IMG/VR virus record: IMGVR_UViG_3300035529_000070 | Location: 122,114 to 183,532 of that record | Strand: one strand, 5' to 3' | Source of the DNA: a virus | DNA length: 61,419 nt | Shown here: positions 1 through 61,419 of the stretch, piece after piece | Layout: the number at the start of each line of letters is the position of its first letter | How positions within the stretch are numbered: the stretch's first letter is position 1 | Notes under the pieces: model-generated | What the model saw: only the letters and a program-made list of their open reading frames with translations | Told to the model about the DNA's origin: nothing | Database searches by the model: none | Program-made: the position numbers and the translations under genes

Positions 1-53
1 ACAGCTAATAAAGAAATAGCAAATACTACCAAATACATTATAATTTCACTCAT
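1..53 (-). CDS. Partial CDS (5' end only), hydrophobic N-terminus MSEIIMYLVVFAISLLA..., likely membrane protein
   Basis: ATG at 53 overlaps upstream stop (ATGA); GGAGGTG SD at ~62-68; runs off window edge. Confidence 0.55.
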   Translation of the reverse strand, partial: MSEIIMYLVVFAISLLA

Positions 54-601
54 TTGTCTTTCACCTCCGTATTTTGATGTTTCTCTTTATCTTCTTTTTC
101 ATCTTCATCATCTTCTGTTGTTTCTTCATCAATTAATTTAATTGGTTCTAACGGTTGCGCGTTATCTTCCATAAAGTTTTTAAGATTTGGTATATCAGTT
201 TCCTCATCATCTTCATCTTCTATATCTTGAAAAGGATCTTCATCTTTTGGTGTGTTTGTTTTTTCTTTCTTTTCTTCTTCTTTATTATTTTTAGAATCAT
301 CAGTTTTTTTCTCTTCATTTTCAATAGCTTCATAATATTCTAAAAATATAGTAACTCCCCCACTTGCAGAAGTAAAGACCTTTTTATCTAAAATTTGAAA
401 TTTATCATTTGGTCCACAATTGTTCATAATGTTTTCGTATACTTCTTTTTGTTCTTCACTAAAAAGCTTAAATTCATTACATTTATATCTATATTGTTTT
501 TTAAAATTCTCAAATACATCTTCGTTTACTGTTCTGGATAAAGCTATAGTAGCTGGATCCTTTTTTAGTTTAGAGATTATTTTCTTTTTCGATTCACTCA
601 T
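50..601 (-). CDS. Hypothetical phage protein with acidic low-complexity C-terminus
   Basis: 183-aa ORF, SD upstream, co-oriented downstream of portal. Confidence 0.7.
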   Translation of the reverse strand: MSESKKKIISKLKKDPATIALSRTVNEDVFENFKKQYRYKCNEFKLFSEEQKEVYENIMNNCGPNDKFQILDKKVFTSASGGVTIFLEYYEAIENEEKKTDDSKNNKEEEKKEKTNTPKDEDPFQDIEDEDDEETDIPNLKNFMEDNAQPLEPIKLIDEETTEDDEDEKEDKEKHQNTEVKDK

Positions 602-619
602 GCATTGTATCCCCCTTTT

Positions 620-2446
620 TTACATTTGACTTGCTTTGCCTTGTGGAGGCTTTTGCTCATTCATTTTCCTTTTATTTACTTCACCACTTGCATTAGATTG
701 TTGTGGTTGTTGTTGCCCAGGTTGAGTTAGTCCCATCAGTTGAGATAACACAGGGTCTTGTAACATTGCTCTTTGCATCGCTACTGCTGTATATTGATTT
801 GTTATTTGCATTAATATGTCATCTGGTATTTTATCAAATTGCCCTTTCATAACATAATTTGCGATCTCACCTAATTCTTGATTTTCAATAGCAGGAGCGT
901 CTCCTCCTGTTTGCATCATTTTTTGTGATTGAACTTGCCCAATAACTTGTTGTAATTGTTGATAATATTGAGTTTGAATTTGGACTTTAGCCTGATCTTC
1001 TGCTTCACTAACCATCTGTTTGGCTTCATAGTTATAATCAAAATCAAATTCTTCTAATAATGTTTTATCAGATATTTTATCTAATTGAGAAAGATTAATC
1101 AATAAGTCTTTCCTTATAGTATCATCAGCCATTTTGAAGTCTCTCAATTTGATTTTAATTTTAGGTAAATCAGTTAATTTGCTTATTTTATCAGTTAAAA
1201 AATAAAAAATTTTATCTAAACTACTTCTATAATTTAAGAAATGATTTTCTAACATTCTTAAAGAAACACTGCTACCAGACCATGATAATCCACCAAATAG
1301 AAATTCTCTTGGTACTCCCATGCCTGCAATAATTTCATTTATTGTAGAATCTATTTCTTGAAATACCATAAGTGCTTTAGCATCTCCACCTATTTTCCCT
1401 TCATGAATAGGCATTGGAAATGTATGAATAGCATTAGGGTTTTTCTCCCAATTTGATAAAGCTTGTTGTATTTTATTTTTCCAATTGTTCAAATTCATGC
1501 TACCAGTTATACCAGCTGGGCCTTGTATTCCCATTACCATATCGCTTGGCGGAGCCACATACCTTTTAGTCAATACATGATCTTCAGCAATTGCTGTTTG
1601 AGCTCTTCTAAGCATGTTCAAATAAAATATTTGGTTCATAACTGGTTGAATTGGTGGTAATCCCCATCCACCATATCTGGATGTAATACTTGGATATTTA
1701 GTATGTAATAAATTTTTACTATTTAATTTTAATTCATCATAATTTTTAATTATTGCATCTAACATCCATGTAGGAGTGTGCTTTAAGAAATCTATTTCTT
1801 CCTTTATCTTTTTCTTTTCTTCCTTTTCTATCTTATAATAATAAACCTTTTCATCTGTAAAAGAATTGTAATTAATTCTTATATTTAAAGGATTCCAAAA
1901 AATCATTTTGAAACCACTTGCATCATTAATTGTTTGTTGTTTAATTTGTACAGGAACTTTTTTCTTATGTTTTTCTGAATATATTAGAAGTTCTTCTCCT
2001 TTAATCTCCCAATTAGGGACTTCTCTTTTTTTATGAGTATTTTCATAATGATATTTCAAATCTAAAATATCATTTTGGTCATCTTTATTAATAAATATAT
2101 TTTTAAATGGAGGAAGTATAGTAGTAAAAACATTTCCGTAAGTATTATAATTTAACCCATACTCAATTAGCTTTTCTTTCACACCTATTTCATTAAAAAT
2201 TTCTTTATATTTTTCTTTTACCTTGTCATTATCTGTATTAAATTGAATTTCAGTGACTGGATATTCAGACATTTTATATATAATAGATGAAATAATATGA
2301 TTTGTTAAATAATAATATTGAGACATAACTAAAATAGAATGCATATCATCTGGCACATAAAAACTTAATGGGTCAAATCTTTTCCAATATTTATTTTTTA
2401 AATATTTGTAGTTTGTCGGCGAAGATAAACTATTTATTGTGTCCAT
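620..2446 (-). CDS. Portal protein
   Basis: 608 aa; portal-like motifs (YNTYGNVF, WNPLNIRI, GWGLPPI, IIAGMGVPREFLFG, ISDKTLLEEF), Q-rich tail; in structural operon. Confidence 0.75.
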   Translation of the reverse strand: MDTINSLSSPTNYKYLKNKYWKRFDPLSFYVPDDMHSILVMSQYYYLTNHIISSIIYKMSEYPVTEIQFNTDNDKVKEKYKEIFNEIGVKEKLIEYGLNYNTYGNVFTTILPPFKNIFINKDDQNDILDLKYHYENTHKKREVPNWEIKGEELLIYSEKHKKKVPVQIKQQTINDASGFKMIFWNPLNIRINYNSFTDEKVYYYKIEKEEKKKIKEEIDFLKHTPTWMLDAIIKNYDELKLNSKNLLHTKYPSITSRYGGWGLPPIQPVMNQIFYLNMLRRAQTAIAEDHVLTKRYVAPPSDMVMGIQGPAGITGSMNLNNWKNKIQQALSNWEKNPNAIHTFPMPIHEGKIGGDAKALMVFQEIDSTINEIIAGMGVPREFLFGGLSWSGSSVSLRMLENHFLNYRSSLDKIFYFLTDKISKLTDLPKIKIKLRDFKMADDTIRKDLLINLSQLDKISDKTLLEEFDFDYNYEAKQMVSEAEDQAKVQIQTQYYQQLQQVIGQVQSQKMMQTGGDAPAIENQELGEIANYVMKGQFDKIPDDILMQITNQYTAVAMQRAMLQDPVLSQLMGLTQPGQQQPQQSNASGEVNKRKMNEQKPPQGKASQM

Positions 2447-2462
2447 TATTTAAGCCCCCTTA

Positions 2463-3113
2463 TTACAACCATGTACTTTCTATAGAAAAATTGTTAAACT
2501 GTTTTAATGCTTTATCTAAAATATATATTTTTTTCAATTGTATTTCTTCCAATTCAGAGAACCCACCTCGGTTTAAAACATCAACTATATCGGGTCTATT
2601 TTGGATTTTCTCGTATTTATTCTCAATTTGTGTCCTTTCTATTGATCCTGGTAATTCGATTCCATAATAAGCCAATAACGGATGGCTGATTATTATTCCA
2701 AATTGTTTAGTCCACATTTGTCTTATATAACTTTTTACTTCTTCATTAAATTGTTTATTTGGCCTAAGTTTTTTGAGTAAGTCTAAAGTGACTATAAGTT
2801 CTATATCTTCAATTGGTTCTAAAGATTCTGTATCACCTAATCCATCTACTATAAAGTTTGCAATACTGTGAAAAACATGCCATTGTTCAAAGATCAAATT
2901 GGAAGTCAAAAGGGCTTTATAAGCCCTTAATTTATTTTTTAAACTTTCAGACATTTTAACTCCTAGATATTTAGAAATATAAAACTCTAAAGTATCTATG
3001 GAGTTATTAATGTCAATATTTATATTTTTTTTTGCAAAAAATTGTTTTAATAAATTAAATATTTTTTCTGGATGAATAGAATTAGGTTCTGTAATTATTG
3101 ATAAATCAGCCAT
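2463..3113 (-). CDS. Hypothetical virion-morphogenesis protein
   Basis: 216-aa ORF translationally coupled to upstream gene, between it and portal. Confidence 0.6.
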   Translation of the reverse strand: MADLSIITEPNSIHPEKIFNLLKQFFAKKNINIDINNSIDTLEFYISKYLGVKMSESLKNKLRAYKALLTSNLIFEQWHVFHSIANFIVDGLGDTESLEPIEDIELIVTLDLLKKLRPNKQFNEEVKSYIRQMWTKQFGIIISHPLLAYYGIELPGSIERTQIENKYEKIQNRPDIVDVLNRGGFSELEEIQLKKIYILDKALKQFNNFSIESTWL

Positions 3114-4201
3114 TAACCTCTAACGCTCCTTATTTTTTGCCAAATGGCATCTTGAGTTTCTATTGGTAGTTCAGGCCATATGACATCTGGGTTTTCTAAC
3201 AAAGCTTCAGCGGTATCTTCTTCTATTATACCGTCAAAATCATTAGAAACCAAATATAAATCATCTAAAGAGGGTTTTGCTGCTGCTGTTTTCTCTACTT
3301 CTAATTCATCTATCCAATTATTCATTGCTTCTTCAGGAGTACCTATGATAGCATAATACTTATCTAAAGATGCAACTTTATCAAGTTTTTCCATTCTTTC
3401 AGCAAATTCATCTGGTGTAAAATAGCTTGATACTTTGTATAATTTTTTATATCCTTCCTTGACTTTAGCACTAGATGCTAATTTTACCCTCTTTTCAACA
3501 ATTTCGTGTAAATTCTCTGGATAAATATTAACACCTGCATATTTGTTTAGTGGATTAGTTTCAGAAATATTGATATTATATTGTTTAGCTTTCTGCCTTA
3601 TATTTTTTGCTAAAGTTGTACGTTGTTTGGGTGGCAAATTTTTATACGTTTTGCCAAACATACTTATAGCGAATTGAACATGATTTTCATCATGCATAGG
3701 AAATTTTCTAACTTTTTTGCCATTGTTATTTATTACTAAGCCAAATGTTGAATCTGGCAAACTATTTCTTTCTTCTTTACCTAACTTAGCTGCTGTTTTT
3801 TTCATTTGCATATCTTCTACTGTCGGTACATTATCTTCTATAAAATGTATTACTGGATATTCTGGATTGAATTGTTTTGCAATATTAGCGTATTTAGACA
3901 AACCAAAAGGAATTTCTAATCCGTATTTGTTACCAGCAGACATTATTCTTTTAGCTACTTTATTAACACAATTCATAGGTAATTTGCTGGCATTTTTTTC
4001 AAAATATTCTATAGAAATACTTGTATTGGTTTCCGAATCTAAAGGATATTTAGGGTATGAATTCCCTTTGTGATCTCTGAAAATAACAGCATGTTTATTA
4101 TTAGGTGGTCTGTTTAAAGAAGCGGATTTCCTAATATCAGATGCGACTTTTTCAAAAGAATCGTCATACTGATCAAATATTTCCCCTACTAAATTAAACA
4201 T
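3113..4201 (-). CDS. Putative inner-head protein with two tandem ~60-aa domains (DUF6582-like ERNSLPDSTFG...RKFPMHDENHV) and multiple K-x-A sites
   Basis: Internal repeat PKYPLDSETN...KYGLEI / RKFPMHDENH...QYNINI; FEKVA, FEKNA, LSKYA, MKKTA, LNKYA, LDKVA, VEKTA. Confidence 0.55.
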   Translation of the reverse strand: MFNLVGEIFDQYDDSFEKVASDIRKSASLNRPPNNKHAVIFRDHKGNSYPKYPLDSETNTSISIEYFEKNASKLPMNCVNKVAKRIMSAGNKYGLEIPFGLSKYANIAKQFNPEYPVIHFIEDNVPTVEDMQMKKTAAKLGKEERNSLPDSTFGLVINNNGKKVRKFPMHDENHVQFAISMFGKTYKNLPPKQRTTLAKNIRQKAKQYNINISETNPLNKYAGVNIYPENLHEIVEKRVKLASSAKVKEGYKKLYKVSSYFTPDEFAERMEKLDKVASLDKYYAIIGTPEEAMNNWIDELEVEKTAAAKPSLDDLYLVSNDFDGIIEEDTAEALLENPDVIWPELPIETQDAIWQKIRSVRG

Positions 4202-4261
4202 CTAAATCACCTCATATCTTTATTTATAGTAGCGCGCAATACATTAGTTATCAGAATATAT

Positions 4262-4960
4262 TCAAGTTTGTGTCTCAGAGCTTTTTGGTGGTTCGTTTAT
4301 TGGATTTATCCTAGTAAAAGTAAATTGTAGATTTTCTGCTACCATTACATTATTAGACGACAAGCTCAATGAATAACTTCCCAAAAGAACATCTTTTAAT
4401 TCAATTATTTTTTTAGGATATTCCCCTATATTATCAAGCCCAGTTGTAGCCGTACCGCCACTAGAAGTTCCAACTGTTGTATCAAATTGAGTACCACTAC
4501 CATACATAGCTATAATTAATGATACTTCATTTGAAAACAATTGAGTTAACATACTGAATATTACTTTATTCTTTTTTGTTGTAGCATCATAAAATTCATC
4601 TGGAGAAGATGAACTTTTTATAAAATTGAAATATTTTAAAAGATTTCCTGTATTCATTTGCAATTTAGCTATAGATAAATTTCCACTTACCATACCTTCA
4701 GCAAAGTCAGAAAGATCAGATCCTATTTCAAAAAACCTTTGTAATTGTTTTGATTGATTCAAACTAAGATTTTGTATCATACCTACTGGGACTAAATCAT
4801 CTGCTTCTGTAAATTCTTTAACTATGTAATAATGTGATCCACCAGTATCTTTTTTAACTGGTAGCATTAACAAAAAATGACTACCTTTAACAAAATCAGA
4901 TGTGTTATATTCTTTTTGTTCTACAAACTCTTTCTTTGGGTTCCAAGCTGTATGTGCCAT
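4262..4960 (-). CDS. Tail tube-like protein (paralogue 2)
   Basis: VGMIQNLSLNQSKQLQRFFEIGS...GNLSIAKL...NVMVAENLQFTF, parallels neighbour; follows sheath. Confidence 0.65.
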   Translation of the reverse strand: MAHTAWNPKKEFVEQKEYNTSDFVKGSHFLLMLPVKKDTGGSHYYIVKEFTEADDLVPVGMIQNLSLNQSKQLQRFFEIGSDLSDFAEGMVSGNLSIAKLQMNTGNLLKYFNFIKSSSSPDEFYDATTKKNKVIFSMLTQLFSNEVSLIIAMYGSGTQFDTTVGTSSGGTATTGLDNIGEYPKKIIELKDVLLGSYSLSLSSNNVMVAENLQFTFTRINPINEPPKSSETQT

Positions 4961-4974
4961 CCTTCAAACACCTC

Positions 4975-5526
4975 CTAAGATATTGGAACATCGGTTATTT
5001 TGACAAATTGGAAAGAAGCTGATTCAATTACCATTGGTTGGCCGGCACTTATATTTAAACTCTTATTCTGTATTTTGGCTTTTTCAATTTTTGCTTTTCC
5101 CACTATAGAAGCACTTGATCCTGTCAAGTTATTCTTATCAGCTCCAGAAGTTGTTTTTGGATCAAAAGCATATATATATAAATCTGTAGCTTTACCGAAA
5201 GTGGATAATATATCCATTTCTAATCCACTAATATCATTATGTGTTGCAGATAAAATACCTTCTTCAAATAATAAAACTTTTGATAAACTGATACTCCCTT
5301 GAAATGGGCCCGGCAAATATTTAGGTAGTAAGCTTCCAATCTCAGAAACAGGTTGGTTCATTCTAGCTTCTTGCAATTGAAAATCTTGCAGCATACCTAT
5401 TGCTATTTGTGAACCATTACCATCATCTATGGCAATTGCAAATCTATATGAGGATAACAAATCAGATTCTTTTGGGCTTAACATTTTTTCAACATTCTGA
5501 TCTAATTTCCATTCTTTCATAGCCAT
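4975..5526 (-). CDS. Tail tube protein (paralogue 1)
   Basis: IGMLQDFQLQEARMNQPVSEIGS...GSISLSKV...MVIESASFQF; directly after sheath gene. Confidence 0.7.
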   Translation of the reverse strand: MAMKEWKLDQNVEKMLSPKESDLLSSYRFAIAIDDGNGSQIAIGMLQDFQLQEARMNQPVSEIGSLLPKYLPGPFQGSISLSKVLLFEEGILSATHNDISGLEMDILSTFGKATDLYIYAFDPKTTSGADKNNLTGSSASIVGKAKIEKAKIQNKSLNISAGQPMVIESASFQFVKITDVPIS

Positions 5527-5549
5527 CTAGTACACCTCCATATATCAAC

Positions 5550-5567
5550 GGGGGCTATGAAGCCCCC
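5550..5567. terminator. GC hairpin between sheath and tube genes (terminator/attenuator or stabiliser)
   Basis: GGGGGCT-ATGA-AGCCCCC; no strong U-tract. Confidence 0.4.
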
Positions 5568-5575
5568 TCTATAAT

Positions 5576-7579
5576 CTATCTTGATTGAACTTTAAGAGTT
5601 ATTGTTCCACCCTTCATAGGTAATTCAGGGAAATAATTTATTGTTATATTTACAAATTTAGGATTTTCAGGATCAACCCCGAAATCATCCACTCTTACAT
5701 TTTTGTTTATAAGGCCTAGTTCAGCATGTCTTACTAATCTTTCATTAACCATATCAACTATTAATCTTATAGAACTCATAGTAAGATTTTGTGTGTTCTT
5801 TAGCTTATTTTGAACTAAATCATTTATATCTTTGGAAGACCAGTCAACAGATGCTACTACCGAATGTTCGCTTCCTTTAACATCTAAAGTATCTGTTGTA
5901 ACTTGATCTACCAATGTTGGTAGTCCTTCTACCCCTTGTTCTAAAACCATAAAGCCTGAAGCAGATAAATTTTCAATTTGTGCTTCATTAAAATACAATC
6001 TATTATCTAATGGATAATATACTCCTGATATCATTGGCAATGTTTGGTAAGTCAATTGATTGTAAGGTGTTGTTTCGTTCATATATCTTGCATTCAATGA
6101 CATAATAGCTGCTGCTCCATAGACGCCAGGTACAGGATAAGCAAACCCATTATAATTTACCTTTATAACTGGATTAAAGAAAACGTTTAATCTTTTTTCA
6201 TTTACGCTATCAATCTTAGAAGTAACATCTTCCAATATAGCTGATTTATCATTAGTAGAGAAATTAACAGAAGCATCATTAAATCCGTTAAATCCTAAAG
6301 TAAATTTCACATAATCCATTTTACTTTCTCTAGTTTTAATAAATGAATTCACTTGAGGCAATATAGAGAAATTAGATAACATTATGTATGAATACATGTC
6401 TCTTTCTGCCAACATGTTCATTTTATCTTGAATATCAACCATATCATTTAAATCAAATATAGAATCATAATCATGGTCGCTAACTGTTGTTGCAGCAGCA
6501 TATACTCCTCGTCCTGAACCACTAATAACCAAATTACATCCATAAGATAAAGGGTTCAAAGGATGAATAGGTCCAAAGTTACTTTCTATATCATTTTTGT
6601 CTCCTATATATTTAAGAGATGTATATATTGGATTATCCACATTATATTCAACTATTAACTCTTTATCAGTCATACTATAAGAAGGATTGATGTAGATCAA
6701 ACCTCTCATAGGATCAACATAATATTCAGGATCTACAGCTGTGGACTCAGAAAAATCTCTATCTTGTAAAAAATCTGGATAATAAACAAACTCTTCTTCT
6801 ACATCTATTGGATTATCAGGGTCAGAATCATTGACATAAAAAGTTTTTACAGTCAAATAAGCTGTAGGGTTTGTTGATGAAAATTTTATAGGATTATCTT
6901 TTAACTCAAATACTGTTTGATTTGTCTCCATATTTCCCATTGCAGTAGAAAATGATTGAGTTTTAGATATAGTTTTCTTTTTTACTGCTTTATATTCTAC
7001 CAATATAGCAAAATTATTGTTTGATGTACCATCAGATTCAATAACAATAGGTTTAGTAGATCCTGCTAAATTATGTGGGGTTGGAACTGTTCCAGAACCA
7101 TTTTGATCTAATAATAAGCTAGGAATTATAATTTTATCTTTTGTTATTCCACCAATTACAATATTCCCTTGGTTATCATCCCATTCTGTTTCTTTAACTA
7201 CTTTAGTTATATCCACATAAGATACATCAATCCCTGGAACTTTTAGAGGTGGGAACCCTCTGAAATAATCTCTAGAAAAATTTCTAATTCCTATATCTAA
7301 AGATTCAGAAGCTGGAATTAAATAAATCTTAACAGAATCTAAATCCACTTCATCATATAATTCGTTTCTTTTTGGATATCCAATAACAGTGTTATTAGCT
7401 GCGCCTGTTTTATAATTTATTCTGTTTCCAGATGCATTTAAAACTAAAGCATCTTGTCCTTCAACTATAATGTTGCTTGCACCAATTATACCTGTTGGAA
7501 ACGCAGGTATTTGTGAATTTAATTGTTGTTCTTGTATATATTCTTGTTTTATGTTAAAACCTGGACTTCTATAAGCCAT
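5576..7579 (-). CDS. Contractile tail sheath protein
   Basis: Start MAYRSPGFNIKQE after GGAGGTG; PTGIIG; IESNFGPIHPLNPLSYG; C-terminal sheath domain (FNEAQIENLSASG, DQVTTD...EHSVV..VD, INYFPELPMKGGTITL). Confidence 0.85.
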   Translation of the reverse strand: MAYRSPGFNIKQEYIQEQQLNSQIPAFPTGIIGASNIIVEGQDALVLNASGNRINYKTGAANNTVIGYPKRNELYDEVDLDSVKIYLIPASESLDIGIRNFSRDYFRGFPPLKVPGIDVSYVDITKVVKETEWDDNQGNIVIGGITKDKIIIPSLLLDQNGSGTVPTPHNLAGSTKPIVIESDGTSNNNFAILVEYKAVKKKTISKTQSFSTAMGNMETNQTVFELKDNPIKFSSTNPTAYLTVKTFYVNDSDPDNPIDVEEEFVYYPDFLQDRDFSESTAVDPEYYVDPMRGLIYINPSYSMTDKELIVEYNVDNPIYTSLKYIGDKNDIESNFGPIHPLNPLSYGCNLVISGSGRGVYAAATTVSDHDYDSIFDLNDMVDIQDKMNMLAERDMYSYIMLSNFSILPQVNSFIKTRESKMDYVKFTLGFNGFNDASVNFSTNDKSAILEDVTSKIDSVNEKRLNVFFNPVIKVNYNGFAYPVPGVYGAAAIMSLNARYMNETTPYNQLTYQTLPMISGVYYPLDNRLYFNEAQIENLSASGFMVLEQGVEGLPTLVDQVTTDTLDVKGSEHSVVASVDWSSKDINDLVQNKLKNTQNLTMSSIRLIVDMVNERLVRHAELGLINKNVRVDDFGVDPENPKFVNITINYFPELPMKGGTITLKVQSR

Positions 7580-7658
7580 CGTACGTACACCTCCTATTTT
7601 ATTCAATACCATACACGATAAAATTTTACCATTTCTCTAATTAATAGTTAGTTTAATG

Positions 7659-8231
7659 TCAATCACTCTTTTTGTCGCTATTAGTTATAACTTTTATTCC
7701 TTCTAAAATTTCGTCAAAAACTTCAAAGTTCATTTTATAATCAAACAGTATATTAATTTGTAAAGGAATATTATATAAAGGATTACCGCCATTTTGTATA
7801 AGCATAGCAGAATTTACTCCCACAGGATCAACTTGATGAAAAAAATTCTCAAATGTAGTTTTATCTCGTTGAAGTTGCAAAAAATACTGGGTACTCAATC
7901 TATATCCTTCAACCTCATCAGGTGTTATAAAACTAACAATAGCATTTGTAGCCATCAAAAATGTATGTGGACCTGTTTTATATAATTGTGAACCAGTTTC
8001 ATTAGGAAAATAATTGGTAGCATCATTTATGCCTGTAACATCAACCAACACGACAACTCTTTTATTACCTTTACTATTAAACTCTACTGAGTTAAAAGCG
8101 AAACGTATATCAAATTCTTCCTCGTTCAATTCCATTACTTCAGACATAAAAAAAGTTAAATGTTTTATGAAAACTGACGCAATGTTCTCATGAAAAGACC
8201 AGTTAAATTCTTTTGGAGTCGTTGAATCCAC
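7659..8231 (-). CDS. Putative tail completion/terminator protein
   Basis: 190 aa, position between neck genes and sheath. Confidence 0.45.
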   Translation of the reverse strand: MDSTTPKEFNWSFHENIASVFIKHLTFFMSEVMELNEEEFDIRFAFNSVEFNSKGNKRVVVLVDVTGINDATNYFPNETGSQLYKTGPHTFLMATNAIVSFITPDEVEGYRLSTQYFLQLQRDKTTFENFFHQVDPVGVNSAMLIQNGGNPLYNIPLQINILFDYKMNFEVFDEILEGIKVITNSDKKSD

Positions 8232-8734
8232 GGTATCACCATCCCTAAATTTTGTCTAGCTTCCATTACAGATTCAGAAACACTATCGACAACTGTATCT
8301 CTTAAATAGTACCTGGCTTCTATTCCTGGATTCCACCAGCCACCACGTTCTAAGGATTCTTGGGAAACATATCTTATAATAGTTCTTCCATCATTTGTTT
8401 TAATCGGAACCCTTTTCCCTCTCAAATAAGTCATTTGCCTAGGGCTCGTTCCTTGTTCTAAATAGTTAAAAATTTTATTGCTGGATACTATTCTTACACC
8501 ACTTGCTTCAGAAGTAATGTTTATATCTTGAAGGAATTTTTTAATAGCTCTATTAGACAGTCTTCTATCTCTTAATAAAGTTATCCTAATATTTTCTATA
8601 ATATTTCTTGCAACGGCATTAGCTGATGTATAATTCGAATCAGCCCAAGTCAAAAGGTATGTAAGTTCGTTCCCTTTGTTTATTGTGTTCAAGGTGAACC
8701 GATAAGAATCTTCGTAAAATATCATATTTTTCAC
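8165..8734 (-). CDS. Putative neck/tail-completion protein (HK97 gp10-like)
   Basis: NYLEQGTSP...WWNPGIEARYYLRDTV resembles the YLExGT...PG...F motif of this class. Confidence 0.55.
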   Translation of the reverse strand: MKNMIFYEDSYRFTLNTINKGNELTYLLTWADSNYTSANAVARNIIENIRITLLRDRRLSNRAIKKFLQDINITSEASGVRIVSSNKIFNYLEQGTSPRQMTYLRGKRVPIKTNDGRTIIRYVSQESLERGGWWNPGIEARYYLRDTVVDSVSESVMEARQNLGMVIPWIQRLQKNLTGLFMRTLRQFS

Positions 8735-9509
8735 CTTCTTCCCCTAAGATAGATTGATATAAAATACTATTTAAATTAGTGATAGTTTTTGCAGCTGAAA
8801 TTTTAACTATTATATCGTGTGTGTCAAAGTATAGAAAATCGCCTTCATATGCTGGAATAGATAAAGCAGCTATCACATTAATTCTTTGATCTTTTAGCAT
8901 AGGCTTTTTATTATTAGTTTGATTAGAGTTTTTAGTATAAGTGCCATAAAAATCTATCCCTTTTAGGTATCCCCCTTTGAATCCTGTTCCATAACATATA
9001 TTACAATTTGGATTACCTGCTTTTTTTAAAGTCGGGTTATAGCATTCGCACAATTCCCCGCCTTTTCTAAGTTTGAACAGATAACCATGTACAGCCCCAC
9101 CATTTTTAAATTGTAGCTCAAGGGTCTCTCTCATCCTTTTAGTGACAAGATCTTCTTGCTCGTTTATAGATATGAACTCCGTTTTATATTCTTTGCCTGT
9201 CTTCGTATCAATCATAACAAGTTGATACCAAATATATCTATTGAAAAAATGGTGATCTTCTCTATATAATATGTCACGATAAAACTCTACAAAGTCAGGT
9301 AGTTTTATCTTTTTTATAATATCGCCAGGGGTGTCCAATGATCTGTACAAAAACACATCCCACCTATCGGCATCGAATTTATATTCATTATTAAATTCCC
9401 AAGTTAACATATAACCTAAAGGGTCTACAAATACTTGAAAGTCTTTAATATATTTCACATTTACCACCATCCCCAGCCTGTTACTCCTCCTGTATCGAAG
9501 ACACCCCAT
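8640..9509 (-). CDS. Putative head-closure/neck protein with Zn-finger
   Basis: CECY...CNICYGTGFKGGY motif; position after connector gene; true start probably ~9470. Confidence 0.55.
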   Translation of the reverse strand: MGCLRYRRSNRLGMVVNVKYIKDFQVFVDPLGYMLTWEFNNEYKFDADRWDVFLYRSLDTPGDIIKKIKLPDFVEFYRDILYREDHHFFNRYIWYQLVMIDTKTGKEYKTEFISINEQEDLVTKRMRETLELQFKNGGAVHGYLFKLRKGGELCECYNPTLKKAGNPNCNICYGTGFKGGYLKGIDFYGTYTKNSNQTNNKKPMLKDQRINVIAALSIPAYEGDFLYFDTHDIIVKISAAKTITNLNSILYQSILGEEGEKYDILRRFLSVHLEHNKQRERTYIPFDLG

Positions 9510-10111
9510 GCACTATCCATATTAGCTTGTCTTTTATATTCGTTTAAATAGTGCTGATATTTGGTGTTAAACATTTCAAACCATTTGTCAAAATGCTGAG
9601 TTTTATCTAAATTTATAGCTAATTCTCCGCCTTGCCATGGAACATTATTTCTTCCTGAAGCATCTGCAAGTCTTCTATAAGCATGGGATATAGATCCATA
9701 TATTATTATATTATCTATTTTCCCATATCCTTGTTCTAAAGTAAGTTTTTTAGTTAAAGGTGGTGTGAGGTTGAATTCTTTAAGTGTTTGTTTGATAAAT
9801 TCTATATATTGGCAATCTTTATAAAAGACTTTATTGAGTAACTTGTTGACTTCAGGATAGTCTCCAATTATAAGTCTTATAGCTTCTATATATTCTTTAT
9901 ATATTTTTGGTAAAGTCATATTTAATAGATTTACCATATATATTTGAGATTCAAATTCATCAGGAGCATCAGATTTTAATCTTGTCAAATTACTAAATCT
10001 AATCTCATCAACAAAAGTATTAGGTTTTATTAAATTAGTTAATTCTATAGTGTTCAGCATTGCCACATTATTAGTTGCGTATATTTCAGATGTACTCGTT
10101 TCAATAGGCAT
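9461..10111 (-). CDS. Putative head-tail connector (adaptor)
   Basis: IEAIRLIIGD helical motif typical of adaptors; position after capsid genes. Confidence 0.5.
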   Translation of the reverse strand: MPIETSTSEIYATNNVAMLNTIELTNLIKPNTFVDEIRFSNLTRLKSDAPDEFESQIYMVNLLNMTLPKIYKEYIEAIRLIIGDYPEVNKLLNKVFYKDCQYIEFIKQTLKEFNLTPPLTKKLTLEQGYGKIDNIIIYGSISHAYRRLADASGRNNVPWQGGELAINLDKTQHFDKWFEMFNTKYQHYLNEYKRQANMDSAWGVFDTGGVTGWGWW

Positions 10112-10172
10112 TACTACAACCCCCTTTAAAGAAAAAAGAGGACTTATATAAGCCCCCTTTTCTTATATATCA

Positions 10173-10577
10173 TTATGCTAAAAATTTATTGTCTAATTTT
10201 TCAATGATATCTTTTTTGGTATCGTTAGAAGTTATTTTTATGTCATTATCTTCTGCTATTTTTGTCAACTCTGCTTTAGTCATTTCGTCAGAATAATCAG
10301 GTATCTCTTCGGCTGATTCTTTTTTTGCAACATCTTTTATATCTTCAACTGATTCTTTTTTTGCAACACCTTTTATATCTTCAGCTGGTTCTTCATCAGA
10401 TAATTCTTTATAATCAATATAACCTAAATCTTTTAATTTATTCAAATCTTGTATAGTTCTTTCAAAATTATCCTCTATTGCGTCATAAACAATCGTTTTT
10501 CCTGAAGGAATAGCAGCAAATCTATTTAACAATCTTACTGGGAATTTAGCTTTATTTGTTACTTCAAAGTGTTTCAT
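10173..10577 (-). CDS. Head-associated protein with C-terminal HeH/Rho-N-like domain
   Basis: MTKAELTKIAEDNDIKITSNDTKKDIIEKL; typical of genes just downstream of a major capsid gene. Confidence 0.55.
   Translation of the reverse strand: MKHFEVTNKAKFPVRLLNRFAAIPSGKTIVYDAIEDNFERTIQDLNKLKDLGYIDYKELSDEEPAEDIKGVAKKESVEDIKDVAKKESAEEIPDYSDEMTKAELTKIAEDNDIKITSNDTKKDIIEKLDNKFLA
10313..10384. repeat. 36-bp in-frame tandem duplication (EDIKxVAKKES x2)
   Basis: ctgattctttttttgcaaca(t/c)cttttatatcttca repeated twice. Confidence 0.85.
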
Positions 10578-10933
10578 TTTCTAATTCCTCCTTTCAATGC
10601 TTCAACTTTCTTTACAGTTATTTTAGAATTATCTTCTCTAGGATTACCTGTTGATTGCAAAGCTTTTATATATTCTTTGGCTTTTTCTTTTTCTTCTTTT
10701 ATTTTTTTATCTCCTATTTTCAAATATTCTTCAAACTCTTTGTCAAATCCTTTTTCTATTTCTTCTTTCTCAAATTCTTTAGGCACTAAATACCCCATTT
10801 TTGTTAAATCTTCTAATTGATTAATCATTTCAGCTTTTGCATCTATAAGATCAACTCTTATAGTTGAACCTTTTTTATAACTTCTTAATCCCCATATTCT
10901 AACTTGTCCATTTCTAGTAACAAATTTAGCCAT
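10574..10933 (-). CDS. Hypothetical head-region protein
   Basis: 119 aa; LEDLTKMGYL resembles LNKLKDLGYI of the next gene (possible paralogy). Confidence 0.6.
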   Translation of the reverse strand: MAKFVTRNGQVRIWGLRSYKKGSTIRVDLIDAKAEMINQLEDLTKMGYLVPKEFEKEEIEKGFDKEFEEYLKIGDKKIKEEKEKAKEYIKALQSTGNPREDNSKITVKKVEALKGGIRK

Positions 10934-10968
10934 TAATATCTCTCCCTTCTCTGTAGCCTTTTTTTAAA

Positions 10969-10997
10969 AGCAAAAAGGGGAATTAAACCCCTTTTGC
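10969..10997 (-). terminator. Intrinsic terminator after major capsid gene
   Basis: GCAAAAGGGG-TTTAATT-CCCCTTTTTGCTTTT on minus strand. Confidence 0.7.
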
Positions 10998-11010
10998 ATT
11001 ATCAATTCAA

Positions 11011-11961
11011 TTAAGAATTTAATTCCAATTTTGCAACTGCTTTAGGGTTAATTATACTCATACCTAAATTAGACCATACTTGGAATGAAGCAATATTCTT
11101 CTCAACATCATGCCAGAATGTTAGGTCTTCATTTAGATAGAAGAATTTTCCTAAATAATCTTCATTGGTAAATCCAAATACTTCATTTTCGGCTACAACA
11201 TCTTTCTTGTTAGTTGTTAAGAAAGGTCTATTCATGAAAGTATCATAGTTATAACCTTTAATGAATGTTTCTTTAAATAATTCATCTCCAAGTTCAGAAG
11301 CAGGTAATGTAAGTAATTCATTGTATAACTTTACAGGGAATAACATTTTTTCAACTTTTAAAGGTTTGTCTGCAGTATCAATAAAATTAATCATATCCAT
11401 TACAGCTTTTTTGAATGAGAATCCAGTTGCACCAAAAGAAGCTGCGGTTTGTTGTCCAGTTGAATTAGTTGCGCTTCTACACATATCGACGAATTTCTTT
11501 TCAATTGCTTTTTCGAAATTATATGTTAATCTATTTTTGATAACTTCTGTGAATGGATATTTATATGCCCATAATTCTTCTTTTGTGAATTCAATTTCAG
11601 GAGAAATAACCTTATAAAAATATACAGGTGCTTTATCTCCTCTAACCCTTCTTGTTTCAGCTTCTGCTAAAAAGTCTCCATAAATTACTTCTTCTGATAA
11701 TTCTGGTTCTATTTCAATATATAACATTAAACTTCTACCAGCAGGATCTTGATCCAAATCATCTGGAGTAATTGTTTTTGGAGTAATAATACTTGGCAAA
11801 AACATTGCCTCTCTAAATTCAGTTTTTATTAAATCATTTATAGTTTTTCCAATTTCTTCACCAGCAGCAGTTTTTTCAAAGTAAGCATCAGAAATAAGCT
11901 CGTTAAAAGCCTTATTCCCTCCAACTGACCTTATTAATTCTTCTACTTTTAAATTATTCAT
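11011..11961 (-). CDS. Major capsid protein (HK97 fold), probably processed at YFEKTA
   Basis: ~316 aa; follows protease/scaffold/decoration genes; SPEIEF..EEL, EKAIEKKF, MSIINPKAVAKLEL C-terminus; terminator downstream; ATG 11961 has GGAGG SD. Confidence 0.8.
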   Translation of the reverse strand: MNNLKVEELIRSVGGNKAFNELISDAYFEKTAAGEEIGKTINDLIKTEFREAMFLPSIITPKTITPDDLDQDPAGRSLMLYIEIEPELSEEVIYGDFLAEAETRRVRGDKAPVYFYKVISPEIEFTKEELWAYKYPFTEVIKNRLTYNFEKAIEKKFVDMCRSATNSTGQQTAASFGATGFSFKKAVMDMINFIDTADKPLKVEKMLFPVKLYNELLTLPASELGDELFKETFIKGYNYDTFMNRPFLTTNKKDVVAENEVFGFTNEDYLGKFFYLNEDLTFWHDVEKNIASFQVWSNLGMSIINPKAVAKLELNS

Positions 11962-11979
11962 CAAAGACACCTCCTGTCA

Positions 11980-12477
11980 TTAATAAGTTCTTATTTTAAG
12001 TGCTACTACGTTTGAGCTTTCTGTGATAGTTTCTTCAACAACAGCTACAGATTTAACAGTTTCTCCAGCACCTGGAGTGATTGTTGCATTAGTTAGCACT
12101 GTTTTGTTACCGTCTTTTTTTGCAAACAATTCTTGTCCAGCCTCATACGCTTTTCCTGAAGTAGCCGCATCTTCGAAATTATCTGTTATCAATCTTGTTT
12201 TGCCAAAGAAAGCTGTTAATCCATTAGATGCTATAACGTCGTTTGTAATTCCCGAGCCATATACTTGCATATCTCTTCCTATATCTGATATAGTCCAGTA
12301 TACTAATCCATAGCCATCATAAGGAATTTGTTTATATTCATTATCTAAGATTGCGACAGGAGTACCTATTGCAAACATCTCTTTTTTTACATCTACATCA
12401 CTTATAGCGCTATCCATTTGTTTTGTATTTCTAGTAACATCTCTTAAGCTGTGAAGTAGTTCAAATCTTCTAGCCAT
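11980..12477 (-). CDS. Putative capsid decoration/cement protein
   Basis: 165 aa, beta-rich (YEAGQELF...LTNA...VAVV), immediately upstream of MCP. Confidence 0.55.
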   Translation of the reverse strand: MARRFELLHSLRDVTRNTKQMDSAISDVDVKKEMFAIGTPVAILDNEYKQIPYDGYGLVYWTISDIGRDMQVYGSGITNDVIASNGLTAFFGKTRLITDNFEDAATSGKAYEAGQELFAKKDGNKTVLTNATITPGAGETVKSVAVVEETITESSNVVALKIRTY

Positions 12478-12505
12478 CAGCGTACACCTCCAATATGTTT
12501 AAAAA

Positions 12506-13306
12506 TTACCCGTTTTTATATTTTTTCATTTTTTCTATTAATTCTTCAAATAATTCATCTGAAGTTTTTGGCCCGTTATTATCATTATATGAAGCTCTTT
12601 TGTTATGAGGTTCAGCTACATTTAATTCGTCATTTAAAACCTTTTCATTCCAATACTCGGCTTCTTTTTCTAATTCTTCATCATCTTTTTCTCTCATGAT
12701 TTTAGACTCTCTCAAAATATCAGAAGCTTTCATGTTAGTAAAATGAGCCTTTTTTTCTAAAACATCAGAAATAATGTTTTCTTTTTCTTCTTCCGAATAT
12801 AAAGACCTTTTTTTATTTTCGGGTTCTTCTGTAGTATTATCTTCAGCTGTTTTTTCATTTTCTTCAGAAACTTCATCTACCCCAAGTATAGAATCTAAAT
12901 ATTCATCGAAAGCATTTCTTTCGTTTGTTGAAGATGCTTCTTTTTGCATTTCATCAGTTTGATCAGAAGCAACTTTAAACTCAGACTCAGGACTATAATT
13001 TTGAGATAACGGAATTCTTTGTCCAGGGATTACTTGATCACCTTGCAATTGACCTTGTTGTACTTGTTCTCTCATTAAATCTAGCTGCATTTCTCTTAAT
13101 TCTTCTTGGTTTTTTTGAACTTTTTTATTATCTTTTATCCCTTGATAAGCAGAAGCAGCTAAAACTCCAGTTCCTAACGTTCCAGCAATCCCAGAGGCCA
13201 TCTGTGTAGCTTTGAGAGCTGTGTCAATCGCTTTTCCTTTGGCTGCAGCTGTTTTAGTAATACCTTCGTTTGAGTTCAGTAATAAATAACCTACAACTCC
13301 ATTCAT
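12506..13306 (-). CDS. Scaffold/inner-head protein with glycine-zipper segment and many K-x-A sites
   Basis: ITKTA, FKVAS, MQKEA, NEKTA, LEKKA, LEKEA; ASGIAGTLGTGVLAASA; acidic coiled C-terminus. Confidence 0.55.
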   Translation of the reverse strand: MNGVVGYLLLNSNEGITKTAAAKGKAIDTALKATQMASGIAGTLGTGVLAASAYQGIKDNKKVQKNQEELREMQLDLMREQVQQGQLQGDQVIPGQRIPLSQNYSPESEFKVASDQTDEMQKEASSTNERNAFDEYLDSILGVDEVSEENEKTAEDNTTEEPENKKRSLYSEEEKENIISDVLEKKAHFTNMKASDILRESKIMREKDDEELEKEAEYWNEKVLNDELNVAEPHNKRASYNDNNGPKTSDELFEELIEKMKKYKNG

Positions 13307-13326
13307 GGGAGCACACCTCCCTTCAA

Positions 13327-13863
13327 TTACATTCCTGGTGCAGATGGAACACTTGTATTTCCCATTGTAGCTTGAGCAGGAGCACTGTATTGTTCAAATC
13401 TTTGTTGCCCAGTAGCATTATGAGCTTGAGTTCCGTTAACTACTGCTTTACCTTCTTCAAATTTTGGTGCTAATTCAGAGTTATTTTTTACCAAATCTTG
13501 TAATCCATTTTGCATTACGAAAGCATAAAATTGAGCTGGTAACATTTTGTCTGATTGCTGTTTAATTTCTTGTGTTGCAATAGCTGGAGTTACAGTATCA
13601 GTTGTTGGAACTTGTGTAGGTGTCACTGTTTTTGGATCGGGGTTGCCATTGCTGACATTTCCTGCAACCATTTGATCTGTCAAATCACCAGCTACCTTAT
13701 TCATTCCTATTCTTTGCCCCATACCAAAAATTAAACCTTGTCTAAACATTTCAGCATCTTCGGCAGTTTTTACTAAGCCGTTAGTTTGTTCAGCTGCTTC
13801 TTTAATAAATTCGTTATTTTCTGCAATTTTTTCAAAATCATCAGTTGACCATGTTCTTTTCAT
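13327..13863 (-). CDS. Scaffold/inner-head protein
   Basis: FEKIA, FIKEA, LVKTA, MNKVA clustered in N-terminus; follows protease. Confidence 0.5.
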   Translation of the reverse strand: MKRTWSTDDFEKIAENNEFIKEAAEQTNGLVKTAEDAEMFRQGLIFGMGQRIGMNKVAGDLTDQMVAGNVSNGNPDPKTVTPTQVPTTDTVTPAIATQEIKQQSDKMLPAQFYAFVMQNGLQDLVKNNSELAPKFEEGKAVVNGTQAHNATGQQRFEQYSAPAQATMGNTSVPSAPGM

Positions 13864-15299
13864 TACAAATTACCTCCTTTATTTTTCAAAAAGTTAACGA
13901 CAAAATCGTTATAAATATTAAGTGTTTCATCTGATGCAGCTTTATAAATCATCTTATAGTGAGTTTCTCTCGGATCCGAAGCATAATATGGCTGATGTTC
14001 AATAGGCGAATTAAACTCTCTAAAAGCTTGGCTGTATATTTGATCTTGCTTCCTTATCGTGGATTGATAAATTTCTTCTTCTAATCGTTGAAGATTTTTC
14101 CCGCCTTCCACTAATATGTCATTTGCTAATTCTTTAGTTAAGTTGCCGAGCAGACTATAAATATCATTTAATTCTGTTTTAGATGACATACTAGCTACCT
14201 TTATGTAGCCCTTATATCCCGGATCTTCCATATTAAAATGATCGGGATTATAAAAGTTTCCGGAATCATGATTAGCTATAAGATGAGGTATAAAACTTCT
14301 TCTCATAATTAATGATAACATGCGTTTTACTAACCCCCGGTTAAAACGTCCTTTGTTAAACGCATACGCAAAAGTGTCTGGTGCATCAGTCATAATATAT
14401 AAGCCGGGGCCCGCTATCCGCCTAACCTCTATAGGTTTTAATGGGACTTTCATCAAAGAAAATGTTTTTATTATATCTTCATCTGGATACTCACTCAATT
14501 GTTGATATTCTTCTTCTTGTATAGGTTTATCTTGTAAAAATTTTTGATTTAAGTATTTTTTAATTTCATATGGTTCTATTTCTTTTAATGCATCTGCTGG
14601 TATTTCTTTATCAATTGCAGCTTGTTTGTCTGATTTATCAGACGCTACTTTTGCAAATACTTTTGCTGTAACTTCTGCTCCTCTAGTAACTTTTGAAATA
14701 TCAAAAAATTTAGGATTAATATTTATAGCATATACTTTTCTACCATCAGGAAGTATATTATTCATTTTAAATTTTAAATGATCACAATATTCACTTCTTT
14801 TAGTAGCCGCATTACCACATATAGAACATACATCAAAAGGCACAGTACAGCCCATAGATACATCTATAGTTTCCCCATTTTCAAGTTCAGCCATCATTTT
14901 TTTCCCTTTTGGATTGCTCATATCGACAGATACTATGAGTTCTACTCTATCCATCCTATCATTCCAAAATGATTTTATTATTTTTCCAAAAGATTTAGCA
15001 GGGTCTTTGTTCACATGATGTTCAAATAGGTGTCCATCTTCAAAAGTATGATATGTTTTTAACAACTCATCTCTAGGAAAATAATCACCATTCCTATTAG
15101 CACCCCATGATTCACCAGCAGAAACAGCTATAACTGCAATATATCTGAAGTTATCTTCTGTTTTAAGTTCTTCTTTAAAACGAATCAATTCTGGGGTGAG
15201 CACATTTAAAGCTGCATTTTTTTCCATAGTTTTGTTTTCATCTATCACAAAAACATTATCTTGTAAAGTAAACTGAAACCCGTTTATTTCCTTATACAT
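13863..15299 (-). CDS. Prohead maturation protease (HK97/assemblin-like Ser protease) with Zn-finger and C-terminal extension
   Basis: NRNGDYF, LFEHH (His), G+II, DVSMGC (Ser), CSICGN...CDH, FFDISKV; between terminase and MCP. Confidence 0.75.
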   Translation of the reverse strand: MYKEINGFQFTLQDNVFVIDENKTMEKNAALNVLTPELIRFKEELKTEDNFRYIAVIAVSAGESWGANRNGDYFPRDELLKTYHTFEDGHLFEHHVNKDPAKSFGKIIKSFWNDRMDRVELIVSVDMSNPKGKKMMAELENGETIDVSMGCTVPFDVCSICGNAATKRSEYCDHLKFKMNNILPDGRKVYAININPKFFDISKVTRGAEVTAKVFAKVASDKSDKQAAIDKEIPADALKEIEPYEIKKYLNQKFLQDKPIQEEEYQQLSEYPDEDIIKTFSLMKVPLKPIEVRRIAGPGLYIMTDAPDTFAYAFNKGRFNRGLVKRMLSLIMRRSFIPHLIANHDSGNFYNPDHFNMEDPGYKGYIKVASMSSKTELNDIYSLLGNLTKELANDILVEGGKNLQRLEEEIYQSTIRKQDQIYSQAFREFNSPIEHQPYYASDPRETHYKMIYKAASDETLNIYNDFVVNFLKNKGGNL

Positions 15300-15303
15300 A
15301 AAA

Positions 15304-15705
15304 TCACAACCCTCTGGCCATTAAAGTCGAATATTGTAACAGCATATTCGGATCTATACCTCCATAATTAAATGCTTTTTTTACTGCTTCTTCTACAGCG
15401 TATGGAGAATTAAATAAATTTGGAACTATTTGAGCAATGGACAATAAGTATTTTCTTAATTCTTTTTTATCCCATTGAGGATATTTCTGAGATAAAATTT
15501 GTTCCATTCTAAGTATATCTTGCTTGGATACTATAATCCTTTTGTCTTTTCTAGATTGATTAGATAGAGCTTCTGATAGCCCTACCGCTGTTCCTCTCAT
15601 ACCAGTATTTACGTTATCTATCATTGCAGGCAACGTATTACCTAATCCCATATCATCTTGGTCCTTTGGTGGGTTGGGGACGTTATAATTAGGAAAATTT
15701 GGCAT
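15304..15705 (-). CDS. Hypothetical head-region protein
   Basis: 133-aa ORF with AGGAGG SD. Confidence 0.6.
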   Translation of the reverse strand: MPNFPNYNVPNPPKDQDDMGLGNTLPAMIDNVNTGMRGTAVGLSEALSNQSRKDKRIIVSKQDILRMEQILSQKYPQWDKKELRKYLLSIAQIVPNLFNSPYAVEEAVKKAFNYGGIDPNMLLQYSTLMARGL

Positions 15706-15723
15706 TGCACGTATCCTCCTTTT

Positions 15724-15748
15724 TTAAAAACCCCGCATTAGCGGGGTA
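15724..15748 (-). terminator. Intrinsic terminator
   Basis: ACCCCGC-TAAT-GCGGGGTTTTT on minus strand. Confidence 0.65.
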
Positions 15749-15750
15749 CA

Positions 15751-15939
15751 TTAAAATTTATTATCTTGTTGTTTGAATTTCGGTGATTTCCCTGTCGAAA
15801 TATTGTCTGACTGTAAAGCCTTTTCAACTTCAGTTTTCTGCATTTTTTTACCTGCATTTTTTGGTTGAGGCAAATCAACGTTTTTAAAAGGCTTTACTTT
15901 TTTGATTTTCGCAGTCTTCCAAAATTCATCAATAATCAT
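15751..15939 (-). CDS. Small basic internal-protein candidate with leader MIIDEFWKTA
   Basis: 62 aa, Lys-rich after leader; AAGGTG SD. Confidence 0.6.
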   Translation of the reverse strand: MIIDEFWKTAKIKKVKPFKNVDLPQPKNAGKKMQKTEVEKALQSDNISTGKSPKFKQQDNKF

Positions 15940-15949
15940 TTAAATCACC

Positions 15950-16453
15950 TTAATAATCAATGTTTTGTGATATTACATACATATTATAAGATGCTTCTTT
16001 AATTAAATCTCCTGGAGTTCCGAATAATTCCATATGAGCTCTAAATCTACCCTTTTCCCCAGCGAAACCTTGTGATTCCATATAATAAGAAGCGTCTTTT
16101 TCCATAGCAGCAATTGTGTTAGCAACATCATTTAATTCATCTGATGATAAATTGCTAGCTAAATATTCAGCAACTTTAGCTAAATAACCTGTTTCTTCAT
16201 ATCTTCTTTTAGCAACAGAAGCATTTTTTTCCATTTCTTCTTGTGCATCTTCGAAATTGCCTCTATAAGTTTTTAACATATCGTTAGCTGTTAAAATATC
16301 CAAATAAGCAATTTTCAATAAATCCCTATCAGTATAGTTGTTTTGTGTTATTTCTTCGTATAAAGCAGAAGCAGTTTTTTGTAATTCTTCACCATCTTCT
16401 TGGAAATATTCTGGCATTTCATTACTCACTTGCATAAGACCATCTCTTAACAT
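15950..16453 (-). CDS. Inner-head/core protein with repeated K-x-A sites
   Basis: LQKTA, LLKIA, MEKNA, LAKVA, MEKDA, LIKEA in 167 aa. Confidence 0.6.
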   Translation of the reverse strand: MLRDGLMQVSNEMPEYFQEDGEELQKTASALYEEITQNNYTDRDLLKIAYLDILTANDMLKTYRGNFEDAQEEMEKNASVAKRRYEETGYLAKVAEYLASNLSSDELNDVANTIAAMEKDASYYMESQGFAGEKGRFRAHMELFGTPGDLIKEASYNMYVISQNIDY

Positions 16454-16466
16454 TTAAAAAACCTCC

Positions 16467-18149
16467 TTAATATTTTTCGTTTTTATTATAATCAGGGACT
16501 TCTGGACCTGTCATTGCCCCCATCATTCCACCTATAATACCAGATGCTTTAGAGCCTCTAAGTGAATTTCTTTTAAGCTGTTCATTTAACTCGTCTACGA
16601 CTTGCTGCTGAGCGTTACTCTTATTTGTAGCAGCAATAGCAGATAAAGTATCTCCATCTAGTCCTTTACCTTTTAATTGTCCTTTATATTTTTCCATTTT
16701 AAATCTTGCATTTCCGGCAGATATTGCTCCTCCGGTAGCTGCCCCTAAAGCAACACTCTTTAATCTTGATCCCATATATTGTTTCCTAGCTTCATTTAAT
16801 CTTTTTTCTTTTTCTGCATTTGTTATTTTACCTTGTTCATACATGCTTTTAATTTCATTTTGCCTTTTTTTATAAGCAGAATTTTCTGAAAAACCAGTTA
16901 TAGCTCCAGAGGTTGCAGCGCCAGTTATAGCTCCTTTGGCGCCAGAATATAGAGGTATATGCTTTGAATTTTCAAAAAAAGAGTCAATAGTTTTCCCCAT
17001 CGCATTAGCAGCTACTTTTTCAAAATAATCTTCATCTATTATATTATGATCTAAAGCAGTTTTAATTAATTTGGCATTATTTAATGTATCTTCTTGAAGA
17101 TTAGCGATTTTATTGAACCCTTTTGACACCTCATAAACATTATATAATAACTTTTGTTGTTCGTCGGTTATAGAGCCGGTTTCTAAAACAGATGCAATTT
17201 TCTCCTGCTTTTTTCTATTGTTAATGGACATTTCGGCTGTTTTAATATCAGATCTGATAGTATCTTTAAAATAGTTTAAATTTGCTATTTTCATCAAAGA
17301 CTCATATGTTTTATCAGCCCCTCTTTCTTCAACTTCATTTTCTATAGCTTTTTTATAGGCTAATTTTTCATATCCTCCATCAGATTTAATTCCTTTTAAG
17401 ATATTCTTTAGATTTTCATCATTCATATGTTCAGATGCAGTTTTATTAAATAAAGCTTTTTTTGCTTTCTCAATTATTTTTTGAATGATTTTCTTAGCTT
17501 TACTTTTTTCTTCGTATTGTAGATTTTCTTTTTCTATTTCAGAAATCAGAATAGCTTCTAATTGTTTAGGAGGTATTTTTTGAATAATTTTTTTTGTGTT
17601 TTCTTCTATTTCTCTTACTTTCATTTTTTGCTGCATATCAGTTACTCTGAATTCATCTTCAGCTAATTTTATATGATCTACAGCTCTATTTACATCTTTT
17701 AAAGATAAAGTTTCTGCAAAATAATCTCTTTTTGTTTTTTCTTTTTTGTTATCAGATGCAGTTTTTTGTATTTGAGGTTCAACCCAATCGTCTACTTTAC
17801 CCCAATCTATATCATCCATTAGCCAATCATCTTTATTTAAAGTTTCAGGTGTATATTCTTGTTTGATATTAGTACTCATAGATACTTTGTTTGGGCCTTC
17901 CCCGGTTCTAATATATTCCATAACATTTTCAATTCTAGCCATAGGAAATTCCACTTGATTATTTTCAAACATTTTTATTTGTATTAACTGATTAGATCTT
18001 TCAACAAGCCTTTTAACCTCATTATGATTTAATCCATTATCGACAGATAATTTAGCAATAATAACATCAGGGGTTGTCGCTGAGTTAGCTAAATAATTTT
18101 TCGCAACTGCCGAAGCCAATAAATCAATTTGAGTTTTTAAATTAGCCAT
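16467..18149 (-). CDS. Large inner-head/ejection protein candidate: K-x-A-rich coiled region plus C-terminal glycine zippers
   Basis: IQKTA, FNKTA, YEKLA, LMKIA, FNKIA, LIKTA, FEKVA; GAKGAITGAATSGAITG, ALGAATGGAISAG, GIIGGMMGAMTG. Confidence 0.55.
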   Translation of the reverse strand: MANLKTQIDLLASAVAKNYLANSATTPDVIIAKLSVDNGLNHNEVKRLVERSNQLIQIKMFENNQVEFPMARIENVMEYIRTGEGPNKVSMSTNIKQEYTPETLNKDDWLMDDIDWGKVDDWVEPQIQKTASDNKKEKTKRDYFAETLSLKDVNRAVDHIKLAEDEFRVTDMQQKMKVREIEENTKKIIQKIPPKQLEAILISEIEKENLQYEEKSKAKKIIQKIIEKAKKALFNKTASEHMNDENLKNILKGIKSDGGYEKLAYKKAIENEVEERGADKTYESLMKIANLNYFKDTIRSDIKTAEMSINNRKKQEKIASVLETGSITDEQQKLLYNVYEVSKGFNKIANLQEDTLNNAKLIKTALDHNIIDEDYFEKVAANAMGKTIDSFFENSKHIPLYSGAKGAITGAATSGAITGFSENSAYKKRQNEIKSMYEQGKITNAEKEKRLNEARKQYMGSRLKSVALGAATGGAISAGNARFKMEKYKGQLKGKGLDGDTLSAIAATNKSNAQQQVVDELNEQLKRNSLRGSKASGIIGGMMGAMTGPEVPDYNKNEKY

Positions 18150-18181
18150 AAAATCACCCTCTTTAATGTCTTTTCTTTTTT

Positions 18182-18190
18182 ATTATAGCA
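18182..18190 (-). promoter_or_regulatory. Extended -10 promoter (TGCTATAAT) for the head operon
   Basis: TGnTATAAT ~30 nt upstream of the 18149 start; similar elements at 7623-7631, 28204-28212, 36164-36172. Confidence 0.55.
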
Positions 18191-18206
18191 TTAACGTTAA
18201 AATGCA

Positions 18207-19889
18207 TTAGTAATAGTCAACTGATTCTTGAGGTATCCCAAAATCTCGTTCCTCTAAATGGGTATAAGCGTCAGGTGGTAAGGGTTCTTGAGATATTCTG
18301 GCATCGTATGGATCAATACGTCCTGTCCCTATACATGCTGCTAAATAACAAAAATTTAAGGCATGAAACGCATCATCAGGTTTCCCTTTTTCATGGGCAT
18401 AATATATTTGCCTTTGTTTCTCATTATAATCCTGATAAATATTCAAAAAATCTTCAGCAAAATTTTCCCATATCTCATATTTTGGGAATAAAATTCTTCT
18501 TTCTTTAATTCTTGACATAGTGTTAGTCATTGACTGCGTTCTACTTACTATATATTTGTATCCCTCTTTATCCCATCTAATTAATGTTTTAAGGTTTCCA
18601 TTTAAAGAAAACTCTAAAACTGAATCTCTTTCTGGGTTTTTCTGAACTAAATCCCTTCTCAATCTTGAGTTTATCCCTCCTGCTCCAATTCCCCAATCAA
18701 CGCCTACATATACTACTTTAAATAATTGAATTAATTTTAGTAAATCATTATGTACAAAATTCATTTCAGATTCTTTACCTTTATATTTTTTCATATATAC
18801 TACTCTAAATATGCCCTTAGAATCAAACCCGCCTATAGTAACAACAGTTAGAGATTCTAACCCTTCTTCTTTAGCAGAATATGTTGCCCAGTCTACCCCC
18901 ATATACAATGGTTTACCGTAGAACATTGAGCTATTATATGCCATATCCATCTTTCTATTCTCAGATGACATTCTCAAGATATCTTCACTCAAAGGAGTCA
19001 TAGCATCGTCAAAAGGTAAAGCTAATACTTCATTATGAAATTTATCTCTATCATAATTTTCCTTTTTATGTATTATATCATCCCAATCCACTGTAGGAGA
19101 TAATACTTGTGGTACTCTAATTCCAATAAAATATGCATCTTTAGGATCAACCATATTAACCCATTTTCCGTTTTCTTTATGAATATCTTTTTTACAATCA
19201 GGGTTATTACATATTAATCCCTTAGGGCCTATATTATCTTCATTTATAATATTCCATTTACCGCAATGAGTACATTTTATAGCGAACTCAGATTTTGTAC
19301 TCTCGTTCCATGTATCTTCAATTGGATTTCTAGATTTTTTTGGGGTTCCTGTATAGAACCTAAATCTATACTCTGAGCCTGACAAAGTTTCAGCAATAAT
19401 AGGTATATTTTCAGTAAGCAAATCCTGAATCTCATCTAAGCCAATCATATCTGCAGATATACCCCTAATATGGTCTGCGGTGAGATAAGAGCTTCTCAAT
19501 ATAATCTGCGAACCTGTACTAAAATCTTTTTGGAAAACATTATCTGTAGAAGATTTTGATTGCATATAAAACCTTTTTATATTAGGAGAAAATTGAATAA
19601 ATTGTCTAAGTTTTTGTGATGAAAAAATTTTTACTTGGTTTAAAGTTGGATTCACATGTAATATTTTGAAAAAAGGTTTAGTTGATGTATCAGTTACATA
19701 CTTAGAAGCTAGAGTTACTGACTTGCCAACTTGCCTTCCACATTTAGCCAAAAAACGTGGATGATCAAAATCGAAAAAAGGCCTAAAAAATTCTCGGCCT
19801 TTTAAACTAAATTGTTTATTATTAAATCTAAGCATTGCTTCGGCAAATTGAGATTTATATATTGTTATTTTTTTATTTTTTGTATCCAT
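18207..19889 (-). CDS. terL: Terminase large subunit
   Basis: Walker A GRQVGKS, Walker B GLDEIQD, coupling motif YTGTP, CxxC insert, RNase H-like GVDW ... PDDAFHA. Confidence 0.9.
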   Translation of the reverse strand: MDTKNKKITIYKSQFAEAMLRFNNKQFSLKGREFFRPFFDFDHPRFLAKCGRQVGKSVTLASKYVTDTSTKPFFKILHVNPTLNQVKIFSSQKLRQFIQFSPNIKRFYMQSKSSTDNVFQKDFSTGSQIILRSSYLTADHIRGISADMIGLDEIQDLLTENIPIIAETLSGSEYRFRFYTGTPKKSRNPIEDTWNESTKSEFAIKCTHCGKWNIINEDNIGPKGLICNNPDCKKDIHKENGKWVNMVDPKDAYFIGIRVPQVLSPTVDWDDIIHKKENYDRDKFHNEVLALPFDDAMTPLSEDILRMSSENRKMDMAYNSSMFYGKPLYMGVDWATYSAKEEGLESLTVVTIGGFDSKGIFRVVYMKKYKGKESEMNFVHNDLLKLIQLFKVVYVGVDWGIGAGGINSRLRRDLVQKNPERDSVLEFSLNGNLKTLIRWDKEGYKYIVSRTQSMTNTMSRIKERRILFPKYEIWENFAEDFLNIYQDYNEKQRQIYYAHEKGKPDDAFHALNFCYLAACIGTGRIDPYDARISQEPLPPDAYTHLEERDFGIPQESVDYY

Positions 19890-19891
19890 AT

Positions 19892-20080
19892 TTATACACC
19901 TTTTTCTACAGCTTCTCTACCAGCTTGAGTTACAATACCATTTTTGTTAATAAATCCATATTCTAATAGTATGTTTCTAAATTCTTCGTATTCTATAGGC
20001 AATTTACCATCATGAATATTTAAAGTATTTTTCAAAATGGAGATATATTCTGGATTAATATTTCCGTGTTTTTCCATCAT
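19892..20080 (-). CDS. Small hypothetical protein (wHTH-like LLEYGFI...VTQAGRE)
   Basis: 62-aa ORF, AGGAGG SD. Confidence 0.5.
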   Translation of the reverse strand: MMEKHGNINPEYISILKNTLNIHDGKLPIEYEEFRNILLEYGFINKNGIVTQAGREAVEKGV

Positions 20081-20082
20081 AA

Positions 20083-20466
20083 TTATTGTCCTCCTTTCAC
20101 TTTAGTTTTAATATTTCTTATCAACTCAGGATCTTTTATAAGCTGAATGTCATTATTGACGATATTATAAAGTTTAGATTCATCGCTATAACAATCAAAA
20201 TATCCTATAACATGGGCAACACTCTCGTCAGATGTTTGAATATCCACGACACCTCTTTTAACCATTACAGGAACAAAATAACCATCATTAGTAGTTTTCC
20301 TTATTATTAATGATGGGCTATGCAATTCAAAAGATTTATTAGATATTATAAAACGAATATCTTTATTGTTCCCCGTTATTTTGTATTGCTGTGGTAATCC
20401 TTCTTTAAAATGTTTAATGTAATTATTAGAGAACTTTTCTTCCTTTAACTTCAATACATATTCCAT
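20083..20466 (-). CDS. Hypothetical protein
   Basis: 127-aa ORF with SD. Confidence 0.55.
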   Translation of the reverse strand: MEYVLKLKEEKFSNNYIKHFKEGLPQQYKITGNNKDIRFIISNKSFELHSPSLIIRKTTNDGYFVPVMVKRGVVDIQTSDESVAHVIGYFDCYSDESKLYNIVNNDIQLIKDPELIRNIKTKVKGGQ

Positions 20467-20506
20467 ATATTTTCCCCCTTATAGTCAATATTCAAATATA
20501 GAAAAA

Positions 20507-21388
20507 TTATTTTTTGTTGTTTAGCTTATACAAAATTTTCATCAAAGTATTGTAATCCAATTTTTCAGTTCCTTCTTGTTGAGCTATTTTTTTAACCTCT
20601 TCAGTTAAGTCTTTATCTTCCCCCAACATTTTTCCTAAATTTGGGACTTTAGTTTGAACATGTTTTAATAATTCGTTTTCATCTATATCTTTATCTAACT
20701 GCTCTGTTATATCAAATAAATTGGAAACAGAATTATCTTCACCTAATCCAGAAAGCCCATTCAACAGATTCTTTATCATATTTGCAGTCTTATCAGTGTT
20801 TTTAGGGTTGGCCAATATTTTGCTTACCGCTTCTTCTAATTTAGCTGTTGACTTTTCATCTTTTTGTTGTATTGCCCTATAATCAAATTCATCTAAAGAT
20901 TTAACAGCTATTTGGGTAGTTGCTCTACCCCAATCATCGTTATATACTCTAATTTTAAAAAAATCTCCATAATCTTTTATATCATCATATTTTACTTCGT
21001 ATTTAAGTTCTCCAGAAATATCAGTTTTAGTTTCAATCGTTTTATCTCTTTCTATTTCTATATATACTGGTCTTTCTTTTCTTTCAGGAGCTTTTAAATA
21101 CAATTGTGTATTTTGTTTTTCATAAATAGTTAATCTTCTAGGGTATCTTTCCCAAGTCCTGTAAAAAGAGCCATCTTTAAAAAAGATATCATTTAATTGA
21201 GCATCTATATCTTTTTTAGGTGCATTTACTGCAACTACAACAGTATTATCATCCACAGTCGGGAAAACTAAATTATTCGAAGCCCATACTGAATAAGGTT
21301 TCCCTGATTCTTTATTTACAAGGACTAAACTGTATAAAGTATCTTTTCTCAAATTTTCAACAGCAACAACATCATATACTTTTAACAT
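20507..21388 (-). CDS. Hypothetical structural-region protein
   Basis: 293-aa ORF, GAGGTG SD. Confidence 0.6.
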   Translation of the reverse strand: MLKVYDVVAVENLRKDTLYSLVLVNKESGKPYSVWASNNLVFPTVDDNTVVVAVNAPKKDIDAQLNDIFFKDGSFYRTWERYPRRLTIYEKQNTQLYLKAPERKERPVYIEIERDKTIETKTDISGELKYEVKYDDIKDYGDFFKIRVYNDDWGRATTQIAVKSLDEFDYRAIQQKDEKSTAKLEEAVSKILANPKNTDKTANMIKNLLNGLSGLGEDNSVSNLFDITEQLDKDIDENELLKHVQTKVPNLGKMLGEDKDLTEEVKKIAQQEGTEKLDYNTLMKILYKLNNKK

Positions 21389-21402
21389 CTTTTTTCACCT
21401 CT

Positions 21403-22554
21403 TTAATTAACAGCTATGAAAATCAACAAATCAACATCTACCGTTGAACTTTGAGGAAAATCATAAGCATATATTTTGATTTTATATCCATCCCAAGCAG
21501 CCATAACATAATTAGGTGGTACATTTTTATTATCATTAACATTAATACCGACTAGCTTTTGCTGTACCATTATTCCTAATATTTCGCCAAAATTTTTCCC
21601 ACTTTCCAGCAAATTATTTTCTAAAGATAATTCAAATTCAACATATCTTCCTCTGCTAACAGATGTGTTGAGTTTTACTACTTTAGCTAATTGATTAGAT
21701 TTGATTTTAGTAGTAGTGGCATCCATAGATGAACCGGTTTTAAATCCGTTCTTATTATTTGGATATTGTAAATTCAAATAAGCCTCTGGCCTGCCAGGGT
21801 CTATATTGCTAGTTGCATTTATATTATATACGTCTACATATATATAATCGGATAAAGGTATAGGTTCATCAAAAGATAGGAATTTTTTCATGGCCGATTC
21901 TTTTGTATCATACAAGTCATCATGATCATGTTGTTTCGGTGCAAAAGATGTTTGCGTGAATAAATTCCCTGCATCGTCTTTTAATGCTGTAGTGTCTTCA
22001 ACAATATCATCTTTCTTATAATAATCAGACCCATGATTATGCTCTTTCATTGCCAAATCTTGTACACGAGTCCCATCTATTTCAACTGCATAAGGAACAA
22101 CATCATCTTTCTTATAATATTCTGGGTGATCATGTTCTTTTCTGGCAAAAGTTGAATGAGGAACCCCAGATAAATTTTCTGTCACTGTTATAATTTCATC
22201 TTTAGTAACATAATTATGAGTATGGTCTTTAGCGGCTAAATCTTTTGGACCATAATCGTTTATTCCATCAGTAATGTTATAAGCTGATTCTACAGTTTCC
22301 CCTTTCACTACATACTCATCATGTTCATGATCATTCATTGCTAATTCAGACAATTCTTTATTTAGAATTCTGTATGAATATTGTGAATGAGGGACCATGT
22401 GTTTTGAAATAGAAGGTAATAACATTTCTGATGTTTTAAAAGAATTAGCAACGTTTACAACTTCAGACATGTTAATAGCCGAATCTTTAGATGCTTTCAA
22501 AATATAATTCAGTATTTTTAATTTTTGCGATTCATCATTGATTAATCTCCCCAT
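21403..22554 (-). CDS. Tail fibre-like protein with His-x-His repeats
   Basis: DHEHDEY, DHTHNY, EHDHPEY, EHNHGSDY, QHDHDDLY spaced ~28-36 aa apart. Confidence 0.6.
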   Translation of the reverse strand: MGRLINDESQKLKILNYILKASKDSAINMSEVVNVANSFKTSEMLLPSISKHMVPHSQYSYRILNKELSELAMNDHEHDEYVVKGETVESAYNITDGINDYGPKDLAAKDHTHNYVTKDEIITVTENLSGVPHSTFARKEHDHPEYYKKDDVVPYAVEIDGTRVQDLAMKEHNHGSDYYKKDDIVEDTTALKDDAGNLFTQTSFAPKQHDHDDLYDTKESAMKKFLSFDEPIPLSDYIYVDVYNINATSNIDPGRPEAYLNLQYPNNKNGFKTGSSMDATTTKIKSNQLAKVVKLNTSVSRGRYVEFELSLENNLLESGKNFGEILGIMVQQKLVGINVNDNKNVPPNYVMAAWDGYKIKIYAYDFPQSSTVDVDLLIFIAVN

Positions 22555-24833
22555 TATATTTCCTCCTCAAAAGTAATTAGGGTAAATGGTACCCCATAAT
22601 TATTTACTGTGATCTCTTTTCCTGAAGAACTTGCTGAAAAACCAATTTTGCTCCAATCTATATTTGAGTTACTATTTATTAATGTATATGATTTATCACC
22701 ATTTTTTAATAAATGTGGCTCTATATATTTTGGGACACCTGTTTTAGCTACCCAAGAATTCAATGTCTGTACATAGTCTTTATCCATATTAAACTTTCCT
22801 GTTGGCTGTAAAAATACAGTTGATGGATTTGAATTATCTTTTTCTATTTTCAAATAATTTAGCATTTGGTATGGAGTTTTTATGATAGGTGTATGTCCTA
22901 TCAGCCTTCTCCATTCAGTATTAAACTTAGTCGATACTTCTTTAGATAATAAAATCAAGTTGCCACCTTGAGGGTTTGTTGCTGCAAATTTAGCAATAGG
23001 TACAAAAGGCTTCCGCAGTATAAACATATCATACATGCCAAATAAAAATTTAGCAGGCATCCAATCTATTTTAAAAAGAGTCATGTCAATATACATATGA
23101 AATAAAGTAACAGAATTCAAAACATTAAATAAAATTTGATCCATTAGAGAAAAAATATAATTTATACCCCAACATAAAAAATAATCTATAACTAACAGCA
23201 ATACAATAAACAAATCAAATATTTTCTTAAAGAAATTTTCAACCACCAAACTCAAAGTTTCTGTAATATATTCAAAAATATTAGATTCTTCTCCTAAGTC
23301 TGGTTTAGCAGGAACATCATAATACCAATAATATTCATTCTTATTTAAACCTTTTAAATATAATTTGTCATATCCACTTGGATAATTAGTTCCATTGTTA
23401 TACCAGCTATCTATATTAGAATAAAAAGATCCAATATGGTTGGTGTTTTTTAAAGTATGACCTGCAGATGTTTTTAAATTACCTACCCAACTTTTTGTTG
23501 TGGATTTAAATGAAGAAACAGATTTAGAATCTGTATAACTTCTACTATTTTTATTATACAAATATTGATTATCTCCAGATGTTTTTATTTCATCTTGTTT
23601 TTTCCCAGATTCTTTAAAACATTTATACATCGATCTATGCACATCAACATCAACAGTTTGATTATCTGGTGTATATTCTATAATTGGTTTAGGCCCTATT
23701 TCTTCCAATTTATTTTGTGTAGCTTTATTAGCAAATAAAATTATAAATTGAGTGGAAGCATTTTTACCATAAATATCTTTTAAATTTACCCCATCTAATC
23801 TTCCAGAAGAATTTATTAAACCTAGTAATAAAGAAGATGTATTGTCATTAGCAGGAATAGAAGGTTGATTAAATAAATTCCCTAAATCTAGCCCCAACTT
23901 TTTGTTCAAATCTCCAGGCATTGTTGCCCAATCATCATTACCAGAAAATACATTTCTCCTCCACGCGTTGTGAAAATCATTTAAACTAATATATCTGAAA
24001 ATATCTCCTGAAGATACCGTTGCAATTTCCCGTTCGAATCTATCAGTAGTTAAAATATTTGTATCAATAGTATCTATATTTTTTCTAACAGTAGTATTAT
24101 CCGGTATGTATCTGTAAATATTAACTTTCATTTTTTGGCTATTCGATTGTATTCCTTTAGAATTTTGTATACTAAAATCTTTTGGAGCAAAGATATCTTT
24201 TGCAAGTTCTTTTGTCATATAAATACTATTATGATTATGATTTTTTTTAGAAATATCATTTGGCTTAATAATTATAGTAGATGGTACTATGAAATCATTT
24301 ATCTGATTATAACGAGTTGCAAAAATACCATTTGCATATTTAGTTTTACCTTGAAAAGGAACAAAATCATTATGGAAATGTTGTTGCTCAGCAAAATATA
24401 TCTTTGGTGATATATAGGAATTATTATCAACATTATATAGTTTGTTTGCTAAAGAAAAATTTGTTTTATTGTTTTTTACATATTGATTATGACTATGACT
24501 ATATCCAGAAAAATCGTTCTTAGAGATTCCATTAATATCATCTTGAGTAAGTTTAACATTAATAGCTTTTTTAGTATATTCATTATGGGAATGTACCTTT
24601 TTAGACAAATCATCTAAAACGTATTCATCTAATTTAAAAGTTTTGTCAGGTATATCACCTTTTTCCAAGAAATCATGGGTGTGTTCTTTTAAAGAAAAAT
24701 CTACTGTTTGGCCTAAAATATTTTTGATATTTTTTGCAAATAATGTATTGAATTTCTTTATTTTAATTATCTGATTAAAAGAACTATATATAATCTTTTT
24801 TATAATATCATTAATCATCGTTATTCTCCTCAA
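22554..24833 (-). CDS. Tail fibre-like HxH-repeat protein, paralogue of 24811-28182, with hydrophobic segment
   Basis: EHTHDF, HSHNEY, HSHNQY, HFHNDF, HNHNSIY; FAPKDFSIQN; C-term NYGVPFTLITFEE. Confidence 0.6.
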   Translation of the reverse strand: MRRITMINDIIKKIIYSSFNQIIKIKKFNTLFAKNIKNILGQTVDFSLKEHTHDFLEKGDIPDKTFKLDEYVLDDLSKKVHSHNEYTKKAINVKLTQDDINGISKNDFSGYSHSHNQYVKNNKTNFSLANKLYNVDNNSYISPKIYFAEQQHFHNDFVPFQGKTKYANGIFATRYNQINDFIVPSTIIIKPNDISKKNHNHNSIYMTKELAKDIFAPKDFSIQNSKGIQSNSQKMKVNIYRYIPDNTTVRKNIDTIDTNILTTDRFEREIATVSSGDIFRYISLNDFHNAWRRNVFSGNDDWATMPGDLNKKLGLDLGNLFNQPSIPANDNTSSLLLGLINSSGRLDGVNLKDIYGKNASTQFIILFANKATQNKLEEIGPKPIIEYTPDNQTVDVDVHRSMYKCFKESGKKQDEIKTSGDNQYLYNKNSRSYTDSKSVSSFKSTTKSWVGNLKTSAGHTLKNTNHIGSFYSNIDSWYNNGTNYPSGYDKLYLKGLNKNEYYWYYDVPAKPDLGEESNIFEYITETLSLVVENFFKKIFDLFIVLLLVIDYFLCWGINYIFSLMDQILFNVLNSVTLFHMYIDMTLFKIDWMPAKFLFGMYDMFILRKPFVPIAKFAATNPQGGNLILLSKEVSTKFNTEWRRLIGHTPIIKTPYQMLNYLKIEKDNSNPSTVFLQPTGKFNMDKDYVQTLNSWVAKTGVPKYIEPHLLKNGDKSYTLINSNSNIDWSKIGFSASSSGKEITVNNYGVPFTLITFEEEI

Positions 24834-27800
24834 AGCTTATCAAAGTAAATGGTGCACCATAATTGCTTATTGTAGTAGTTAACCCTGAATCAACACTAAA
24901 ACTTAAATATTTTTGATCTAAATTGTGTTTACCTTGGATAGTTTTAACAGAATATTCAGCGTTGGTAATCTTAGTAGTACGATAGTATTTTGCAATAGGA
25001 ATTTTATAGCTCCAAAATTTGTATATTTTAGCTAAATCATCTGCATCATTGAAATTATAATTACCTGTAGATGAGATGAAATCAATCCCATTGTCTTTAT
25101 TAATTTTAACATTATTTAAAACTGTATACGGAGAATTAAAAACTTTTTGTACTCCAGTAATTCTATTCCAATCTTGATGAAAATTAGTTGTATATTCTTT
25201 TGAAAATATAACTATATTATTACCTTGAGGGTTACTACTTATGAACCTTGAAATAGGAACGAAAGGTTTTCTGTCTATAAAAGATGCAACTAAAGGCCGC
25301 AGTAACCCAATGAAAGGATATATCTTCCAATTAACTAATGTAATGGTTATAGTGGTGAATAATAAAGGTATATTTACTTGAATTAATATCCAGAAAACAA
25401 AAGTATAAAATGGTTTTATTATATTGATTAAAACATTATCAAGAAACGCCAATATGTAATTAAAACTCCAACATAAAAAATAATCTAAAAACAATAAAGC
25501 CATTATGAAAATATCAAATATTTTATTTAGCAAATTATCTGCTAATTTAGAAGCTGCTTCCATAATATATTCAAAAACATTTGAAGTTTCTCCATAATCT
25601 GGTTTTGAAGGCACAGAATAATGCCAATAATACTTTCTCTTATCTAAAGCTTTAAATTCAGGCGTTGGTGCCTGTATTTTATTGCTTAATAATTGTTTTT
25701 CCACAACATATTGTTTATCAGAAGAAACAGTTTCAGCTTCCTCCAACACTTGGTAGAAAGTGACATCATTGTTTTCTTTTCTAACCAAAGCAAAAATGGA
25801 ATTCCCATCGCTTACAGCCGGTATAGTAACTTGTGTTTGATATTTTCCGGTCTGGCTATTAAACCAAGTATAAAGGGGATATTCTTTTCCTTCTAAAAAG
25901 AAATGATATTCTTTTTCATTTATTTGAGAAATAGGATCTTTGAAATAGTAAACGCCATTCTGACCAGGCCCCGATAAAGTTTTCTCATATGAACCTTTCC
26001 CTTCAATACTCATCACACCAGCTTCTAATATAATATTACTTGCAGAAATACATAATCCTTGATCGCTATTTCCATCGATACATTCTTTTATTCCCGTACT
26101 AAAAATCTTAAATTCAGTAATATGCTGTTGATTAATATCTGGCATAATTTTCGCAACTAATGTTATTGATTTCCCAAGCTCACCTGTAAATCCTTTGATT
26201 CTATATTGGCTTTTTTCTCTTCCATCTGGATGAGCTATATATTCCACCTCTGCCTTTGGGACACCTCTTATTTCTGAATCGACATATCTATAATTAACAG
26301 GGACTGATAAATAGCCATTTTCTGTTACTACAGTTTCTCCTTTTACCTGAAGGGTGTTATTGTATTCTTCTAATTGGTAATAAGAACCAGGTGGCACATT
26401 GTCATATGCTTTCAAAGACTTTAGTTCCAGAACATCTTTCCAATCATTTTTTACATGATCATAATAAGTATATTGCCACCTTCCAGTAGGAGAAAATCCA
26501 GCATCAAAAGTTATTCTTTGATACTGCTTTTCATAAGTAAATCCATATATTTCAGAAGAACTTTCAGATAGTTTAAATGCAAATTCAGTGTCGTCATAAT
26601 CATCAAAAAAACTATGATCTAATAAATATACAAATTTTCTTCCAGATATTGACTTAATATCATCTGGATTATATTCTTCACCATCTGGTGTTGGTGCTCT
26701 AAAAAATATATGGCCATCTAATTTAGCTAAAGTTGCTGGAGCCCCAGCTGCTGAAGTAGATCCAGAAGTTCCTCCGGTAAAAGTTGAAAAAGGATAAGTA
26801 CCCCTGTTTGAATAAACAGACAGGCTTTTTAGCCAATTATCCAATTTATTTAGGGAAGGAGTTCTTGAATAAGTTCTTGTTTTTTTATTTGAATCTGCAA
26901 AATCATATACATATTTTTCTTGTGGATTTAACTCTACTTGGCCTAAATCCGGATCATTTTCTGTATTCAATACAGAAGCTTTGAAACTTTCATAAACAGG
27001 TGCGGTTAAAACAGAACTATCTAAATCATATTCTACTAAAGTTTTTGGACCATCATTCGTCAATTTGTCATAAGTACTTTTATTAAAAAAACCAACTAAA
27101 AATTTAGTAGAAGCAGCAGATCCAAATACATCATTATATGATTCCCCGTCTATTTTTTTATTTGTGTCCCATAAAATCCCATTCATCATATCCCCTGTGT
27201 TTTCATTACCAGGAATAAAAGGTTGATTAAATAAGTTTTGTATGTCTAAATTCATAATGTCATTCAAATCGCCAAATGGTTTACTGCTACTTATAAAATC
27301 TGTGATAGTGTTTCTGTTATAACCATAAGCAAATTTTTCTGCATCCATGTATTTGAAAACACTTCCTGCAGGTCTACTTAAATATTTAGTTTCAAATTCT
27401 TTTGTGGACATAAAATCAACAGGAAAAGTATTTACATTATGCATTGTTTTTCTGTCTGAAGGCTTATATCTATATATAGAAATCTTATACTTTCTATCGT
27501 CCATAAATCCTGAAGCCCTATTTATTTGAAAATCTTTTGGGGCAAAAATAGAAAGGCATTGGTTTTTAGTTAAATAAAAATTGTTATGATGATGTTCCCT
27601 CAAAGAAATATCCTCAGGATATAATACTTTTTTTGTATATTCTAAATTCCCTTGTTTATTAATATATATTATGCTATATAAACCTTTAGCATAAGTTGAT
27701 TTTCCAGAGAATTTTATAAAATTATTATGTATATGTTCTTTTGAGTCGATTGTTCTTTTCACAGAATAATAATTCCCTTGTTTGTACATTTTGTTTACTG

Positions 27801-28182
27801 TTGTGAATTTTTTCTTTTCTCTTTTAACATAAAAACTATGTACATGAGATTTTTTGGAAAGTTGTTGAGCTCTTATACCTTGAATTTCATCTTCTGTTTT
27901 TTTAACATTTAAATTGTTTTTCAAATAATCATGAGAATGATTTACAAAACTAAAATTTTTTATAGCTTTATTATTTATATTTATTGCCTTTTCAGCTATT
28001 TCCTCTTTTTTTAAAAAGTCATGATTATGATTATAACTTGAAAAATTTGGAGAAGAATATTCTCCATTATATTTTATTTTATTTATATTTATAGACCTTA
28101 AAGACCCGAATAGATGATGCTTTATGTTTATGTAAAAATATTTAAAATTTTCAATTATTTTTTTAGCAATAGGATTTACCAT
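24811..28182 (-). CDS. Large tail fibre-like HxH-repeat protein with central insertion
   Basis: HNHDF, HSHDY, HVHSF, HIHNNF, HHHNNF; FAPKDFQIN; C-term NYGAPFTLISFEE. Confidence 0.6.
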   Translation of the reverse strand: MVNPIAKKIIENFKYFYINIKHHLFGSLRSININKIKYNGEYSSPNFSSYNHNHDFLKKEEIAEKAININNKAIKNFSFVNHSHDYLKNNLNVKKTEDEIQGIRAQQLSKKSHVHSFYVKREKKKFTTVNKMYKQGNYYSVKRTIDSKEHIHNNFIKFSGKSTYAKGLYSIIYINKQGNLEYTKKVLYPEDISLREHHHNNFYLTKNQCLSIFAPKDFQINRASGFMDDRKYKISIYRYKPSDRKTMHNVNTFPVDFMSTKEFETKYLSRPAGSVFKYMDAEKFAYGYNRNTITDFISSSKPFGDLNDIMNLDIQNLFNQPFIPGNENTGDMMNGILWDTNKKIDGESYNDVFGSAASTKFLVGFFNKSTYDKLTNDGPKTLVEYDLDSSVLTAPVYESFKASVLNTENDPDLGQVELNPQEKYVYDFADSNKKTRTYSRTPSLNKLDNWLKSLSVYSNRGTYPFSTFTGGTSGSTSAAGAPATLAKLDGHIFFRAPTPDGEEYNPDDIKSISGRKFVYLLDHSFFDDYDDTEFAFKLSESSSEIYGFTYEKQYQRITFDAGFSPTGRWQYTYYDHVKNDWKDVLELKSLKAYDNVPPGSYYQLEEYNNTLQVKGETVVTENGYLSVPVNYRYVDSEIRGVPKAEVEYIAHPDGREKSQYRIKGFTGELGKSITLVAKIMPDINQQHITEFKIFSTGIKECIDGNSDQGLCISASNIILEAGVMSIEGKGSYEKTLSGPGQNGVYYFKDPISQINEKEYHFFLEGKEYPLYTWFNSQTGKYQTQVTIPAVSDGNSIFALVRKENNDVTFYQVLEEAETVSSDKQYVVEKQLLSNKIQAPTPEFKALDKRKYYWHYSVPSKPDYGETSNVFEYIMEAASKLADNLLNKIFDIFIMALLFLDYFLCWSFNYILAFLDNVLINIIKPFYTFVFWILIQVNIPLLFTTITITLVNWKIYPFIGLLRPLVASFIDRKPFVPISRFISSNPQGNNIVIFSKEYTTNFHQDWNRITGVQKVFNSPYTVLNNVKINKDNGIDFISSTGNYNFNDADDLAKIYKFWSYKIPIAKYYRTTKITNAEYSVKTIQGKHNLDQKYLSFSVDSGLTTTISNYGAPFTLISFEENNDD

Positions 28183-28249
28183 GCAACACCTCCACCAATA
28201 TATATAATAACATATAGAAAAAGAAAAATTGGTTTTTCCCTTTATAGAT

Positions 28250-28278
28250 TTGACAAAAACGGTTTTTGCTGTTAAAAT
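28250..28278 (+). promoter_or_regulatory. sigma70-type promoter TTGACA-17-TAAAAT with TG extension
   Basis: ttgacaaaaacggtttttgctgttaaaat upstream of 28303. Confidence 0.7.
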
Positions 28279-28302
28279 TAAAAAGAATACAAAATTAAGG
28301 AG

Positions 28303-29721
28303 ATGGTGATAATGATGACTAAAGAAATGGTAAACGAGTTAAAACCAATAATAAAAGAGGTTAACAACGATACAGTAAGATCAAAAACATTAACAGAAAT
28401 ATTAAAATACAAAGGTCAAGTATTTCAAGAAGAAGAAATAATGGACTTATTAAAGAATTCTGGTTATAAATCCAGAAAGGTATTAATAAAACATATATTA
28501 AAAGACGGGCTATTAGGAACAGTAATAATAAACCCTGACAATATTAAAGAGATAAATAATATGTTCAAAAATGAGCCTAATGCTAAAATCAGAGCTGATT
28601 ATTATAAAAGTTTATTTGAGGGAGAATATAACCTTCCTGTAGATGTTATGAAAGAAATAAAACAAGACCCCGATACTGAAGTTAGAATTTCCGTTCTTAC
28701 TGTTGCTTTTGGTTTATTCTTTGATGCTAAATCTAAAATAATAAGCCTGTTTAAAGATGATCCTAACTTACAAATACAAGAATTATTAGAAATATATGAA
28801 GAGCCTGTTTTAACTTTATCATCAGACAAGGTATTAATTAAAAACAAACAAAAATTAATAGATAATATATTGCAAAGTTTTGAGCCAAAAGAAATAAATA
28901 ACATATTAAAAACTGCCTATAAAAAAGGTGGGGAATCAACAAAAGAATTGATAATAAAAAATATATCCAAAATAGGGGTAGAAATGACTCTAGATACATT
29001 TAAAGATATCTTCCTAGAAATAGCAGGAGAAGCGGATGACTTTGCTTTTATGTTTTTCAATAATCTGGTTAAAGGATACAATAAATTGTCTAAAGAAATT
29101 GGTAATCAACAAAGCAATGAATTATTAGAAAAAACAAAATTATTTGATAAAGCTCAAAACGCTAAACAATATAAACATATATTCAGTGTTATGACTTTTG
29201 AATATTTCAATTCTCACAAAGAAGTTTTGAATTTAGTCAATACTTGGTTAGATAGTATGGACTCTGAAATGATATCTGTGGTTTTCCCTATAGCTTATAA
29301 ACACATGGACCAACAATTAACTAAATATATAAAACCTTGGATAAATTCTAAATCGGAAAAACTTATAGGGTTTGCTTTAAAAATATTGAGTAAAACAAAA
29401 AACATAATGGAAAGATTTTATAAAAATTTTGAAGATGATGTTATAAAAATAATGGAAGGCAACCAATATACAGATGTTTTAAAGAAAAAAGCTGTGCTTA
29501 TTATTAAAAAAAGAATCAAGATAGATATAGCTTCTGGAGAAAATATTTTTGACGCTTCTACAATAGTAGACTTATATGAAAGGTCTGACGAAAACGGAAA
29601 AATCTTTTTGATGGATATATATTATGATGTTATGAAAATAAATCCAGCTAAATTCAAAGAATTTGAGAAAAGGATAGTTGATGCACTAGGCTCATATACG
29701 CATTCACAACAAGTAGCCTAG
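28303..29721 (+). CDS. Alpha-helical (HEAT-like) repeat protein
   Basis: NEPNAKIR, QDPDTEVRISVL, KDDPNLQIQE repeats. Confidence 0.5.
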   Translation: MVIMMTKEMVNELKPIIKEVNNDTVRSKTLTEILKYKGQVFQEEEIMDLLKNSGYKSRKVLIKHILKDGLLGTVIINPDNIKEINNMFKNEPNAKIRADYYKSLFEGEYNLPVDVMKEIKQDPDTEVRISVLTVAFGLFFDAKSKIISLFKDDPNLQIQELLEIYEEPVLTLSSDKVLIKNKQKLIDNILQSFEPKEINNILKTAYKKGGESTKELIIKNISKIGVEMTLDTFKDIFLEIAGEADDFAFMFFNNLVKGYNKLSKEIGNQQSNELLEKTKLFDKAQNAKQYKHIFSVMTFEYFNSHKEVLNLVNTWLDSMDSEMISVVFPIAYKHMDQQLTKYIKPWINSKSEKLIGFALKILSKTKNIMERFYKNFEDDVIKIMEGNQYTDVLKKKAVLIIKKRIKIDIASGENIFDASTIVDLYERSDENGKIFLMDIYYDVMKINPAKFKEFEKRIVDALGSYTHSQQVA

Positions 29722-29753
29722 TTCTGATAATGATGTAAAAAAATCAAAATATA

Positions 29754-29772
29754 TTGGTATATATTATTTGTT
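29754..29772 (+). promoter_or_regulatory. Phage promoter-like motif TTGGTATATATTAT(A/T)TG, copy 1
   Basis: Near-identical intergenic copies at 33526, 43788, 50239, each ahead of + strand genes. Confidence 0.6.
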
Positions 29773-29800
29773 AGGATTACATATTAAAAAGGGGTGGTGA

Positions 29801-30070
29801 TTGTTGAAAAAATTCATACAAAAGTTGAAAAATATATCCAATGGTATATGGAAAATAATAAAATCCATATCTATACTAATAGTAATAGTTTTGGCCGTTG
29901 GATATTTAACAGGCGCTATATTGTATTTTATATTTCCTCTATTTAAAATACCTATGATAGACCCTTGGTGGTTTATGGTGATAGGTATAGCTATTTTTAT
30001 GGCGATTTTAAGAAGCCCTAAAAAAGGAATTATAATACAATGGTTAAATAAATTAAAAAACAAAAAGTAG
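29801..30070 (+). CDS. Small two-TM membrane protein
   Basis: Two hydrophobic helices, basic termini. Confidence 0.65.
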   Translation: MLKKFIQKLKNISNGIWKIIKSISILIVIVLAVGYLTGAILYFIFPLFKIPMIDPWWFMVIGIAIFMAILRSPKKGIIIQWLNKLKNKK

Positions 30071-30094
30071 GCTTTTAAATGAGCCTACTTTTTT
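30062..30094 (+). terminator. Intrinsic (bidirectional-type) terminator
   Basis: AAAAAGTAGGCT...AGCCTACTTTTTT. Confidence 0.7.
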
Positions 30095-30116
30095 AAATCT
30101 AAAGGAGTGGTGATAA

Positions 30117-31289
30117 ATGGCAAATATAAAAAAGAGTATGGAGTTATTATTTAAAACAGGGAATACACCGTTGTTAGTTGGAGTAGCAGGCGTAGGTAAA
30201 ACTCAAATGGTAAAACAAATGGCTGAAGAAAACGGCCGAAAATGTATAATACTAAATTTAAGCACAATGGAACCAGGTGATTTATTGGGATTACCTTTCC
30301 CAGATAATGCGTTACAAAAAGAAGCTTTGAAAAAGTCTATACAATCAGATGATTATCATGGAATTATGGCAGAGTTAGAACAAATTGAAAAGAATATAGG
30401 AAAAGGCAAAACAGAATATTTAACTCCTGAATGGTTTCCAAACGACGGAGAACCAGCTTTAATATTTTTGGATGAAATCAACAGAAGTAACCCCCTAGTA
30501 AGAGCAGGGGTAATGCAGTTAGTTCTAGATAAAAGGATAATGAATCATGTATTACCAAAAGATACTTGGATTGCTGCAGCCATGAATCCATCAGAAACAA
30601 ATGATGAAGATAACTCATATGAAGTAGATGAAATATTCGACTCGGCATTTCTTGACAGATTTGTTCCATTAAAAGTAATGCCAGATTTGAAGCAATGGAA
30701 AAGTTGGGCAAAAAATGTTGGGCTAAAATATATAACTGGGTTTATTGAACAAGAATCCTCAGTTTGGGAAGAAGCAATAGTAGATTTTGAAATGCCAAAA
30801 TTCCCAGTAACCCCTAGAACGTTTGAAAGGTTGGATAAAATTGCCCAATATGCTGTAGAACAATATCAAAATGAAAAGGAGCTTGCAGAAGTTTTTCAAC
30901 CAATTTCAATTAATATTCTTGGCGCATCTGCAGGTAAAAAGTTCTTTGAATATATATTAAAAGGAAAAGAAGATAAACTTTCTCTAGATGATGTTTATCA
31001 GGGGTTATTTAAAATAAAAGATTTCAGTAAACTAAAAACAGAAAATCTATTGTCTGTAACAAAGTCTTTAACCAATGACTTGTTTAGACATGACCCTGAT
31101 TTTGTAAATAGCAATATAGAAAATGTTGTAGATTTTTTAAAAGAAGTACAACCAGAAACAGCAGGCATTTTCTATAAAGTAATACATGAAAATTATGAAA
31201 CACTGTCTAAAGATTTTCCGGAAATGTTTAACAATAGAAAATTCATTGTTGAGTCAATGAAATTCTTGGCAGATTCAGAAAAGAAATAA
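30117..31289 (+). CDS. MoxR-type AAA+ ATPase (AAA_5/dynein-related)
   Basis: Walker A GVAGVGKT, DLLGLP, Walker B IFLDEINR, AAMNP, AFLDRF, TPRT. Confidence 0.9.
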   Translation: MANIKKSMELLFKTGNTPLLVGVAGVGKTQMVKQMAEENGRKCIILNLSTMEPGDLLGLPFPDNALQKEALKKSIQSDDYHGIMAELEQIEKNIGKGKTEYLTPEWFPNDGEPALIFLDEINRSNPLVRAGVMQLVLDKRIMNHVLPKDTWIAAAMNPSETNDEDNSYEVDEIFDSAFLDRFVPLKVMPDLKQWKSWAKNVGLKYITGFIEQESSVWEEAIVDFEMPKFPVTPRTFERLDKIAQYAVEQYQNEKELAEVFQPISINILGASAGKKFFEYILKGKEDKLSLDDVYQGLFKIKDFSKLKTENLLSVTKSLTNDLFRHDPDFVNSNIENVVDFLKEVQPETAGIFYKVIHENYETLSKDFPEMFNNRKFIVESMKFLADSEKK

Positions 31290-31301
31290 AGGAGGGATAA
31301 T

Positions 31302-32918
31302 ATGTCTGGATTACCTAAAGGTGTAGACGTTGAAGCCGACGATAATTTAGAAGAATTAAGAGATACTTTTAAAAATATTTTAAGTAAATTTGATTCAAAC
31401 ACATTAAATGAAATGTTTAAGAAAGACTATGGAATAGATACTATGAAAATATTTAAAAACGCAAGAGAATCTTCTTTGCTTTCTCTGGTAGAAAGCTATG
31501 CCCTAGGAAGATTTAAAATAAGTGCTAATAAATTGAATGAAGGCACTTATATAAATTTTAAAAACAGTGAAATAAAAATTGATGTTTTTTTCTTTGTTAT
31601 AGTGCTAATATTATCCGGTGAACTAAACAAAGAAAATTTGAAAGATCAAATATTGTTTGCAATAAAACACGAAATACATCATTATCTGTTTAGGCATTAT
31701 GCGGACTTTAAAAAATCTGAACAGTTACAGTATATAAATAATATAGCTCAAGACGCAATTATAAATGAAACACTTCATGTTGAAAAATATAATCACATGA
31801 AAATGTTAGAAGCTGATGAATTTGTGGCACCTTTAGCCCCAATCATAAAAATAGATGAAAGTGGATTTGAAAAAGAAGAAACAGGATTTTTAGTTAAGAT
31901 GTTCTATACAGTATACTCCTATCCGTTTGGAGCTAAAAGTGTTTCTTCAAATTTCAAAGAAACACTTTTGGATAAATATGATGTATATACTTCCAACAAT
32001 ATTTATAATCTATTGGTTGAAAAATTAAAAGGGCAGCAAAATGATCAAGACGATAATAAAGAACAAGAACAAAGTAAAGGTGAAGATCAACCACAAAATG
32101 GGCAAGGTGATGATAATGGCAGTGGCAAAAATAAACAAAGCAAGAAAGGTAACGAAGATTCAAAAGGTAATAATAACAAACAAAGGGCCAAAGGTAATAA
32201 GAGGGATCAAAACAGAAGGGGTGATCCATTTCAACAAACAGCGTCAGATATCAAAGGTGAACTAGAAGACTATGAAATAGAGATATTGGACGATGAATTA
32301 GAAAAAACATTTAAAGAAATACAAAAAGTTTCTCCAGGTTCTATTACAGGAATATATGAAGATATATTTAATATATTAAAAACTAAGAAACAAATTTCTT
32401 GGAGAAAGCTTATAAAAAAAACTGCAGGATATGCAGCCCAAACATATACTCAATATACATCTAAAAGATTATCCAAAAGATTTTATGATATACCTGGAAA
32501 TGTGTCTAGAAGAAAAGGTAAAGTTTATGTAGGTGTGGATGTTTCAGGTTCTGTAAGTGATGAAGAACTCAACATGTTTTTCAATGAGCTAAAACATCTT
32601 AGTAGAATGGTAGAGTTTAAATGCTATTTATTCGACACCGAAATAAAGGGTATAATAAGGCCAAAAGATTTTAGAAAAGGGAATATAAAAATAAAAGGTA
32701 GAGGTGGAACTGATCCACGACCATTCTATGATCTGTTACCGCCAAAAAGCTATTCAATCATATTGACGGATGGAGGATATATTGTAGAGGGGTTTCAAAT
32801 CCCCAAAAAGCACACATTAATATTAACTCCTCAATATTATAGTCAAACAAAAGAAATATATGAACAAGAAATAGGGAAAAAGAATATTGCTATATTAAAA
32901 AATATTAAAGGAGAGTGA
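31302..32918 (+). CDS. vWA-domain protein with N-terminal HExxH metallopeptidase-like domain (DUF2201-like)
   Basis: KHEIHHYLFRH, NIAQDAIINE, disordered linker, MIDAS VDVSGSVS, GRGGTD, LTDG. Confidence 0.85.
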   Translation: MSGLPKGVDVEADDNLEELRDTFKNILSKFDSNTLNEMFKKDYGIDTMKIFKNARESSLLSLVESYALGRFKISANKLNEGTYINFKNSEIKIDVFFFVIVLILSGELNKENLKDQILFAIKHEIHHYLFRHYADFKKSEQLQYINNIAQDAIINETLHVEKYNHMKMLEADEFVAPLAPIIKIDESGFEKEETGFLVKMFYTVYSYPFGAKSVSSNFKETLLDKYDVYTSNNIYNLLVEKLKGQQNDQDDNKEQEQSKGEDQPQNGQGDDNGSGKNKQSKKGNEDSKGNNNKQRAKGNKRDQNRRGDPFQQTASDIKGELEDYEIEILDDELEKTFKEIQKVSPGSITGIYEDIFNILKTKKQISWRKLIKKTAGYAAQTYTQYTSKRLSKRFYDIPGNVSRRKGKVYVGVDVSGSVSDEELNMFFNELKHLSRMVEFKCYLFDTEIKGIIRPKDFRKGNIKIKGRGGTDPRPFYDLLPPKSYSIILTDGGYIVEGFQIPKKHTLILTPQYYSQTKEIYEQEIGKKNIAILKNIKGE

Positions 32919-33472
32919 TTATTATGTATATAGTAGGAGCTTATGAATTTTATGCAAGTAGTAATATCGGGCCAGAAACATTAGTTGTAATAGATGATGG
33001 GCATAAAGAACTTACAACTACCGGAGATATCATAATAAATACGAATAAGTTCGCCACAATAATTAATGAGACTTGCCCATTTTATAGTAAATATATGGTA
33101 AAAGAAAATAAAACAGATTATAAAGATAAAGAAATAATGGATACATTCAATAAGTTTTATGAAGATATTAAGCCTTCAAAATATTTTGATGAACAAAAAG
33201 AAAAATTGTACAAAACTTATAAAAGTAACCCTAAGTTTAAACCCGGAGATGAAATCATTCTAGTAAAAAATTCTTTCCCAAAAGAATTTACAAAGATCAT
33301 ATTAAATGGGGAAATTAACAATTTTTCCGAAAAAACATTCGGAACTAATTATAATATAATGTTTAACAAGGATTATGAATTATCTTTAGTTTCCAGTTGT
33401 TATACAACTGAGGGGGTTACACAAGAAAGTAAAAAGTTAACTCCTGAAGAAGTTTCAGAAATAATGGAGTAA
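32915..33472 (+). CDS. Hypothetical protein
   Basis: 185-aa ORF coupled to the vWA gene. Confidence 0.6.
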   Translation: MIIMYIVGAYEFYASSNIGPETLVVIDDGHKELTTTGDIIINTNKFATIINETCPFYSKYMVKENKTDYKDKEIMDTFNKFYEDIKPSKYFDEQKEKLYKTYKSNPKFKPGDEIILVKNSFPKEFTKIILNGEINNFSEKTFGTNYNIMFNKDYELSLVSSCYTTEGVTQESKKLTPEEVSEIME

Positions 33473-33476
33473 TTTG

Positions 33477-33506
33477 AAGAGGGCATTTCGCCCTCTTTTT
33501 TTACCT
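33477..33506 (+). terminator. Intrinsic terminator, AAGAGGGC/GCCCTCTT family
   Basis: AAGAGGGCATTTCGCCCTCTTTTTTTACCT. Confidence 0.8.
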
Positions 33507-33525
33507 ATATAAATACCTTTATATA

Positions 33526-33542
33526 TTGGTATATATAATATG
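33526..33542 (+). promoter_or_regulatory. Phage promoter-like motif, copy 2
   Basis: TTGGTATATATAATATG. Confidence 0.6.
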
Positions 33543-33614
33543 TGTGGGTTAATAGGCCCTCACAAAATACCATAAGTCCAGACCATATTGGCTGGCAGGT
33601 AAAAGGAGGCATTC

Positions 33615-33767
33615 ATGGAAGAATGGGAACAAAAAAATGAGCAATACGAGGAAGACGGTGTTAAAATTTCTTTCTCGTATTGGGCCCCACCAACATCTGA
33701 CGAGAAATCTGAATTCTCGCAGATGTTGGAATGGGCGTCTGACGCGACGCCTGATTGGGAGAAATGA
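33615..33767 (+). CDS. Unannotated 50-aa acidic, Trp-rich protein MEEWEQKNEQYEEDGVKISFSYWAPPTSDEKSEFSQMLEWASDATPDWEK
   Basis: AAGGAGG SD, own promoter motif and terminator (33770-33794). Confidence 0.7.
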   Translation: MEEWEQKNEQYEEDGVKISFSYWAPPTSDEKSEFSQMLEWASDATPDWEK

Positions 33768-33792
33768 AAAGAAGGGCATCTCGCCCTTTTTT

Positions 33793-34050
33793 TTACATAC
33801 CGAGTGCACCTAGTTGATTTATTGTATTTTTTAAACTAGCATTTTCTTTTATTTGTCTTGCAGCTCTGCCCATATCTGAGTAAGTATTATATTGGTTTTT
33901 TGGTTTGCCTATTTGTTTTAATTTCCTTTTCCATTCTTCAGGTATGGCTTTATCGTACAACAGCTTTCCTCCAACGGCTCCTCCTAATACAGCTATAGGA
34001 GCAGCATAATTTTCTAAATTAGCTGTTTTTATAAATTCATCTCTTATCAT
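33793..34050 (-). CDS. Small internal-protein candidate with leader MIRDEFIKTA and Gly-rich hydrophobic helix
   Basis: APIAVLGGAVGGKLLY after leader; AAGGAAG SD. Confidence 0.6.
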   Translation of the reverse strand: MIRDEFIKTANLENYAAPIAVLGGAVGGKLLYDKAIPEEWKRKLKQIGKPKNQYNTYSDMGRAARQIKENASLKNTINQLGALGM

Positions 34051-34053
34051 AAT

Positions 34054-36144
34054 CTACACTTCCTTTAATAAGAATGTAGTAAACGGTAATCCAAAATTGT
34101 ACACCGTAAACCCTTTTGGTTCAAATTGTCCAAAAGAATATCCTAAATTATTTAATTGTTCTTGATTGTATTCAAATGAATAATCATATATTTTTTGAGA
34201 AAAAGTCTTCGTTCTATAAGAGCCTATAGCTTTAAATATTTCTTCGTTGTCTAAAGTACCAATTGAAAAAGCAGGGGATAAAAATCCAATTCCATCTCTT
34301 ACAAAATCACTGTTATTTATATTAACTCTATTTATAACCATTTGAGATTTTATAGGCTCGATTAAAAAACTTTCGTATAAATCTTTTTGCCCAGTAAATT
34401 CTTGAATCTTTTGTAAAATAATAGATTCAGGTGTTATATTTATAGATACATTTAAAGAGATTTGATTCATGCATTTTTCTATTTGTGTTCTTAAACTTCC
34501 ATTAATACTAAATTGTAGTGGAACTAAATAATCAGTTGTAGTATTATGGTAATTTCCTCCAGTAACTTCTATGCTGGCCAAGTTAGGAAGGTACATTTTT
34601 CCTTTTGTTTGAGCTTTATATAAATCCAAATCAAAAACAGGGCTAGTTCCTTTGTTATAAGCACTTCTAATATCGTATCTAAAGATTCCTATCTTATATT
34701 TCTTGTCAAAGTCTTGAATACCTCTGGCGTTTTGTATACTAAAATCTTTTGGCATAAATATATCTTTTGCAACAATACTACTTATATAGTAATCTTCATG
34801 CAAATGAGATTTTGGTGATATTTGTGAAGCTGTATATTGATTACCATATATATCAGATAAACTAGAACTATATCTATGTAGTCCATCCTTTGAAGAGTAT
34901 TCTGAATGTACATGGTTATATTTTGAAATAACGCTCGGCTGTACAGATTCATCATGAAATGTATTTGATTTTTCTATTACATGATCTAACTCAAAAAAAG
35001 TTTTTATACCAGAAATAGAATTAATTGTATCTCTTACTATAGGTACTTTAGTTTTGAAATTATCCACTTCATAATAACTACCATTTAAAACTATATATCC
35101 GTTATCCACATATTTTATCTCATATTCTCCGAATAAATTACTGATATTTACAGGCAACACAAGGTATAATTCTTCATCTTCTGTTGTGCCTCTTATACAT
35201 ACACCATCATTTATAAACTCAAATTTTTCTCTATCATTTACTAATTCTATATTTTTTTTATTTCCTTTATTATCAAATACTTCTATAATATTAGAAACAT
35301 ATTCTTTTGGAATATTTGTAAGCCAAATATCTTTTCCTAAATATTCTTTATTTATTTTGTATCCTATTGTAGAACCCGGCAACACATCTGCTAAATTTTT
35401 AGTAAGTTCTAAATTCCCATTGTTATAAATCAATGGTATAGTTTCAGAATATAAATCTTCTCCATTCAAATAAATTCTAAATAAGGCATATTCTCTTTCT
35501 AAAAAATCACCATCGATTGCTTTTAATTTCATAACTTCCTTATATCTATCATTATACGCATAATTAAATTTAACATCTTGCACTTGGATATTAGAATAGT
35601 AATTTTTGTTAAAAAAGAATAAATTCTGATTTAAATAACCTGTATAGTCTTTTCCTCCTATATGTATAACATATTTGGAATTTGGATAATTAGAAGTATC
35701 GTTTAAAACTTTATGTCCTATACCTTTATTTGCTGTCAAAGTGTTATTTTCAAACAATAACTTTTGCGTTTTTAAATAATATTTATGAAAATGTTTTTTA
35801 TTTGGCGGAACTATCTCCTCCAAATTTCTATTGGTAATATAATCTTTATTTAATTGTGTATATACATGATTATTTAAATATTTAGAATGGTCATGTTCTC
35901 TGGGCAAAAAATCTTTATAATAATATTCTTTTCCAGATTGTTTTATTATAGAATTCGAAGTATAAGCTATTGTATTTTTAGATAAAAAAGTATTATGTTT
36001 ATGATTGGTTGAACTATATTTCACCATCTTCGGTGATATATTTGATGTTTTATTGGTTTTATATACTTGGAATTTTTCTACATGAAATAAATTATTCAAA
36101 ATATTATAAGACTTTTTAATTATACTTAAAAACGGATTAATCAC
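34054..36144 (-). CDS. Fourth HxH-repeat fibre-like paralogue, displaced from the tail cluster
   Basis: HKHNTF, HDHSKY, HFHKY, HVHSEY, HLHEDY; FMPKDFSIQN; C-term NFGLPFTTFL. Confidence 0.6.
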   Translation of the reverse strand: MINPFLSIIKKSYNILNNLFHVEKFQVYKTNKTSNISPKMVKYSSTNHKHNTFLSKNTIAYTSNSIIKQSGKEYYYKDFLPREHDHSKYLNNHVYTQLNKDYITNRNLEEIVPPNKKHFHKYYLKTQKLLFENNTLTANKGIGHKVLNDTSNYPNSKYVIHIGGKDYTGYLNQNLFFFNKNYYSNIQVQDVKFNYAYNDRYKEVMKLKAIDGDFLEREYALFRIYLNGEDLYSETIPLIYNNGNLELTKNLADVLPGSTIGYKINKEYLGKDIWLTNIPKEYVSNIIEVFDNKGNKKNIELVNDREKFEFINDGVCIRGTTEDEELYLVLPVNISNLFGEYEIKYVDNGYIVLNGSYYEVDNFKTKVPIVRDTINSISGIKTFFELDHVIEKSNTFHDESVQPSVISKYNHVHSEYSSKDGLHRYSSSLSDIYGNQYTASQISPKSHLHEDYYISSIVAKDIFMPKDFSIQNARGIQDFDKKYKIGIFRYDIRSAYNKGTSPVFDLDLYKAQTKGKMYLPNLASIEVTGGNYHNTTTDYLVPLQFSINGSLRTQIEKCMNQISLNVSINITPESIILQKIQEFTGQKDLYESFLIEPIKSQMVINRVNINNSDFVRDGIGFLSPAFSIGTLDNEEIFKAIGSYRTKTFSQKIYDYSFEYNQEQLNNLGYSFGQFEPKGFTVYNFGLPFTTFLLKEV

Positions 36145-36180
36145 ATAAACCCCTCCTCAAAAAATTATAACAGATATATA

Positions 36181-36272
36181 AAAAGAAAATAGTGAAGAGC
36201 AGGCGAACTCTTCACTATTAAGGTGATGATATATGATGCATAAAAGAGAGGTGAAATACACCATCTATCTTT
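36181..36272 (-). ncRNA. Candidate small RNA A (~90 nt): 5' hairpin, anti-SD seed, terminator
   Basis: TTGACC(36307-36302)-17-TATAAT(36284-36279) with TG; 12-bp terminator stem AATAGTGAAGAG/CTCTTCACTATT + U-tract. Confidence 0.6.
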
Positions 36273-36303
36273 TATTAGATTATATCATGAAATATATTCC
36301 AGG

Positions 36304-36690
36304 TCAACTTAATCTATAACCTATTATAACAGTTTTAGAAAAAATACCTTTAATAATAATAATGTCTTCATTCCAACGATCAGCGTTTCTGTGCCCAGAA
36401 TGTACTTTAACAGTTTGAAAGTGTTGTTGTATAGTAACCTCATCATTTAACAAAAATAATTTAATTCCAGTAAATTGCCTAATGTATCCCATTTCAAAAA
36501 TCAAATTACACGACGGTGTAAATTCAAACACTTTGTTTCTAAATGAAAATTTAGTAATTTCTTTTATTCTGTGGTTAACCATCCAATGCTGAATAGTCAT
36601 TATTTTTTCCTTTTTTTTGGAAATGATTTCTAAATCAGAGATATGTTCGTTGATTTTTTTTATTTTATCTTTAATATCGCTATTACGCAT
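36304..36690 (-). CDS. Hypothetical protein
   Basis: 128-aa ORF, GAGGTG SD. Confidence 0.55.
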   Translation of the reverse strand: MRNSDIKDKIKKINEHISDLEIISKKKEKIMTIQHWMVNHRIKEITKFSFRNKVFEFTPSCNLIFEMGYIRQFTGIKLFLLNDEVTIQQHFQTVKVHSGHRNADRWNEDIIIIKGIFSKTVIIGYRLS

Positions 36691-36742
36691 TCTATCACCT
36701 CAAATCAATAATAACATGAGATACACTCTAAAAAAGTCAACT

Positions 36743-37435
36743 TCAAAGCACATCCCCACTATAATGATGTTCTATAAAATATTTATATGTATACGGAAAT
36801 TTTTCCTCAAAAAACTTAGCCAGCGCTTTGGCATATTCTTGTATTTCCCATTGAGCATGTGAATCTGCCCTTAAGTCGAGAAAGTGCATTAACGCCCTTA
36901 AATTTATAGTTATATAAAATTCAGTGTATTGCCCAACAGGTAAAACCATTCTAGCCATTTCTCTGGCAACTCCATGTTCAAGTAGAGTTTTATAATCTTG
37001 ATAAGACCTTTCATAAGAAGCCTCTATTAAAGCTATATCCTGTTGTTCCAGTTCTTTCTGATTTGTCCTAAAACTCCCCTGTTTATTTTTTGTATCTTGA
37101 GCCCTTATATGATCTGGTATATAAAATTCATCCGCTTGTTTACTGGTATATCTTCTGCTCATCTCGTTTGGAGACATTCCTATTCTATGCCTAAACCATT
37201 GTCTGACAACAAAAATAGGTGCTTTAACATGAAATTTCATTATCAAATGTTCGAATGGGCTAAAATGTCCTTGATCCATTAAAAACGAAGAAAGTTTTTT
37301 ATCTTTATCTGTCATAGTTCTATCTTCTTTTTGAGTATCGTTACCATATGACACCCTTGCAGCTTCTACCGCTGCTTTATCATCGCCCATTGAATCAATA
37401 AATTCAACAAATCCTTTGTCTAAAACATTTATCAT
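36743..37435 (-). CDS. thyX: Flavin-dependent thymidylate synthase
   Basis: AARVSY, GHFSPFEH, KAPIFVVRQWFRHR...SRRY, AREMARMVLP, LRADSHAQWEIQ. Confidence 0.95.
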   Translation of the reverse strand: MINVLDKGFVEFIDSMGDDKAAVEAARVSYGNDTQKEDRTMTDKDKKLSSFLMDQGHFSPFEHLIMKFHVKAPIFVVRQWFRHRIGMSPNEMSRRYTSKQADEFYIPDHIRAQDTKNKQGSFRTNQKELEQQDIALIEASYERSYQDYKTLLEHGVAREMARMVLPVGQYTEFYITINLRALMHFLDLRADSHAQWEIQEYAKALAKFFEEKFPYTYKYFIEHHYSGDVL

Positions 37436-37491
37436 ATATTACATCTCCTTTTATTAGAAATAAAGCCGGCCTTTTGGCCAGCTTATTATTA

Positions 37492-40400
37492 TTACAAACA
37501 TTTAGCAGTTCCACAATTGGTACAAGTAACGCAACCTTCGGTTTTTCGCATACTATTTACTTCACCACACGCAGGACATACAGTGTTGCCTTCATCATCT
37601 AAATACACATTGCTTTTTGAGTCGTATACCATATCTTTCATTTCTTCCTTAGAATAATGTGTTTTTTTGGTTTTCTTTTTAATGGTTACATTACTCAATA
37701 TTTCTGGGATCTCCTTAAAAGCATCTTCTAATGCTTTACCTATTTCAGGGACGTAAGATCCTTTTGTTTTTTTAAGTTGTTTAACAATTTCCTCTTGAGA
37801 TACACCAGCTCTCAAAGCCACTGAGGACAATCTTCCAATAACTTCTGCAGTATCATGCCCGTTAGATATAAATATTTCAGCAGGAGACAACGTATCTATA
37901 TCAGCAGAGACATTAATATAAGTGGTACCTTCCTGAGTTTTAACTTTCTTGTTAATTGCCGGCATAGTTTCAAGTCTTGGTTTCGGTCTTATCTTGTGAT
38001 TTTGATCTAAAATAAATGAATATCCATCAACCATATGCTGGGTTTTTTTATGTTCTTCCTCTTTGTTTTGGTCTTTATCTTTTTTCTTCGTTTCTAACAC
38101 TTGCATACTTAAACTTCCATCCCTATAAATAGTGATCCCTTTTATGAAATATTTTAATGCAGCAAGATAAATATTTTTTACATCTTCTATAGTTGCTTCA
38201 TTTGGCATATTTATAGTTTTAGAAACAGATGCATCTATATATTCCTGAAAAGCAACTTGCATATAAAGATGTTCTAAAGGTTTAATGGATTGAGCAGTTA
38301 CGAATACTTTTTTCATCTTTTCATCTACACCATTAAGATTAGAAAGATCATTTAATTTCATTATTTCATCTTCAATAGCAACTAACTCATCTACTGTTTT
38401 ATAATCTTCAACCTTTTCTGCTTCTATTTGAAATTTTTCTACTTTTTCCATTAATTCTAAATAATATTCATTATCGTGTTCTTTAATATACTTTTTGAGC
38501 ATTTCATTTATATACAACATAGGTACTCTTTTACCATTTTTATTCAATAAAAATCTCGTATAAGCTAAGCTGAAATTAGGTTCCAATCCAGCAGATACAT
38601 CAGAAATATTAGACAATGTTCCTGTAGGAGCGATTGTATTTACTTGAACATTTCTTTTCCATCTTCTAGCAGTAGTAGCAAAATGTTCTTTAATTAGTTC
38701 GTTAAGTTGTTTCAAATTGTCAGTTACATCTAATACTTCATTTGATTCAGTATGCATAGGAAAAGGTATATGTCCATCTACATATCTTGACTTATCAAAT
38801 GACCTGAAATTGCCTTTTTCTTGTCCAAGTTCAGAACTTGTCAAGTGGGCGAAATAAGCGATAGAAGCTTGTATTTCTGCTGCTAAATTTCTGGCCTGTT
38901 TATCTCCATAAGGTATCTCTTTTTCATATAATAAATCGGCAAATCCCATAAGACCTAATCCTATAAATCTTTGATCTTTTGCTGTTTCTGCCAATTCATC
39001 TAAAGGATACATATTTACTGAGACAACATCATCTAAAAACGTAGTTGTATGTTTAACAACTTCATGGAAAGCGTCAAAATCTTTTGTTCCTACAACATAA
39101 AACTCTGGATATTTTTCATTTATAATTTTTAAATTCAAACTACCTAAGTTACAAGAGCCATGGTTAGGAAGTGTCTCTTCACCACAATTATGGCATATAA
39201 ATCCATTAACTACACCAGCATGTGTTTTATCCATAGAAAAGTCGTATACTGGCTCTATACCATTTTCAATTATTTCTGTTACATAACCATAAGGAACGAT
39301 TGAAGGATCTTTTTCTTCTGAAAATTTCGAATCAATATATTCAAAAACGGCTATCTTTCTATTAAGCATATCTTTTGCTTCCATCCAATCTTGTGTTTCA
39401 TGATCAAATACTTTATGTTCCGGTGTTACAGTTAACGACCCTAAGTTATCAGTAACCAAAGTTATAGTTTTCTTATCTCCAGTTTTAAATACATCTGCTT
39501 TAACATACTCATTATCAAAAGGAGACCACACATTAACAGTTTGACCATCCAATTCGCCTATACTTATTTCTCCTTTATCGGTTAATATTTTTTCGTCATA
39601 ACCAAAACATGGATTAGTTGCAGTTACCGGAGTATTGTTTGCGTTAGCATAATATTCATTGTGTCTGCCTAAAAATAATAATCCAGGGTCTCCTGCTTTC
39701 CAAGCATTTTCTGCCATAGTATTTAGCATGGATTTGGCAGATAATTCTCCATATTTCGTACCTTTAAAAGTCAAATCATAATTTTCTCCATTTTGATATT
39801 TCTCTAAAAAATCTTCTGTGTTATCTAAATTTACAGAAATATTGAAGTAAGATAAAACGTTATTGCCATTATTATTTTTTTTAGCGTGGATAAAATCCAT
39901 AATATCAGGATGGTCATGTTTCATAACGCCCATCTGAGCTGCTCTCCTTTTACCACCTTGTTGAATTGTAGAAGCACTGGTGTTATATACGCTCATAAAG
40001 CTAATAGGCCCAGATGAGTATCCTGAAGTACCATGAACAACAGCACCTTTAGGTCTCAAAGTGCTGAAATCATATCCGACCCCACCACCGTATTTTAATA
40101 TTAAAGCAGATTTTTTAACATATTCAAAAATTCCATCCATGGAATCATCTTCTGTATAATTAACGAAACAGGCAGATAACATATTATGCTTAGTTCTATT
40201 GTTGTAAATTTTCATATAATCATCTAAATCCATTAGATCAATATCTTTTCTGAACCATTCAATTGGCATCCCTTCGCCAGCATTAAACATTGTTGGAGAA
40301 TTAGGTAAAAAAATTCTTTTATTTATTAACTCAAAATAAATTTCTTCTTTTCTTTTAATTTCCTTTAATAGATCATCACCTTCATAGAAACCATCAGATA

Positions 40401-40551
40401 TAACGGCTGTAGCTACATATCTAGCTACTCTTCTGGATACATGTTCCCATTTGCTTTCTGTATATTCCTCCATGTGTTTGAGAAATATCCTGTCTTTTAA
40501 AATAGCAACTGCATTTTTTGACATTTCGTAGTTGTCAAATACATCAAACAT
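37492..40551 (-). CDS. nrdJ: Class II (B12-dependent) ribonucleotide reductase, intein-containing, with C-terminal TSCPD-like and Zn-ribbon domains
   Basis: PNSPTMFNAG, LSACF, GGGVG, TNP-C-GE (split by intein), CNLGS, TIAPTGT, SKTINMP, KGITIYRDGS, CPAC...CTNC. Confidence 0.93.
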   Translation of the reverse strand: MFDVFDNYEMSKNAVAILKDRIFLKHMEEYTESKWEHVSRRVARYVATAVISDGFYEGDDLLKEIKRKEEIYFELINKRIFLPNSPTMFNAGEGMPIEWFRKDIDLMDLDDYMKIYNNRTKHNMLSACFVNYTEDDSMDGIFEYVKKSALILKYGGGVGYDFSTLRPKGAVVHGTSGYSSGPISFMSVYNTSASTIQQGGKRRAAQMGVMKHDHPDIMDFIHAKKNNNGNNVLSYFNISVNLDNTEDFLEKYQNGENYDLTFKGTKYGELSAKSMLNTMAENAWKAGDPGLLFLGRHNEYYANANNTPVTATNPCFGYDEKILTDKGEISIGELDGQTVNVWSPFDNEYVKADVFKTGDKKTITLVTDNLGSLTVTPEHKVFDHETQDWMEAKDMLNRKIAVFEYIDSKFSEEKDPSIVPYGYVTEIIENGIEPVYDFSMDKTHAGVVNGFICHNCGEETLPNHGSCNLGSLNLKIINEKYPEFYVVGTKDFDAFHEVVKHTTTFLDDVVSVNMYPLDELAETAKDQRFIGLGLMGFADLLYEKEIPYGDKQARNLAAEIQASIAYFAHLTSSELGQEKGNFRSFDKSRYVDGHIPFPMHTESNEVLDVTDNLKQLNELIKEHFATTARRWKRNVQVNTIAPTGTLSNISDVSAGLEPNFSLAYTRFLLNKNGKRVPMLYINEMLKKYIKEHDNEYYLELMEKVEKFQIEAEKVEDYKTVDELVAIEDEIMKLNDLSNLNGVDEKMKKVFVTAQSIKPLEHLYMQVAFQEYIDASVSKTINMPNEATIEDVKNIYLAALKYFIKGITIYRDGSLSMQVLETKKKDKDQNKEEEHKKTQHMVDGYSFILDQNHKIRPKPRLETMPAINKKVKTQEGTTYINVSADIDTLSPAEIFISNGHDTAEVIGRLSSVALRAGVSQEEIVKQLKKTKGSYVPEIGKALEDAFKEIPEILSNVTIKKKTKKTHYSKEEMKDMVYDSKSNVYLDDEGNTVCPACGEVNSMRKTEGCVTCTNCGTAKCL
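39187..39609 (-). mobile_element. 141-aa mini-intein in nrdJ (no homing endonuclease)
   Basis: N-term CFGYDEKILT, block B TVTPEHKVF, block F VYDF, C-term HN followed by Cys+1 (CGEE). Confidence 0.92.
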
Positions 40552-40560
40552 ACATTTAGC

Positions 40561-40606
40561 CTCCTTATATAGTATGAAGAGAAAAAAATAAAACTACATA
40601 TTGTGT
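40561..40606 (-). promoter_or_regulatory. Tandem NrdR boxes
   Basis: ACACAATATGTAGTT (40606-40592) and ATACTATATAAGGAG (40575-40561), 31 bp apart; second overlaps the SD. Confidence 0.7.
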
Positions 40607-40630
40607 AGTTTACTTTTTTTCTGCTACTCA

Positions 40631-40659
40631 ATAATACCATGAGTAACTAAAATCGTCAA
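40631..40659 (-). promoter_or_regulatory. sigma70 promoter of nrdJ
   Basis: TTGACG-17-TATTAT with TG extension. Confidence 0.7.
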
Positions 40660-40661
40660 TG

Positions 40662-40826
40662 TTAATTTTTGTTATCTTCCAATTTTTTTACTACTAGATC
40701 AAAGAAGTCTTTAGTTGTTTCAACAGCTTTTTGTACTGACTGTGGATTATTAACATCAGCCATTATAAGTTTTCTCTTATAATATTCATAATAATCATCT
40801 AAAGATCTTATCAAATCTTCTATCAT
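40662..40826 (-). CDS. Unannotated 54-aa protein (MIEDLIRSLDDYYEYYKRKL...)
   Basis: Open frame with GGTGGTG SD filling the tmk-nrdJ gap. Confidence 0.55.
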   Translation of the reverse strand: MIEDLIRSLDDYYEYYKRKLIMADVNNPQSVQKAVETTKDFFDLVVKKLEDNKN

Positions 40827-40893
40827 ATATAAACATCACCACCTATAAATTCAATGAAAAAAGCGGGCATTTAGCCCGCCTAAAGGAGTAATC

Positions 40894-41484
40894 TTAGAAA
40901 CCTAATGTAGCTCTTATGTCTTTAATCAACTTGTTAATAGGTTGATTTCCATTGATTATTTTATAATTCCTATTCGGGAATTGTTTAGGCAGATCCCTAA
41001 AATAGGATAACATATCTTGTATTTTTTTAAAGTTCAATTCTGATTCAATAGCATCCAATTTTTCTCTATTATACAAGCGTTCATGAACTGTTTCCACATC
41101 TGAATCTATGATAAAAGTTATGTCTGGATCCACATAAGCTTCTCTACCTATTCGTTCTATATTTTTAATTCCAAATCTTTTTCTGATACCTTGATATATA
41201 AAGGTTGAATCTATATATCTATCCATAATAATGATTTTATTTTCTTTTTTATGTTTTATTATTTCTCTTTTAAGAGATGCTTTTGCAGTTAGAAAGACAT
41301 ACAATTCTTCTTCTTTAGTTAAAGTATTTTCTTTTAAAAAACGCCTTAAATATTCTCCTAACTTAGTAGTTCCAGGATCTCTCAACATCACAACATCATA
41401 TCCATCTTCCTTTAAACTTTTTGATAAATTCTTTGCAACAGTAGTTTTTCCAACAGCTTCTATGCCTTCTAAAGTTATAAACAA
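40894..41484 (-). CDS. tmk: Thymidylate kinase
   Basis: FITLEGIEAVGKTT P-loop, RDPG, DRYIDS..YQG, PDITF. Confidence 0.92.
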   Translation of the reverse strand: MFITLEGIEAVGKTTVAKNLSKSLKEDGYDVVMLRDPGTTKLGEYLRRFLKENTLTKEEELYVFLTAKASLKREIIKHKKENKIIIMDRYIDSTFIYQGIRKRFGIKNIERIGREAYVDPDITFIIDSDVETVHERLYNREKLDAIESELNFKKIQDMLSYFRDLPKQFPNRNYKIINGNQPINKLIKDIRATLGF

Positions 41485-41489
41485 TCAAA

Positions 41490-42497
41490 TCATTCCTTAT
41501 CAAAAGATATTGTTATTTGGTTATCTTTTTTCTTCATATTTAAAATTTTATCTTTTGAAGACATGTTTTCTAATTTATCTAGAAAATCTATCAACTCTGT
41601 TTTAGGGATGTCAAAATTTATATCAATATTGCCTACTATATTGATACTTTCTTCTGGTTTATTTGGCATTTTTACACTCTCCTTTGTTTTTGATTTATCT
41701 TCTATATAGTGTTTGATTAAGTTATCAGCAATATATCCTGATTTTTTGTATGCTTCTTCAGTATCATGTTTGAATGGATATTTTATAAAATGGTTAAAAG
41801 ATTCAATATTGTTATTTGTGAGTTTGAATTGCTGATATTTAGACACAAAATCCATGTATGATTTTACTTTAACTTTCATTTTAGCATATTGTTTTTCATC
41901 AAGGTCAAATTTGACAGTTTTTCCTACACTTCTAATGCCAAACAAAGAAAAAGTATTTATATGAAAATCATATATTGCTTTTGAAACACTAGGTATTTGT
42001 TTAAACCCAACTTTTTTCAAAGCATTCATAAATTGTTCAGCGTTATTCACCGAACGCCCAGATACTTTGCTTATAGCATAAAAAGCTTTTGTCAGTGCAT
42101 CATTTATCCTAGAAAACTCTCTTTTTGTAAAACTATTAAAGTTTCTATTCCACCAATCATTCATATGCATAAGCTCTAATAATTGATTATGATTATACAT
42201 AAAACTTCTAGGAATTGTTAATGGCTTGTTATCGTGAGATAACACTATTACAGGGCCAGAATAAAACATAGAATCAGAATCGTTTTTTAACATACTAAAA
42301 AAGTCTAAAGTTCTACCTATAGCAATTAAATGTTTATTCAAAATTATAGATTTTATTCTATCATCAAAAGCTTTAATTGGAATTACATGGTATTTAGATT
42401 CATTTACTGTAGGATAAGATAGGCCTTCATAGTTAACTCTATCTACCTGATGCATAAAGTCATTTAAAGCTTGCATATGGCCTTGGTGCTCTAGCAT
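41490..42497 (-). CDS. Hypothetical protein
   Basis: 335-aa ORF in operon with tmk. Confidence 0.65.
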   Translation of the reverse strand: MLEHQGHMQALNDFMHQVDRVNYEGLSYPTVNESKYHVIPIKAFDDRIKSIILNKHLIAIGRTLDFFSMLKNDSDSMFYSGPVIVLSHDNKPLTIPRSFMYNHNQLLELMHMNDWWNRNFNSFTKREFSRINDALTKAFYAISKVSGRSVNNAEQFMNALKKVGFKQIPSVSKAIYDFHINTFSLFGIRSVGKTVKFDLDEKQYAKMKVKVKSYMDFVSKYQQFKLTNNNIESFNHFIKYPFKHDTEEAYKKSGYIADNLIKHYIEDKSKTKESVKMPNKPEESINIVGNIDINFDIPKTELIDFLDKLENMSSKDKILNMKKKDNQITISFDKE

Positions 42498-42498
42498 T

Positions 42499-43131
42499 TT
42501 ACCCCCACCTTTGTTGTAGTATATATTGTTTTATCTTTTCTTTATCGGATCTTTTTAGATAATAAAAACCATTAACCCTTTTATACTCAAAATGGTCTCT
42601 TACTTTTTTAGCTTGATAAGGATTAATTTTTTTATATTCAGGTAGATCCGATGCAAAAAAATAAAGTTTTGCAATATCCAATGCTTCAATAGGATTCAAA
42701 TGATTCACTAACTTGAATTCAGAAGGATATTTATGTCTTAATTCTATTAAAGCATTTTGTTCCTCAGGCGTTGGTAAAAGCATGTACTTACCATTTATAA
42801 TTTCATAGTTAAATGAAGATTCTCCATGTTTTACAGATTTATACAATAGAACTCTTAACCTATAAATATTCATATCCAAAGCTTCAGCTAAATTTCTTAA
42901 CAATTTTATTTGTTTATTTTTTTTATCCAAATATTCTTTTCTTCTGTTTTTAGAAGACGTTTTGCCACTCAACAATTTGAAATTGTCGTTAAAATAAAGT
43001 TTGCCATCATCATTTTTCTTCTCTACAAAAACACCATCTTGAGCAATTAAAATCTCAATTTCTTCTTGAGATAAATCTTTTATATCATCATATTTTCTAT
43101 CTAACGCAATCATATTAGTCCCCTCCAGCAT
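42499..43131 (-). CDS. Hypothetical basic protein
   Basis: 210-aa ORF; TTGACA-17-TAAAAT promoter at ~43171-43143. Confidence 0.65.
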   Translation of the reverse strand: MLEGTNMIALDRKYDDIKDLSQEEIEILIAQDGVFVEKKNDDGKLYFNDNFKLLSGKTSSKNRRKEYLDKKNKQIKLLRNLAEALDMNIYRLRVLLYKSVKHGESSFNYEIINGKYMLLPTPEEQNALIELRHKYPSEFKLVNHLNPIEALDIAKLYFFASDLPEYKKINPYQAKKVRDHFEYKRVNGFYYLKRSDKEKIKQYILQQRWG

Positions 43132-43220
43132 TTTCTATACAAATTTTATCGTGAAATTATAGTTTTGTCAATGATAATTAGACTTTATGCTATAAAAAAC
43201 AATGTTACAATGTTTTTGAG

Positions 43221-43427
43221 GTGATGATTATGAAAAGAGATATTGTTAATCAATACAGAAAAATTCAGGCAGATTTCTGGAATGAATGGGGTTCTTTATC
43301 AAAAGAATTTCATCTTTTAAGAGAAAATGTATTTCAAATATATTTAGAAGATCCAAATCAAGCTAAAGAAATTATAAGAGAATTGCATAATGTATTGAAA
43401 CACTTTAAAGAAAATAGCCGACGTTAA
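43221..43427 (+). CDS. Small hypothetical protein
   Basis: GAGGTG SD; terminator-like GCCGAC/GTCGGT hairpin after it. Confidence 0.55.
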   Translation: MMIMKRDIVNQYRKIQADFWNEWGSLSKEFHLLRENVFQIYLEDPNQAKEIIRELHNVLKHFKENSRR

Positions 43428-43481
43428 GTCGGTTTTTCTTTTGCTAATTTGGGTTTCGTGTGATATAATATGTAGAAAGGA

Positions 43482-43772
43482 GTGAAGAATATGGTTTCAA
43501 AACACCAGTCGGAATTAATCAAAAACAGTATGAATGTATTGCAAAAAAAGTATTCAAGAATAGATACAACAAAAATTAAATTCATCAACCACTCACGGAA
43601 TATTGTAGTGTTGGAAAATGATAAATATTTATATAGAATCAACTTGTCAACAAAAAATATTGAAAGGCTGAAAAAACGAAATGTAGAAAATATTAAATTC
43701 GAATTATTAACAGATATTTATTACGATGCTTATTTATTAGAAAAGAAACACCAACGATTAAATAAAAAATAA
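43482..43772 (+). CDS. Small basic hypothetical protein
   Basis: TTGCTA-17-TATAAT promoter 43441-43469, AAGGAG SD. Confidence 0.6.
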   Translation: MKNMVSKHQSELIKNSMNVLQKKYSRIDTTKIKFINHSRNIVVLENDKYLYRINLSTKNIERLKKRNVENIKFELLTDIYYDAYLLEKKHQRLNKK

Positions 43773-43787
43773 AAATGATGAATAATT

Positions 43788-43806
43788 TTGGTATATATTA
43801 TATGTT
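43788..43806 (+). promoter_or_regulatory. Phage promoter-like motif, copy 3
   Basis: TTGGTATATATTATATGTT. Confidence 0.6.
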
Positions 43807-43824
43807 AATCTTACACATAAAGGA

Positions 43825-44748
43825 GTGATCAAAATGTCGGTAAAATTATTTGATGGAAAGGCCAGAGTAGGAATATCTGGGAATTTTTTAATGTATCATT
43901 CAGACTATGCAGATCATCAAGCTATAGTTGCACAAGCAGGAAAGCCAAGAGGATTGACTTGGGATCCTGATGAAAGGAAATGGAAAGTTGGGCTAGAAAA
44001 TGTTGTGGCAGTCCAATCTTTTATTGATTGGCTTGAAACAAACAGACAAGATGCATTTGCTGTTGAACAGATGATAGAAAACGGTAAGAATCAAAAATTC
44101 AACATGAAAAAATCTAATTTCTTGGATTTAATCTGGAGGAACAAAGCAGTAAAACAAAGATTGCAAAACTTTACTTCTTTTGAGTCTATTATGAAATATA
44201 TAGATACTGCTTCAATATTAACTAATGAATTTTTTGTATTCTACAGTCAATTTAAAGCATTTTATGTTGTTGAAATTCAGGCAAATTCAAATGAAGTATT
44301 GTTGTTTAAACATGAGCTAATAGATAATTCAAAAATCGTATTATCTGTCTCAACAAAAGAATTAGACGTTAGTGGCAGTTTAACGCTTGTGACTTCTCAA
44401 ATATTGCAACATCACTCAGAAATTTATTATGATCTAAGCACAACAATATTTGAGTTTCCAAAGCAAAAAGTAACAGATGAGATGGTTTTGGAAGACTTAG
44501 GTTTAGTTCAAGAAGATGAGGAGGTAGATGAAAGTGTGCAAGAAGATATTATAGAAGAAGAAAATAGTAATACAAAAGAAACTAAAGACACTAAAACGGT
44601 TAAGAAAACAGAGGGAAAAAAATCTAAGCAAAAGAAAACGCAGGTAAAAATAATAGATGAAGATTTTGATCCTTTAGAAGAAACAAATTCAAAGCAAAAG
44701 TTAAATCTCATTCCAAAAGATGAGGAAGAAAGAAGCGAATACGAATAA
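43825..44748 (+). CDS. Hypothetical protein, N-terminal HARP-like motif
   Basis: GLTWDPDERKWKV; acidic/Lys-rich tail. Confidence 0.55.
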   Translation: MIKMSVKLFDGKARVGISGNFLMYHSDYADHQAIVAQAGKPRGLTWDPDERKWKVGLENVVAVQSFIDWLETNRQDAFAVEQMIENGKNQKFNMKKSNFLDLIWRNKAVKQRLQNFTSFESIMKYIDTASILTNEFFVFYSQFKAFYVVEIQANSNEVLLFKHELIDNSKIVLSVSTKELDVSGSLTLVTSQILQHHSEIYYDLSTTIFEFPKQKVTDEMVLEDLGLVQEDEEVDESVQEDIIEEENSNTKETKDTKTVKKTEGKKSKQKKTQVKIIDEDFDPLEETNSKQKLNLIPKDEEERSEYE

Positions 44749-44766
44749 GAGAGGAGATGTATTTAA

Positions 44767-45006
44767 ATGTTTAAAGTATTTAATTACAATGGTGAGAGTT
44801 TAGAGTTAAAAGAAAATAACAAAAATTATATTGTTGTATTAAACACTACGTATGGTAGAAGATTTCATAAGAAGACAGAATATAAATTTACAAGCAAAGA
44901 GAATGCGCTTAAAAAATATGTAGAGTTAAAAAATGAATATAACATGAAGCCAATGAATAATGCAATTAAAAATATAGCTAGGAGGCGAAAAACATGGGTA
45001 GAATAA
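44767..45006 (+). CDS. WGR-like domain protein
   Basis: YIVVLNTTYGR...FTSKENALKKYVELK resembles the WGR consensus. Confidence 0.45.
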   Translation: MFKVFNYNGESLELKENNKNYIVVLNTTYGRRFHKKTEYKFTSKENALKKYVELKNEYNMKPMNNAIKNIARRRKTWVE

Positions 45007-46421
45007 AAAAAATAGTTGGAGTTAATGCTTTATCAATACGAGACGAATTGGAATTTACAACAAAGAAAATGAATTTTATACAGGGAGAAAATGGCACAGG
45101 CAAATCGTCTGTGCTTGAAATAATACAAAAAGGATTCACTGGTAAAAGTAAAAGAAAGGAATTTGTAAACAAAGATTCTGATGAAGCTATCATAGAAATA
45201 GAATTAGATAGTGGAATAAACATTAAAAGGAATATCAAAAAAGATGGGAAGGAAAGATTAACTGTAGAGCAAAACGGAGAAAAAGTAAATGCTCCAGCAA
45301 CATTTTTAAAGAAATTATTAGGCAATTCTGAATATAATTTTTCTCCTACAGACTTTATACAAGAAGATCCAAAAAAAAGAAAAGAGATGTTGTTGAAAGT
45401 ATTGGACGTTGATTTTAAACCGGAAGATGTAGATAAAGAGTTCGGAGAGAAAGTAAAATATGAAATCAACATTAATAGACATCCTCTAGAGTTCTTAAAA
45501 GATATAGAAAAATATTTCTATGATTTAAGAAAAGATGCCAATACAGAAGTCAGAAACACAAAAACAGAATTAGAAGGGCTACAACAATCTCTTCCTGAAA
45601 ATTATGATAAAGACAAGTGGGAAAACTTTTCAATTAAAGAATTGTATGAGAAAATAGAATCAGCTAAAACACATAACGAAAAAGTTGCAGAAGCAAAAAG
45701 ATTTATAGAAAATGTAGACAAAGATATAGCAGATAGAAAGGAAAAAGTAGAAAATTACTTAATAGCTCAAGAAGATAAAACTAAAGTTGAAATACAAGAT
45801 TTAGAAAACCAAATTAAAGCATTACAAAGAAGAATAGAAGATAAAAAAGAAAATTTAAAATCCATAAAGACAGAGAAAAAAGAACAAATGGCAGAATATG
45901 AAAAGAATAAATTAGAAGAAAAGAAAGAAGCAGAAAAAATTGCCAAACAACCAATACTAGATTATATTGAATTAGAAAAAGAGGCAGAAAAAGCTGATGA
46001 AATGAGAAGCTTTATAAAAACGGCAAACTATGTAGAACAATTATCAAGCTCTTTAGAAGAAAAAGAAAAGATAGCGAAAGATTATGATGAAAAAGTTAAA
46101 AGGGCAAGAGAAATACCTGGTGAATTATTGGCAAAAGCAAAAATTCCTATCGAAGGCTTAGAAATACACGGAGATGATATCACTATCAATGGATTACCAA
46201 TAGAAAATTTAAATACTTCGCAAATTATAAGATTATCAGTAGACATAGCTAAATTATTGTCTGGGGAAATAAAAGTAATATTGATAGATAGATTCGAATC
46301 ATTATCAGATAAATCTAAAAAAGAGTTTTATGAAGCTGTCAAAGATGATGAGTTTACCTATTTTATTGCTGAAGTTACAGATAGCGATACATTACAAATC
46401 AGAAGAAGTGATTTAAAATGA
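44994..46421 (+). CDS. Rad50/SbcC-like coiled-coil ABC-ATPase
   Basis: GENGTGKSS Walker A, long coiled coil, LNTSQ signature variant, ILIDRFESL Walker B. Confidence 0.8.
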   Translation: MGRIKKIVGVNALSIRDELEFTTKKMNFIQGENGTGKSSVLEIIQKGFTGKSKRKEFVNKDSDEAIIEIELDSGINIKRNIKKDGKERLTVEQNGEKVNAPATFLKKLLGNSEYNFSPTDFIQEDPKKRKEMLLKVLDVDFKPEDVDKEFGEKVKYEININRHPLEFLKDIEKYFYDLRKDANTEVRNTKTELEGLQQSLPENYDKDKWENFSIKELYEKIESAKTHNEKVAEAKRFIENVDKDIADRKEKVENYLIAQEDKTKVEIQDLENQIKALQRRIEDKKENLKSIKTEKKEQMAEYEKNKLEEKKEAEKIAKQPILDYIELEKEAEKADEMRSFIKTANYVEQLSSSLEEKEKIAKDYDEKVKRAREIPGELLAKAKIPIEGLEIHGDDITINGLPIENLNTSQIIRLSVDIAKLLSGEIKVILIDRFESLSDKSKKEFYEAVKDDEFTYFIAEVTDSDTLQIRRSDLK

Positions 46422-46774
46422 ATATATTAAATCTAACAGAACATCCAATATTAGTATTAGATTATAGAACTAATGAAGTTATACTTGATTTAAAGGCTTC
46501 AGATGTCGCGGCAAGGGTTATCGAGCAAAAATATAAAAAAGCAGAATTAAATGGCGTGCCTATTATGGGATATAAAAACACAAAAGTTATCAATATGCCA
46601 GAACCCGCCAAAGACACTTATTATGTTGTATCAAAAATAGTGTACGACACACTTAAAAACGAAAGAAATGATTTATTAACCCCGGATAGTGGAAATGCTA
46701 TAAGAGATAACAGGGGTAAAGTATTTGGGGTAACTGCGTTATTAGGTAGTATGGAAGACAATACTGTTAAATAA
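46418..46774 (+). CDS. Conserved-looking phage protein (NLTxH...PEP..D.YYVVS...R.DLLTPD...RD..G family)
   Basis: Motif pattern recognisable from phage hypotheticals; function unknown. Confidence 0.55.
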   Translation: MNILNLTEHPILVLDYRTNEVILDLKASDVAARVIEQKYKKAELNGVPIMGYKNTKVINMPEPAKDTYYVVSKIVYDTLKNERNDLLTPDSGNAIRDNRGKVFGVTALLGSMEDNTVK

Positions 46775-46822
46775 TAAAAGAGGGCTTTATGCCCTCTTAA
46801 TTTTATAAGGAGGCATGGCAAT

Positions 46823-48103
46823 ATGCCAAATAAAATAAATTTAAAATATGTTTATGTACCTATAATAAAAGATAGTTTAAAAATTGGGAATGACACTTAC
46901 GATTGTATGTTAGATGATCTTGATTTAATCCCCTTTTATGATGTACAACATTATAACAACCAAGAAAGGCTACAAATAGCAAATACTTTAACTATGTATC
47001 AAATTGCCGAACATTTTTTTTCTGAGTTAGAATTAGGAATAGAGAGCTCTGAAATACAAGAGAAAATACAAGATGATTTGAATGGTAATTCTTTATTCGA
47101 AAAAAATGGAGTTCTACAATCCTTGAAAGAATGGTACAAAGAACAAAAAATAGAATTTATAGTTTTGGATGTAGAAAAAGAAGAAAAATTCAAAATATGG
47201 GAAATAAATTTAAACTCGGATTTTAATAATGTATTCACTAGTATTGATAAGCTTCCTAAAGATGGAGACTATTCTATGAGTTTAGAACGTTTACAACCTA
47301 TTTTGAATCCAAATAAACAATATGGATATATTGAACCAAAAGATATAATAGATATTAACGGAATAGAAAGAACTCGTGAGTTTGAAGTTGTATCAAGTGA
47401 AGCTATAGAATCTAAATTTATTTTGTGGTATCTTGTAGAAGAATTAGGTATATTAGAAAAAGAGGAAGAATTTGGATCTTTGAATTATAATCCTGAAGAA
47501 CTTGAAGTTGAATTTAAGTTAGATGGTGAATCTATAAGCCAAATCTGGTCTCCTTATAGAGGCTGGAACTCTCCAGATAATTACGCTATAAATATCAAAT
47601 ATAAATATGATGAATTAGTAGACAGCGGAGAAGATGATGATCAGTATGAAGAAACTGAAGCATTATATGAAACTATTATACAAGATTATATGAATTTGTT
47701 GGAAAATGATTACGATTTTTCGCTTTTAGTTCTTGGACGCAGTGGAGGATATTTTGGATTCGAAGTTGGTATCGAAATATTTGAAGCTATTAAAATTATA
47801 TTGAATAAAGAAGTGCTAGAAGTAGTTCTTAGCGATTATGGACCTTTCTCTATACAAAATTTTTATGATAATGTAATCGAAGAAACTGAAGCTTGTTTGG
47901 AAGAAGTTGAAGAAATAAGCGATGGAGACTTCGATATTGTAAATGTTGAATATACAGAAGATTTTATTAATTTCAATAAAGATGTATATACATATATAAA
48001 ACATTTAAGCTCAGGCCCAAGATTAAAAAGCTATGATGAATACATAGCTTGGGAAGAAGGAACTTTAGAAGAATATAGGCAAAGAAAAATTGAAGAGATA
48101 TAG
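46823..48103 (+). CDS. Highly acidic hypothetical protein
   Basis: 426 aa, D/E-rich, GRSGGY motif; AGGAGG SD. Confidence 0.65.
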   Translation: MPNKINLKYVYVPIIKDSLKIGNDTYDCMLDDLDLIPFYDVQHYNNQERLQIANTLTMYQIAEHFFSELELGIESSEIQEKIQDDLNGNSLFEKNGVLQSLKEWYKEQKIEFIVLDVEKEEKFKIWEINLNSDFNNVFTSIDKLPKDGDYSMSLERLQPILNPNKQYGYIEPKDIIDINGIERTREFEVVSSEAIESKFILWYLVEELGILEKEEEFGSLNYNPEELEVEFKLDGESISQIWSPYRGWNSPDNYAINIKYKYDELVDSGEDDDQYEETEALYETIIQDYMNLLENDYDFSLLVLGRSGGYFGFEVGIEIFEAIKIILNKEVLEVVLSDYGPFSIQNFYDNVIEETEACLEEVEEISDGDFDIVNVEYTEDFINFNKDVYTYIKHLSSGPRLKSYDEYIAWEEGTLEEYRQRKIEEI

Positions 48104-48110
48104 TAAAGAA

Positions 48111-48140
48111 AAGAGGGCGCTCAGCCCTCTTTTTTTACCT
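48111..48140 (+). terminator. Bidirectional terminator, AAGAGGGC/GCCCTCTT family
   Basis: AAGAGGGCGCTCAGCCCTCTTTTTTTACCT between convergent genes. Confidence 0.75.
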
Positions 48141-48417
48141 TCACAACGATTTCTTGGCCCTCTCTAATAGGTTTAGTCGTTCTTAAAATATAACGCCCTC
48201 TATTGACCGTATACGTAGAGTTAGGATTATCATTATCTATAGTTATATTCTTACCAAGTAATGTATCTTGGAATTTCTTGTTGTGCAAATCTCCTACAAA
48301 CTGTCCGGGTTTTATATCAGTTCTAGAGACAATCTTTTTCTGTCCATTAGTAATATCGTTTTCTATAATTATTCTGTTTTTCATCCCAGAAGTTTTTATA
48401 AATTCTTTATGAATCAT
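48121..48417 (-). CDS. Degenerate SET-like domain protein with leader MIHKEFIKTS
   Basis: IVSRTDIKPGQFVG ... NPNS ... ILRTTKPIREGQEIVV matches SET pattern (FATRDIKKGEFI...PN...A.RDI..GEEL); NH and terminal Tyr missing. Confidence 0.55.
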   Translation of the reverse strand: MIHKEFIKTSGMKNRIIIENDITNGQKKIVSRTDIKPGQFVGDLHNKKFQDTLLGKNITIDNDNPNSTYTVNRGRYILRTTKPIREGQEIVVKVKKEG

Positions 48418-48433
48418 TTTTATTCACCACTTT

Positions 48434-48697
48434 CTAATGAAAAATTACCAGTCTTTTTTTCAACTCCATAGTATTCATTTCTTCTATTTTAGCCAAATCA
48501 TTTTCGCCTATGTAAAAATGATCTCCGTTTATCAGTCTAATAACATAAATACCTCTATCGTAGTACGGCCTTATAATTGATATCGCATCTAGATTTATAT
48601 AAATATTGTAACTATTAGGGATGGTGCTTTGGACATCAAGGGATTTAACCTTAATCAGCATCCTTTTGCGCCTTCTTATGACCTTTAATAACAGCAT
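48434..48697 (-). CDS. Small hypothetical protein (IYINLDAISII...IRLINGD)
   Basis: Likely start MLIKVK at ~48661. Confidence 0.5.
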   Translation of the reverse strand: MLLLKVIRRRKRMLIKVKSLDVQSTIPNSYNIYINLDAISIIRPYYDRGIYVIRLINGDHFYIGENDLAKIEEMNTMELKKRLVIFH

Positions 48698-49139
48698 TTA
48701 GTAAAGAGCTTTTTTTAGTATATTTTACAAGTGTATCAATTAACAAATCTTGATTAAAATATATCTTAACGCGGTAATCTTTCTTTAAGTAATAACCATC
48801 TTCCCATTCTTGCCCGAGATGGTTCTTTTTCTCATAATGTTCATTAATCCATGCAACTAAAGAGTCGTAAGACAAAAATCCTAAAAAATTAATTTCCACA
48901 TCATCTTTAAGCAATTGTACAAAATAAGAAAAACGTGAGTCTCCATTGAGAAATCCTGTTTTTGCTTCTCTTCTCAATTGATACCTATAGTCGAGTTGAT
49001 GCACTCTTTCGTCTATTTCTTCAATTAGTTCTGGATTCTTGCCTTTGTCATAATCTGGCTGAGTTACAAACCATTCCAAATAACTTAAAGGTACATCTTG
49101 CACTTTCATACCATTGTATTTGCCAAAGTTCATCCTCAA
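48651..49139 (-). CDS. DUF3820/QSregVF-like motif protein
   Basis: MNFGKYNGMKVQDVPLSYLEW. Confidence 0.65.
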   Translation of the reverse strand: MRMNFGKYNGMKVQDVPLSYLEWFVTQPDYDKGKNPELIEEIDERVHQLDYRYQLRREAKTGFLNGDSRFSYFVQLLKDDVEINFLGFLSYDSLVAWINEHYEKKNHLGQEWEDGYYLKKDYRVKIYFNQDLLIDTLVKYTKKSSLLNAVIKGHKKAQKDAD

Positions 49140-49192
49140 AGATAAACAACTCCTTTCTAAATAAAAAAGCCCCTGGCGGGGCCTAACAAAAT

Positions 49193-49702
49193 TTAAAGTG
49201 GGCTATTACCGCCACTATTATTATAACTCATGCCAGGGTTTTGCTGAGGTCTTTGCTGTGGCTGACGCTGCATAGGTTGATTATTATACCCTTGTTGGGG
49301 TGGTCTTTGTTGAGGGTTTTGTCTAGGTGGATTATATCCGCCTTGTTGTTGGCTTGGGTTATTTTGCTGCATATGATCTGCTTGAGCTTTTGTTTCAAGA
49401 GCTACAACATGAGCAAATGGCACTTCTACACTAATTTTTTCTATTCCTTGTTGATTAGTGAATTTATTTTGCACTACAGACCCTTCAACTAAAACCAATC
49501 TTCCTTTGAATAAATTGTTTCCAACAAACTCAGCGCTTTTACCTATTGTTGATACTCTAAAAAAATCTGTTTCGTTATTGTTTCCCGGTCTATCTACCGC
49601 GATAGAAAAGAATGCCATAGGTTTGCCAGAATTAGATTGTTTGATTTCTGGGTCTCTAGTCAATCTACCTATTAATGTTATTTTGTTATAACTTATTCCC
49701 AT
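49193..49702 (-). CDS. ssb: Single-stranded DNA-binding protein
   Basis: NKITLIGRLTRDPE, FSIAVDR, TDFFRV, KGRLVLVEG; Q/P/N-rich tail. Confidence 0.93.
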   Translation of the reverse strand: MGISYNKITLIGRLTRDPEIKQSNSGKPMAFFSIAVDRPGNNNETDFFRVSTIGKSAEFVGNNLFKGRLVLVEGSVVQNKFTNQQGIEKISVEVPFAHVVALETKAQADHMQQNNPSQQQGGYNPPRQNPQQRPPQQGYNNQPMQRQPQQRPQQNPGMSYNNSGGNSPL

Positions 49703-49714
49703 AATTACACCGCC

Positions 49715-50173
49715 TTAAAATAATTTATTGTTGTTTATAATTGCTGTTGCATTTTCTTTCTTCTTTTTCATATTTTCTATTTCTTTATTGATTTTCTCGT
49801 TAATATATAACGTTTCTAAATGTTTCATACCTCTTAAAAAATCTTCTTTTGTCTCTAGATTATTGTAATCAAGTTTGATACTTAATTTAGCTTTTTCTTC
49901 ATCAGTCCTTGTGATCATACAATAATTATGTAATAAAACCTCGAAGTTTAATTTTCCATGAATAGTTCTCTGCAAAAGCTCTTTAATGTATACACCTTTT
50001 AAATATAATTTTGTTTTTTTCATAACTTCTTTTCTAACATTGTAATCTTCTATATTATATTTTACCTTTAGGTTTTCTATAAAAGCATCTGGTTTTTTAC
50101 CAGTGATATAACAATACAAATTCATTATATCAACAAAATAACCGTCAGTTCTGTACACTTCCATCCATTTCAC
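49715..50173 (-). CDS. Hypothetical protein with internal duplication
   Basis: LYCYITG..LKVKY / NYCMITR..IKLDY; TTGATT-17-TATTAT promoter upstream. Confidence 0.55.
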   Translation of the reverse strand: MKWMEVYRTDGYFVDIMNLYCYITGKKPDAFIENLKVKYNIEDYNVRKEVMKKTKLYLKGVYIKELLQRTIHGKLNFEVLLHNYCMITRTDEEKAKLSIKLDYNNLETKEDFLRGMKHLETLYINEKINKEIENMKKKKENATAIINNNKLF

Positions 50174-50238
50174 CTCTCATTCATATACTATATAATACCA
50201 CAAAACCTATATTCAATCAAGTAAAAAAAGATATTATT

Positions 50239-50298
50239 TTGGTATATATTATATGTTATTGATGGCATACTTGTACTATTAGAAATTTTTGGTATAAT
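50239..50298 (+). promoter_or_regulatory. Phage promoter-like motif, copy 4, plus sigma70 promoter TTGTAC-16-TATAAT
   Basis: TTGGTATATATTATATGTT at 50239; TGGTATAAT at 50290-50298. Confidence 0.6.
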
Positions 50299-50326
50299 GG
50301 TAATATAATTACAAGGAGGTTAACCG

Positions 50327-50875
50327 ATGAAAAAACATTTTGCAATTTTAGTATCACTAGCAGTAATCACTATATCTTTAGCAAGTTTAGTGGATTTTAC
50401 ACAGCATTACATGGAGAACTTTTATGATGTGCCAGAGTATTTAGCAGAAGCATTATCTCCAGTAATTGTAAAAGATTCAGAAGAATTGGGAATAGACCCA
50501 CTATTGATCGTGGCTATTTTACAACATGAAACAAGGTTTGTGAATACATTTGGAGACGGTGGAAATGCAGTGGGCATACCACAGTTACATCAAGGAGCTG
50601 TGTATTATGTAAGTAATTTTTTCCCTTATATTTCTTATAAGATACAAATGGTAGGAGCCCATGAAAATTTAATAAGATATCCTGTATTACAAACGAAAAT
50701 TGCCATAAGATATTTATATCTAATGAAACAAAATTTTAACACAGATATAATAACAGCCATAGGGAAATACAACGGGCAAGTAGATATGCACAATACATAT
50801 ACGACTAAAGTTTTATCAGAATATGTAATGGTGTTAACTGCATACAATGAATATAAAATGATAAAGGGGGAGTAA
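50327..50875 (+). CDS. Lytic transglycosylase (SLT) with N-terminal signal/SAR helix
   Basis: GIDPLLIVAILQHETRF (catalytic Glu), AVGIPQL, AIGKYNG, YTTKV. Confidence 0.85.
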   Translation: MKKHFAILVSLAVITISLASLVDFTQHYMENFYDVPEYLAEALSPVIVKDSEELGIDPLLIVAILQHETRFVNTFGDGGNAVGIPQLHQGAVYYVSNFFPYISYKIQMVGAHENLIRYPVLQTKIAIRYLYLMKQNFNTDIITAIGKYNGQVDMHNTYTTKVLSEYVMVLTAYNEYKMIKGE

Positions 50876-50877
50876 CA

Positions 50878-51180
50878 ATGAATAAAGTGTTAGAACCTAT
50901 TTACTTACGTAGAGAAAGAGAACTACCGCAATTTAAATTGAAAGTCTCAAAAACCAGAAATTGGGAAAAATGTGGTGTAAAAGGGTTATGTTTTAAAACA
51001 GAAGATGGGGAAAAATATTTTGCGTATTTTCCATTTAAATTGGTAGGCAATTTGCCTATAACGATACATGATGTTGATCAAAATATAGAAATTCCTGAAT
51101 TAAAATTGAAAGGAACTATATCGTCTAAATATTTCATAGGTCAAATAAACGGAGAAGATATTTTTCTTAAATATTTATAG
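50878..51180 (+). CDS. Hypothetical protein
   Basis: 100-aa ORF coupled to SLT gene. Confidence 0.6.
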   Translation: MNKVLEPIYLRRERELPQFKLKVSKTRNWEKCGVKGLCFKTEDGEKYFAYFPFKLVGNLPITIHDVDQNIEIPELKLKGTISSKYFIGQINGEDIFLKYL

Positions 51181-51192
51181 GAGGTATTTGGC

Positions 51193-51363
51193 ATGGATAT
51201 TTGGGTAATAATTGTTTTAGGTATGTTAGTTGTGGCCAACATTACTGTTACCGTTTTAGCTGTAAAAGAAGTTTATAAGATTAAAAAAATCAAAAATATA
51301 TTAGATTTTAAAAAAGTTTATAATACAATAGAAAATAATGAAAAAAACAAAAGAGGCCTGTAA
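51193..51363 (+). CDS. Unannotated 56-aa single-TM protein (MDIWVIIVLGMLVVANITVTVLAVKEVYKIKK...)
   Basis: AGGAGG SD; TM helix then basic tail. Confidence 0.65.
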   Translation: MDIWVIIVLGMLVVANITVTVLAVKEVYKIKKIKNILDFKKVYNTIENNEKNKRGL

Positions 51364-51392
51364 AAGGGCCTCTTCATTTTAGGAGGGACTAA

Positions 51393-51620
51393 ATGAATTT
51401 CTTATTAATTTATTTTGGATTTCTATTTGTAAATATTATTTTATTGAATAGATTTATAAGTGTTTTTGAAAAACATGAACACAATCTTCCGTTGATAAAA
51501 AGGAAGAAGATAACTAATAATATGTTAAGTATGATGATGCTTAGCCTAGTACCAATATTGGGAGGTATAATACCATTAATATATATGATTACTTTTAAAA
51601 AAGAGGTGAGAAATAAATGA
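51393..51620 (+). CDS. Small two-TM membrane protein
   Basis: Two hydrophobic segments; AGGAGG SD. Confidence 0.6.
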   Translation: MNFLLIYFGFLFVNIILLNRFISVFEKHEHNLPLIKRKKITNNMLSMMMLSLVPILGGIIPLIYMITFKKEVRNK

Positions 51621-52402
51621 ATATTCCAAAAAAAGATATTATGGAATTTAGATATGACATGGATAAATTTGGGTTCTTCGATGCGAGATTAGTTTATCAC
51701 GTAATCGATGAAATAAACACTTTAGGCCCAGATGAATTAGGCGATTTTGAATCTAAAGATGAAGAAGCACAAGAACAAGAAATCTTCGACATCATTCCTG
51801 ATATACAAAATGAAAAAGCTTATAATTTCATTCAAGAAGAAATGACTTATTGGTGTCGAGAAATAATTTTAGAAAAACTTTTAAGAGTAAATTTAATTAA
51901 GGAAACTTTTGGATTGAAAATAGATGAAGGTAATTTTTTTTACAGGGGAGATTCTACATATTATGATGAAACTTTTATTTTAAATTTAGAAATTATAGAT
52001 ATGGAAAAGTTCAAACAAGGTTTTGAAAAATATAAATATGATGTTGAAATGTTTTTTGGAAGTATCCAAAAAGAACAAAGTGGTAGTTTCATGCATTATC
52101 CTAGAAACTATGACACATTTTGCCAAGGCATCAACGATGATGTTTATGGTGAAATCCTTCCTTATGAAAATTGGGGAGAAGTATTAAAATATATAATTAG
52201 TTCGAATGATAAATTTTTGCAAGATGGTTCAGGATATATGATGACAAACGAAAGCAGAATAGGACAACTATCAATAGAATTAGATATAGAAAGAATATTT
52301 GATGATTATATAGATATTCAATATCAACATGAAGATGCAATATTTGAATATTTAGTTTCTGATATAATGTCGATTTTAAGAATGGAGTACAGCCCACAAT
52401 AA
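51617..52402 (+). CDS. Acidic hypothetical protein
   Basis: 261-aa ORF. Confidence 0.6.
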   Translation: MNIPKKDIMEFRYDMDKFGFFDARLVYHVIDEINTLGPDELGDFESKDEEAQEQEIFDIIPDIQNEKAYNFIQEEMTYWCREIILEKLLRVNLIKETFGLKIDEGNFFYRGDSTYYDETFILNLEIIDMEKFKQGFEKYKYDVEMFFGSIQKEQSGSFMHYPRNYDTFCQGINDDVYGEILPYENWGEVLKYIISSNDKFLQDGSGYMMTNESRIGQLSIELDIERIFDDYIDIQYQHEDAIFEYLVSDIMSILRMEYSPQ

Positions 52403-52424
52403 GAATTAATGGAGGCGGATAAAA

Positions 52425-52985
52425 ATGAAGTTTTTCTTAAAAGTAGAAGATCATGTTGAAGATGGTAAATTTAATGAAATTCAGGTGTGTATCTATGATC
52501 CATATAATACATCTGAATTTTCTTTTATACAAGAACCTATATTTTACGATGATGAAAAATATGTCCCTTTCTTAATTAAAAATATAAACAAATTGAACAA
52601 AATGTATATAGAAAAACTAATGGAAGGGGATTACAATGTTAAATACATAGCTGATGAACTAAAGAAGGTGTTGTCTGCGGATATTTCATATTTTAAGCAT
52701 ATACTATCGTCATTTAAAGAACAAGAGACAAAGGTAATAATGACAAACACCTTCCCTAAAACATTTTTGAAATTTAAGTACAAGATAAAAGAAAAATGGC
52801 CAGTTCACGAAGAAAAGTTATTATCTGAAAAAAAGTTTATATGGAATATTTTGAATTATAAATCAATTTATTTAGAAGCTAAAAATCAATTTGGATTTGT
52901 GAATTCATTCTTGGATAATAATGGGTTTGATATGGATATATTAAGTCCAGAAGAAGTAAAAGCGTTATTAGAAGGGGGATATTAA
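52425..52985 (+). CDS. Hypothetical protein
   Basis: 186-aa ORF, GGAGG SD. Confidence 0.6.
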   Translation: MKFFLKVEDHVEDGKFNEIQVCIYDPYNTSEFSFIQEPIFYDDEKYVPFLIKNINKLNKMYIEKLMEGDYNVKYIADELKKVLSADISYFKHILSSFKEQETKVIMTNTFPKTFLKFKYKIKEKWPVHEEKLLSEKKFIWNILNYKSIYLEAKNQFGFVNSFLDNNGFDMDILSPEEVKALLEGGY

Positions 52986-52987
52986 AA

Positions 52988-53962
52988 ATGAAATATTTTA
53001 AAGATAATTTTAGAGGTTATTTTCAAGATGTATTTGGCCAAGTTAATGCAATATACAGCGGTGATGGAGTGTTAACTTTTAAGGAAAGAATAAGGAAAGA
53101 ATTTAACGGTATTGATCTAGAATTGTTTTGTGACGTTGGTGACCGTAAAGTAGGATTTGATAAAGAAAAAATGTATATAGAAACTTTAAAGTTATCTGAT
53201 CATGATAATAAATGGATTGTAAGTGAAATTAATTTACCAGAACCAATTGAAAGAGTAACATATGTAAGAGAATTCATGGTACTAAAAGGCAAAAAAAACA
53301 TATACTATTATGGAAAGAAAATATTCTCTGATGACCTTTTTCCAATTAAAGATGTTATAGGAGTTTTCGAAATTGCGCCGTCCACAATTGTTTTTGAAGG
53401 ACAAGAATACAAAGTAAAAGATATTCAAATTTCAAATACTTTTCAAGCATTTTTATTAGAAGGTAATAAAGCTCTTATAAAATATAAAGACGAATATTAT
53501 TTCAAAGAATATGTAAAAAATATATATGTTTATCATTCTAATATAATACTACTCATGAATACGCATCCAGTTGAATTAAACATAATTGGGGATAGCTTGG
53601 ATCCAAACGACGGGGTTTTCAAGTTTTTTGAACCTTCTGACCCAGTTGTTTTACAATTAAGGCAAAGTGAAGAAATAGAAAATAATAAAGTTATACAAGC
53701 TATTGAAAAAGGTAATATAGAATTTTTATTCTTCCCAAAATCCTTTATAATGAAGGTCAAATTAGAAGATGAATATAGATACATTGGATTTGGGGATTTT
53801 TCTTATGTAAAAAATGCTCCATTTAAATATAAAATAAAAACAAAAGCAGAAGACCTGAGTGAGTTCTTCCCAACATCACTTTCACAGGTTATATACTCAG
53901 CATCTAATGATTTGTTGATCGCTGTTGACTATGATAACGATACCTTATATACTAATTTATAA
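52988..53962 (+). CDS. Hypothetical beta-rich protein (possible degenerate propeller)
   Basis: 324-aa ORF; KVKDIQISNTFQAFLLEG-type strands. Confidence 0.5.
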   Translation: MKYFKDNFRGYFQDVFGQVNAIYSGDGVLTFKERIRKEFNGIDLELFCDVGDRKVGFDKEKMYIETLKLSDHDNKWIVSEINLPEPIERVTYVREFMVLKGKKNIYYYGKKIFSDDLFPIKDVIGVFEIAPSTIVFEGQEYKVKDIQISNTFQAFLLEGNKALIKYKDEYYFKEYVKNIYVYHSNIILLMNTHPVELNIIGDSLDPNDGVFKFFEPSDPVVLQLRQSEEIENNKVIQAIEKGNIEFLFFPKSFIMKVKLEDEYRYIGFGDFSYVKNAPFKYKIKTKAEDLSEFFPTSLSQVIYSASNDLLIAVDYDNDTLYTNL

Positions 53963-53974
53963 AGGAGTGATAAT

Positions 53975-54766
53975 ATGATAGATATAAGCATACCGTGGGA
54001 CAAAATAGAACTTCCGAATAGAAGTTTACTGATAGATAATAAAGTCATAGAAAAGTTCCCGTTTTTAAAAGATATACTGGAAAGTGCATATAAAAAAACA
54101 AATGAAGAAAGTTTATTTAAAAAAATATTTTTAGATGAAGTTATAGTGCACGGATTAGATGAAGATAGTGAATTAATATTCTTTTTTAATAAAATTTTTC
54201 AAAATATATATATAGATGGTCCAAGGTTTTATAGATTCCCTTATTATAAATATCCTTCTAATATAACAATAAAAATAGAAAAATTATCTAATCAAACTCA
54301 AAATGATTTGTTAGAATTTATAAATAAACTTAATAAAAAAAGAAAAGAGTTATACACACCACTAAAGAAGTTGTTGGATAAAAAAATGATGGAGACACAG
54401 TTAAGAAAATTATTGGAGAATCCACCTGAAGAAATAGCTGGACAATATGATATAAATTACATGATAGATATATTTAAAGCTTATACTCCAACCCCTTCTT
54501 TAATTCAATGGAAATATCCAAAAAAACATAATCCAAAAAATGAAATAAGTTTTGGAAATAGTTTTTTATCCAACCTAGATAATGCACACAAAAAATTAAA
54601 AGAAACAATAGAAAGACAATCTTCTAATAATAATATTAGCAAGCAAAGGCAACAAGAGTTATTAGCAAAAGTAGAAAAAGTAATAGCAGATACTGAAGAT
54701 GAAATCTTTGAGTATATACAACACATGGATAAAGAAAAGTATATTATAGAACTTGATAAATTATAA
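53975..54766 (+). CDS. Hypothetical protein
   Basis: 263-aa ORF followed by terminator 54765-54794. Confidence 0.6.
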   Translation: MIDISIPWDKIELPNRSLLIDNKVIEKFPFLKDILESAYKKTNEESLFKKIFLDEVIVHGLDEDSELIFFFNKIFQNIYIDGPRFYRFPYYKYPSNITIKIEKLSNQTQNDLLEFINKLNKKRKELYTPLKKLLDKKMMETQLRKLLENPPEEIAGQYDINYMIDIFKAYTPTPSLIQWKYPKKHNPKNEISFGNSFLSNLDNAHKKLKETIERQSSNNNISKQRQQELLAKVEKVIADTEDEIFEYIQHMDKEKYIIELDKL

Positions 54767-54799
54767 GAGGGCGCAACACCCTCTTTTTTTACCTATATA

Positions 54800-54872
54800 A
54801 AAGAAAAGGGGTGGATCCGCATCCACCCAAACAACGTACAACGAAAGTTTTTGGTGCTACTGTATAGTAGCA
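54800..54872 (-). ncRNA. Candidate small RNA B (~72 nt)
   Basis: TGTGATATAAT extended -10 (54888-54878); 5' hairpin TGCTACT-ATAC-AGTAGCA; ~26-nt single strand; terminator GGGTGGAT-GCGG-ATCCACCC-CTTTTCTTTT. Confidence 0.55.
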
Positions 54873-54934
54873 TATATATTATATCACATTAACACTGATT
54901 TGATATAATTATAGAGTTAATTTAATGTTCAAAA

Positions 54935-55357
54935 ATGACTTTAGTATTATTAACTTTAATATATAATAAAGTGGAGGTGATTTTATTGAGAAGATTTATG
55001 CATATATACTATTTAAGTTTAGAATGTGGTTATTATCAAGAAACAGATATATGCAACAACATAAACAACATAACAAATACATGTTCATCGGGAAACTGCC
55101 CATTATGTGATGTGGCACGTCCTGTCGATGAATTCAAATATGAAGCCAGTGATGAAATAGCTCAAACGATGGCAAATTATTTTGGTAATGACGAAAAGTT
55201 TGCTGCAAACGAGTATATAGTGACTAAAGAAATTTACGAAGAAAATTCTACAATTGTAGATTATTTGCAATCAGAATTAAAACCACTTATTACAAATTCT
55301 GAATCATTAGAGATAATAGATAATGAAATAGCAAGGCTAAAAAGAGAGGTGAAATGA
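54935..55357 (+). CDS. Cys-rich (Zn-binding?) hypothetical protein
   Basis: ECG...IC...CSSGNCPLC; true start probably after GGAGGTG at ~54972. Confidence 0.55.
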   Translation: MTLVLLTLIYNKVEVILLRRFMHIYYLSLECGYYQETDICNNINNITNTCSSGNCPLCDVARPVDEFKYEASDEIAQTMANYFGNDEKFAANEYIVTKEIYEENSTIVDYLQSELKPLITNSESLEIIDNEIARLKREVK

Positions 55358-55358
55358 T

Positions 55359-55604
55359 ATGCCTAAGCCTCCTAAAGATCCAGATAATCCTACCAGTGTA
55401 ATTAATATTAAAGACCCTGAATTACAAAAAATCATAGATGAAGACAAAACAGCCAAATACATGTTGGATAAAGCCATCGTAGAAAAATGGAATGAGGCTG
55501 AATTCTTAGGGGAACTTGTAAAAGAGTTGGCTGAAGATAAAATTCATCTAGGTAGAAAGATATATAACTTGCAACAAACTACAACAACAAGATTGTATAT
55601 GTAA
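55359..55604 (+). CDS. Small hypothetical protein
   Basis: 81 aa, GAGGTG SD. Confidence 0.55.
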   Translation: MPKPPKDPDNPTSVINIKDPELQKIIDEDKTAKYMLDKAIVEKWNEAEFLGELVKELAEDKIHLGRKIYNLQQTTTTRLYM

Positions 55605-55683
55605 AAAGAAAATCCCTCCTCTAAAGAGAGAAGGGGGACAGTTTTTTCATTTAGATCTTCTAGTTAAAGAATTTTTTGACATT
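55605..55683 (-). ncRNA. Candidate small RNA C (~80 nt)
   Basis: TGGTATAAT (55698-55690) followed by non-coding stretch and TCCC..CTC-TTTA-GAGGAGGGA-TTTTCTTTT terminator. Confidence 0.4.
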
Positions 55684-55689
55684 CAATAG

Positions 55690-55870
55690 ATTATACCATA
55701 AAGTGTAGTGAACTACACAAACCCTAAAGGGTTTGGCTTCCTAATTCATAGACCGTTGCTATCATGTCGACCAGTCTTACACAATCTCCAAAGGCTTAAC
55801 ATCCCGTAGTTCCTACGGTAGAGCAATTTATTTATACAGTTGCTAACTGTTTTATTCCAAACTGTTTTAT
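55690..55870 (-). ncRNA. TnpB omega/reRNA (right-end derived), guide from flank TACACTTTATGGTATAAT
   Basis: Structured GC-richer 3' region after tnpB ending at TTCAC; established TnpB biology; boundaries approximate. Confidence 0.6.
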
Positions 55871-57001
55871 GTTTATAGCAGCATTAATATCACGATCATG
55901 TTCAGTTCCACATTTTGGACAAGTCCAATATCTGTCATCTAAAGTGATATTATCATTTTTAAAACCACATTTATGACAGGTTTTGGTACTTGGTGACCAC
56001 TTGTCAATTCTGACAACTTGTTTTCCTGACCAAAGTGCTTTATAAGAAAGCACTTCTTTAAATTTTGACCATGATTGAAATTGTATTTCTTTTGACAATT
56101 TTTTATTTTTCAACATACCAGAAACATTTAAATCTTCCATGAAAATATAATTTCCTTGGTTTTCAGAAATTATTTTAGAAGTCATTTGATGAATCCAGTT
56201 TTCTTTTATGTTAGAAATTTTTTCGTATAATTTTGCAAGTTTAATACGAGTTTTTTCAAAATTCTTAGAACGAGGTTGACCAGGTTTATATTTATGAGCA
56301 AGTTGTTTATTCAACAGTTTAAGCTTTTTATCAAATGTTTTTGAGTTGATTGGATAATTATACTTCTTTCCATTAGAAAGAATTAATGTATCTTTTATAC
56401 CAACATCAATTCCAATGCCATCACTGATATTTGGATTATTTTTCTCAACAAAAGTCAATGAACCTTGAGGTTGGTATTCAATTACAAGAGATACAAAATA
56501 TTTATTTGTCCTTGATTTTGATATTGTTGCCATTTTAATTTTATAATCAATTGGAAGAATTCTATGAATTCTTGTTTTAATAGGTTGTTTATTAAATTTT
56601 GGTATTTTCAAATAACCAAATTTATCATTTGTTTCAGAATATTCCAAAGAGATATTCTGAGGAATTGAAAATGACCATTTTGAAGTTGATTTCTTTTTAA
56701 ATTTAGGATAACCTGAAAGTTTTTTATAAAATCTTTGAAATGAATTTCCTAAGTTATGAAGACTATCTTGTAATACTTGACTGTTTATTTCATTTAACCA
56801 AGAATATTTTTCAGTCTTTTTTAACAAAGTTAATTCTTTCATCCAATCAAATTTACTTGTTGAGGTTTTGGTATTTTCATAACAATTTTTTGAATAGTTC
56901 AAGAAAAAATTGTATATGAATCTTGAAGATCCAATATGTTTGTCTAAAAGTATTTTTTGATTTTCATTTGGATATAACCTAAATTTAAAAGTTTTCATCA
57001 T
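55832..57001 (-). CDS. tnpB: RNA-guided endonuclease TnpB
   Basis: KFRLYPN HTH, GIDVG (RuvC-I), MEDL (RuvC-II), CHKC/CPKC, DRDINAAINI (RuvC-III), all intact. Confidence 0.95.
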   Translation of the reverse strand: MMKTFKFRLYPNENQKILLDKHIGSSRFIYNFFLNYSKNCYENTKTSTSKFDWMKELTLLKKTEKYSWLNEINSQVLQDSLHNLGNSFQRFYKKLSGYPKFKKKSTSKWSFSIPQNISLEYSETNDKFGYLKIPKFNKQPIKTRIHRILPIDYKIKMATISKSRTNKYFVSLVIEYQPQGSLTFVEKNNPNISDGIGIDVGIKDTLILSNGKKYNYPINSKTFDKKLKLLNKQLAHKYKPGQPRSKNFEKTRIKLAKLYEKISNIKENWIHQMTSKIISENQGNYIFMEDLNVSGMLKNKKLSKEIQFQSWSKFKEVLSYKALWSGKQVVRIDKWSPSTKTCHKCGFKNDNITLDDRYWTCPKCGTEHDRDINAAINIKQFGIKQLATV

Positions 57002-57012
57002 AATAAATCATC

Positions 57013-57429
57013 TCACTTATTTTTCTGATTTTCAATATATTTTTTAACAGTTTCTAATGATACTGAACCAACACTTGCAACAAATTTAGATCTTGTCCAT
57101 AATGTCGGAAGTTTCTTTTTAAGTTCTGGAAAATGTTCATTCATATCATGTGAGCTTGAACCTTTTAAAATATTTAACGTTGAAGAAATTGGAAAATCTG
57201 GATCTATTTGTATTAAACAATGAACATGGTCTCCCATAATTTCTAATTCGAGAATATTAAATTCTTCATTTTCATTTGAATAATTTAATAATAATTTTTT
57301 TAAATATTCTTGCATTTCATCAGTTAATACAGATCTACGATATTTAGTAGTCCATATTATATGATAAATACATTTATGTACAGTTGTATTATTTGATAAA
57401 TAATCAATATCTTTACCTATTATTTTCAT
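57013..57429 (-). CDS. tnpA: IS200-type HUH (Y1) transposase
   Basis: YHIIWTTKYRR, DHVH, LKGSSS, LWTRS, KYIENQ. Confidence 0.95.
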   Translation of the reverse strand: MKIIGKDIDYLSNNTTVHKCIYHIIWTTKYRRSVLTDEMQEYLKKLLLNYSNENEEFNILELEIMGDHVHCLIQIDPDFPISSTLNILKGSSSHDMNEHFPELKKKLPTLWTRSKFVASVGSVSLETVKKYIENQKNK

Positions 57430-57565
57430 TATATCATCTCCTTTTATATAATGATTATAATATATATTTATAAAGTTCCAATTAAGAAAATATCAAATTT
57501 AGATTAAATAAAAAACGAATTCATCCCAAGCCTAAAGGCAAGGGCTTTCTTCGCTATATATTTGT

Positions 57566-57600
57566 AAAAAAAAGAAAATCCCACTATTTCTAGTGGGTTT
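57566..57600 (-). terminator. Terminator of HU gene
   Basis: CCCACTA-GAAA-TAGTGGG-ATTTTCTTTTTTTT. Confidence 0.7.
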
Positions 57601-57654
57601 ATTAAATCAAGATATATTGTTACTTTATTATTCAGTAGAGATAAATTTGTTACT

Positions 57655-57930
57655 TTACTTGTTGACTACTTCTCTCAAACCAGTACCAGCTGTGAACTTA
57701 GGTTTGATTTTTGCAGGTATCATTATAGATTCTCCTGTTTGAGGATTTACTCCTCTTCTTTCTTTAGTTTTAAGAATATCAAATGTTCCAAAATTTCTTA
57801 AAACAACCTTGTTCCCGTTTGCTAAAGAATCAGTGATTGAATCAATAAAGGCTTCTATATAACTTTCAGCTTCTTTTTTCGTACCAGCCGTTCTTTTAGC
57901 TACATCGGAAATAATATCTTGTTTGTTCAT
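57655..57930 (-). CDS. hup: HU DNA-binding protein
   Basis: MNKQDII...VVLRNFGTF...RRGVNPQTGESIMIPAK..PKFTAGTGLRE; GGAGGTG SD before 57930. Confidence 0.93.
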   Translation of the reverse strand: MNKQDIISDVAKRTAGTKKEAESYIEAFIDSITDSLANGNKVVLRNFGTFDILKTKERRGVNPQTGESIMIPAKIKPKFTAGTGLREVVNK

Positions 57931-58016
57931 TATTACACCTCCTATCGTGAAATCTTCTATGAATCGTAGTTTTATTATATCATATTTTGTTATAGGTGTC
58001 AAACCTCTTCCAGGTT

Positions 58017-59387
58017 TTAGTTTAAAGATTTTTGATATTGATTTAAAGCAATTAAATCAGATCTATCTATTTCTTCTAAATTATATATAGAAGGACTTTC
58101 AGTCTCTATATCCTTAATAGAATCTGGCAAATCATATAAAGGAACAAATCTAACCAACTGCTCATTTACGACCTGTATTTCTCCAATTACTTTTTTTGAA
58201 GGATTATCAATTAAAATTCCTACATGATAATCTTCTATTTCTTCATTAGAGAATATCCTAAAATTAAAATGTTTATTCTTATCCATCGTCTGACCTATTT
58301 TACGCAAATGAACATATTGTTTTTCTCCAGATTCATCATTTTCTATTTCTTTAGCAAAAGATCCATGGTATTCGGAACTTACGTAAAAAGATTGATAGAT
58401 ATAACCATTTTCTTTATCATGGTAAAGTTTCATAGGTTTTAAAGTTACTAGTTTGGGCTTGCTTTCTGAAGCTATTTCTTTGATTATATCAAATACCTCA
58501 TCTTCGTCCAAGTTTAAATTATCCGCAATGTTTTTGACTACCTTTTGCATAATTATATAGAAAATAGACTGAGAAGATTTTGGTAATTGATTACAGCTTA
58601 ATTTAAACCAATCAAATAACAAATCTCCGTTAAAAAATGGTTCTGGTTGTGCCCAATAAGATACGGTAAGAAAATGTTCTTTATTTTTAGATAATGCATT
58701 GTTTAAATAAGGGTGTATATCATTCAACAATTTATCATACCATATGAGGTTAGCGAAAAACAATAAGTTAACTTTCAGGCGTTTTTCATCTAATAATATA
58801 TCGAAATCCAATACTCCAATTTTGCTATTTTTATGTGTGATTTGAGCTGAAATTTTATCTTCAGGTGTCCAAATTTCAAAATGTTCGTTAGGCTCAGAAT
58901 TTAAATAGTCTAGCATCCATACCCCGTATTTTTGTATATTTTTCACAGAGCAAAAATCATTATACCCTCTTTTTGAATATAACTTTAAACCGAAACTATT
59001 TAATGCTTCTGTTTTCTGTTCGCTTAATTTCCCTCCAAACCCTAAACTAATGCTATAAAATTTGTATATGTTATTGAAAAATTCATTTGGCACATAATTA
59101 TACGATAATTTTGCATTATAAAAAGTGTAAGGTATATTTAATTCTTGAATTTGGACATATGAATTTTCCCCTCCTAATTGCCCATATTCATTCTTTCCTG
59201 AAACCATGATCTTGCTAGGAATCAAACGAAAAGGGTTTTCTATCTTATCCCGTTCTAAAATCTTCAACACATGTTCCATGTTCTTAGCTTTTTTAGTCTT
59301 AAAGAAAATTTTTTTCTCTCTTGAGATATCTTCATAATACGCTTTAGTTTTATTACTTTCATCTACTAAATGGTGAAACTTCATCAT
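58017..59387 (-). CDS. Hypothetical protein with one RCC1-like motif
   Basis: IMVSGKNEYGQLG. Confidence 0.55.
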   Translation of the reverse strand: MMKFHHLVDESNKTKAYYEDISREKKIFFKTKKAKNMEHVLKILERDKIENPFRLIPSKIMVSGKNEYGQLGGENSYVQIQELNIPYTFYNAKLSYNYVPNEFFNNIYKFYSISLGFGGKLSEQKTEALNSFGLKLYSKRGYNDFCSVKNIQKYGVWMLDYLNSEPNEHFEIWTPEDKISAQITHKNSKIGVLDFDILLDEKRLKVNLLFFANLIWYDKLLNDIHPYLNNALSKNKEHFLTVSYWAQPEPFFNGDLLFDWFKLSCNQLPKSSQSIFYIIMQKVVKNIADNLNLDEDEVFDIIKEIASESKPKLVTLKPMKLYHDKENGYIYQSFYVSSEYHGSFAKEIENDESGEKQYVHLRKIGQTMDKNKHFNFRIFSNEEIEDYHVGILIDNPSKKVIGEIQVVNEQLVRFVPLYDLPDSIKDIETESPSIYNLEEIDRSDLIALNQYQKSLN

Positions 59388-59878
59388 TTTTCCCCCTTCT
59401 TAAATTTATTTATTAAAGTCCTCTGTGTTTGTATAATTTGGTCTTGCTGCTGTAATTTATTCCTCATAGATTTTATCATTCCAATCAGCTCATCATAGCT
59501 CTTATCTAACAGTAGTTTCCTATAGCTATCTATAAACTGGTAGTCTCTATCTATTTTACCTTCACCATTACATAAAAAACATTCTATCTTATGTTCATGT
59601 GCTAATTCTTCTGGGATATTATCTGTTATCTTGAAATACTGATAATAATCTGTAGGATCGTCTCTGCCGTCTATATCTATAATATCAATAACTCCTTTCA
59701 AAACATATATAACCTTATCATCATTGAATATAGATATCTTTACATCGGGAGTTTTTAACTGTTTTTGAATTTGAAAGTCATAGTTCTTTTGTATTATATT
59801 TTTGTTCACTTGAGGATATTGGTGTTTGAAAGCTTTCCTCAAAAAATTATTTGTGATCAATGTTTTCCACCCACTCAT
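59384..59878 (-). CDS. Hypothetical protein (CxxCxGxG half-motif, C-terminal coiled coil)
   Basis: CFLCNGEGKI. Confidence 0.55.
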   Translation of the reverse strand: MSGWKTLITNNFLRKAFKHQYPQVNKNIIQKNYDFQIQKQLKTPDVKISIFNDDKVIYVLKGVIDIIDIDGRDDPTDYYQYFKITDNIPEELAHEHKIECFLCNGEGKIDRDYQFIDSYRKLLLDKSYDELIGMIKSMRNKLQQQDQIIQTQRTLINKFKKGEK

Positions 59879-60797
59879 AAATTTTCCTAATAGATTTAAC
59901 CAGTTCTACTACATTAGGACCTATTTCCATTATTCTATATTCTTCATCATCTTCTGCTATTTCTAAAGGCATGTTTTTATGGGTGTCTTTCCCAAAATTA
60001 TCTATCATTGTATAAATGAATTCCCCGTCATGAGATATCTTTATTTCAACACTTTGCTCTGGATAATCAACTGATTTATATTTAGAAAAACTAATTTCTC
60101 TATCATGTCCTATAAACCTTTCGGTATTGATAAAATTCAATTGACCAAGCATAGCGTTAAAAAAATCGTATATATAGCTTTCGTAAACAAACATCCCTTC
60201 AGGAAAAAACTCTATCTTTGGCATTAAAAAAGACATAAAAGATATGCTTTCTTGTTTGATGTATTCTGGTTCATCACCAAAATAAGTGAAGTATAAGCTT
60301 AATTGCTCAGCTTTATCCAGTTCTTCATCAGTTCTACCAGAGATATCTGGCATTTCATCTTCTGGAACTCCATTTATTAAATCAGCTATATCATCTGGCG
60401 TAAAATCATGTTGTTTCACAGATATTTTTTTTGAATTGTTGAGTTTGTAGTAAGTAGAGCCATCTTTTTCTTGAACTTTTGTTAAATATTTTTCTATATT
60501 TACAAACCCGGTTACAGCTAATCTTATTTTTGAAAATAAATCTTCTTTTAAAATATATACTTTAACAGGCCCATAGTCAGTTAATAGTTCTACTACATCA
60601 TTAACATAAATTTTTTCATCGTTTTCAGTTTTAATATTTACATATTCATTGAACTCTACATCTTTTAAATCTAATTCTATAGGTACTATATTATCTTCCC
60701 CTATCACTTTCACTTTTTTTCTATGCTCATCTATAGACAAAATATTTTCATATATTTCATCTGTCTTTACATTTACAACTCTATAATTTTCTAGCAT
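59847..60797 (-). CDS. YopX-like N-terminal domain protein
   Basis: EYVNIKTENDEKIYVNDVV resembles YopX motif; promoter TTGACG-17-TATAAT at 60857-60829. Confidence 0.55.
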   Translation of the reverse strand: MLENYRVVNVKTDEIYENILSIDEHRKKVKVIGEDNIVPIELDLKDVEFNEYVNIKTENDEKIYVNDVVELLTDYGPVKVYILKEDLFSKIRLAVTGFVNIEKYLTKVQEKDGSTYYKLNNSKKISVKQHDFTPDDIADLINGVPEDEMPDISGRTDEELDKAEQLSLYFTYFGDEPEYIKQESISFMSFLMPKIEFFPEGMFVYESYIYDFFNAMLGQLNFINTERFIGHDREISFSKYKSVDYPEQSVEIKISHDGEFIYTMIDNFGKDTHKNMPLEIAEDDEEYRIMEIGPNVVELVKSIRKIYEWVENIDHK

Positions 60798-60859
60798 CTT
60801 ATATCCCCTTTCATTTAATATCAATTACATTATACCTCGAAATCCTTATTCCGTCAATC

Positions 60860-60949
60860 AAAAAAGAAAAAAGGTCGCAGAAGCGACCTTCAGTTGATAA
60901 AGATACCCTGTAAAGAACCTGGTTTATTGTCTGCCAATACAGGGTACAT
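60860..60949 (-). ncRNA. Candidate small structured RNA D (~90 nt)
   Basis: TTGACA-16-TATAAT(+TG) promoter 60983-60956; stem TACCCTGTA/TACAGGGTA; terminator AAGGTCGC-TTCT-GCGACCTT-TTTT. Confidence 0.6.
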
Positions 60950-60979
60950 ATATTTATTATAACATGAATCAGCGTTTTG

Positions 60980-61419
60980 TCAATTGATATCATAAGAAAT
61001 TTTATATTTTTTGTTCATCTTTGTTATTTGTTTTTTATGTTCAGTTGCCCCTTCAGGTAATGGGAGTGCATGTTCGGATGGAGTATCAGTATAACTCATG
61101 TATATTTTATTATCTCCAACAGCCAATTGAGGGATATTAAGTCTTATCAACCCCTTGTCATAATCAACGATTTCATGAGGGATTATGGTGCCATCAGATA
61201 ACTGGAACTGTAGATTGTCTTCGATTTTATCAATTTCCTGAAAAGGAAGCTTAACCGTTATACTATCTATAAAGGTTGGGGTGCGGCTATCAACTGTGCT
61301 GCCATCCCCAAGTTGCCCGACATGATTTCTACCCCAAGTATAGAGCTTGCCCGTCTCTGTTATGGCTGATGAGTGATATGTATTGTCAGACGAAGAATTC
61401 CAAAAACCTCCTAAACTAA
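60980..61419 (-). CDS. 3' part of RCC1-repeat (beta-propeller) protein, possibly a receptor-binding protein
   Basis: Own translation: HSSAITETGKLYTWGRNHVGQLGDGSTVDSRTP..., stop TGA at 60980; start lies outside the window. Confidence 0.8.
   Translation of the reverse strand, partial: SLGGFWNSSSDNTYHSSAITETGKLYTWGRNHVGQLGDGSTVDSRTPTFIDSITVKLPFQEIDKIEDNLQFQLSDGTIIPHEIVDYDKGLIRLNIPQLAVGDNKIYMSYTDTPSEHALPLPEGATEHKKQITKMNKKYKISYDIN

Follow-up and report, generated by a model that had tools for sequence, protein, structure and literature searches.

What does a five-residue pattern, [FLMIVY]-x-K-x-A (h-x-K-x-A), signal in the head proteins of a phage, and which enzyme would read it? The source organism is an uncultured large phage with a genome of 183.5 kb. 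The window, that is, the whole stretch of DNA analysed here, comprises 61,419 nt (positions 122,114-183,532 of IMG/VR record IMGVR_UViG_3300035529_000070), and ORF coordinates refer to it unless stated otherwise. The initial annotation had listed examples of the pattern in several head-region ORFs, all of which we found at the ORFs named, and had read it as a cleavage code with Ala at P1, Lys at P3 and a hydrophobic residue at P5.

Distribution of the motif in the genome

Against per-protein shuffles of the 183.5-kb genome, [FLMIVY]-x-K-x-A was observed 133 times with 77.6 expected (z 6.2), and the longer form h-x-K-x-A-[SA] 41 times with 8.6 expected (z 10.3). Control patterns made by scrambling or substitution, 20 in all and including h.R.A, h.E.A, h.K.S, h.K.G, the reversed A.K.h and every shifted spacing, gave genome-wide observed/expected ratios of 0.85-1.33. 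The motif thus exceeds both amino-acid composition and the control patterns in the comparison with a shuffled background that had been proposed alongside the initial annotation.

The head set, picked post hoc, carries 36 motifs in 2690 aa versus 97 in 54871 aa elsewhere (ratio 7.6, Fisher p = 5e-18). The rarity in sheath, tube and metabolic genes, previously judged by eye, holds: there are zero sites in the candidate sheath (5576-7612), the tube-region ORFs, the terminase and most metabolic ORFs. Outside the window, the most heavily loaded ORF encodes 611 aa (genome positions 90695-92530) and has 14 sites with 1.7 expected.

The protease ORF and its own sites

The ORF at 13863-15299 contains the following features.

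13863-15299, minus strand: prohead protease with a C-terminal extension, 478 aa; catalytic domain at about residues 30-219
15213-15227, minus strand: N-terminal site MEKNA, residues 25-29, followed by Ala; K27 and A29 nearly invariant
15015-15017, minus strand: predicted catalytic His95, invariant
14856-14858, minus strand: predicted catalytic Ser148 (VSMGC), invariant
14778-14828, minus strand: CSIC...YCDH insertion; C158, C161, C172 and H174 invariant
14643-14657, minus strand: FAKVA, residues 215-219, immediately past the catalytic domain and with Ser as the next residue; K217 and A219 nearly invariant
14193-14207, minus strand: YIKVA, residues 365-369, within the C-terminal extension; kept in the L009 orthologue
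13935-13949, minus strand: IYKAA, residues 451-455, 23 aa from the C-terminus; kept in P0002-P0004

Residue conservation in this list refers to an alignment of 25 diverse homologues (A1), across which both H95 and S148 are invariant. In an AF2 model of the protein (pLDDT 80), the best PDB match is T4 gp21 (5JBL, chain 5JBL_B; Z 11.1, rmsd 2.7 Å over 132 aa), with herpesvirus proteases ranking next (Z 7-9.6) and Foldseek probabilities of 0.99-1.0. The gp21/assemblin fold of the model and the two invariant residues uphold the earlier assignment of this ORF as a protease with the VSMGC Ser. By sequence, the sole named match is PHROG 18299, 'head maturation protease' (5.9e-8); there was no match in Pfam (E <= 0.1; Peptidase_S77/U9, S78 and S21) or NCBIfam, nor, with a profile, among PDB sequences, and the lack of membership in a curated family makes this a separate, uncurated sequence clade of the gp21/assemblin fold. 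The His...Ser spacing is similar to that of gp21 and falls within the roughly 50-70 residues that separate catalytic His and nucleophile Ser in this family. In a weak hhalign alignment (E 0.009), S148 falls on gp21 Ser140, the segment HHVNKDP adjoins gp21 His85, and NRNGDYFP is paired with gp21 NRNKRLYP; Ser140 and His85 are what we take to be the catalytic residues of gp21.

Four motif sites occur in the protease with 0.89 expected from per-protein shuffles, so that the two sites listed initially stand, with YIKVA and IYKAA to be added. The N-terminal site, in a region that is disordered in the model (pLDDT below 50), has the strict motif in 101 of the 112 homologues with a locating sequence anchor (120 examined), and the rest mostly keep K-T-A. 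Within 40 aa of the FFD anchor, 112 of 120 homologues have the motif, about 10 of these having it inside the domain, as V-x-K-P-A, and not at the post-domain site, whose consensus is L-x-K-V-A-S. A site 12-50 aa from the C-terminus is found in 60 of 120 homologues, with modes at 21-23 and 30 aa. Overall, sites flank the protease domain in about 85-93% of the 120 homologues, and their density is tenfold higher in the extensions (0.0105/aa) than in the catalytic domain (0.0011/aa). Cutting at all four motifs would yield predicted fragments of 29, 190, 150, 86 and 23 aa. By position, FAKVA resembles the release site of assemblin and IYKAA its maturation site.

Sites in the capsid protein, core-like proteins and leaders

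The major capsid protein (MCP) has a single site.

11011-11970, minus strand: MCP with the HK97 fold; AF2 model pLDDT 82
11866-11880, minus strand: FEKTA motif, MCP residues 31-35, the sole site

The model matches HK97, SaPI1 and other capsids (Foldseek E 1e-10, probability 1.0), in keeping with the prior identification of this ORF as the MCP, and NCBIfam capsid_Caudo_2 gives a sub-threshold match at 3.2e-7. Similarity to distant relatives starts just past FEKTA. Among 125 MCP homologues at 21-33% identity, 112 have K-x-A upstream of the RE anchor, mostly 12-13 aa before it, compared with 6.7% of control windows. Maturation is predicted to remove 35 aa from the MCP as a propeptide and to leave a mature protein of 284 aa. 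Roughly one in two of the distant MCP sites lacks a hydrophobic P5 residue, so some copies of the motif may work differently or not at all.

The remaining motif-rich ORFs of the window include the following.

12506-13306, minus strand: acidic scaffold-like protein, 266 aa, 4 sites; predicted cuts after residues 20, 124, 187 and 216
13327-13863, minus strand: 178-aa protein, 4 sites within its first 58 residues (0.27 expected)
15950-16453, minus strand: core/scaffold-like protein, 167 aa, 6 sites (0.30 expected)
16467-18149, minus strand: poorly structured 560-aa protein, 7 sites in residues 127-380, Gly/Ala-rich C-terminal 180 aa
3113-4201, minus strand: DUF6582-containing protein, 362 aa, 9 sites; DUF6582 E 2.3e-7

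The scaffold-like protein (4 sites with 0.49 expected) is encoded between the protease and the MCP, the position of gp22 in T4, and the genes around the protease follow an order like that of T4 genes 67-68-21-22-23. Were the 167-aa protein cut everywhere, the predicted pieces would measure 13-33 aa. The 560-aa protein has 7 sites with 1.79 expected and an Atlas model of pLDDT 0.56. The DUF6582-containing protein (0.85 expected; Atlas model pLDDT 0.63) has the seven sites listed earlier plus IRKSA and VNKVA. The 560-aa protein is not recognisable as a portal or any known head protein, and has no family match.

We compared the sites with those of the L009 orthologues. At an overall identity of 37-55%, 24 of 35 sites are whole between orthologues, with background conservation of 0.56 for Lys and 0.48 for Ala. 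All 14 sites of the protease, the 178-aa protein (4/4, 52% identity) and the 167-aa protein (6/6, 50% identity) are kept, together with two of four in the scaffold-like protein, three of seven in the 560-aa protein and four of nine in the DUF6582-containing protein; the 11 sites that are not conserved may be unused or fast-evolving. The same enrichment is seen in eight related head modules: two belong to cultured phages, Vibrio phage D69 and Salmonella phage Arash, and six to metagenomic relatives with GC contents of 33-49%. Their tail genes have no sites. Hundreds of distant homologues of the protease and the capsid protein keep the motif at equivalent positions, which, together with this recurrence, bears out the idea of a real signal in head proteins. 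The protease clade comprises more than 1000 database proteins at E <= 0.001, Arash and D69 included. A more remote homologue, gp103 of the cluster C mycobacteriophage I3, does not show the code, so the specificity is not family-wide.

These data leave hardly any room for a motif without signal function that follows from composition, or from the amphipathic or coiled-coil helices of scaffolding proteins rich in Lys, Ala and Glu. The substrates are indeed charged, helical or disordered, but the per-protein shuffles control for composition, and the helix-compatible patterns h..KA, hK..A, h.K..A, A.K.h, h.E.A and h.R.A are not enriched. Positional conservation in orthologues and distant homologues cannot stem from composition, and the lone site of the MCP, a non-scaffold protein, is fixed in place. 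What is observed directly, namely the enrichment, the modelled fold, the invariance of His95 and Ser148 and the conserved sites, leads us to infer that the motif is cut: with a probability of about 0.8, it is the sequence that the phage's own prohead protease, the His/Ser protease of gp21/assemblin fold at 13863-15299, recognises and cleaves.

The motif is also found at the end of a short N-terminal leader, of which three examples are given.

15751-15939, minus strand: 62-aa protein with leader MIIDEFWKTA
33793-34050, minus strand: 85-aa protein with leader MIRDEFIKTA, beyond the displayed range
48121-48417, minus strand: 98-aa protein with leader MIHKEFIKTS, in which Ser replaces Ala

Nine real ORFs, whose proteins are otherwise unrelated, open with M-I-x-x-E-F-(I/M/W)-K-(T/S)-(A/S), typically MIxxEFIKT(A/S); a tenth match, a 27-aa frame, was not counted among them. 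The similarity ends at codon 10, exactly past the Ala or Ser, with divergence from residue 11 onwards; the codons vary synonymously, and the upstream DNA is unrelated. The T4 leader, MKTYQEFIAE, also contains EFI, and it likewise spans 10 N-terminal residues, the last of which form the cut motif. The leaders found here are much like these capsid-targeting leaders, an analogy by which their bearers are likely delivered into the head.

Such leaders resemble targeting tags, and the motif marks the same head-module proteins that a short linear docking motif would, one that is left uncut and draws proteins into the procapsid by binding, for example, to the inside of the capsid, to the scaffold or to the protease. 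We regard this explanation as very improbable. The sites lie where known prohead proteases process their substrates, namely in the MCP N-arm, at both ends of the catalytic domain and about 20-30 aa from the protease C-terminus, and they recur every 20-40 aa along scaffold-like proteins, as in known substrates of prohead proteases. The spacing i, i+2, i+4, ending in a small residue and then Ser or Ala, is what a series of protease subsites would read. Moreover, the code accompanies a single protease clade, and the diverged mycobacteriophage branch lacks it. Docking and cutting can coexist.

The scissile bond and known prohead proteases

If the motif is a cleavage signal, the conservation endpoint and the analogy with assemblin suggest a cut after Ala. 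Over 237 sites, information is confined to P6-P1', Ser is enriched 4.5-fold at P1', and nothing past P2' is informative. The end of information at P1' and the divergence of the leaders past Ala/Ser fit the P1 Ala and P3 Lys of the initial annotation, an assignment that stays inferential, while its hydrophobic P5 is a preference and not a rule. A trypsin-like variant, in which the same enzyme reads the same signal and cuts after Lys (P1 Lys, Ala at P2', mature N-termini x-Ala), appears unlikely to us. Lys is as invariant as Ala, and maturation of HK97 gp5 occurs after a Lys; against this, the leaders stay conserved past the Lys through T-A and only then lose similarity, the residue past Ala carries extra information that vanishes further on, and the structural relatives read P1 and P3, a strict demand at P2' being unusual for this fold.

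With cleavage after Ala, we propose the following pathway. The HK97-fold MCP would assemble into a procapsid around a core of the proteins encoded at 12506, 13327, 15950, 16467 and 3113, the 611-aa protein from outside the window and the protease-extension fusion. The protease would bind its substrate as an extended strand, reading alternate side chains (Leu/Met/Phe at P5, Lys at P3, Ala at P1), and cut after Ala, preferably before Ser or Ala. It would release itself at the N-terminal and post-domain sites and lose a C-terminal tail of about 23 aa, while the MCP would lose 35 residues and the core proteins would be chopped into pieces of 10-60 residues able to exit the shell. The 10-residue MIxxEFIKT(A/S) leader would be removed from small unrelated proteins, which this route likely brings into the head, as with the T4 internal proteins.

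T4 gp21, the closest structural relative, cuts after L/I-x-E. The T4 system has a similar arrangement of small core genes, protease, scaffold and MCP, and a likeness extends to self-processing, trimming of an MCP propeptide and multi-site scaffold cutting, all predicted here from the sequence. In contrast to T4, the phage code presumably places Ala at P1 and Lys at P3, where T4 has Glu and Leu/Ile, respectively, and it favours a hydrophobic residue at P5; the MCP is a short HK97-type protein with its predicted 35-aa propeptide. Compared with gp21, the protease stands apart by its CxxC...CxH insertion and by a C-terminal extension of 260 aa that holds additional sites, and sequence similarity is below detection by Pfam, NCBIfam or PDB searches.

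Herpesvirus assemblin (the pUL26/HCMV UL80a protease-scaffold fusion) cuts (V/L/I)-x-A-S between Ala and Ser at release and maturation sites. It shares the fold, the presumed P1 Ala and the preferred P1' Ser, and its protease likewise forms the N-terminal part of a longer chain that has a site just past the domain and another near the C-terminus. Unlike in assemblin, Lys at P3 is obligatory and the main scaffold-like proteins are separate genes; the phage protein is also closer to gp21.

To our knowledge, the cutting motifs of prohead proteases are known for a few model phages only (T4, phiKZ/SPN3US and HK97), in which they are key to sorting head, scaffold and injected proteins. We found no paper describing an h-x-K-x-A specificity. 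As a very likely cutting signal, the motif offers a way to single out, among proteins of unknown function, those that undergo trimming or end up inside the capsid. What is new is a different code for a large protease clade otherwise labelled 'hypothetical', with two cultured members. A broader interpretation, on which we are evenly divided, is that this large unannotated gp21-fold clade switched P1 from Glu to Ala, that, by uniting in one chain an Ala-Ser cut, a protease-extension fusion and sites resembling those for release and maturation, it stands closest to assemblin among phage proteases, and that the code is an address label. If true, h-x-K-x-A would reveal from sequence the processed, capsid-packaged and probably injected proteome of mostly uncultured large phages. 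If the code itself proves right, dozens of unknown genes per genome could be annotated as processed head, scaffold or cargo proteins, and T4-type (Glu) and herpesvirus-type (Ala-Ser) specificities would be bridged at the sequence level within one fold.

Extensive cutting of head and ejection proteins has been described for phiKZ gp175 and SPN3US gp245, with (S/A/G)-x-E and A-x-E motifs, respectively; SPN3US gp245 cuts after A-x-E (PMC10052503, PMC5694885). These are also large myophages with multiple motif copies in many head or internal proteins, there in propeptides, and with protease self-cutting, which is predicted here. They differ in having A-x-E rather than K-x-A and a protease of a different clade; the present code is predicted from sequence.

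Lastly, the C158/C161/C172/H174 cluster of the protease, which has no equivalent in the T4 gp21 sequence, may bind zinc; alternatively, H174 could act as the third member of the catalytic triad, a position filled by a His in assemblin. The invariant H174 belongs to this cluster and also sits 26 residues past S148, an HCMV-like spacing.

The late structural block and its candidate prohead protease

The source contig from IMG/VR (183.5 kb, about 82% complete, GC ~30%) has the window as its final 61.4 kb. A late structural block of minus-strand genes runs from 18207 down to about 620, in the following order.

Gene order of the late structural block
First gene, (-): large terminase (PHROG 675, 4e-61)
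After the terminase, (-): five ORFs without a known family
13863-15299, (-): candidate prohead protease, followed by three ORFs
11011-11970, (-): major capsid protein (MCP)
Past the MCP, (-): tail-region genes
620-2446, (-), end of the block: weak portal candidate (PHROG 16240, 1e-7, over a short stretch)

The portal candidate, the sole portal-like match within the window, follows downstream of the tail genes and does not adjoin the terminase. ORF 16467-18149 was considered as a portal and rejected, having no family match and a poor fold, with the weak portal match falling on 620-2446 instead.

ORF 13863-15299 found no sequence match in Pfam, NCBIfam or, by profile search, the PDB, and it matches PHROG 18299, 'head maturation protease'. 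In a model of its first 250 residues, built with 25 homologues (pLDDT 80), the best structural match is the T4 prohead protease gp21 (5JBL, Z 11.1, rmsd 2.7 Å over 132 residues), after which rank herpesvirus proteases at Z 7-9.6. Residues H95 and S148 are invariant in the alignment, the latter being the serine of VSMGC that the initial annotation had named. A weak profile alignment (E 0.009) places NRNGDYFP on NRNKRLYP of gp21 and S148 on gp21 Ser140. The insertion that follows the catalytic serine (14778-14828, residues 158-174) carries an invariant CxxC...CxH cluster, C158/C161/C172/H174, with no similar cluster in the sequence of T4 gp21. This cluster may form a putative zinc site inside a gp21-fold protease; alternatively, H174 may serve as the third catalytic residue rather than as a zinc ligand. 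The gene order also agrees with the gp21 cluster of T4.

The product of ORF 11011-11970 is an HK97-fold capsid protein (model with 40 homologues, pLDDT 82; Foldseek E 1e-10). A word-index search returned only 4 close relatives, and an exhaustive search 372 at 21-33% identity.

Enrichment of the h-x-K-x-A motif

The initial annotation had read the pentapeptide [FLMIVY]-x-K-x-A (h-x-K-x-A; P5 hydrophobic, P3 Lys, P1 Ala), recurring in head-region ORFs, as a probable cleavage signal of the prohead protease. All the pentapeptides it quoted are found in the sequence, and the enrichment it anticipated was borne out: the motif exceeds the shuffled background, far more so in head ORFs than in others. 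Expected counts were obtained by calling non-overlapping ORFs and shuffling each protein.

Motif sites observed and expected
3113-4201: 9 observed, 0.85 expected
11011-11970 (MCP): 1 observed (residues 31-35), 0.72 expected
12506-13306: 4 observed, 0.49 expected
13327-13863: 4 observed, 0.27 expected
13863-15299 (protease): 4 observed, 0.89 expected
15950-16453: 6 observed, 0.30 expected
16467-18149: 7 observed, 1.79 expected

Across the 210 ORFs of the genome, 133 sites occur against 77.6 expected (z 6.2), and the motif followed by Ser or Ala occurs 41 times against 8.6 (z 10.3). Site density reaches 0.0134 per residue in the head set, which was picked post hoc, compared with 0.0018 elsewhere (ratio 7.6, Fisher 5e-18). 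An artefact of composition or helical periodicity was considered and rejected: 20 control patterns, among them ones in which Lys was replaced by Arg, Glu or Gln, Ala by Ser, Gly, Thr, Leu or Glu, the order reversed, or the spacing changed to every other value, showed no genome-wide enrichment (0.85-1.33 times expectation), so the excess is specific to the pattern. The T4 and phiKZ cleavage motifs are likewise not enriched in the genome. The heaviest single load in the genome falls outside the window, on a 611-aa ORF (G000:C1:90695-92530 of the source contig, plus strand), whose 14 copies recur every 25-40 residues between residues 155 and 490; this ORF lies about 30 kb before the window, on the opposite strand and far from the head module.

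Conservation of the sites and likely position of the cut

Protease homologues number more than 1100 at E ≤ 0.001, almost all unnamed, and sites were surveyed in the best 120. Of the 112 homologues with a locating anchor, 101 carry the strict motif some 25 residues in from the N-terminus, and most of the others retain K-T-A. Within 40 residues behind an FFD anchor, 112/120 carry a motif with the consensus L-x-K-V-A-S, about 10 of these 112 being an intradomain V-x-K-P-A. K27, A29, K217 and A219 are almost invariant in the alignment. In half of the 120 a site falls 12-50 residues short of the C-terminus, and sites are denser in the variable C-terminal extensions (0.0105 per residue) than in the catalytic domain (0.0011). 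Among the capsid relatives, homology begins directly past the site, and K-x-A occurs upstream of a conserved Arg-Glu anchor in 112/125, mostly 12-13 residues off, compared with 6.7% of control windows of the same proteins; P5 is hydrophobic in about half of these sites.

Among long relatives the closest is L009, from a biogas fermenter; with an overall identity of 37-55%, it retains 24 of 35 sites as whole motifs, including all 14 across 15950, 13327 and the protease, against a background retention of 0.56 for ordinary Lys and 0.48 for ordinary Ala. Head modules were also compared in Vibrio phage D69, Salmonella phage Arash and five more metagenomic relatives (GC 33-49%). Between the terminase and MCP genes lie several small genes with 5-9 sites each, where fewer than one is expected, and the MCP has a single site at about residue 21-31, except in the metagenomic locus L008, where the strict pattern finds none; sheath and baseplate genes have no sites. 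No match came from a megablast search of GenBank phages with 10 kb of the head module, or from a back-translated locus scan of IMG/VR with the protease. In one of the relatives, L006, a gene for ribosomal protein bS21 (6331-6546) adjoins the terminase, linking the protease clade to bS21-encoding freshwater phages (PMC9723584).

Far more distant is the cluster C mycobacteriophage I3, which is enriched in neither h-x-K-x-A nor h-x-R-x-A. Its homologous protease domain forms the N-terminus of the 1408-aa 'hypothetical protein' gp103 (11899-16125), encoded immediately upstream of the major head protein. This protein looks like an unannotated giant fusion of protease and scaffold with another cutting code.

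In a position profile pooled over 237 sites (43 enriched proteins, nine phages), P1' carries 0.71 bits (Ser enriched 4.5-fold, then Ala and Glu). Further positions outside the search pattern are informative at P2 (Val/Thr), P4 (Glu) and P6 (Gly/acidic), and information beyond P2' is at noise level. A shared leader, M-I-x-x-E-F-(I/M/W)-K-(T/S)-(A/S), opens nine real ORFs dispersed across the genome, three of them in the window (15751, 33793 and 48121). From residue 11 onwards these ORFs show no relation to one another; their codons vary synonymously, and their upstream DNA has only a ribosome-binding site in common. The profile and the divergence after the leader together point to a functional unit ending with Ala. 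Two further proteins (G000:C1 2284-2667 and 23115-23519, both minus strand) begin with another type of leader, M(I/L)KTARYYK(L/I)A, which has two overlapping motif copies at the extreme N-terminus.

The i, i+2, i+4 spacing would suit substrate binding as an extended strand, and the structurally related herpesvirus assemblins prefer Ala|Ser at the cut. Together with a unit ending at Ala, these features favour a cut after Ala, which is very likely its position if the motif is a cleavage signal.

Predicted processing and comparison with known systems

We put the probability that h-x-K-x-A is the cleavage signal of this phage's prohead protease at about 0.8. The motif itself is confirmed, and both the sequence and the comparisons support this interpretation. 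When the protease domain and the N-terminal 60 residues of the MCP were modelled as a complex, the score was 0.13 (mark, 0.32), which speaks neither for nor against this reading.

Cutting at the motifs would remove 35 residues from the capsid protein, leaving a 284-aa mature form, and would divide the protease into pieces of 29, 190 (the catalytic domain), 150, 86 and 23 residues. The 15950 protein would yield seven pieces of 13-33 residues each, the 13327 protein would lose its first 58 residues as four small pieces, and the 16467 protein would retain a 180-residue Gly/Ala-rich C-terminal piece. In Arash, the corresponding cuts would come after LVKEA in the capsid protein gp226, whose mature form would begin at Gly30, and after LTKQA in the protease gp222, ahead of its catalytic domain. 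These predicted cuts resemble the action of gp21 on gp23, itself, gp22, gp67, gp68 and internal proteins in T4, and the release-like and maturation-like sites on the protease-extension fusion resemble those of herpesvirus pUL26. The general mechanism, in which a prohead protease recognises a short motif and cuts core proteins en masse and targeting leaders are used, is established in T4 and phiKZ/SPN3US (PMC10052503, PMC5694885). The present system would differ in its specificity (P3 Lys, P1 Ala and a P5 hydrophobic preference), in its carrier, an uncurated protease clade, and in the pUL26-like arrangement of sites on the fusion. Literature searches covering cleavage motifs of prohead proteases, capsid targeting sequences, DUF6582, Bxz1 and 0305phi8-36 turned up no description of a K-x-A specificity, and the paper on the virion proteome of Arash (PMC10585845) contains no peptide lists or N-termini, nor do its supplements. 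The two cultured relatives make the predicted cleavage, packaging and scissile bond directly testable.

Gly/Ala-rich, glycine-zipper-like segments occur in 16467-18149 (residues ~400-560) and 12506-13306 (residues ~20-60) and would stay on the predicted mature pieces; both proteins may be membrane-active ejection proteins. Lastly, the motif-rich head-module protein 3113-4201 contains DUF6582. Some phage proteins in Atlas clusters join this domain to Peptidase_S78, a hint that DUF6582 may be connected with capsid maturation more generally.

Follow-up and report, generated by a model that had tools for sequence, protein, structure and literature searches.

A candidate capsid-targeting leader on dispersed genes of an oil-field myophage

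Capsid-targeting peptides have been proven only in phage T4, where the capsid-targeting sequence (CTS) of IPI, IPII, IPIII, and Alt is removed by the prohead protease gp21. The T4 CTS is a propeptide of 10 to 20 amino acids, and the same motif is found on core proteins and at the N-terminus of the capsid protein (PMC7411985, PMC5694885). In phage SPN3US, gp53 and gp54 have shared N-termini on diverged cargo (PMC5694885), and the prohead-protease sites described for T4, phiKZ, and SPN3US all end in glutamate (E) (PMC7411985, PMC5694885). We analyzed a window of 61,419 nucleotides (positions 122,114 to 183,532 of IMG/VR record IMGVR_UViG_3300035529_000070) from the 183,532-bp genome of a myophage. 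This oil-field phage is uncultured and is known here from its genome sequence. The original prediction was that three small genes in the window share a ten-residue leader that loads diverse cargo into the phage head, and we consider it likely that this leader is a T4-CTS-like capsid-targeting propeptide. In both T4 and the phage described here, a short N-terminal propeptide is carried by dispersed non-core genes, and the prohead proteases have the same fold. However, this is not a T4-like phage, and its capsid protein is of the phage G/Arash type rather than the gp23 type. T4 cuts after E ([IL]-x-E), whereas the site here is hydrophobic-x-K-x-A/S, with leaders that end in alanine (A) or serine (S). 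The E-F common to the T4 CTS and the tag is offset by one position and may be due to chance, and searches that could miss such short proteins found no homology between the tagged proteins and the T4 internal proteins. The claim of an undescribed system was too strong, since the principle is that of T4; what is new is the sequence of the tag and the site of cleavage.

The three open reading frames and their leaders were found exactly where predicted, all on the minus strand and each with an ATG start after a purine-rich ribosome-binding site; a plus-strand reading was rejected because those frames are full of stops. They encode proteins of 62 amino acids (15751 to 15939; leader of ten codons at 15910 to 15939, ending K-T-A), 85 amino acids (33793 to 34050; ten codons at 34021 to 34050, ending K-T-A), and 98 amino acids (48121 to 48417; ten codons at 48388 to 48417, ending K-T-S). 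All three leaders are kept in relatives: orthologues of the 62-residue protein (81% and 46% identity) keep the leader and have a 5-residue insertion exactly behind K-x-A, the orthologue of the 85-residue protein in the relative G001 has a leader ending in K-T-S, and the 81%-identical homologue of the 98-residue protein retains its leader. Scanning the whole genome, we found nine genes that match M-I-x-x-E-F-x-K-[TS]-[AS], where 9e-5 would be expected from composition (7e-4 for the looser pattern originally proposed), and three further genes that open with shorter K-x-A leaders; a relative carries nine leader variants. Among the nine tagged genes, the 30 nucleotides of the leader are 81% identical at the DNA level, compared to 37% for the 30 nucleotides upstream and 33% for the 30 that follow, so it is precisely ten codons that are shared, as expected of a portable tag. 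The bodies of the three window proteins do not match one another, which agrees with their description as otherwise unrelated, and some of the six tagged copies elsewhere in the genome prove to be related to one another via relatives. Thus, a short N-terminal peptide is shared by dispersed and otherwise unrelated proteins.

The tag ends in hydrophobic-x-K-x-A, and this motif is enriched about 7-fold in the head proteins, with 49 occurrences in eight proteins versus 6.9 in shuffles (maximum, 12), in a head set chosen partly on the motif itself. By comparison, 41 tail and baseplate proteins contain 14 occurrences versus 18.8 in shuffles, and the motif is absent from the portal, sheath, tube, and terminase. 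The T4-type [IL]-x-E is not enriched in head proteins (39 observed versus 39 expected), and the phiKZ-type [SAG]-x-E is depleted (36 versus 51). All head genes discussed here lie on the minus strand. The major capsid protein (11011 to 11961) has a single site, F-E-K-T-A, whose last letter is residue 32 (K-T-A at 11874 to 11866), and from which a 32-residue propeptide is predicted. Head-core proteins of 167 residues (15950 to 16453; scaffold-like), 560 residues (16467 to 18149), and 178 residues (13327 to 13863) contain five, seven, and four sites, respectively, the last four all within the first 60 residues; the 560-residue protein is glycine-rich after its final site (residue 380). Sites are also present in an acidic scaffold-like protein of 266 residues (12506 to 13306) and, seven times, in a 362-residue protein encoded two genes upstream of the portal (3113 to 4201). 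[quoted passage not shown] In relatives, the N-terminus of the 167-residue core protein bears the leader in the same register and is a possible source of the tag; an Atlas search with this protein gave no usable match.

The phage also encodes a prohead protease with the T4 gp21/herpesvirus assemblin fold (13863 to 15299, minus strand; head maturation protease in PHROG), in which H95 and S148 are invariant and which has a Cys/His insertion. Its structural model matches T4 gp21 (Z = 11.0) and the VZV and HCMV proteases (Z = 9.5 and 7.1). K-x-A flanks the catalytic domain at residues 27 to 29 (15221 to 15213) and 217 to 219 (14651 to 14643), and in 150 homologues K27 and A29 are conserved at 94 and 91% and K217 and A219 at 87 and 83%, while the linkers are otherwise variable. 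This conservation, together with the enrichment in head proteins, supports the prediction that K-x-A/S is a prohead-protease site. Across 308 pooled sites, the residue following A is S in 26% (log2 enrichment of 2.2). Herpesvirus assemblins cut at Ala|Ser, a specificity with which the Ala|Ser bond predicted here agrees; we know of no lysine (K) requirement at P3 and no tagged accessory cargo family in that system. Like phiKZ gp175 and SPN3US gp245, the protease is predicted to process itself and to share one motif with many head proteins, but those proteases cut after E in [SAG]-x-E and act on propeptides that are mostly longer than 100 residues. A predicted complex of the protease with residues 1 to 32 of the 85-residue protein scored 0.43 (best control, 0.01). 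Of 80 solved pairs, 58 attained this mark, as did 2 of 110 mismatched pairs; among these, only 7 solved pairs and both mismatches scored 0.60 or under. The contacts in the complex agree to at least 45% and the partner pLDDT is at least 43, and the model points weakly to binding of this N-terminus.

We propose that M-I-x-x-E-F-x-K-x-A would form a short amphipathic helix that joins the prohead scaffolding core, whose proteins would themselves be studded with the same helix-plus-K-x-A unit. The packaged protease would then cleave hydrophobic-x-K-x-A/S just behind its small residue. In this way it would release itself, cut the core proteins to pieces, take 32 residues off the capsid protein, and strip each leader. 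Basic bodies would remain with the DNA inside the head and might well leave with it at infection; glycine-rich bodies may help to build an entry conduit, and the remaining bodies would be accessory cargo with fast turnover. The steps of this scheme differ in strength. Cleavage of the leader is very likely, and the cut probably falls after A. The tagged proteins are likely packaged, loading into the head being a reasonable reading that draws indirect support from the virion proteomics of Salmonella phage Arash, and their ejection has about an even chance. An anti-defence role of the cargo is unlikely, and the three window bodies gave no defence-related match in family databases.

The capsid protein and protease group with those of Arash, Bacillus phage G, Rhodococcus phage E3, and the cluster C mycobacteriophages; the proteases (phage G gp19, Arash gp222, E3 gp77, and those of cluster C) are homologous, with 29 to 46% identity, and K-x-A is repeated in the head proteins of these phages as it is here. 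The leader sequences differ by lineage. Distinct families ending in K-x-A occur on seven genes in the relative G013 and two in G015, and cultured phage G has its own family, on at least 22 genes (18 among called genes versus 0.8 in shuffles). In Arash, G014, G015, and G018, N-terminal K-x-A is not in excess across the genome, so not every member of the clade has a shared leader. Arash gp95, gp96, gp97, and gp100 are basic proteins encoded far from the structural block, three of them with an N-terminal K-x-A. By spectra per residue, they rank 3, 2, 6, and 7 of 27 well-identified proteins from outside the structural block (PMC10585845, Table 2), in a permissive virion preparation in which 116 of 252 proteins were detected (PMC10585845). 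Coverage of 98 to 100% is reported for several K-x-A proteins, including gp95 (99%) and gp223 (100%) (PMC10585845), and at face value would mean uncut N-termini; however, this column is doubtful because 100% coverage is elsewhere in the same table assigned from two peptides. The only solved structure found was that of the phage G capsid protein, which lacks an N-terminal site. A literature search, beyond whose reach lay the main phage G proteomics paper, returned no K-x-A cleavage site or leader for the clade, and the Myrna capsid paper says nothing about cleavage.

It is improbable, though less so than the other alternatives, that the protease does cut at K-x-A but the leader has no targeting role; cargo would then enter the head through its basic or glycine-rich body, and the leader would be only a removable, perhaps inhibitory, propeptide copied between genes. 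Many cargo proteins of the clade have only 4 to 8 residues ahead of K-x-A, which is not long enough for an address, the bodies are consistently basic, and gp96, which has no N-terminal site, is abundant in Arash virions; yet positions 2, 5, and 6 (I/L, E, and F) are conserved over the nine genes and relatives, more than a cut site requires, and the phage G leader sits on acidic and enzymatic bodies too. Still less probable is that the tagged proteins are a transient core, scaffold, or docking family that is not delivered to the next host, with K-x-A serving as a helix-helix contact or removal mark. Such a role would fit the 62-residue gene, which lies within the head block beside a core gene that opens with the same kind of helix, as well as the leader profile, whose best internal matches fall in head-core proteins, and small unfolded bodies could diffuse from the prohead. 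However, core proteins with three to nine sites would be cut to pieces, whereas most of the nine tagged proteins have a single N-terminal site, at which a cut would leave the body whole, and the SET-like, GNAT, ParB, and SLOG domains among tagged bodies of the clade are not scaffold material. We regard it as highly improbable that the repeat acts at the level of DNA or RNA, as a translation-initiation cassette that was copied or as a recombination scar, with an incidental peptide: same-residue codon pairs share a codon in 168 of 235 cases (pairs that are not independent) versus about 132 to 135 expected from codon usage, which points to a copied 30 nucleotides, but the upstream DNA is unshared, no shared promoter or UTR was found there (the best k-mer had P = 0.001 before correction, and promoter-like sites were no more common than in shuffles), synonymous codons vary among leaders, the same peptide word recurs within head proteins, and other lineages encode leaders ending in K-x-A with different DNA.

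The capsid-targeting reading also allows a wider one, plausible but short of an even chance, in which a clade from 140-kb actinophages to the 500-kb phage G has a protease whose specificity, hydrophobic-x-K-x-A|S, is undescribed, and each lineage copies its own tag onto acquired genes, yielding virion-delivered effectors. If so, these would be the degenerate SET-fold protein and glycine-rich peptides here and ADP-ribosyltransferase-like, GNAT, ParB, and SLOG domains in phage G, and injected cargo could be read directly from genome sequence. The K-x-A code would say where the members of a protease family with 831 representatives (E ≤ 1e-30) cut, and would predict which "hypothetical" proteins are head cargo that is active during the first minutes of infection. 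It can be tested in cultured phages, namely phage G (tagged genes and virion spectra) and Arash (sites and a proteome). Efforts to load proteins into capsids would also benefit from a second portable packaging tag. A transposase search for the host of the oil-field phage gave no close bacterial match (best, 54 to 59%).

The tagged bodies are basic and often glycine-rich. With the leader excluded, 11 of 12 have a pI above 9, in keeping with the basic cargo originally proposed (19% of the genome's proteins exceed 9.5), and of the 8 proteins with the highest GxxxG content, 7 carry the tag. A PHROG search with the three window bodies, short enough to be missed, gave no hit. The 62-residue protein is lysine-rich (body pI, 10.1), and its gene is present in the relatives L018 and L204 and was not found in G001. 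The 85-residue protein is basic, with a conserved, weakly hydrophobic GxxxG stretch (residues about 17 to 33) and a variable tail; of the "Gly-zipper membrane peptide" once proposed, the GxxxG stretch stands but the membrane is doubtful, the best 19-residue Kyte-Doolittle mean being 0.97. Family searches with these two bodies gave no match above the cutoff. A terminator-like hairpin lies directly behind the 85-residue gene (33788 to 33772).

The prediction of a SET-like fold in the basic 98-residue protein held up: the Pfam SET match was below the cutoff (E = 0.0013), and an Atlas comparison aligned residues 8 to 96 with phage SET clusters (feature score, 0.94, with 154 of 256 shared; TM, 0.71), consistent with a SET beta-fold. 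A match to fatty-acid-binding proteins (E = 0.03) was judged to be chance and rejected. SET methyltransferases are marked by a SAM-binding N-H-S motif and a terminal catalytic tyrosine. The 98-residue sequence lacks an N-H pair where motif III would lie, and none of the residues past the final E-I-V-V strand is aromatic; the SET-like fold is degenerate, without the SET catalytic motifs. The sole relative found for this gene has the leader; no leaderless homologue was found, and so acquisition of the tag could not be caught in the act. Having no match in G001, the gene is, by sequence comparison, accessory. It is located downstream of ssb, outside the structural block, with a terminator-like hairpin at its end (48133 to 48109), and two public contigs each span it unbroken.

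The three ORFs of the original prediction, encoding proteins of 62 (15751-15939), 85 (33793-34050), and 98 (48121-48417) amino acids, are real, begin with the residues quoted, and all lie on the minus strand. Scanning the whole 183,532-bp phage contig (30% GC, from oil-field and subsurface metagenomes), of which the window is the last third, identified nine genes that start with the leader M-I-x-x-E-F-x-K-[TS]-[AS], versus 9e-5 expected, and three further genes with shorter leaders ending in K-x-A. Outside the window, six full and the three shorter leaders map to contig positions 1625-4120, 22847-24549, 45703-46155, and 101178-101813; most of these bodies are GxxxG-rich, and the genes form small clusters amid early-looking genes.

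The tagged cargo forms a class by shared body properties. The pI exceeded 9 in 11 of 12 tagged bodies, and 7 of the 8 most GxxxG-rich proteins in the genome are tagged. The cargo types originally proposed held in part. The 62-aa body, called a basic peptide, is indeed lysine-rich and had no match in a family search; the 85-aa body, called a Gly-zipper membrane peptide, has a single GxxxG stretch, which is weakly hydrophobic. The SET-like fold of the 98-aa body stood, but the N-H-S motif and terminal Tyr are missing, making an active methyltransferase unlikely. Three large proteins encoded at 22554-28182 and 34054-36144 look like paralogues and contain repeated H-x-H motifs; the 85-aa gene follows one of their genes here, and a different one in the relative G001. 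The window also contains a MoxR-like AAA ATPase gene adjoining a DUF2201 metallopeptidase/VWA gene (30117-32918) and an IS200/IS605 element with TnpA and TnpB (55832-57429).

The head block (620-19889, minus strand) includes, on that strand, the portal (620-2446), major capsid protein (11011-11961), prohead protease (13863-15299), and terminase (18207-19889). By capsid protein and protease, the closest cultured relatives are Salmonella phage Arash and Vibrio phage D69; Bacillus phage G, Rhodococcus E3, and cluster C mycobacteriophages are more distant. The gene directly upstream of the capsid gene (11980-12477) encodes a 165-aa protein that has no K-x-A site and, like phage G gp26, probably serves in cement/decoration.

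The putative cut motif, hydrophobic-x-K-x-A, occurred 49 times in eight head proteins, a set chosen partly on this motif, versus 6.9 in shuffles; the tail and baseplate block had 14 occurrences versus 18.8. A stricter site listing found none in the portal, sheath, tube, terminase, or putative cement protein, and the Glu-ending T4 and phiKZ motifs were not enriched in head proteins. Because the head set was partly motif-picked, the protease offers a cleaner test: across 150 homologues, K27/A29 are conserved at 94/91% and K217/A219 at 87/83%, these sites flank the catalytic domain, and H95 and S148 are invariant. The predicted catalytic domain (pLDDT 86.5) resembled T4 gp21 (Z-score 11.0) and herpes proteases (9.5 and 7.1). 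A conserved Cys-x2-Cys...Cys-x-His insertion in the protease (C158, C161, C172, and H174; residues 158-172 at 14784-14828) is probably a zinc site. The capsid protein has a single K-x-A site, which ends at residue 32 in register with that of Arash. Pooled sites gave the consensus hydrophobic-[EVTI]-K-[TV]-A, and in 26% of them the next residue is Ser; we infer cleavage after Ala, as herpes assemblins cut. When the protease was paired with residues 1-32 of the 85-aa protein, the predicted complex scored 0.43 versus 0.01 for the best control, in a range met by 7/80 solved and 2/110 mismatched pairs, and lends weak support to a protease-leader pairing. A 611-aa protein with nine K-x-A sites (contig 90695-92530) is encoded on the strand opposite to the head block, upstream of a 2612-aa RNA-polymerase-like gene; Arash virion protein gp218 is its positional counterpart.

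We consider it likely that the leader is a targeting propeptide, which would join the prohead core and be cut away by the prohead protease; the basic cargo would stay behind in the head and probably be ejected. It would work like the T4 capsid-targeting sequence (PMC7411985, PMC5694885); however, the Glu cleavage of T4 is not shared here, and this phage belongs to another head lineage. The system is thus not undescribed in principle, but a literature search with incomplete coverage of phage G found no account of the K-x-A site or of these leaders, including those of phage G. That K-x-A is a cut site without any targeting seems unlikely. With a leader profile trained on most of the protein starts that it then scored best, 18/18 best matches were protein starts. 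The best internal matches fell in head-core proteins. A role for the tagged proteins as transient core components is less likely still than a cut site without targeting. A DNA-level cassette is very improbable; DNA likeness is limited to the ten leader codons (37% upstream, 81% inside, and 33% after). Codon sharing in the leaders is somewhat above the codon-usage prediction (168/235 versus about 132), which suggests that the tag spreads by copying.

Consistent with the original prediction, the leader that we read as a targeting propeptide is kept in homologues of all three window genes. It is retained in the 62-aa gene at 46% identity, with an insertion falling exactly on the leader boundary, and in an 81% homologue of the 98-aa gene; relatives of the 85-aa gene keep the leader and GxxxG stretch but not the tail. 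In G001 (185 kb; median protein identity 56%), nine genes carry the tag, and the last leader position is occupied by Ala, Ser, or Gly. This genome, 91% complete, yielded no match to the 62-aa or the 98-aa gene, so the cargo set turns over. A core gene at 15950-16453, which in relatives starts with the leader helix in the same register, may be the source of the tag.

Different leaders occur in other lineages. The relative G013, with the same protease family, encodes seven basic small proteins (18119-18885, 37432-38670, and 126807-131526) that start M-D/N-K-A/P...F-x-K-L, and two proteins of a further lineage, G015, share yet another leader. In phage G, at least 22 dispersed genes start M-(x)-R-L-x-K-x-[ASG] (M-K-R-L-x-K-K-A/S type; for example, NC_023719 28218, 81748, 245994, 401815, and 446709), with 18 among called genes versus 0.8 in shuffles. 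Their bodies include ParB, GNAT, and SLOG domains; several H-G-T-S proteins look ADP-ribosyltransferase-like by eye, recalling T4 Alt, and had no match in a Pfam search. Phage G and Arash make the K-x-A leader reading testable now. No shared leader was seen in the Arash genome. Arash gp95, gp96, gp97, and gp100 are basic and distant from the structural block, with an N-terminal K-x-A in three of the four, and all four are among the seven highest-ranked of the 27 well-identified proteins from outside that block in the published proteome of a permissive virion preparation (PMC10585845). The coverage column of that proteome, which is unable to show cleavage, at face value speaks against it. These four virion-detected, Ala/Gly-rich proteins are encoded in a tRNA region (OQ632216 54867-58971), and gp96 contains an ART-like H-H-G-T-S segment.
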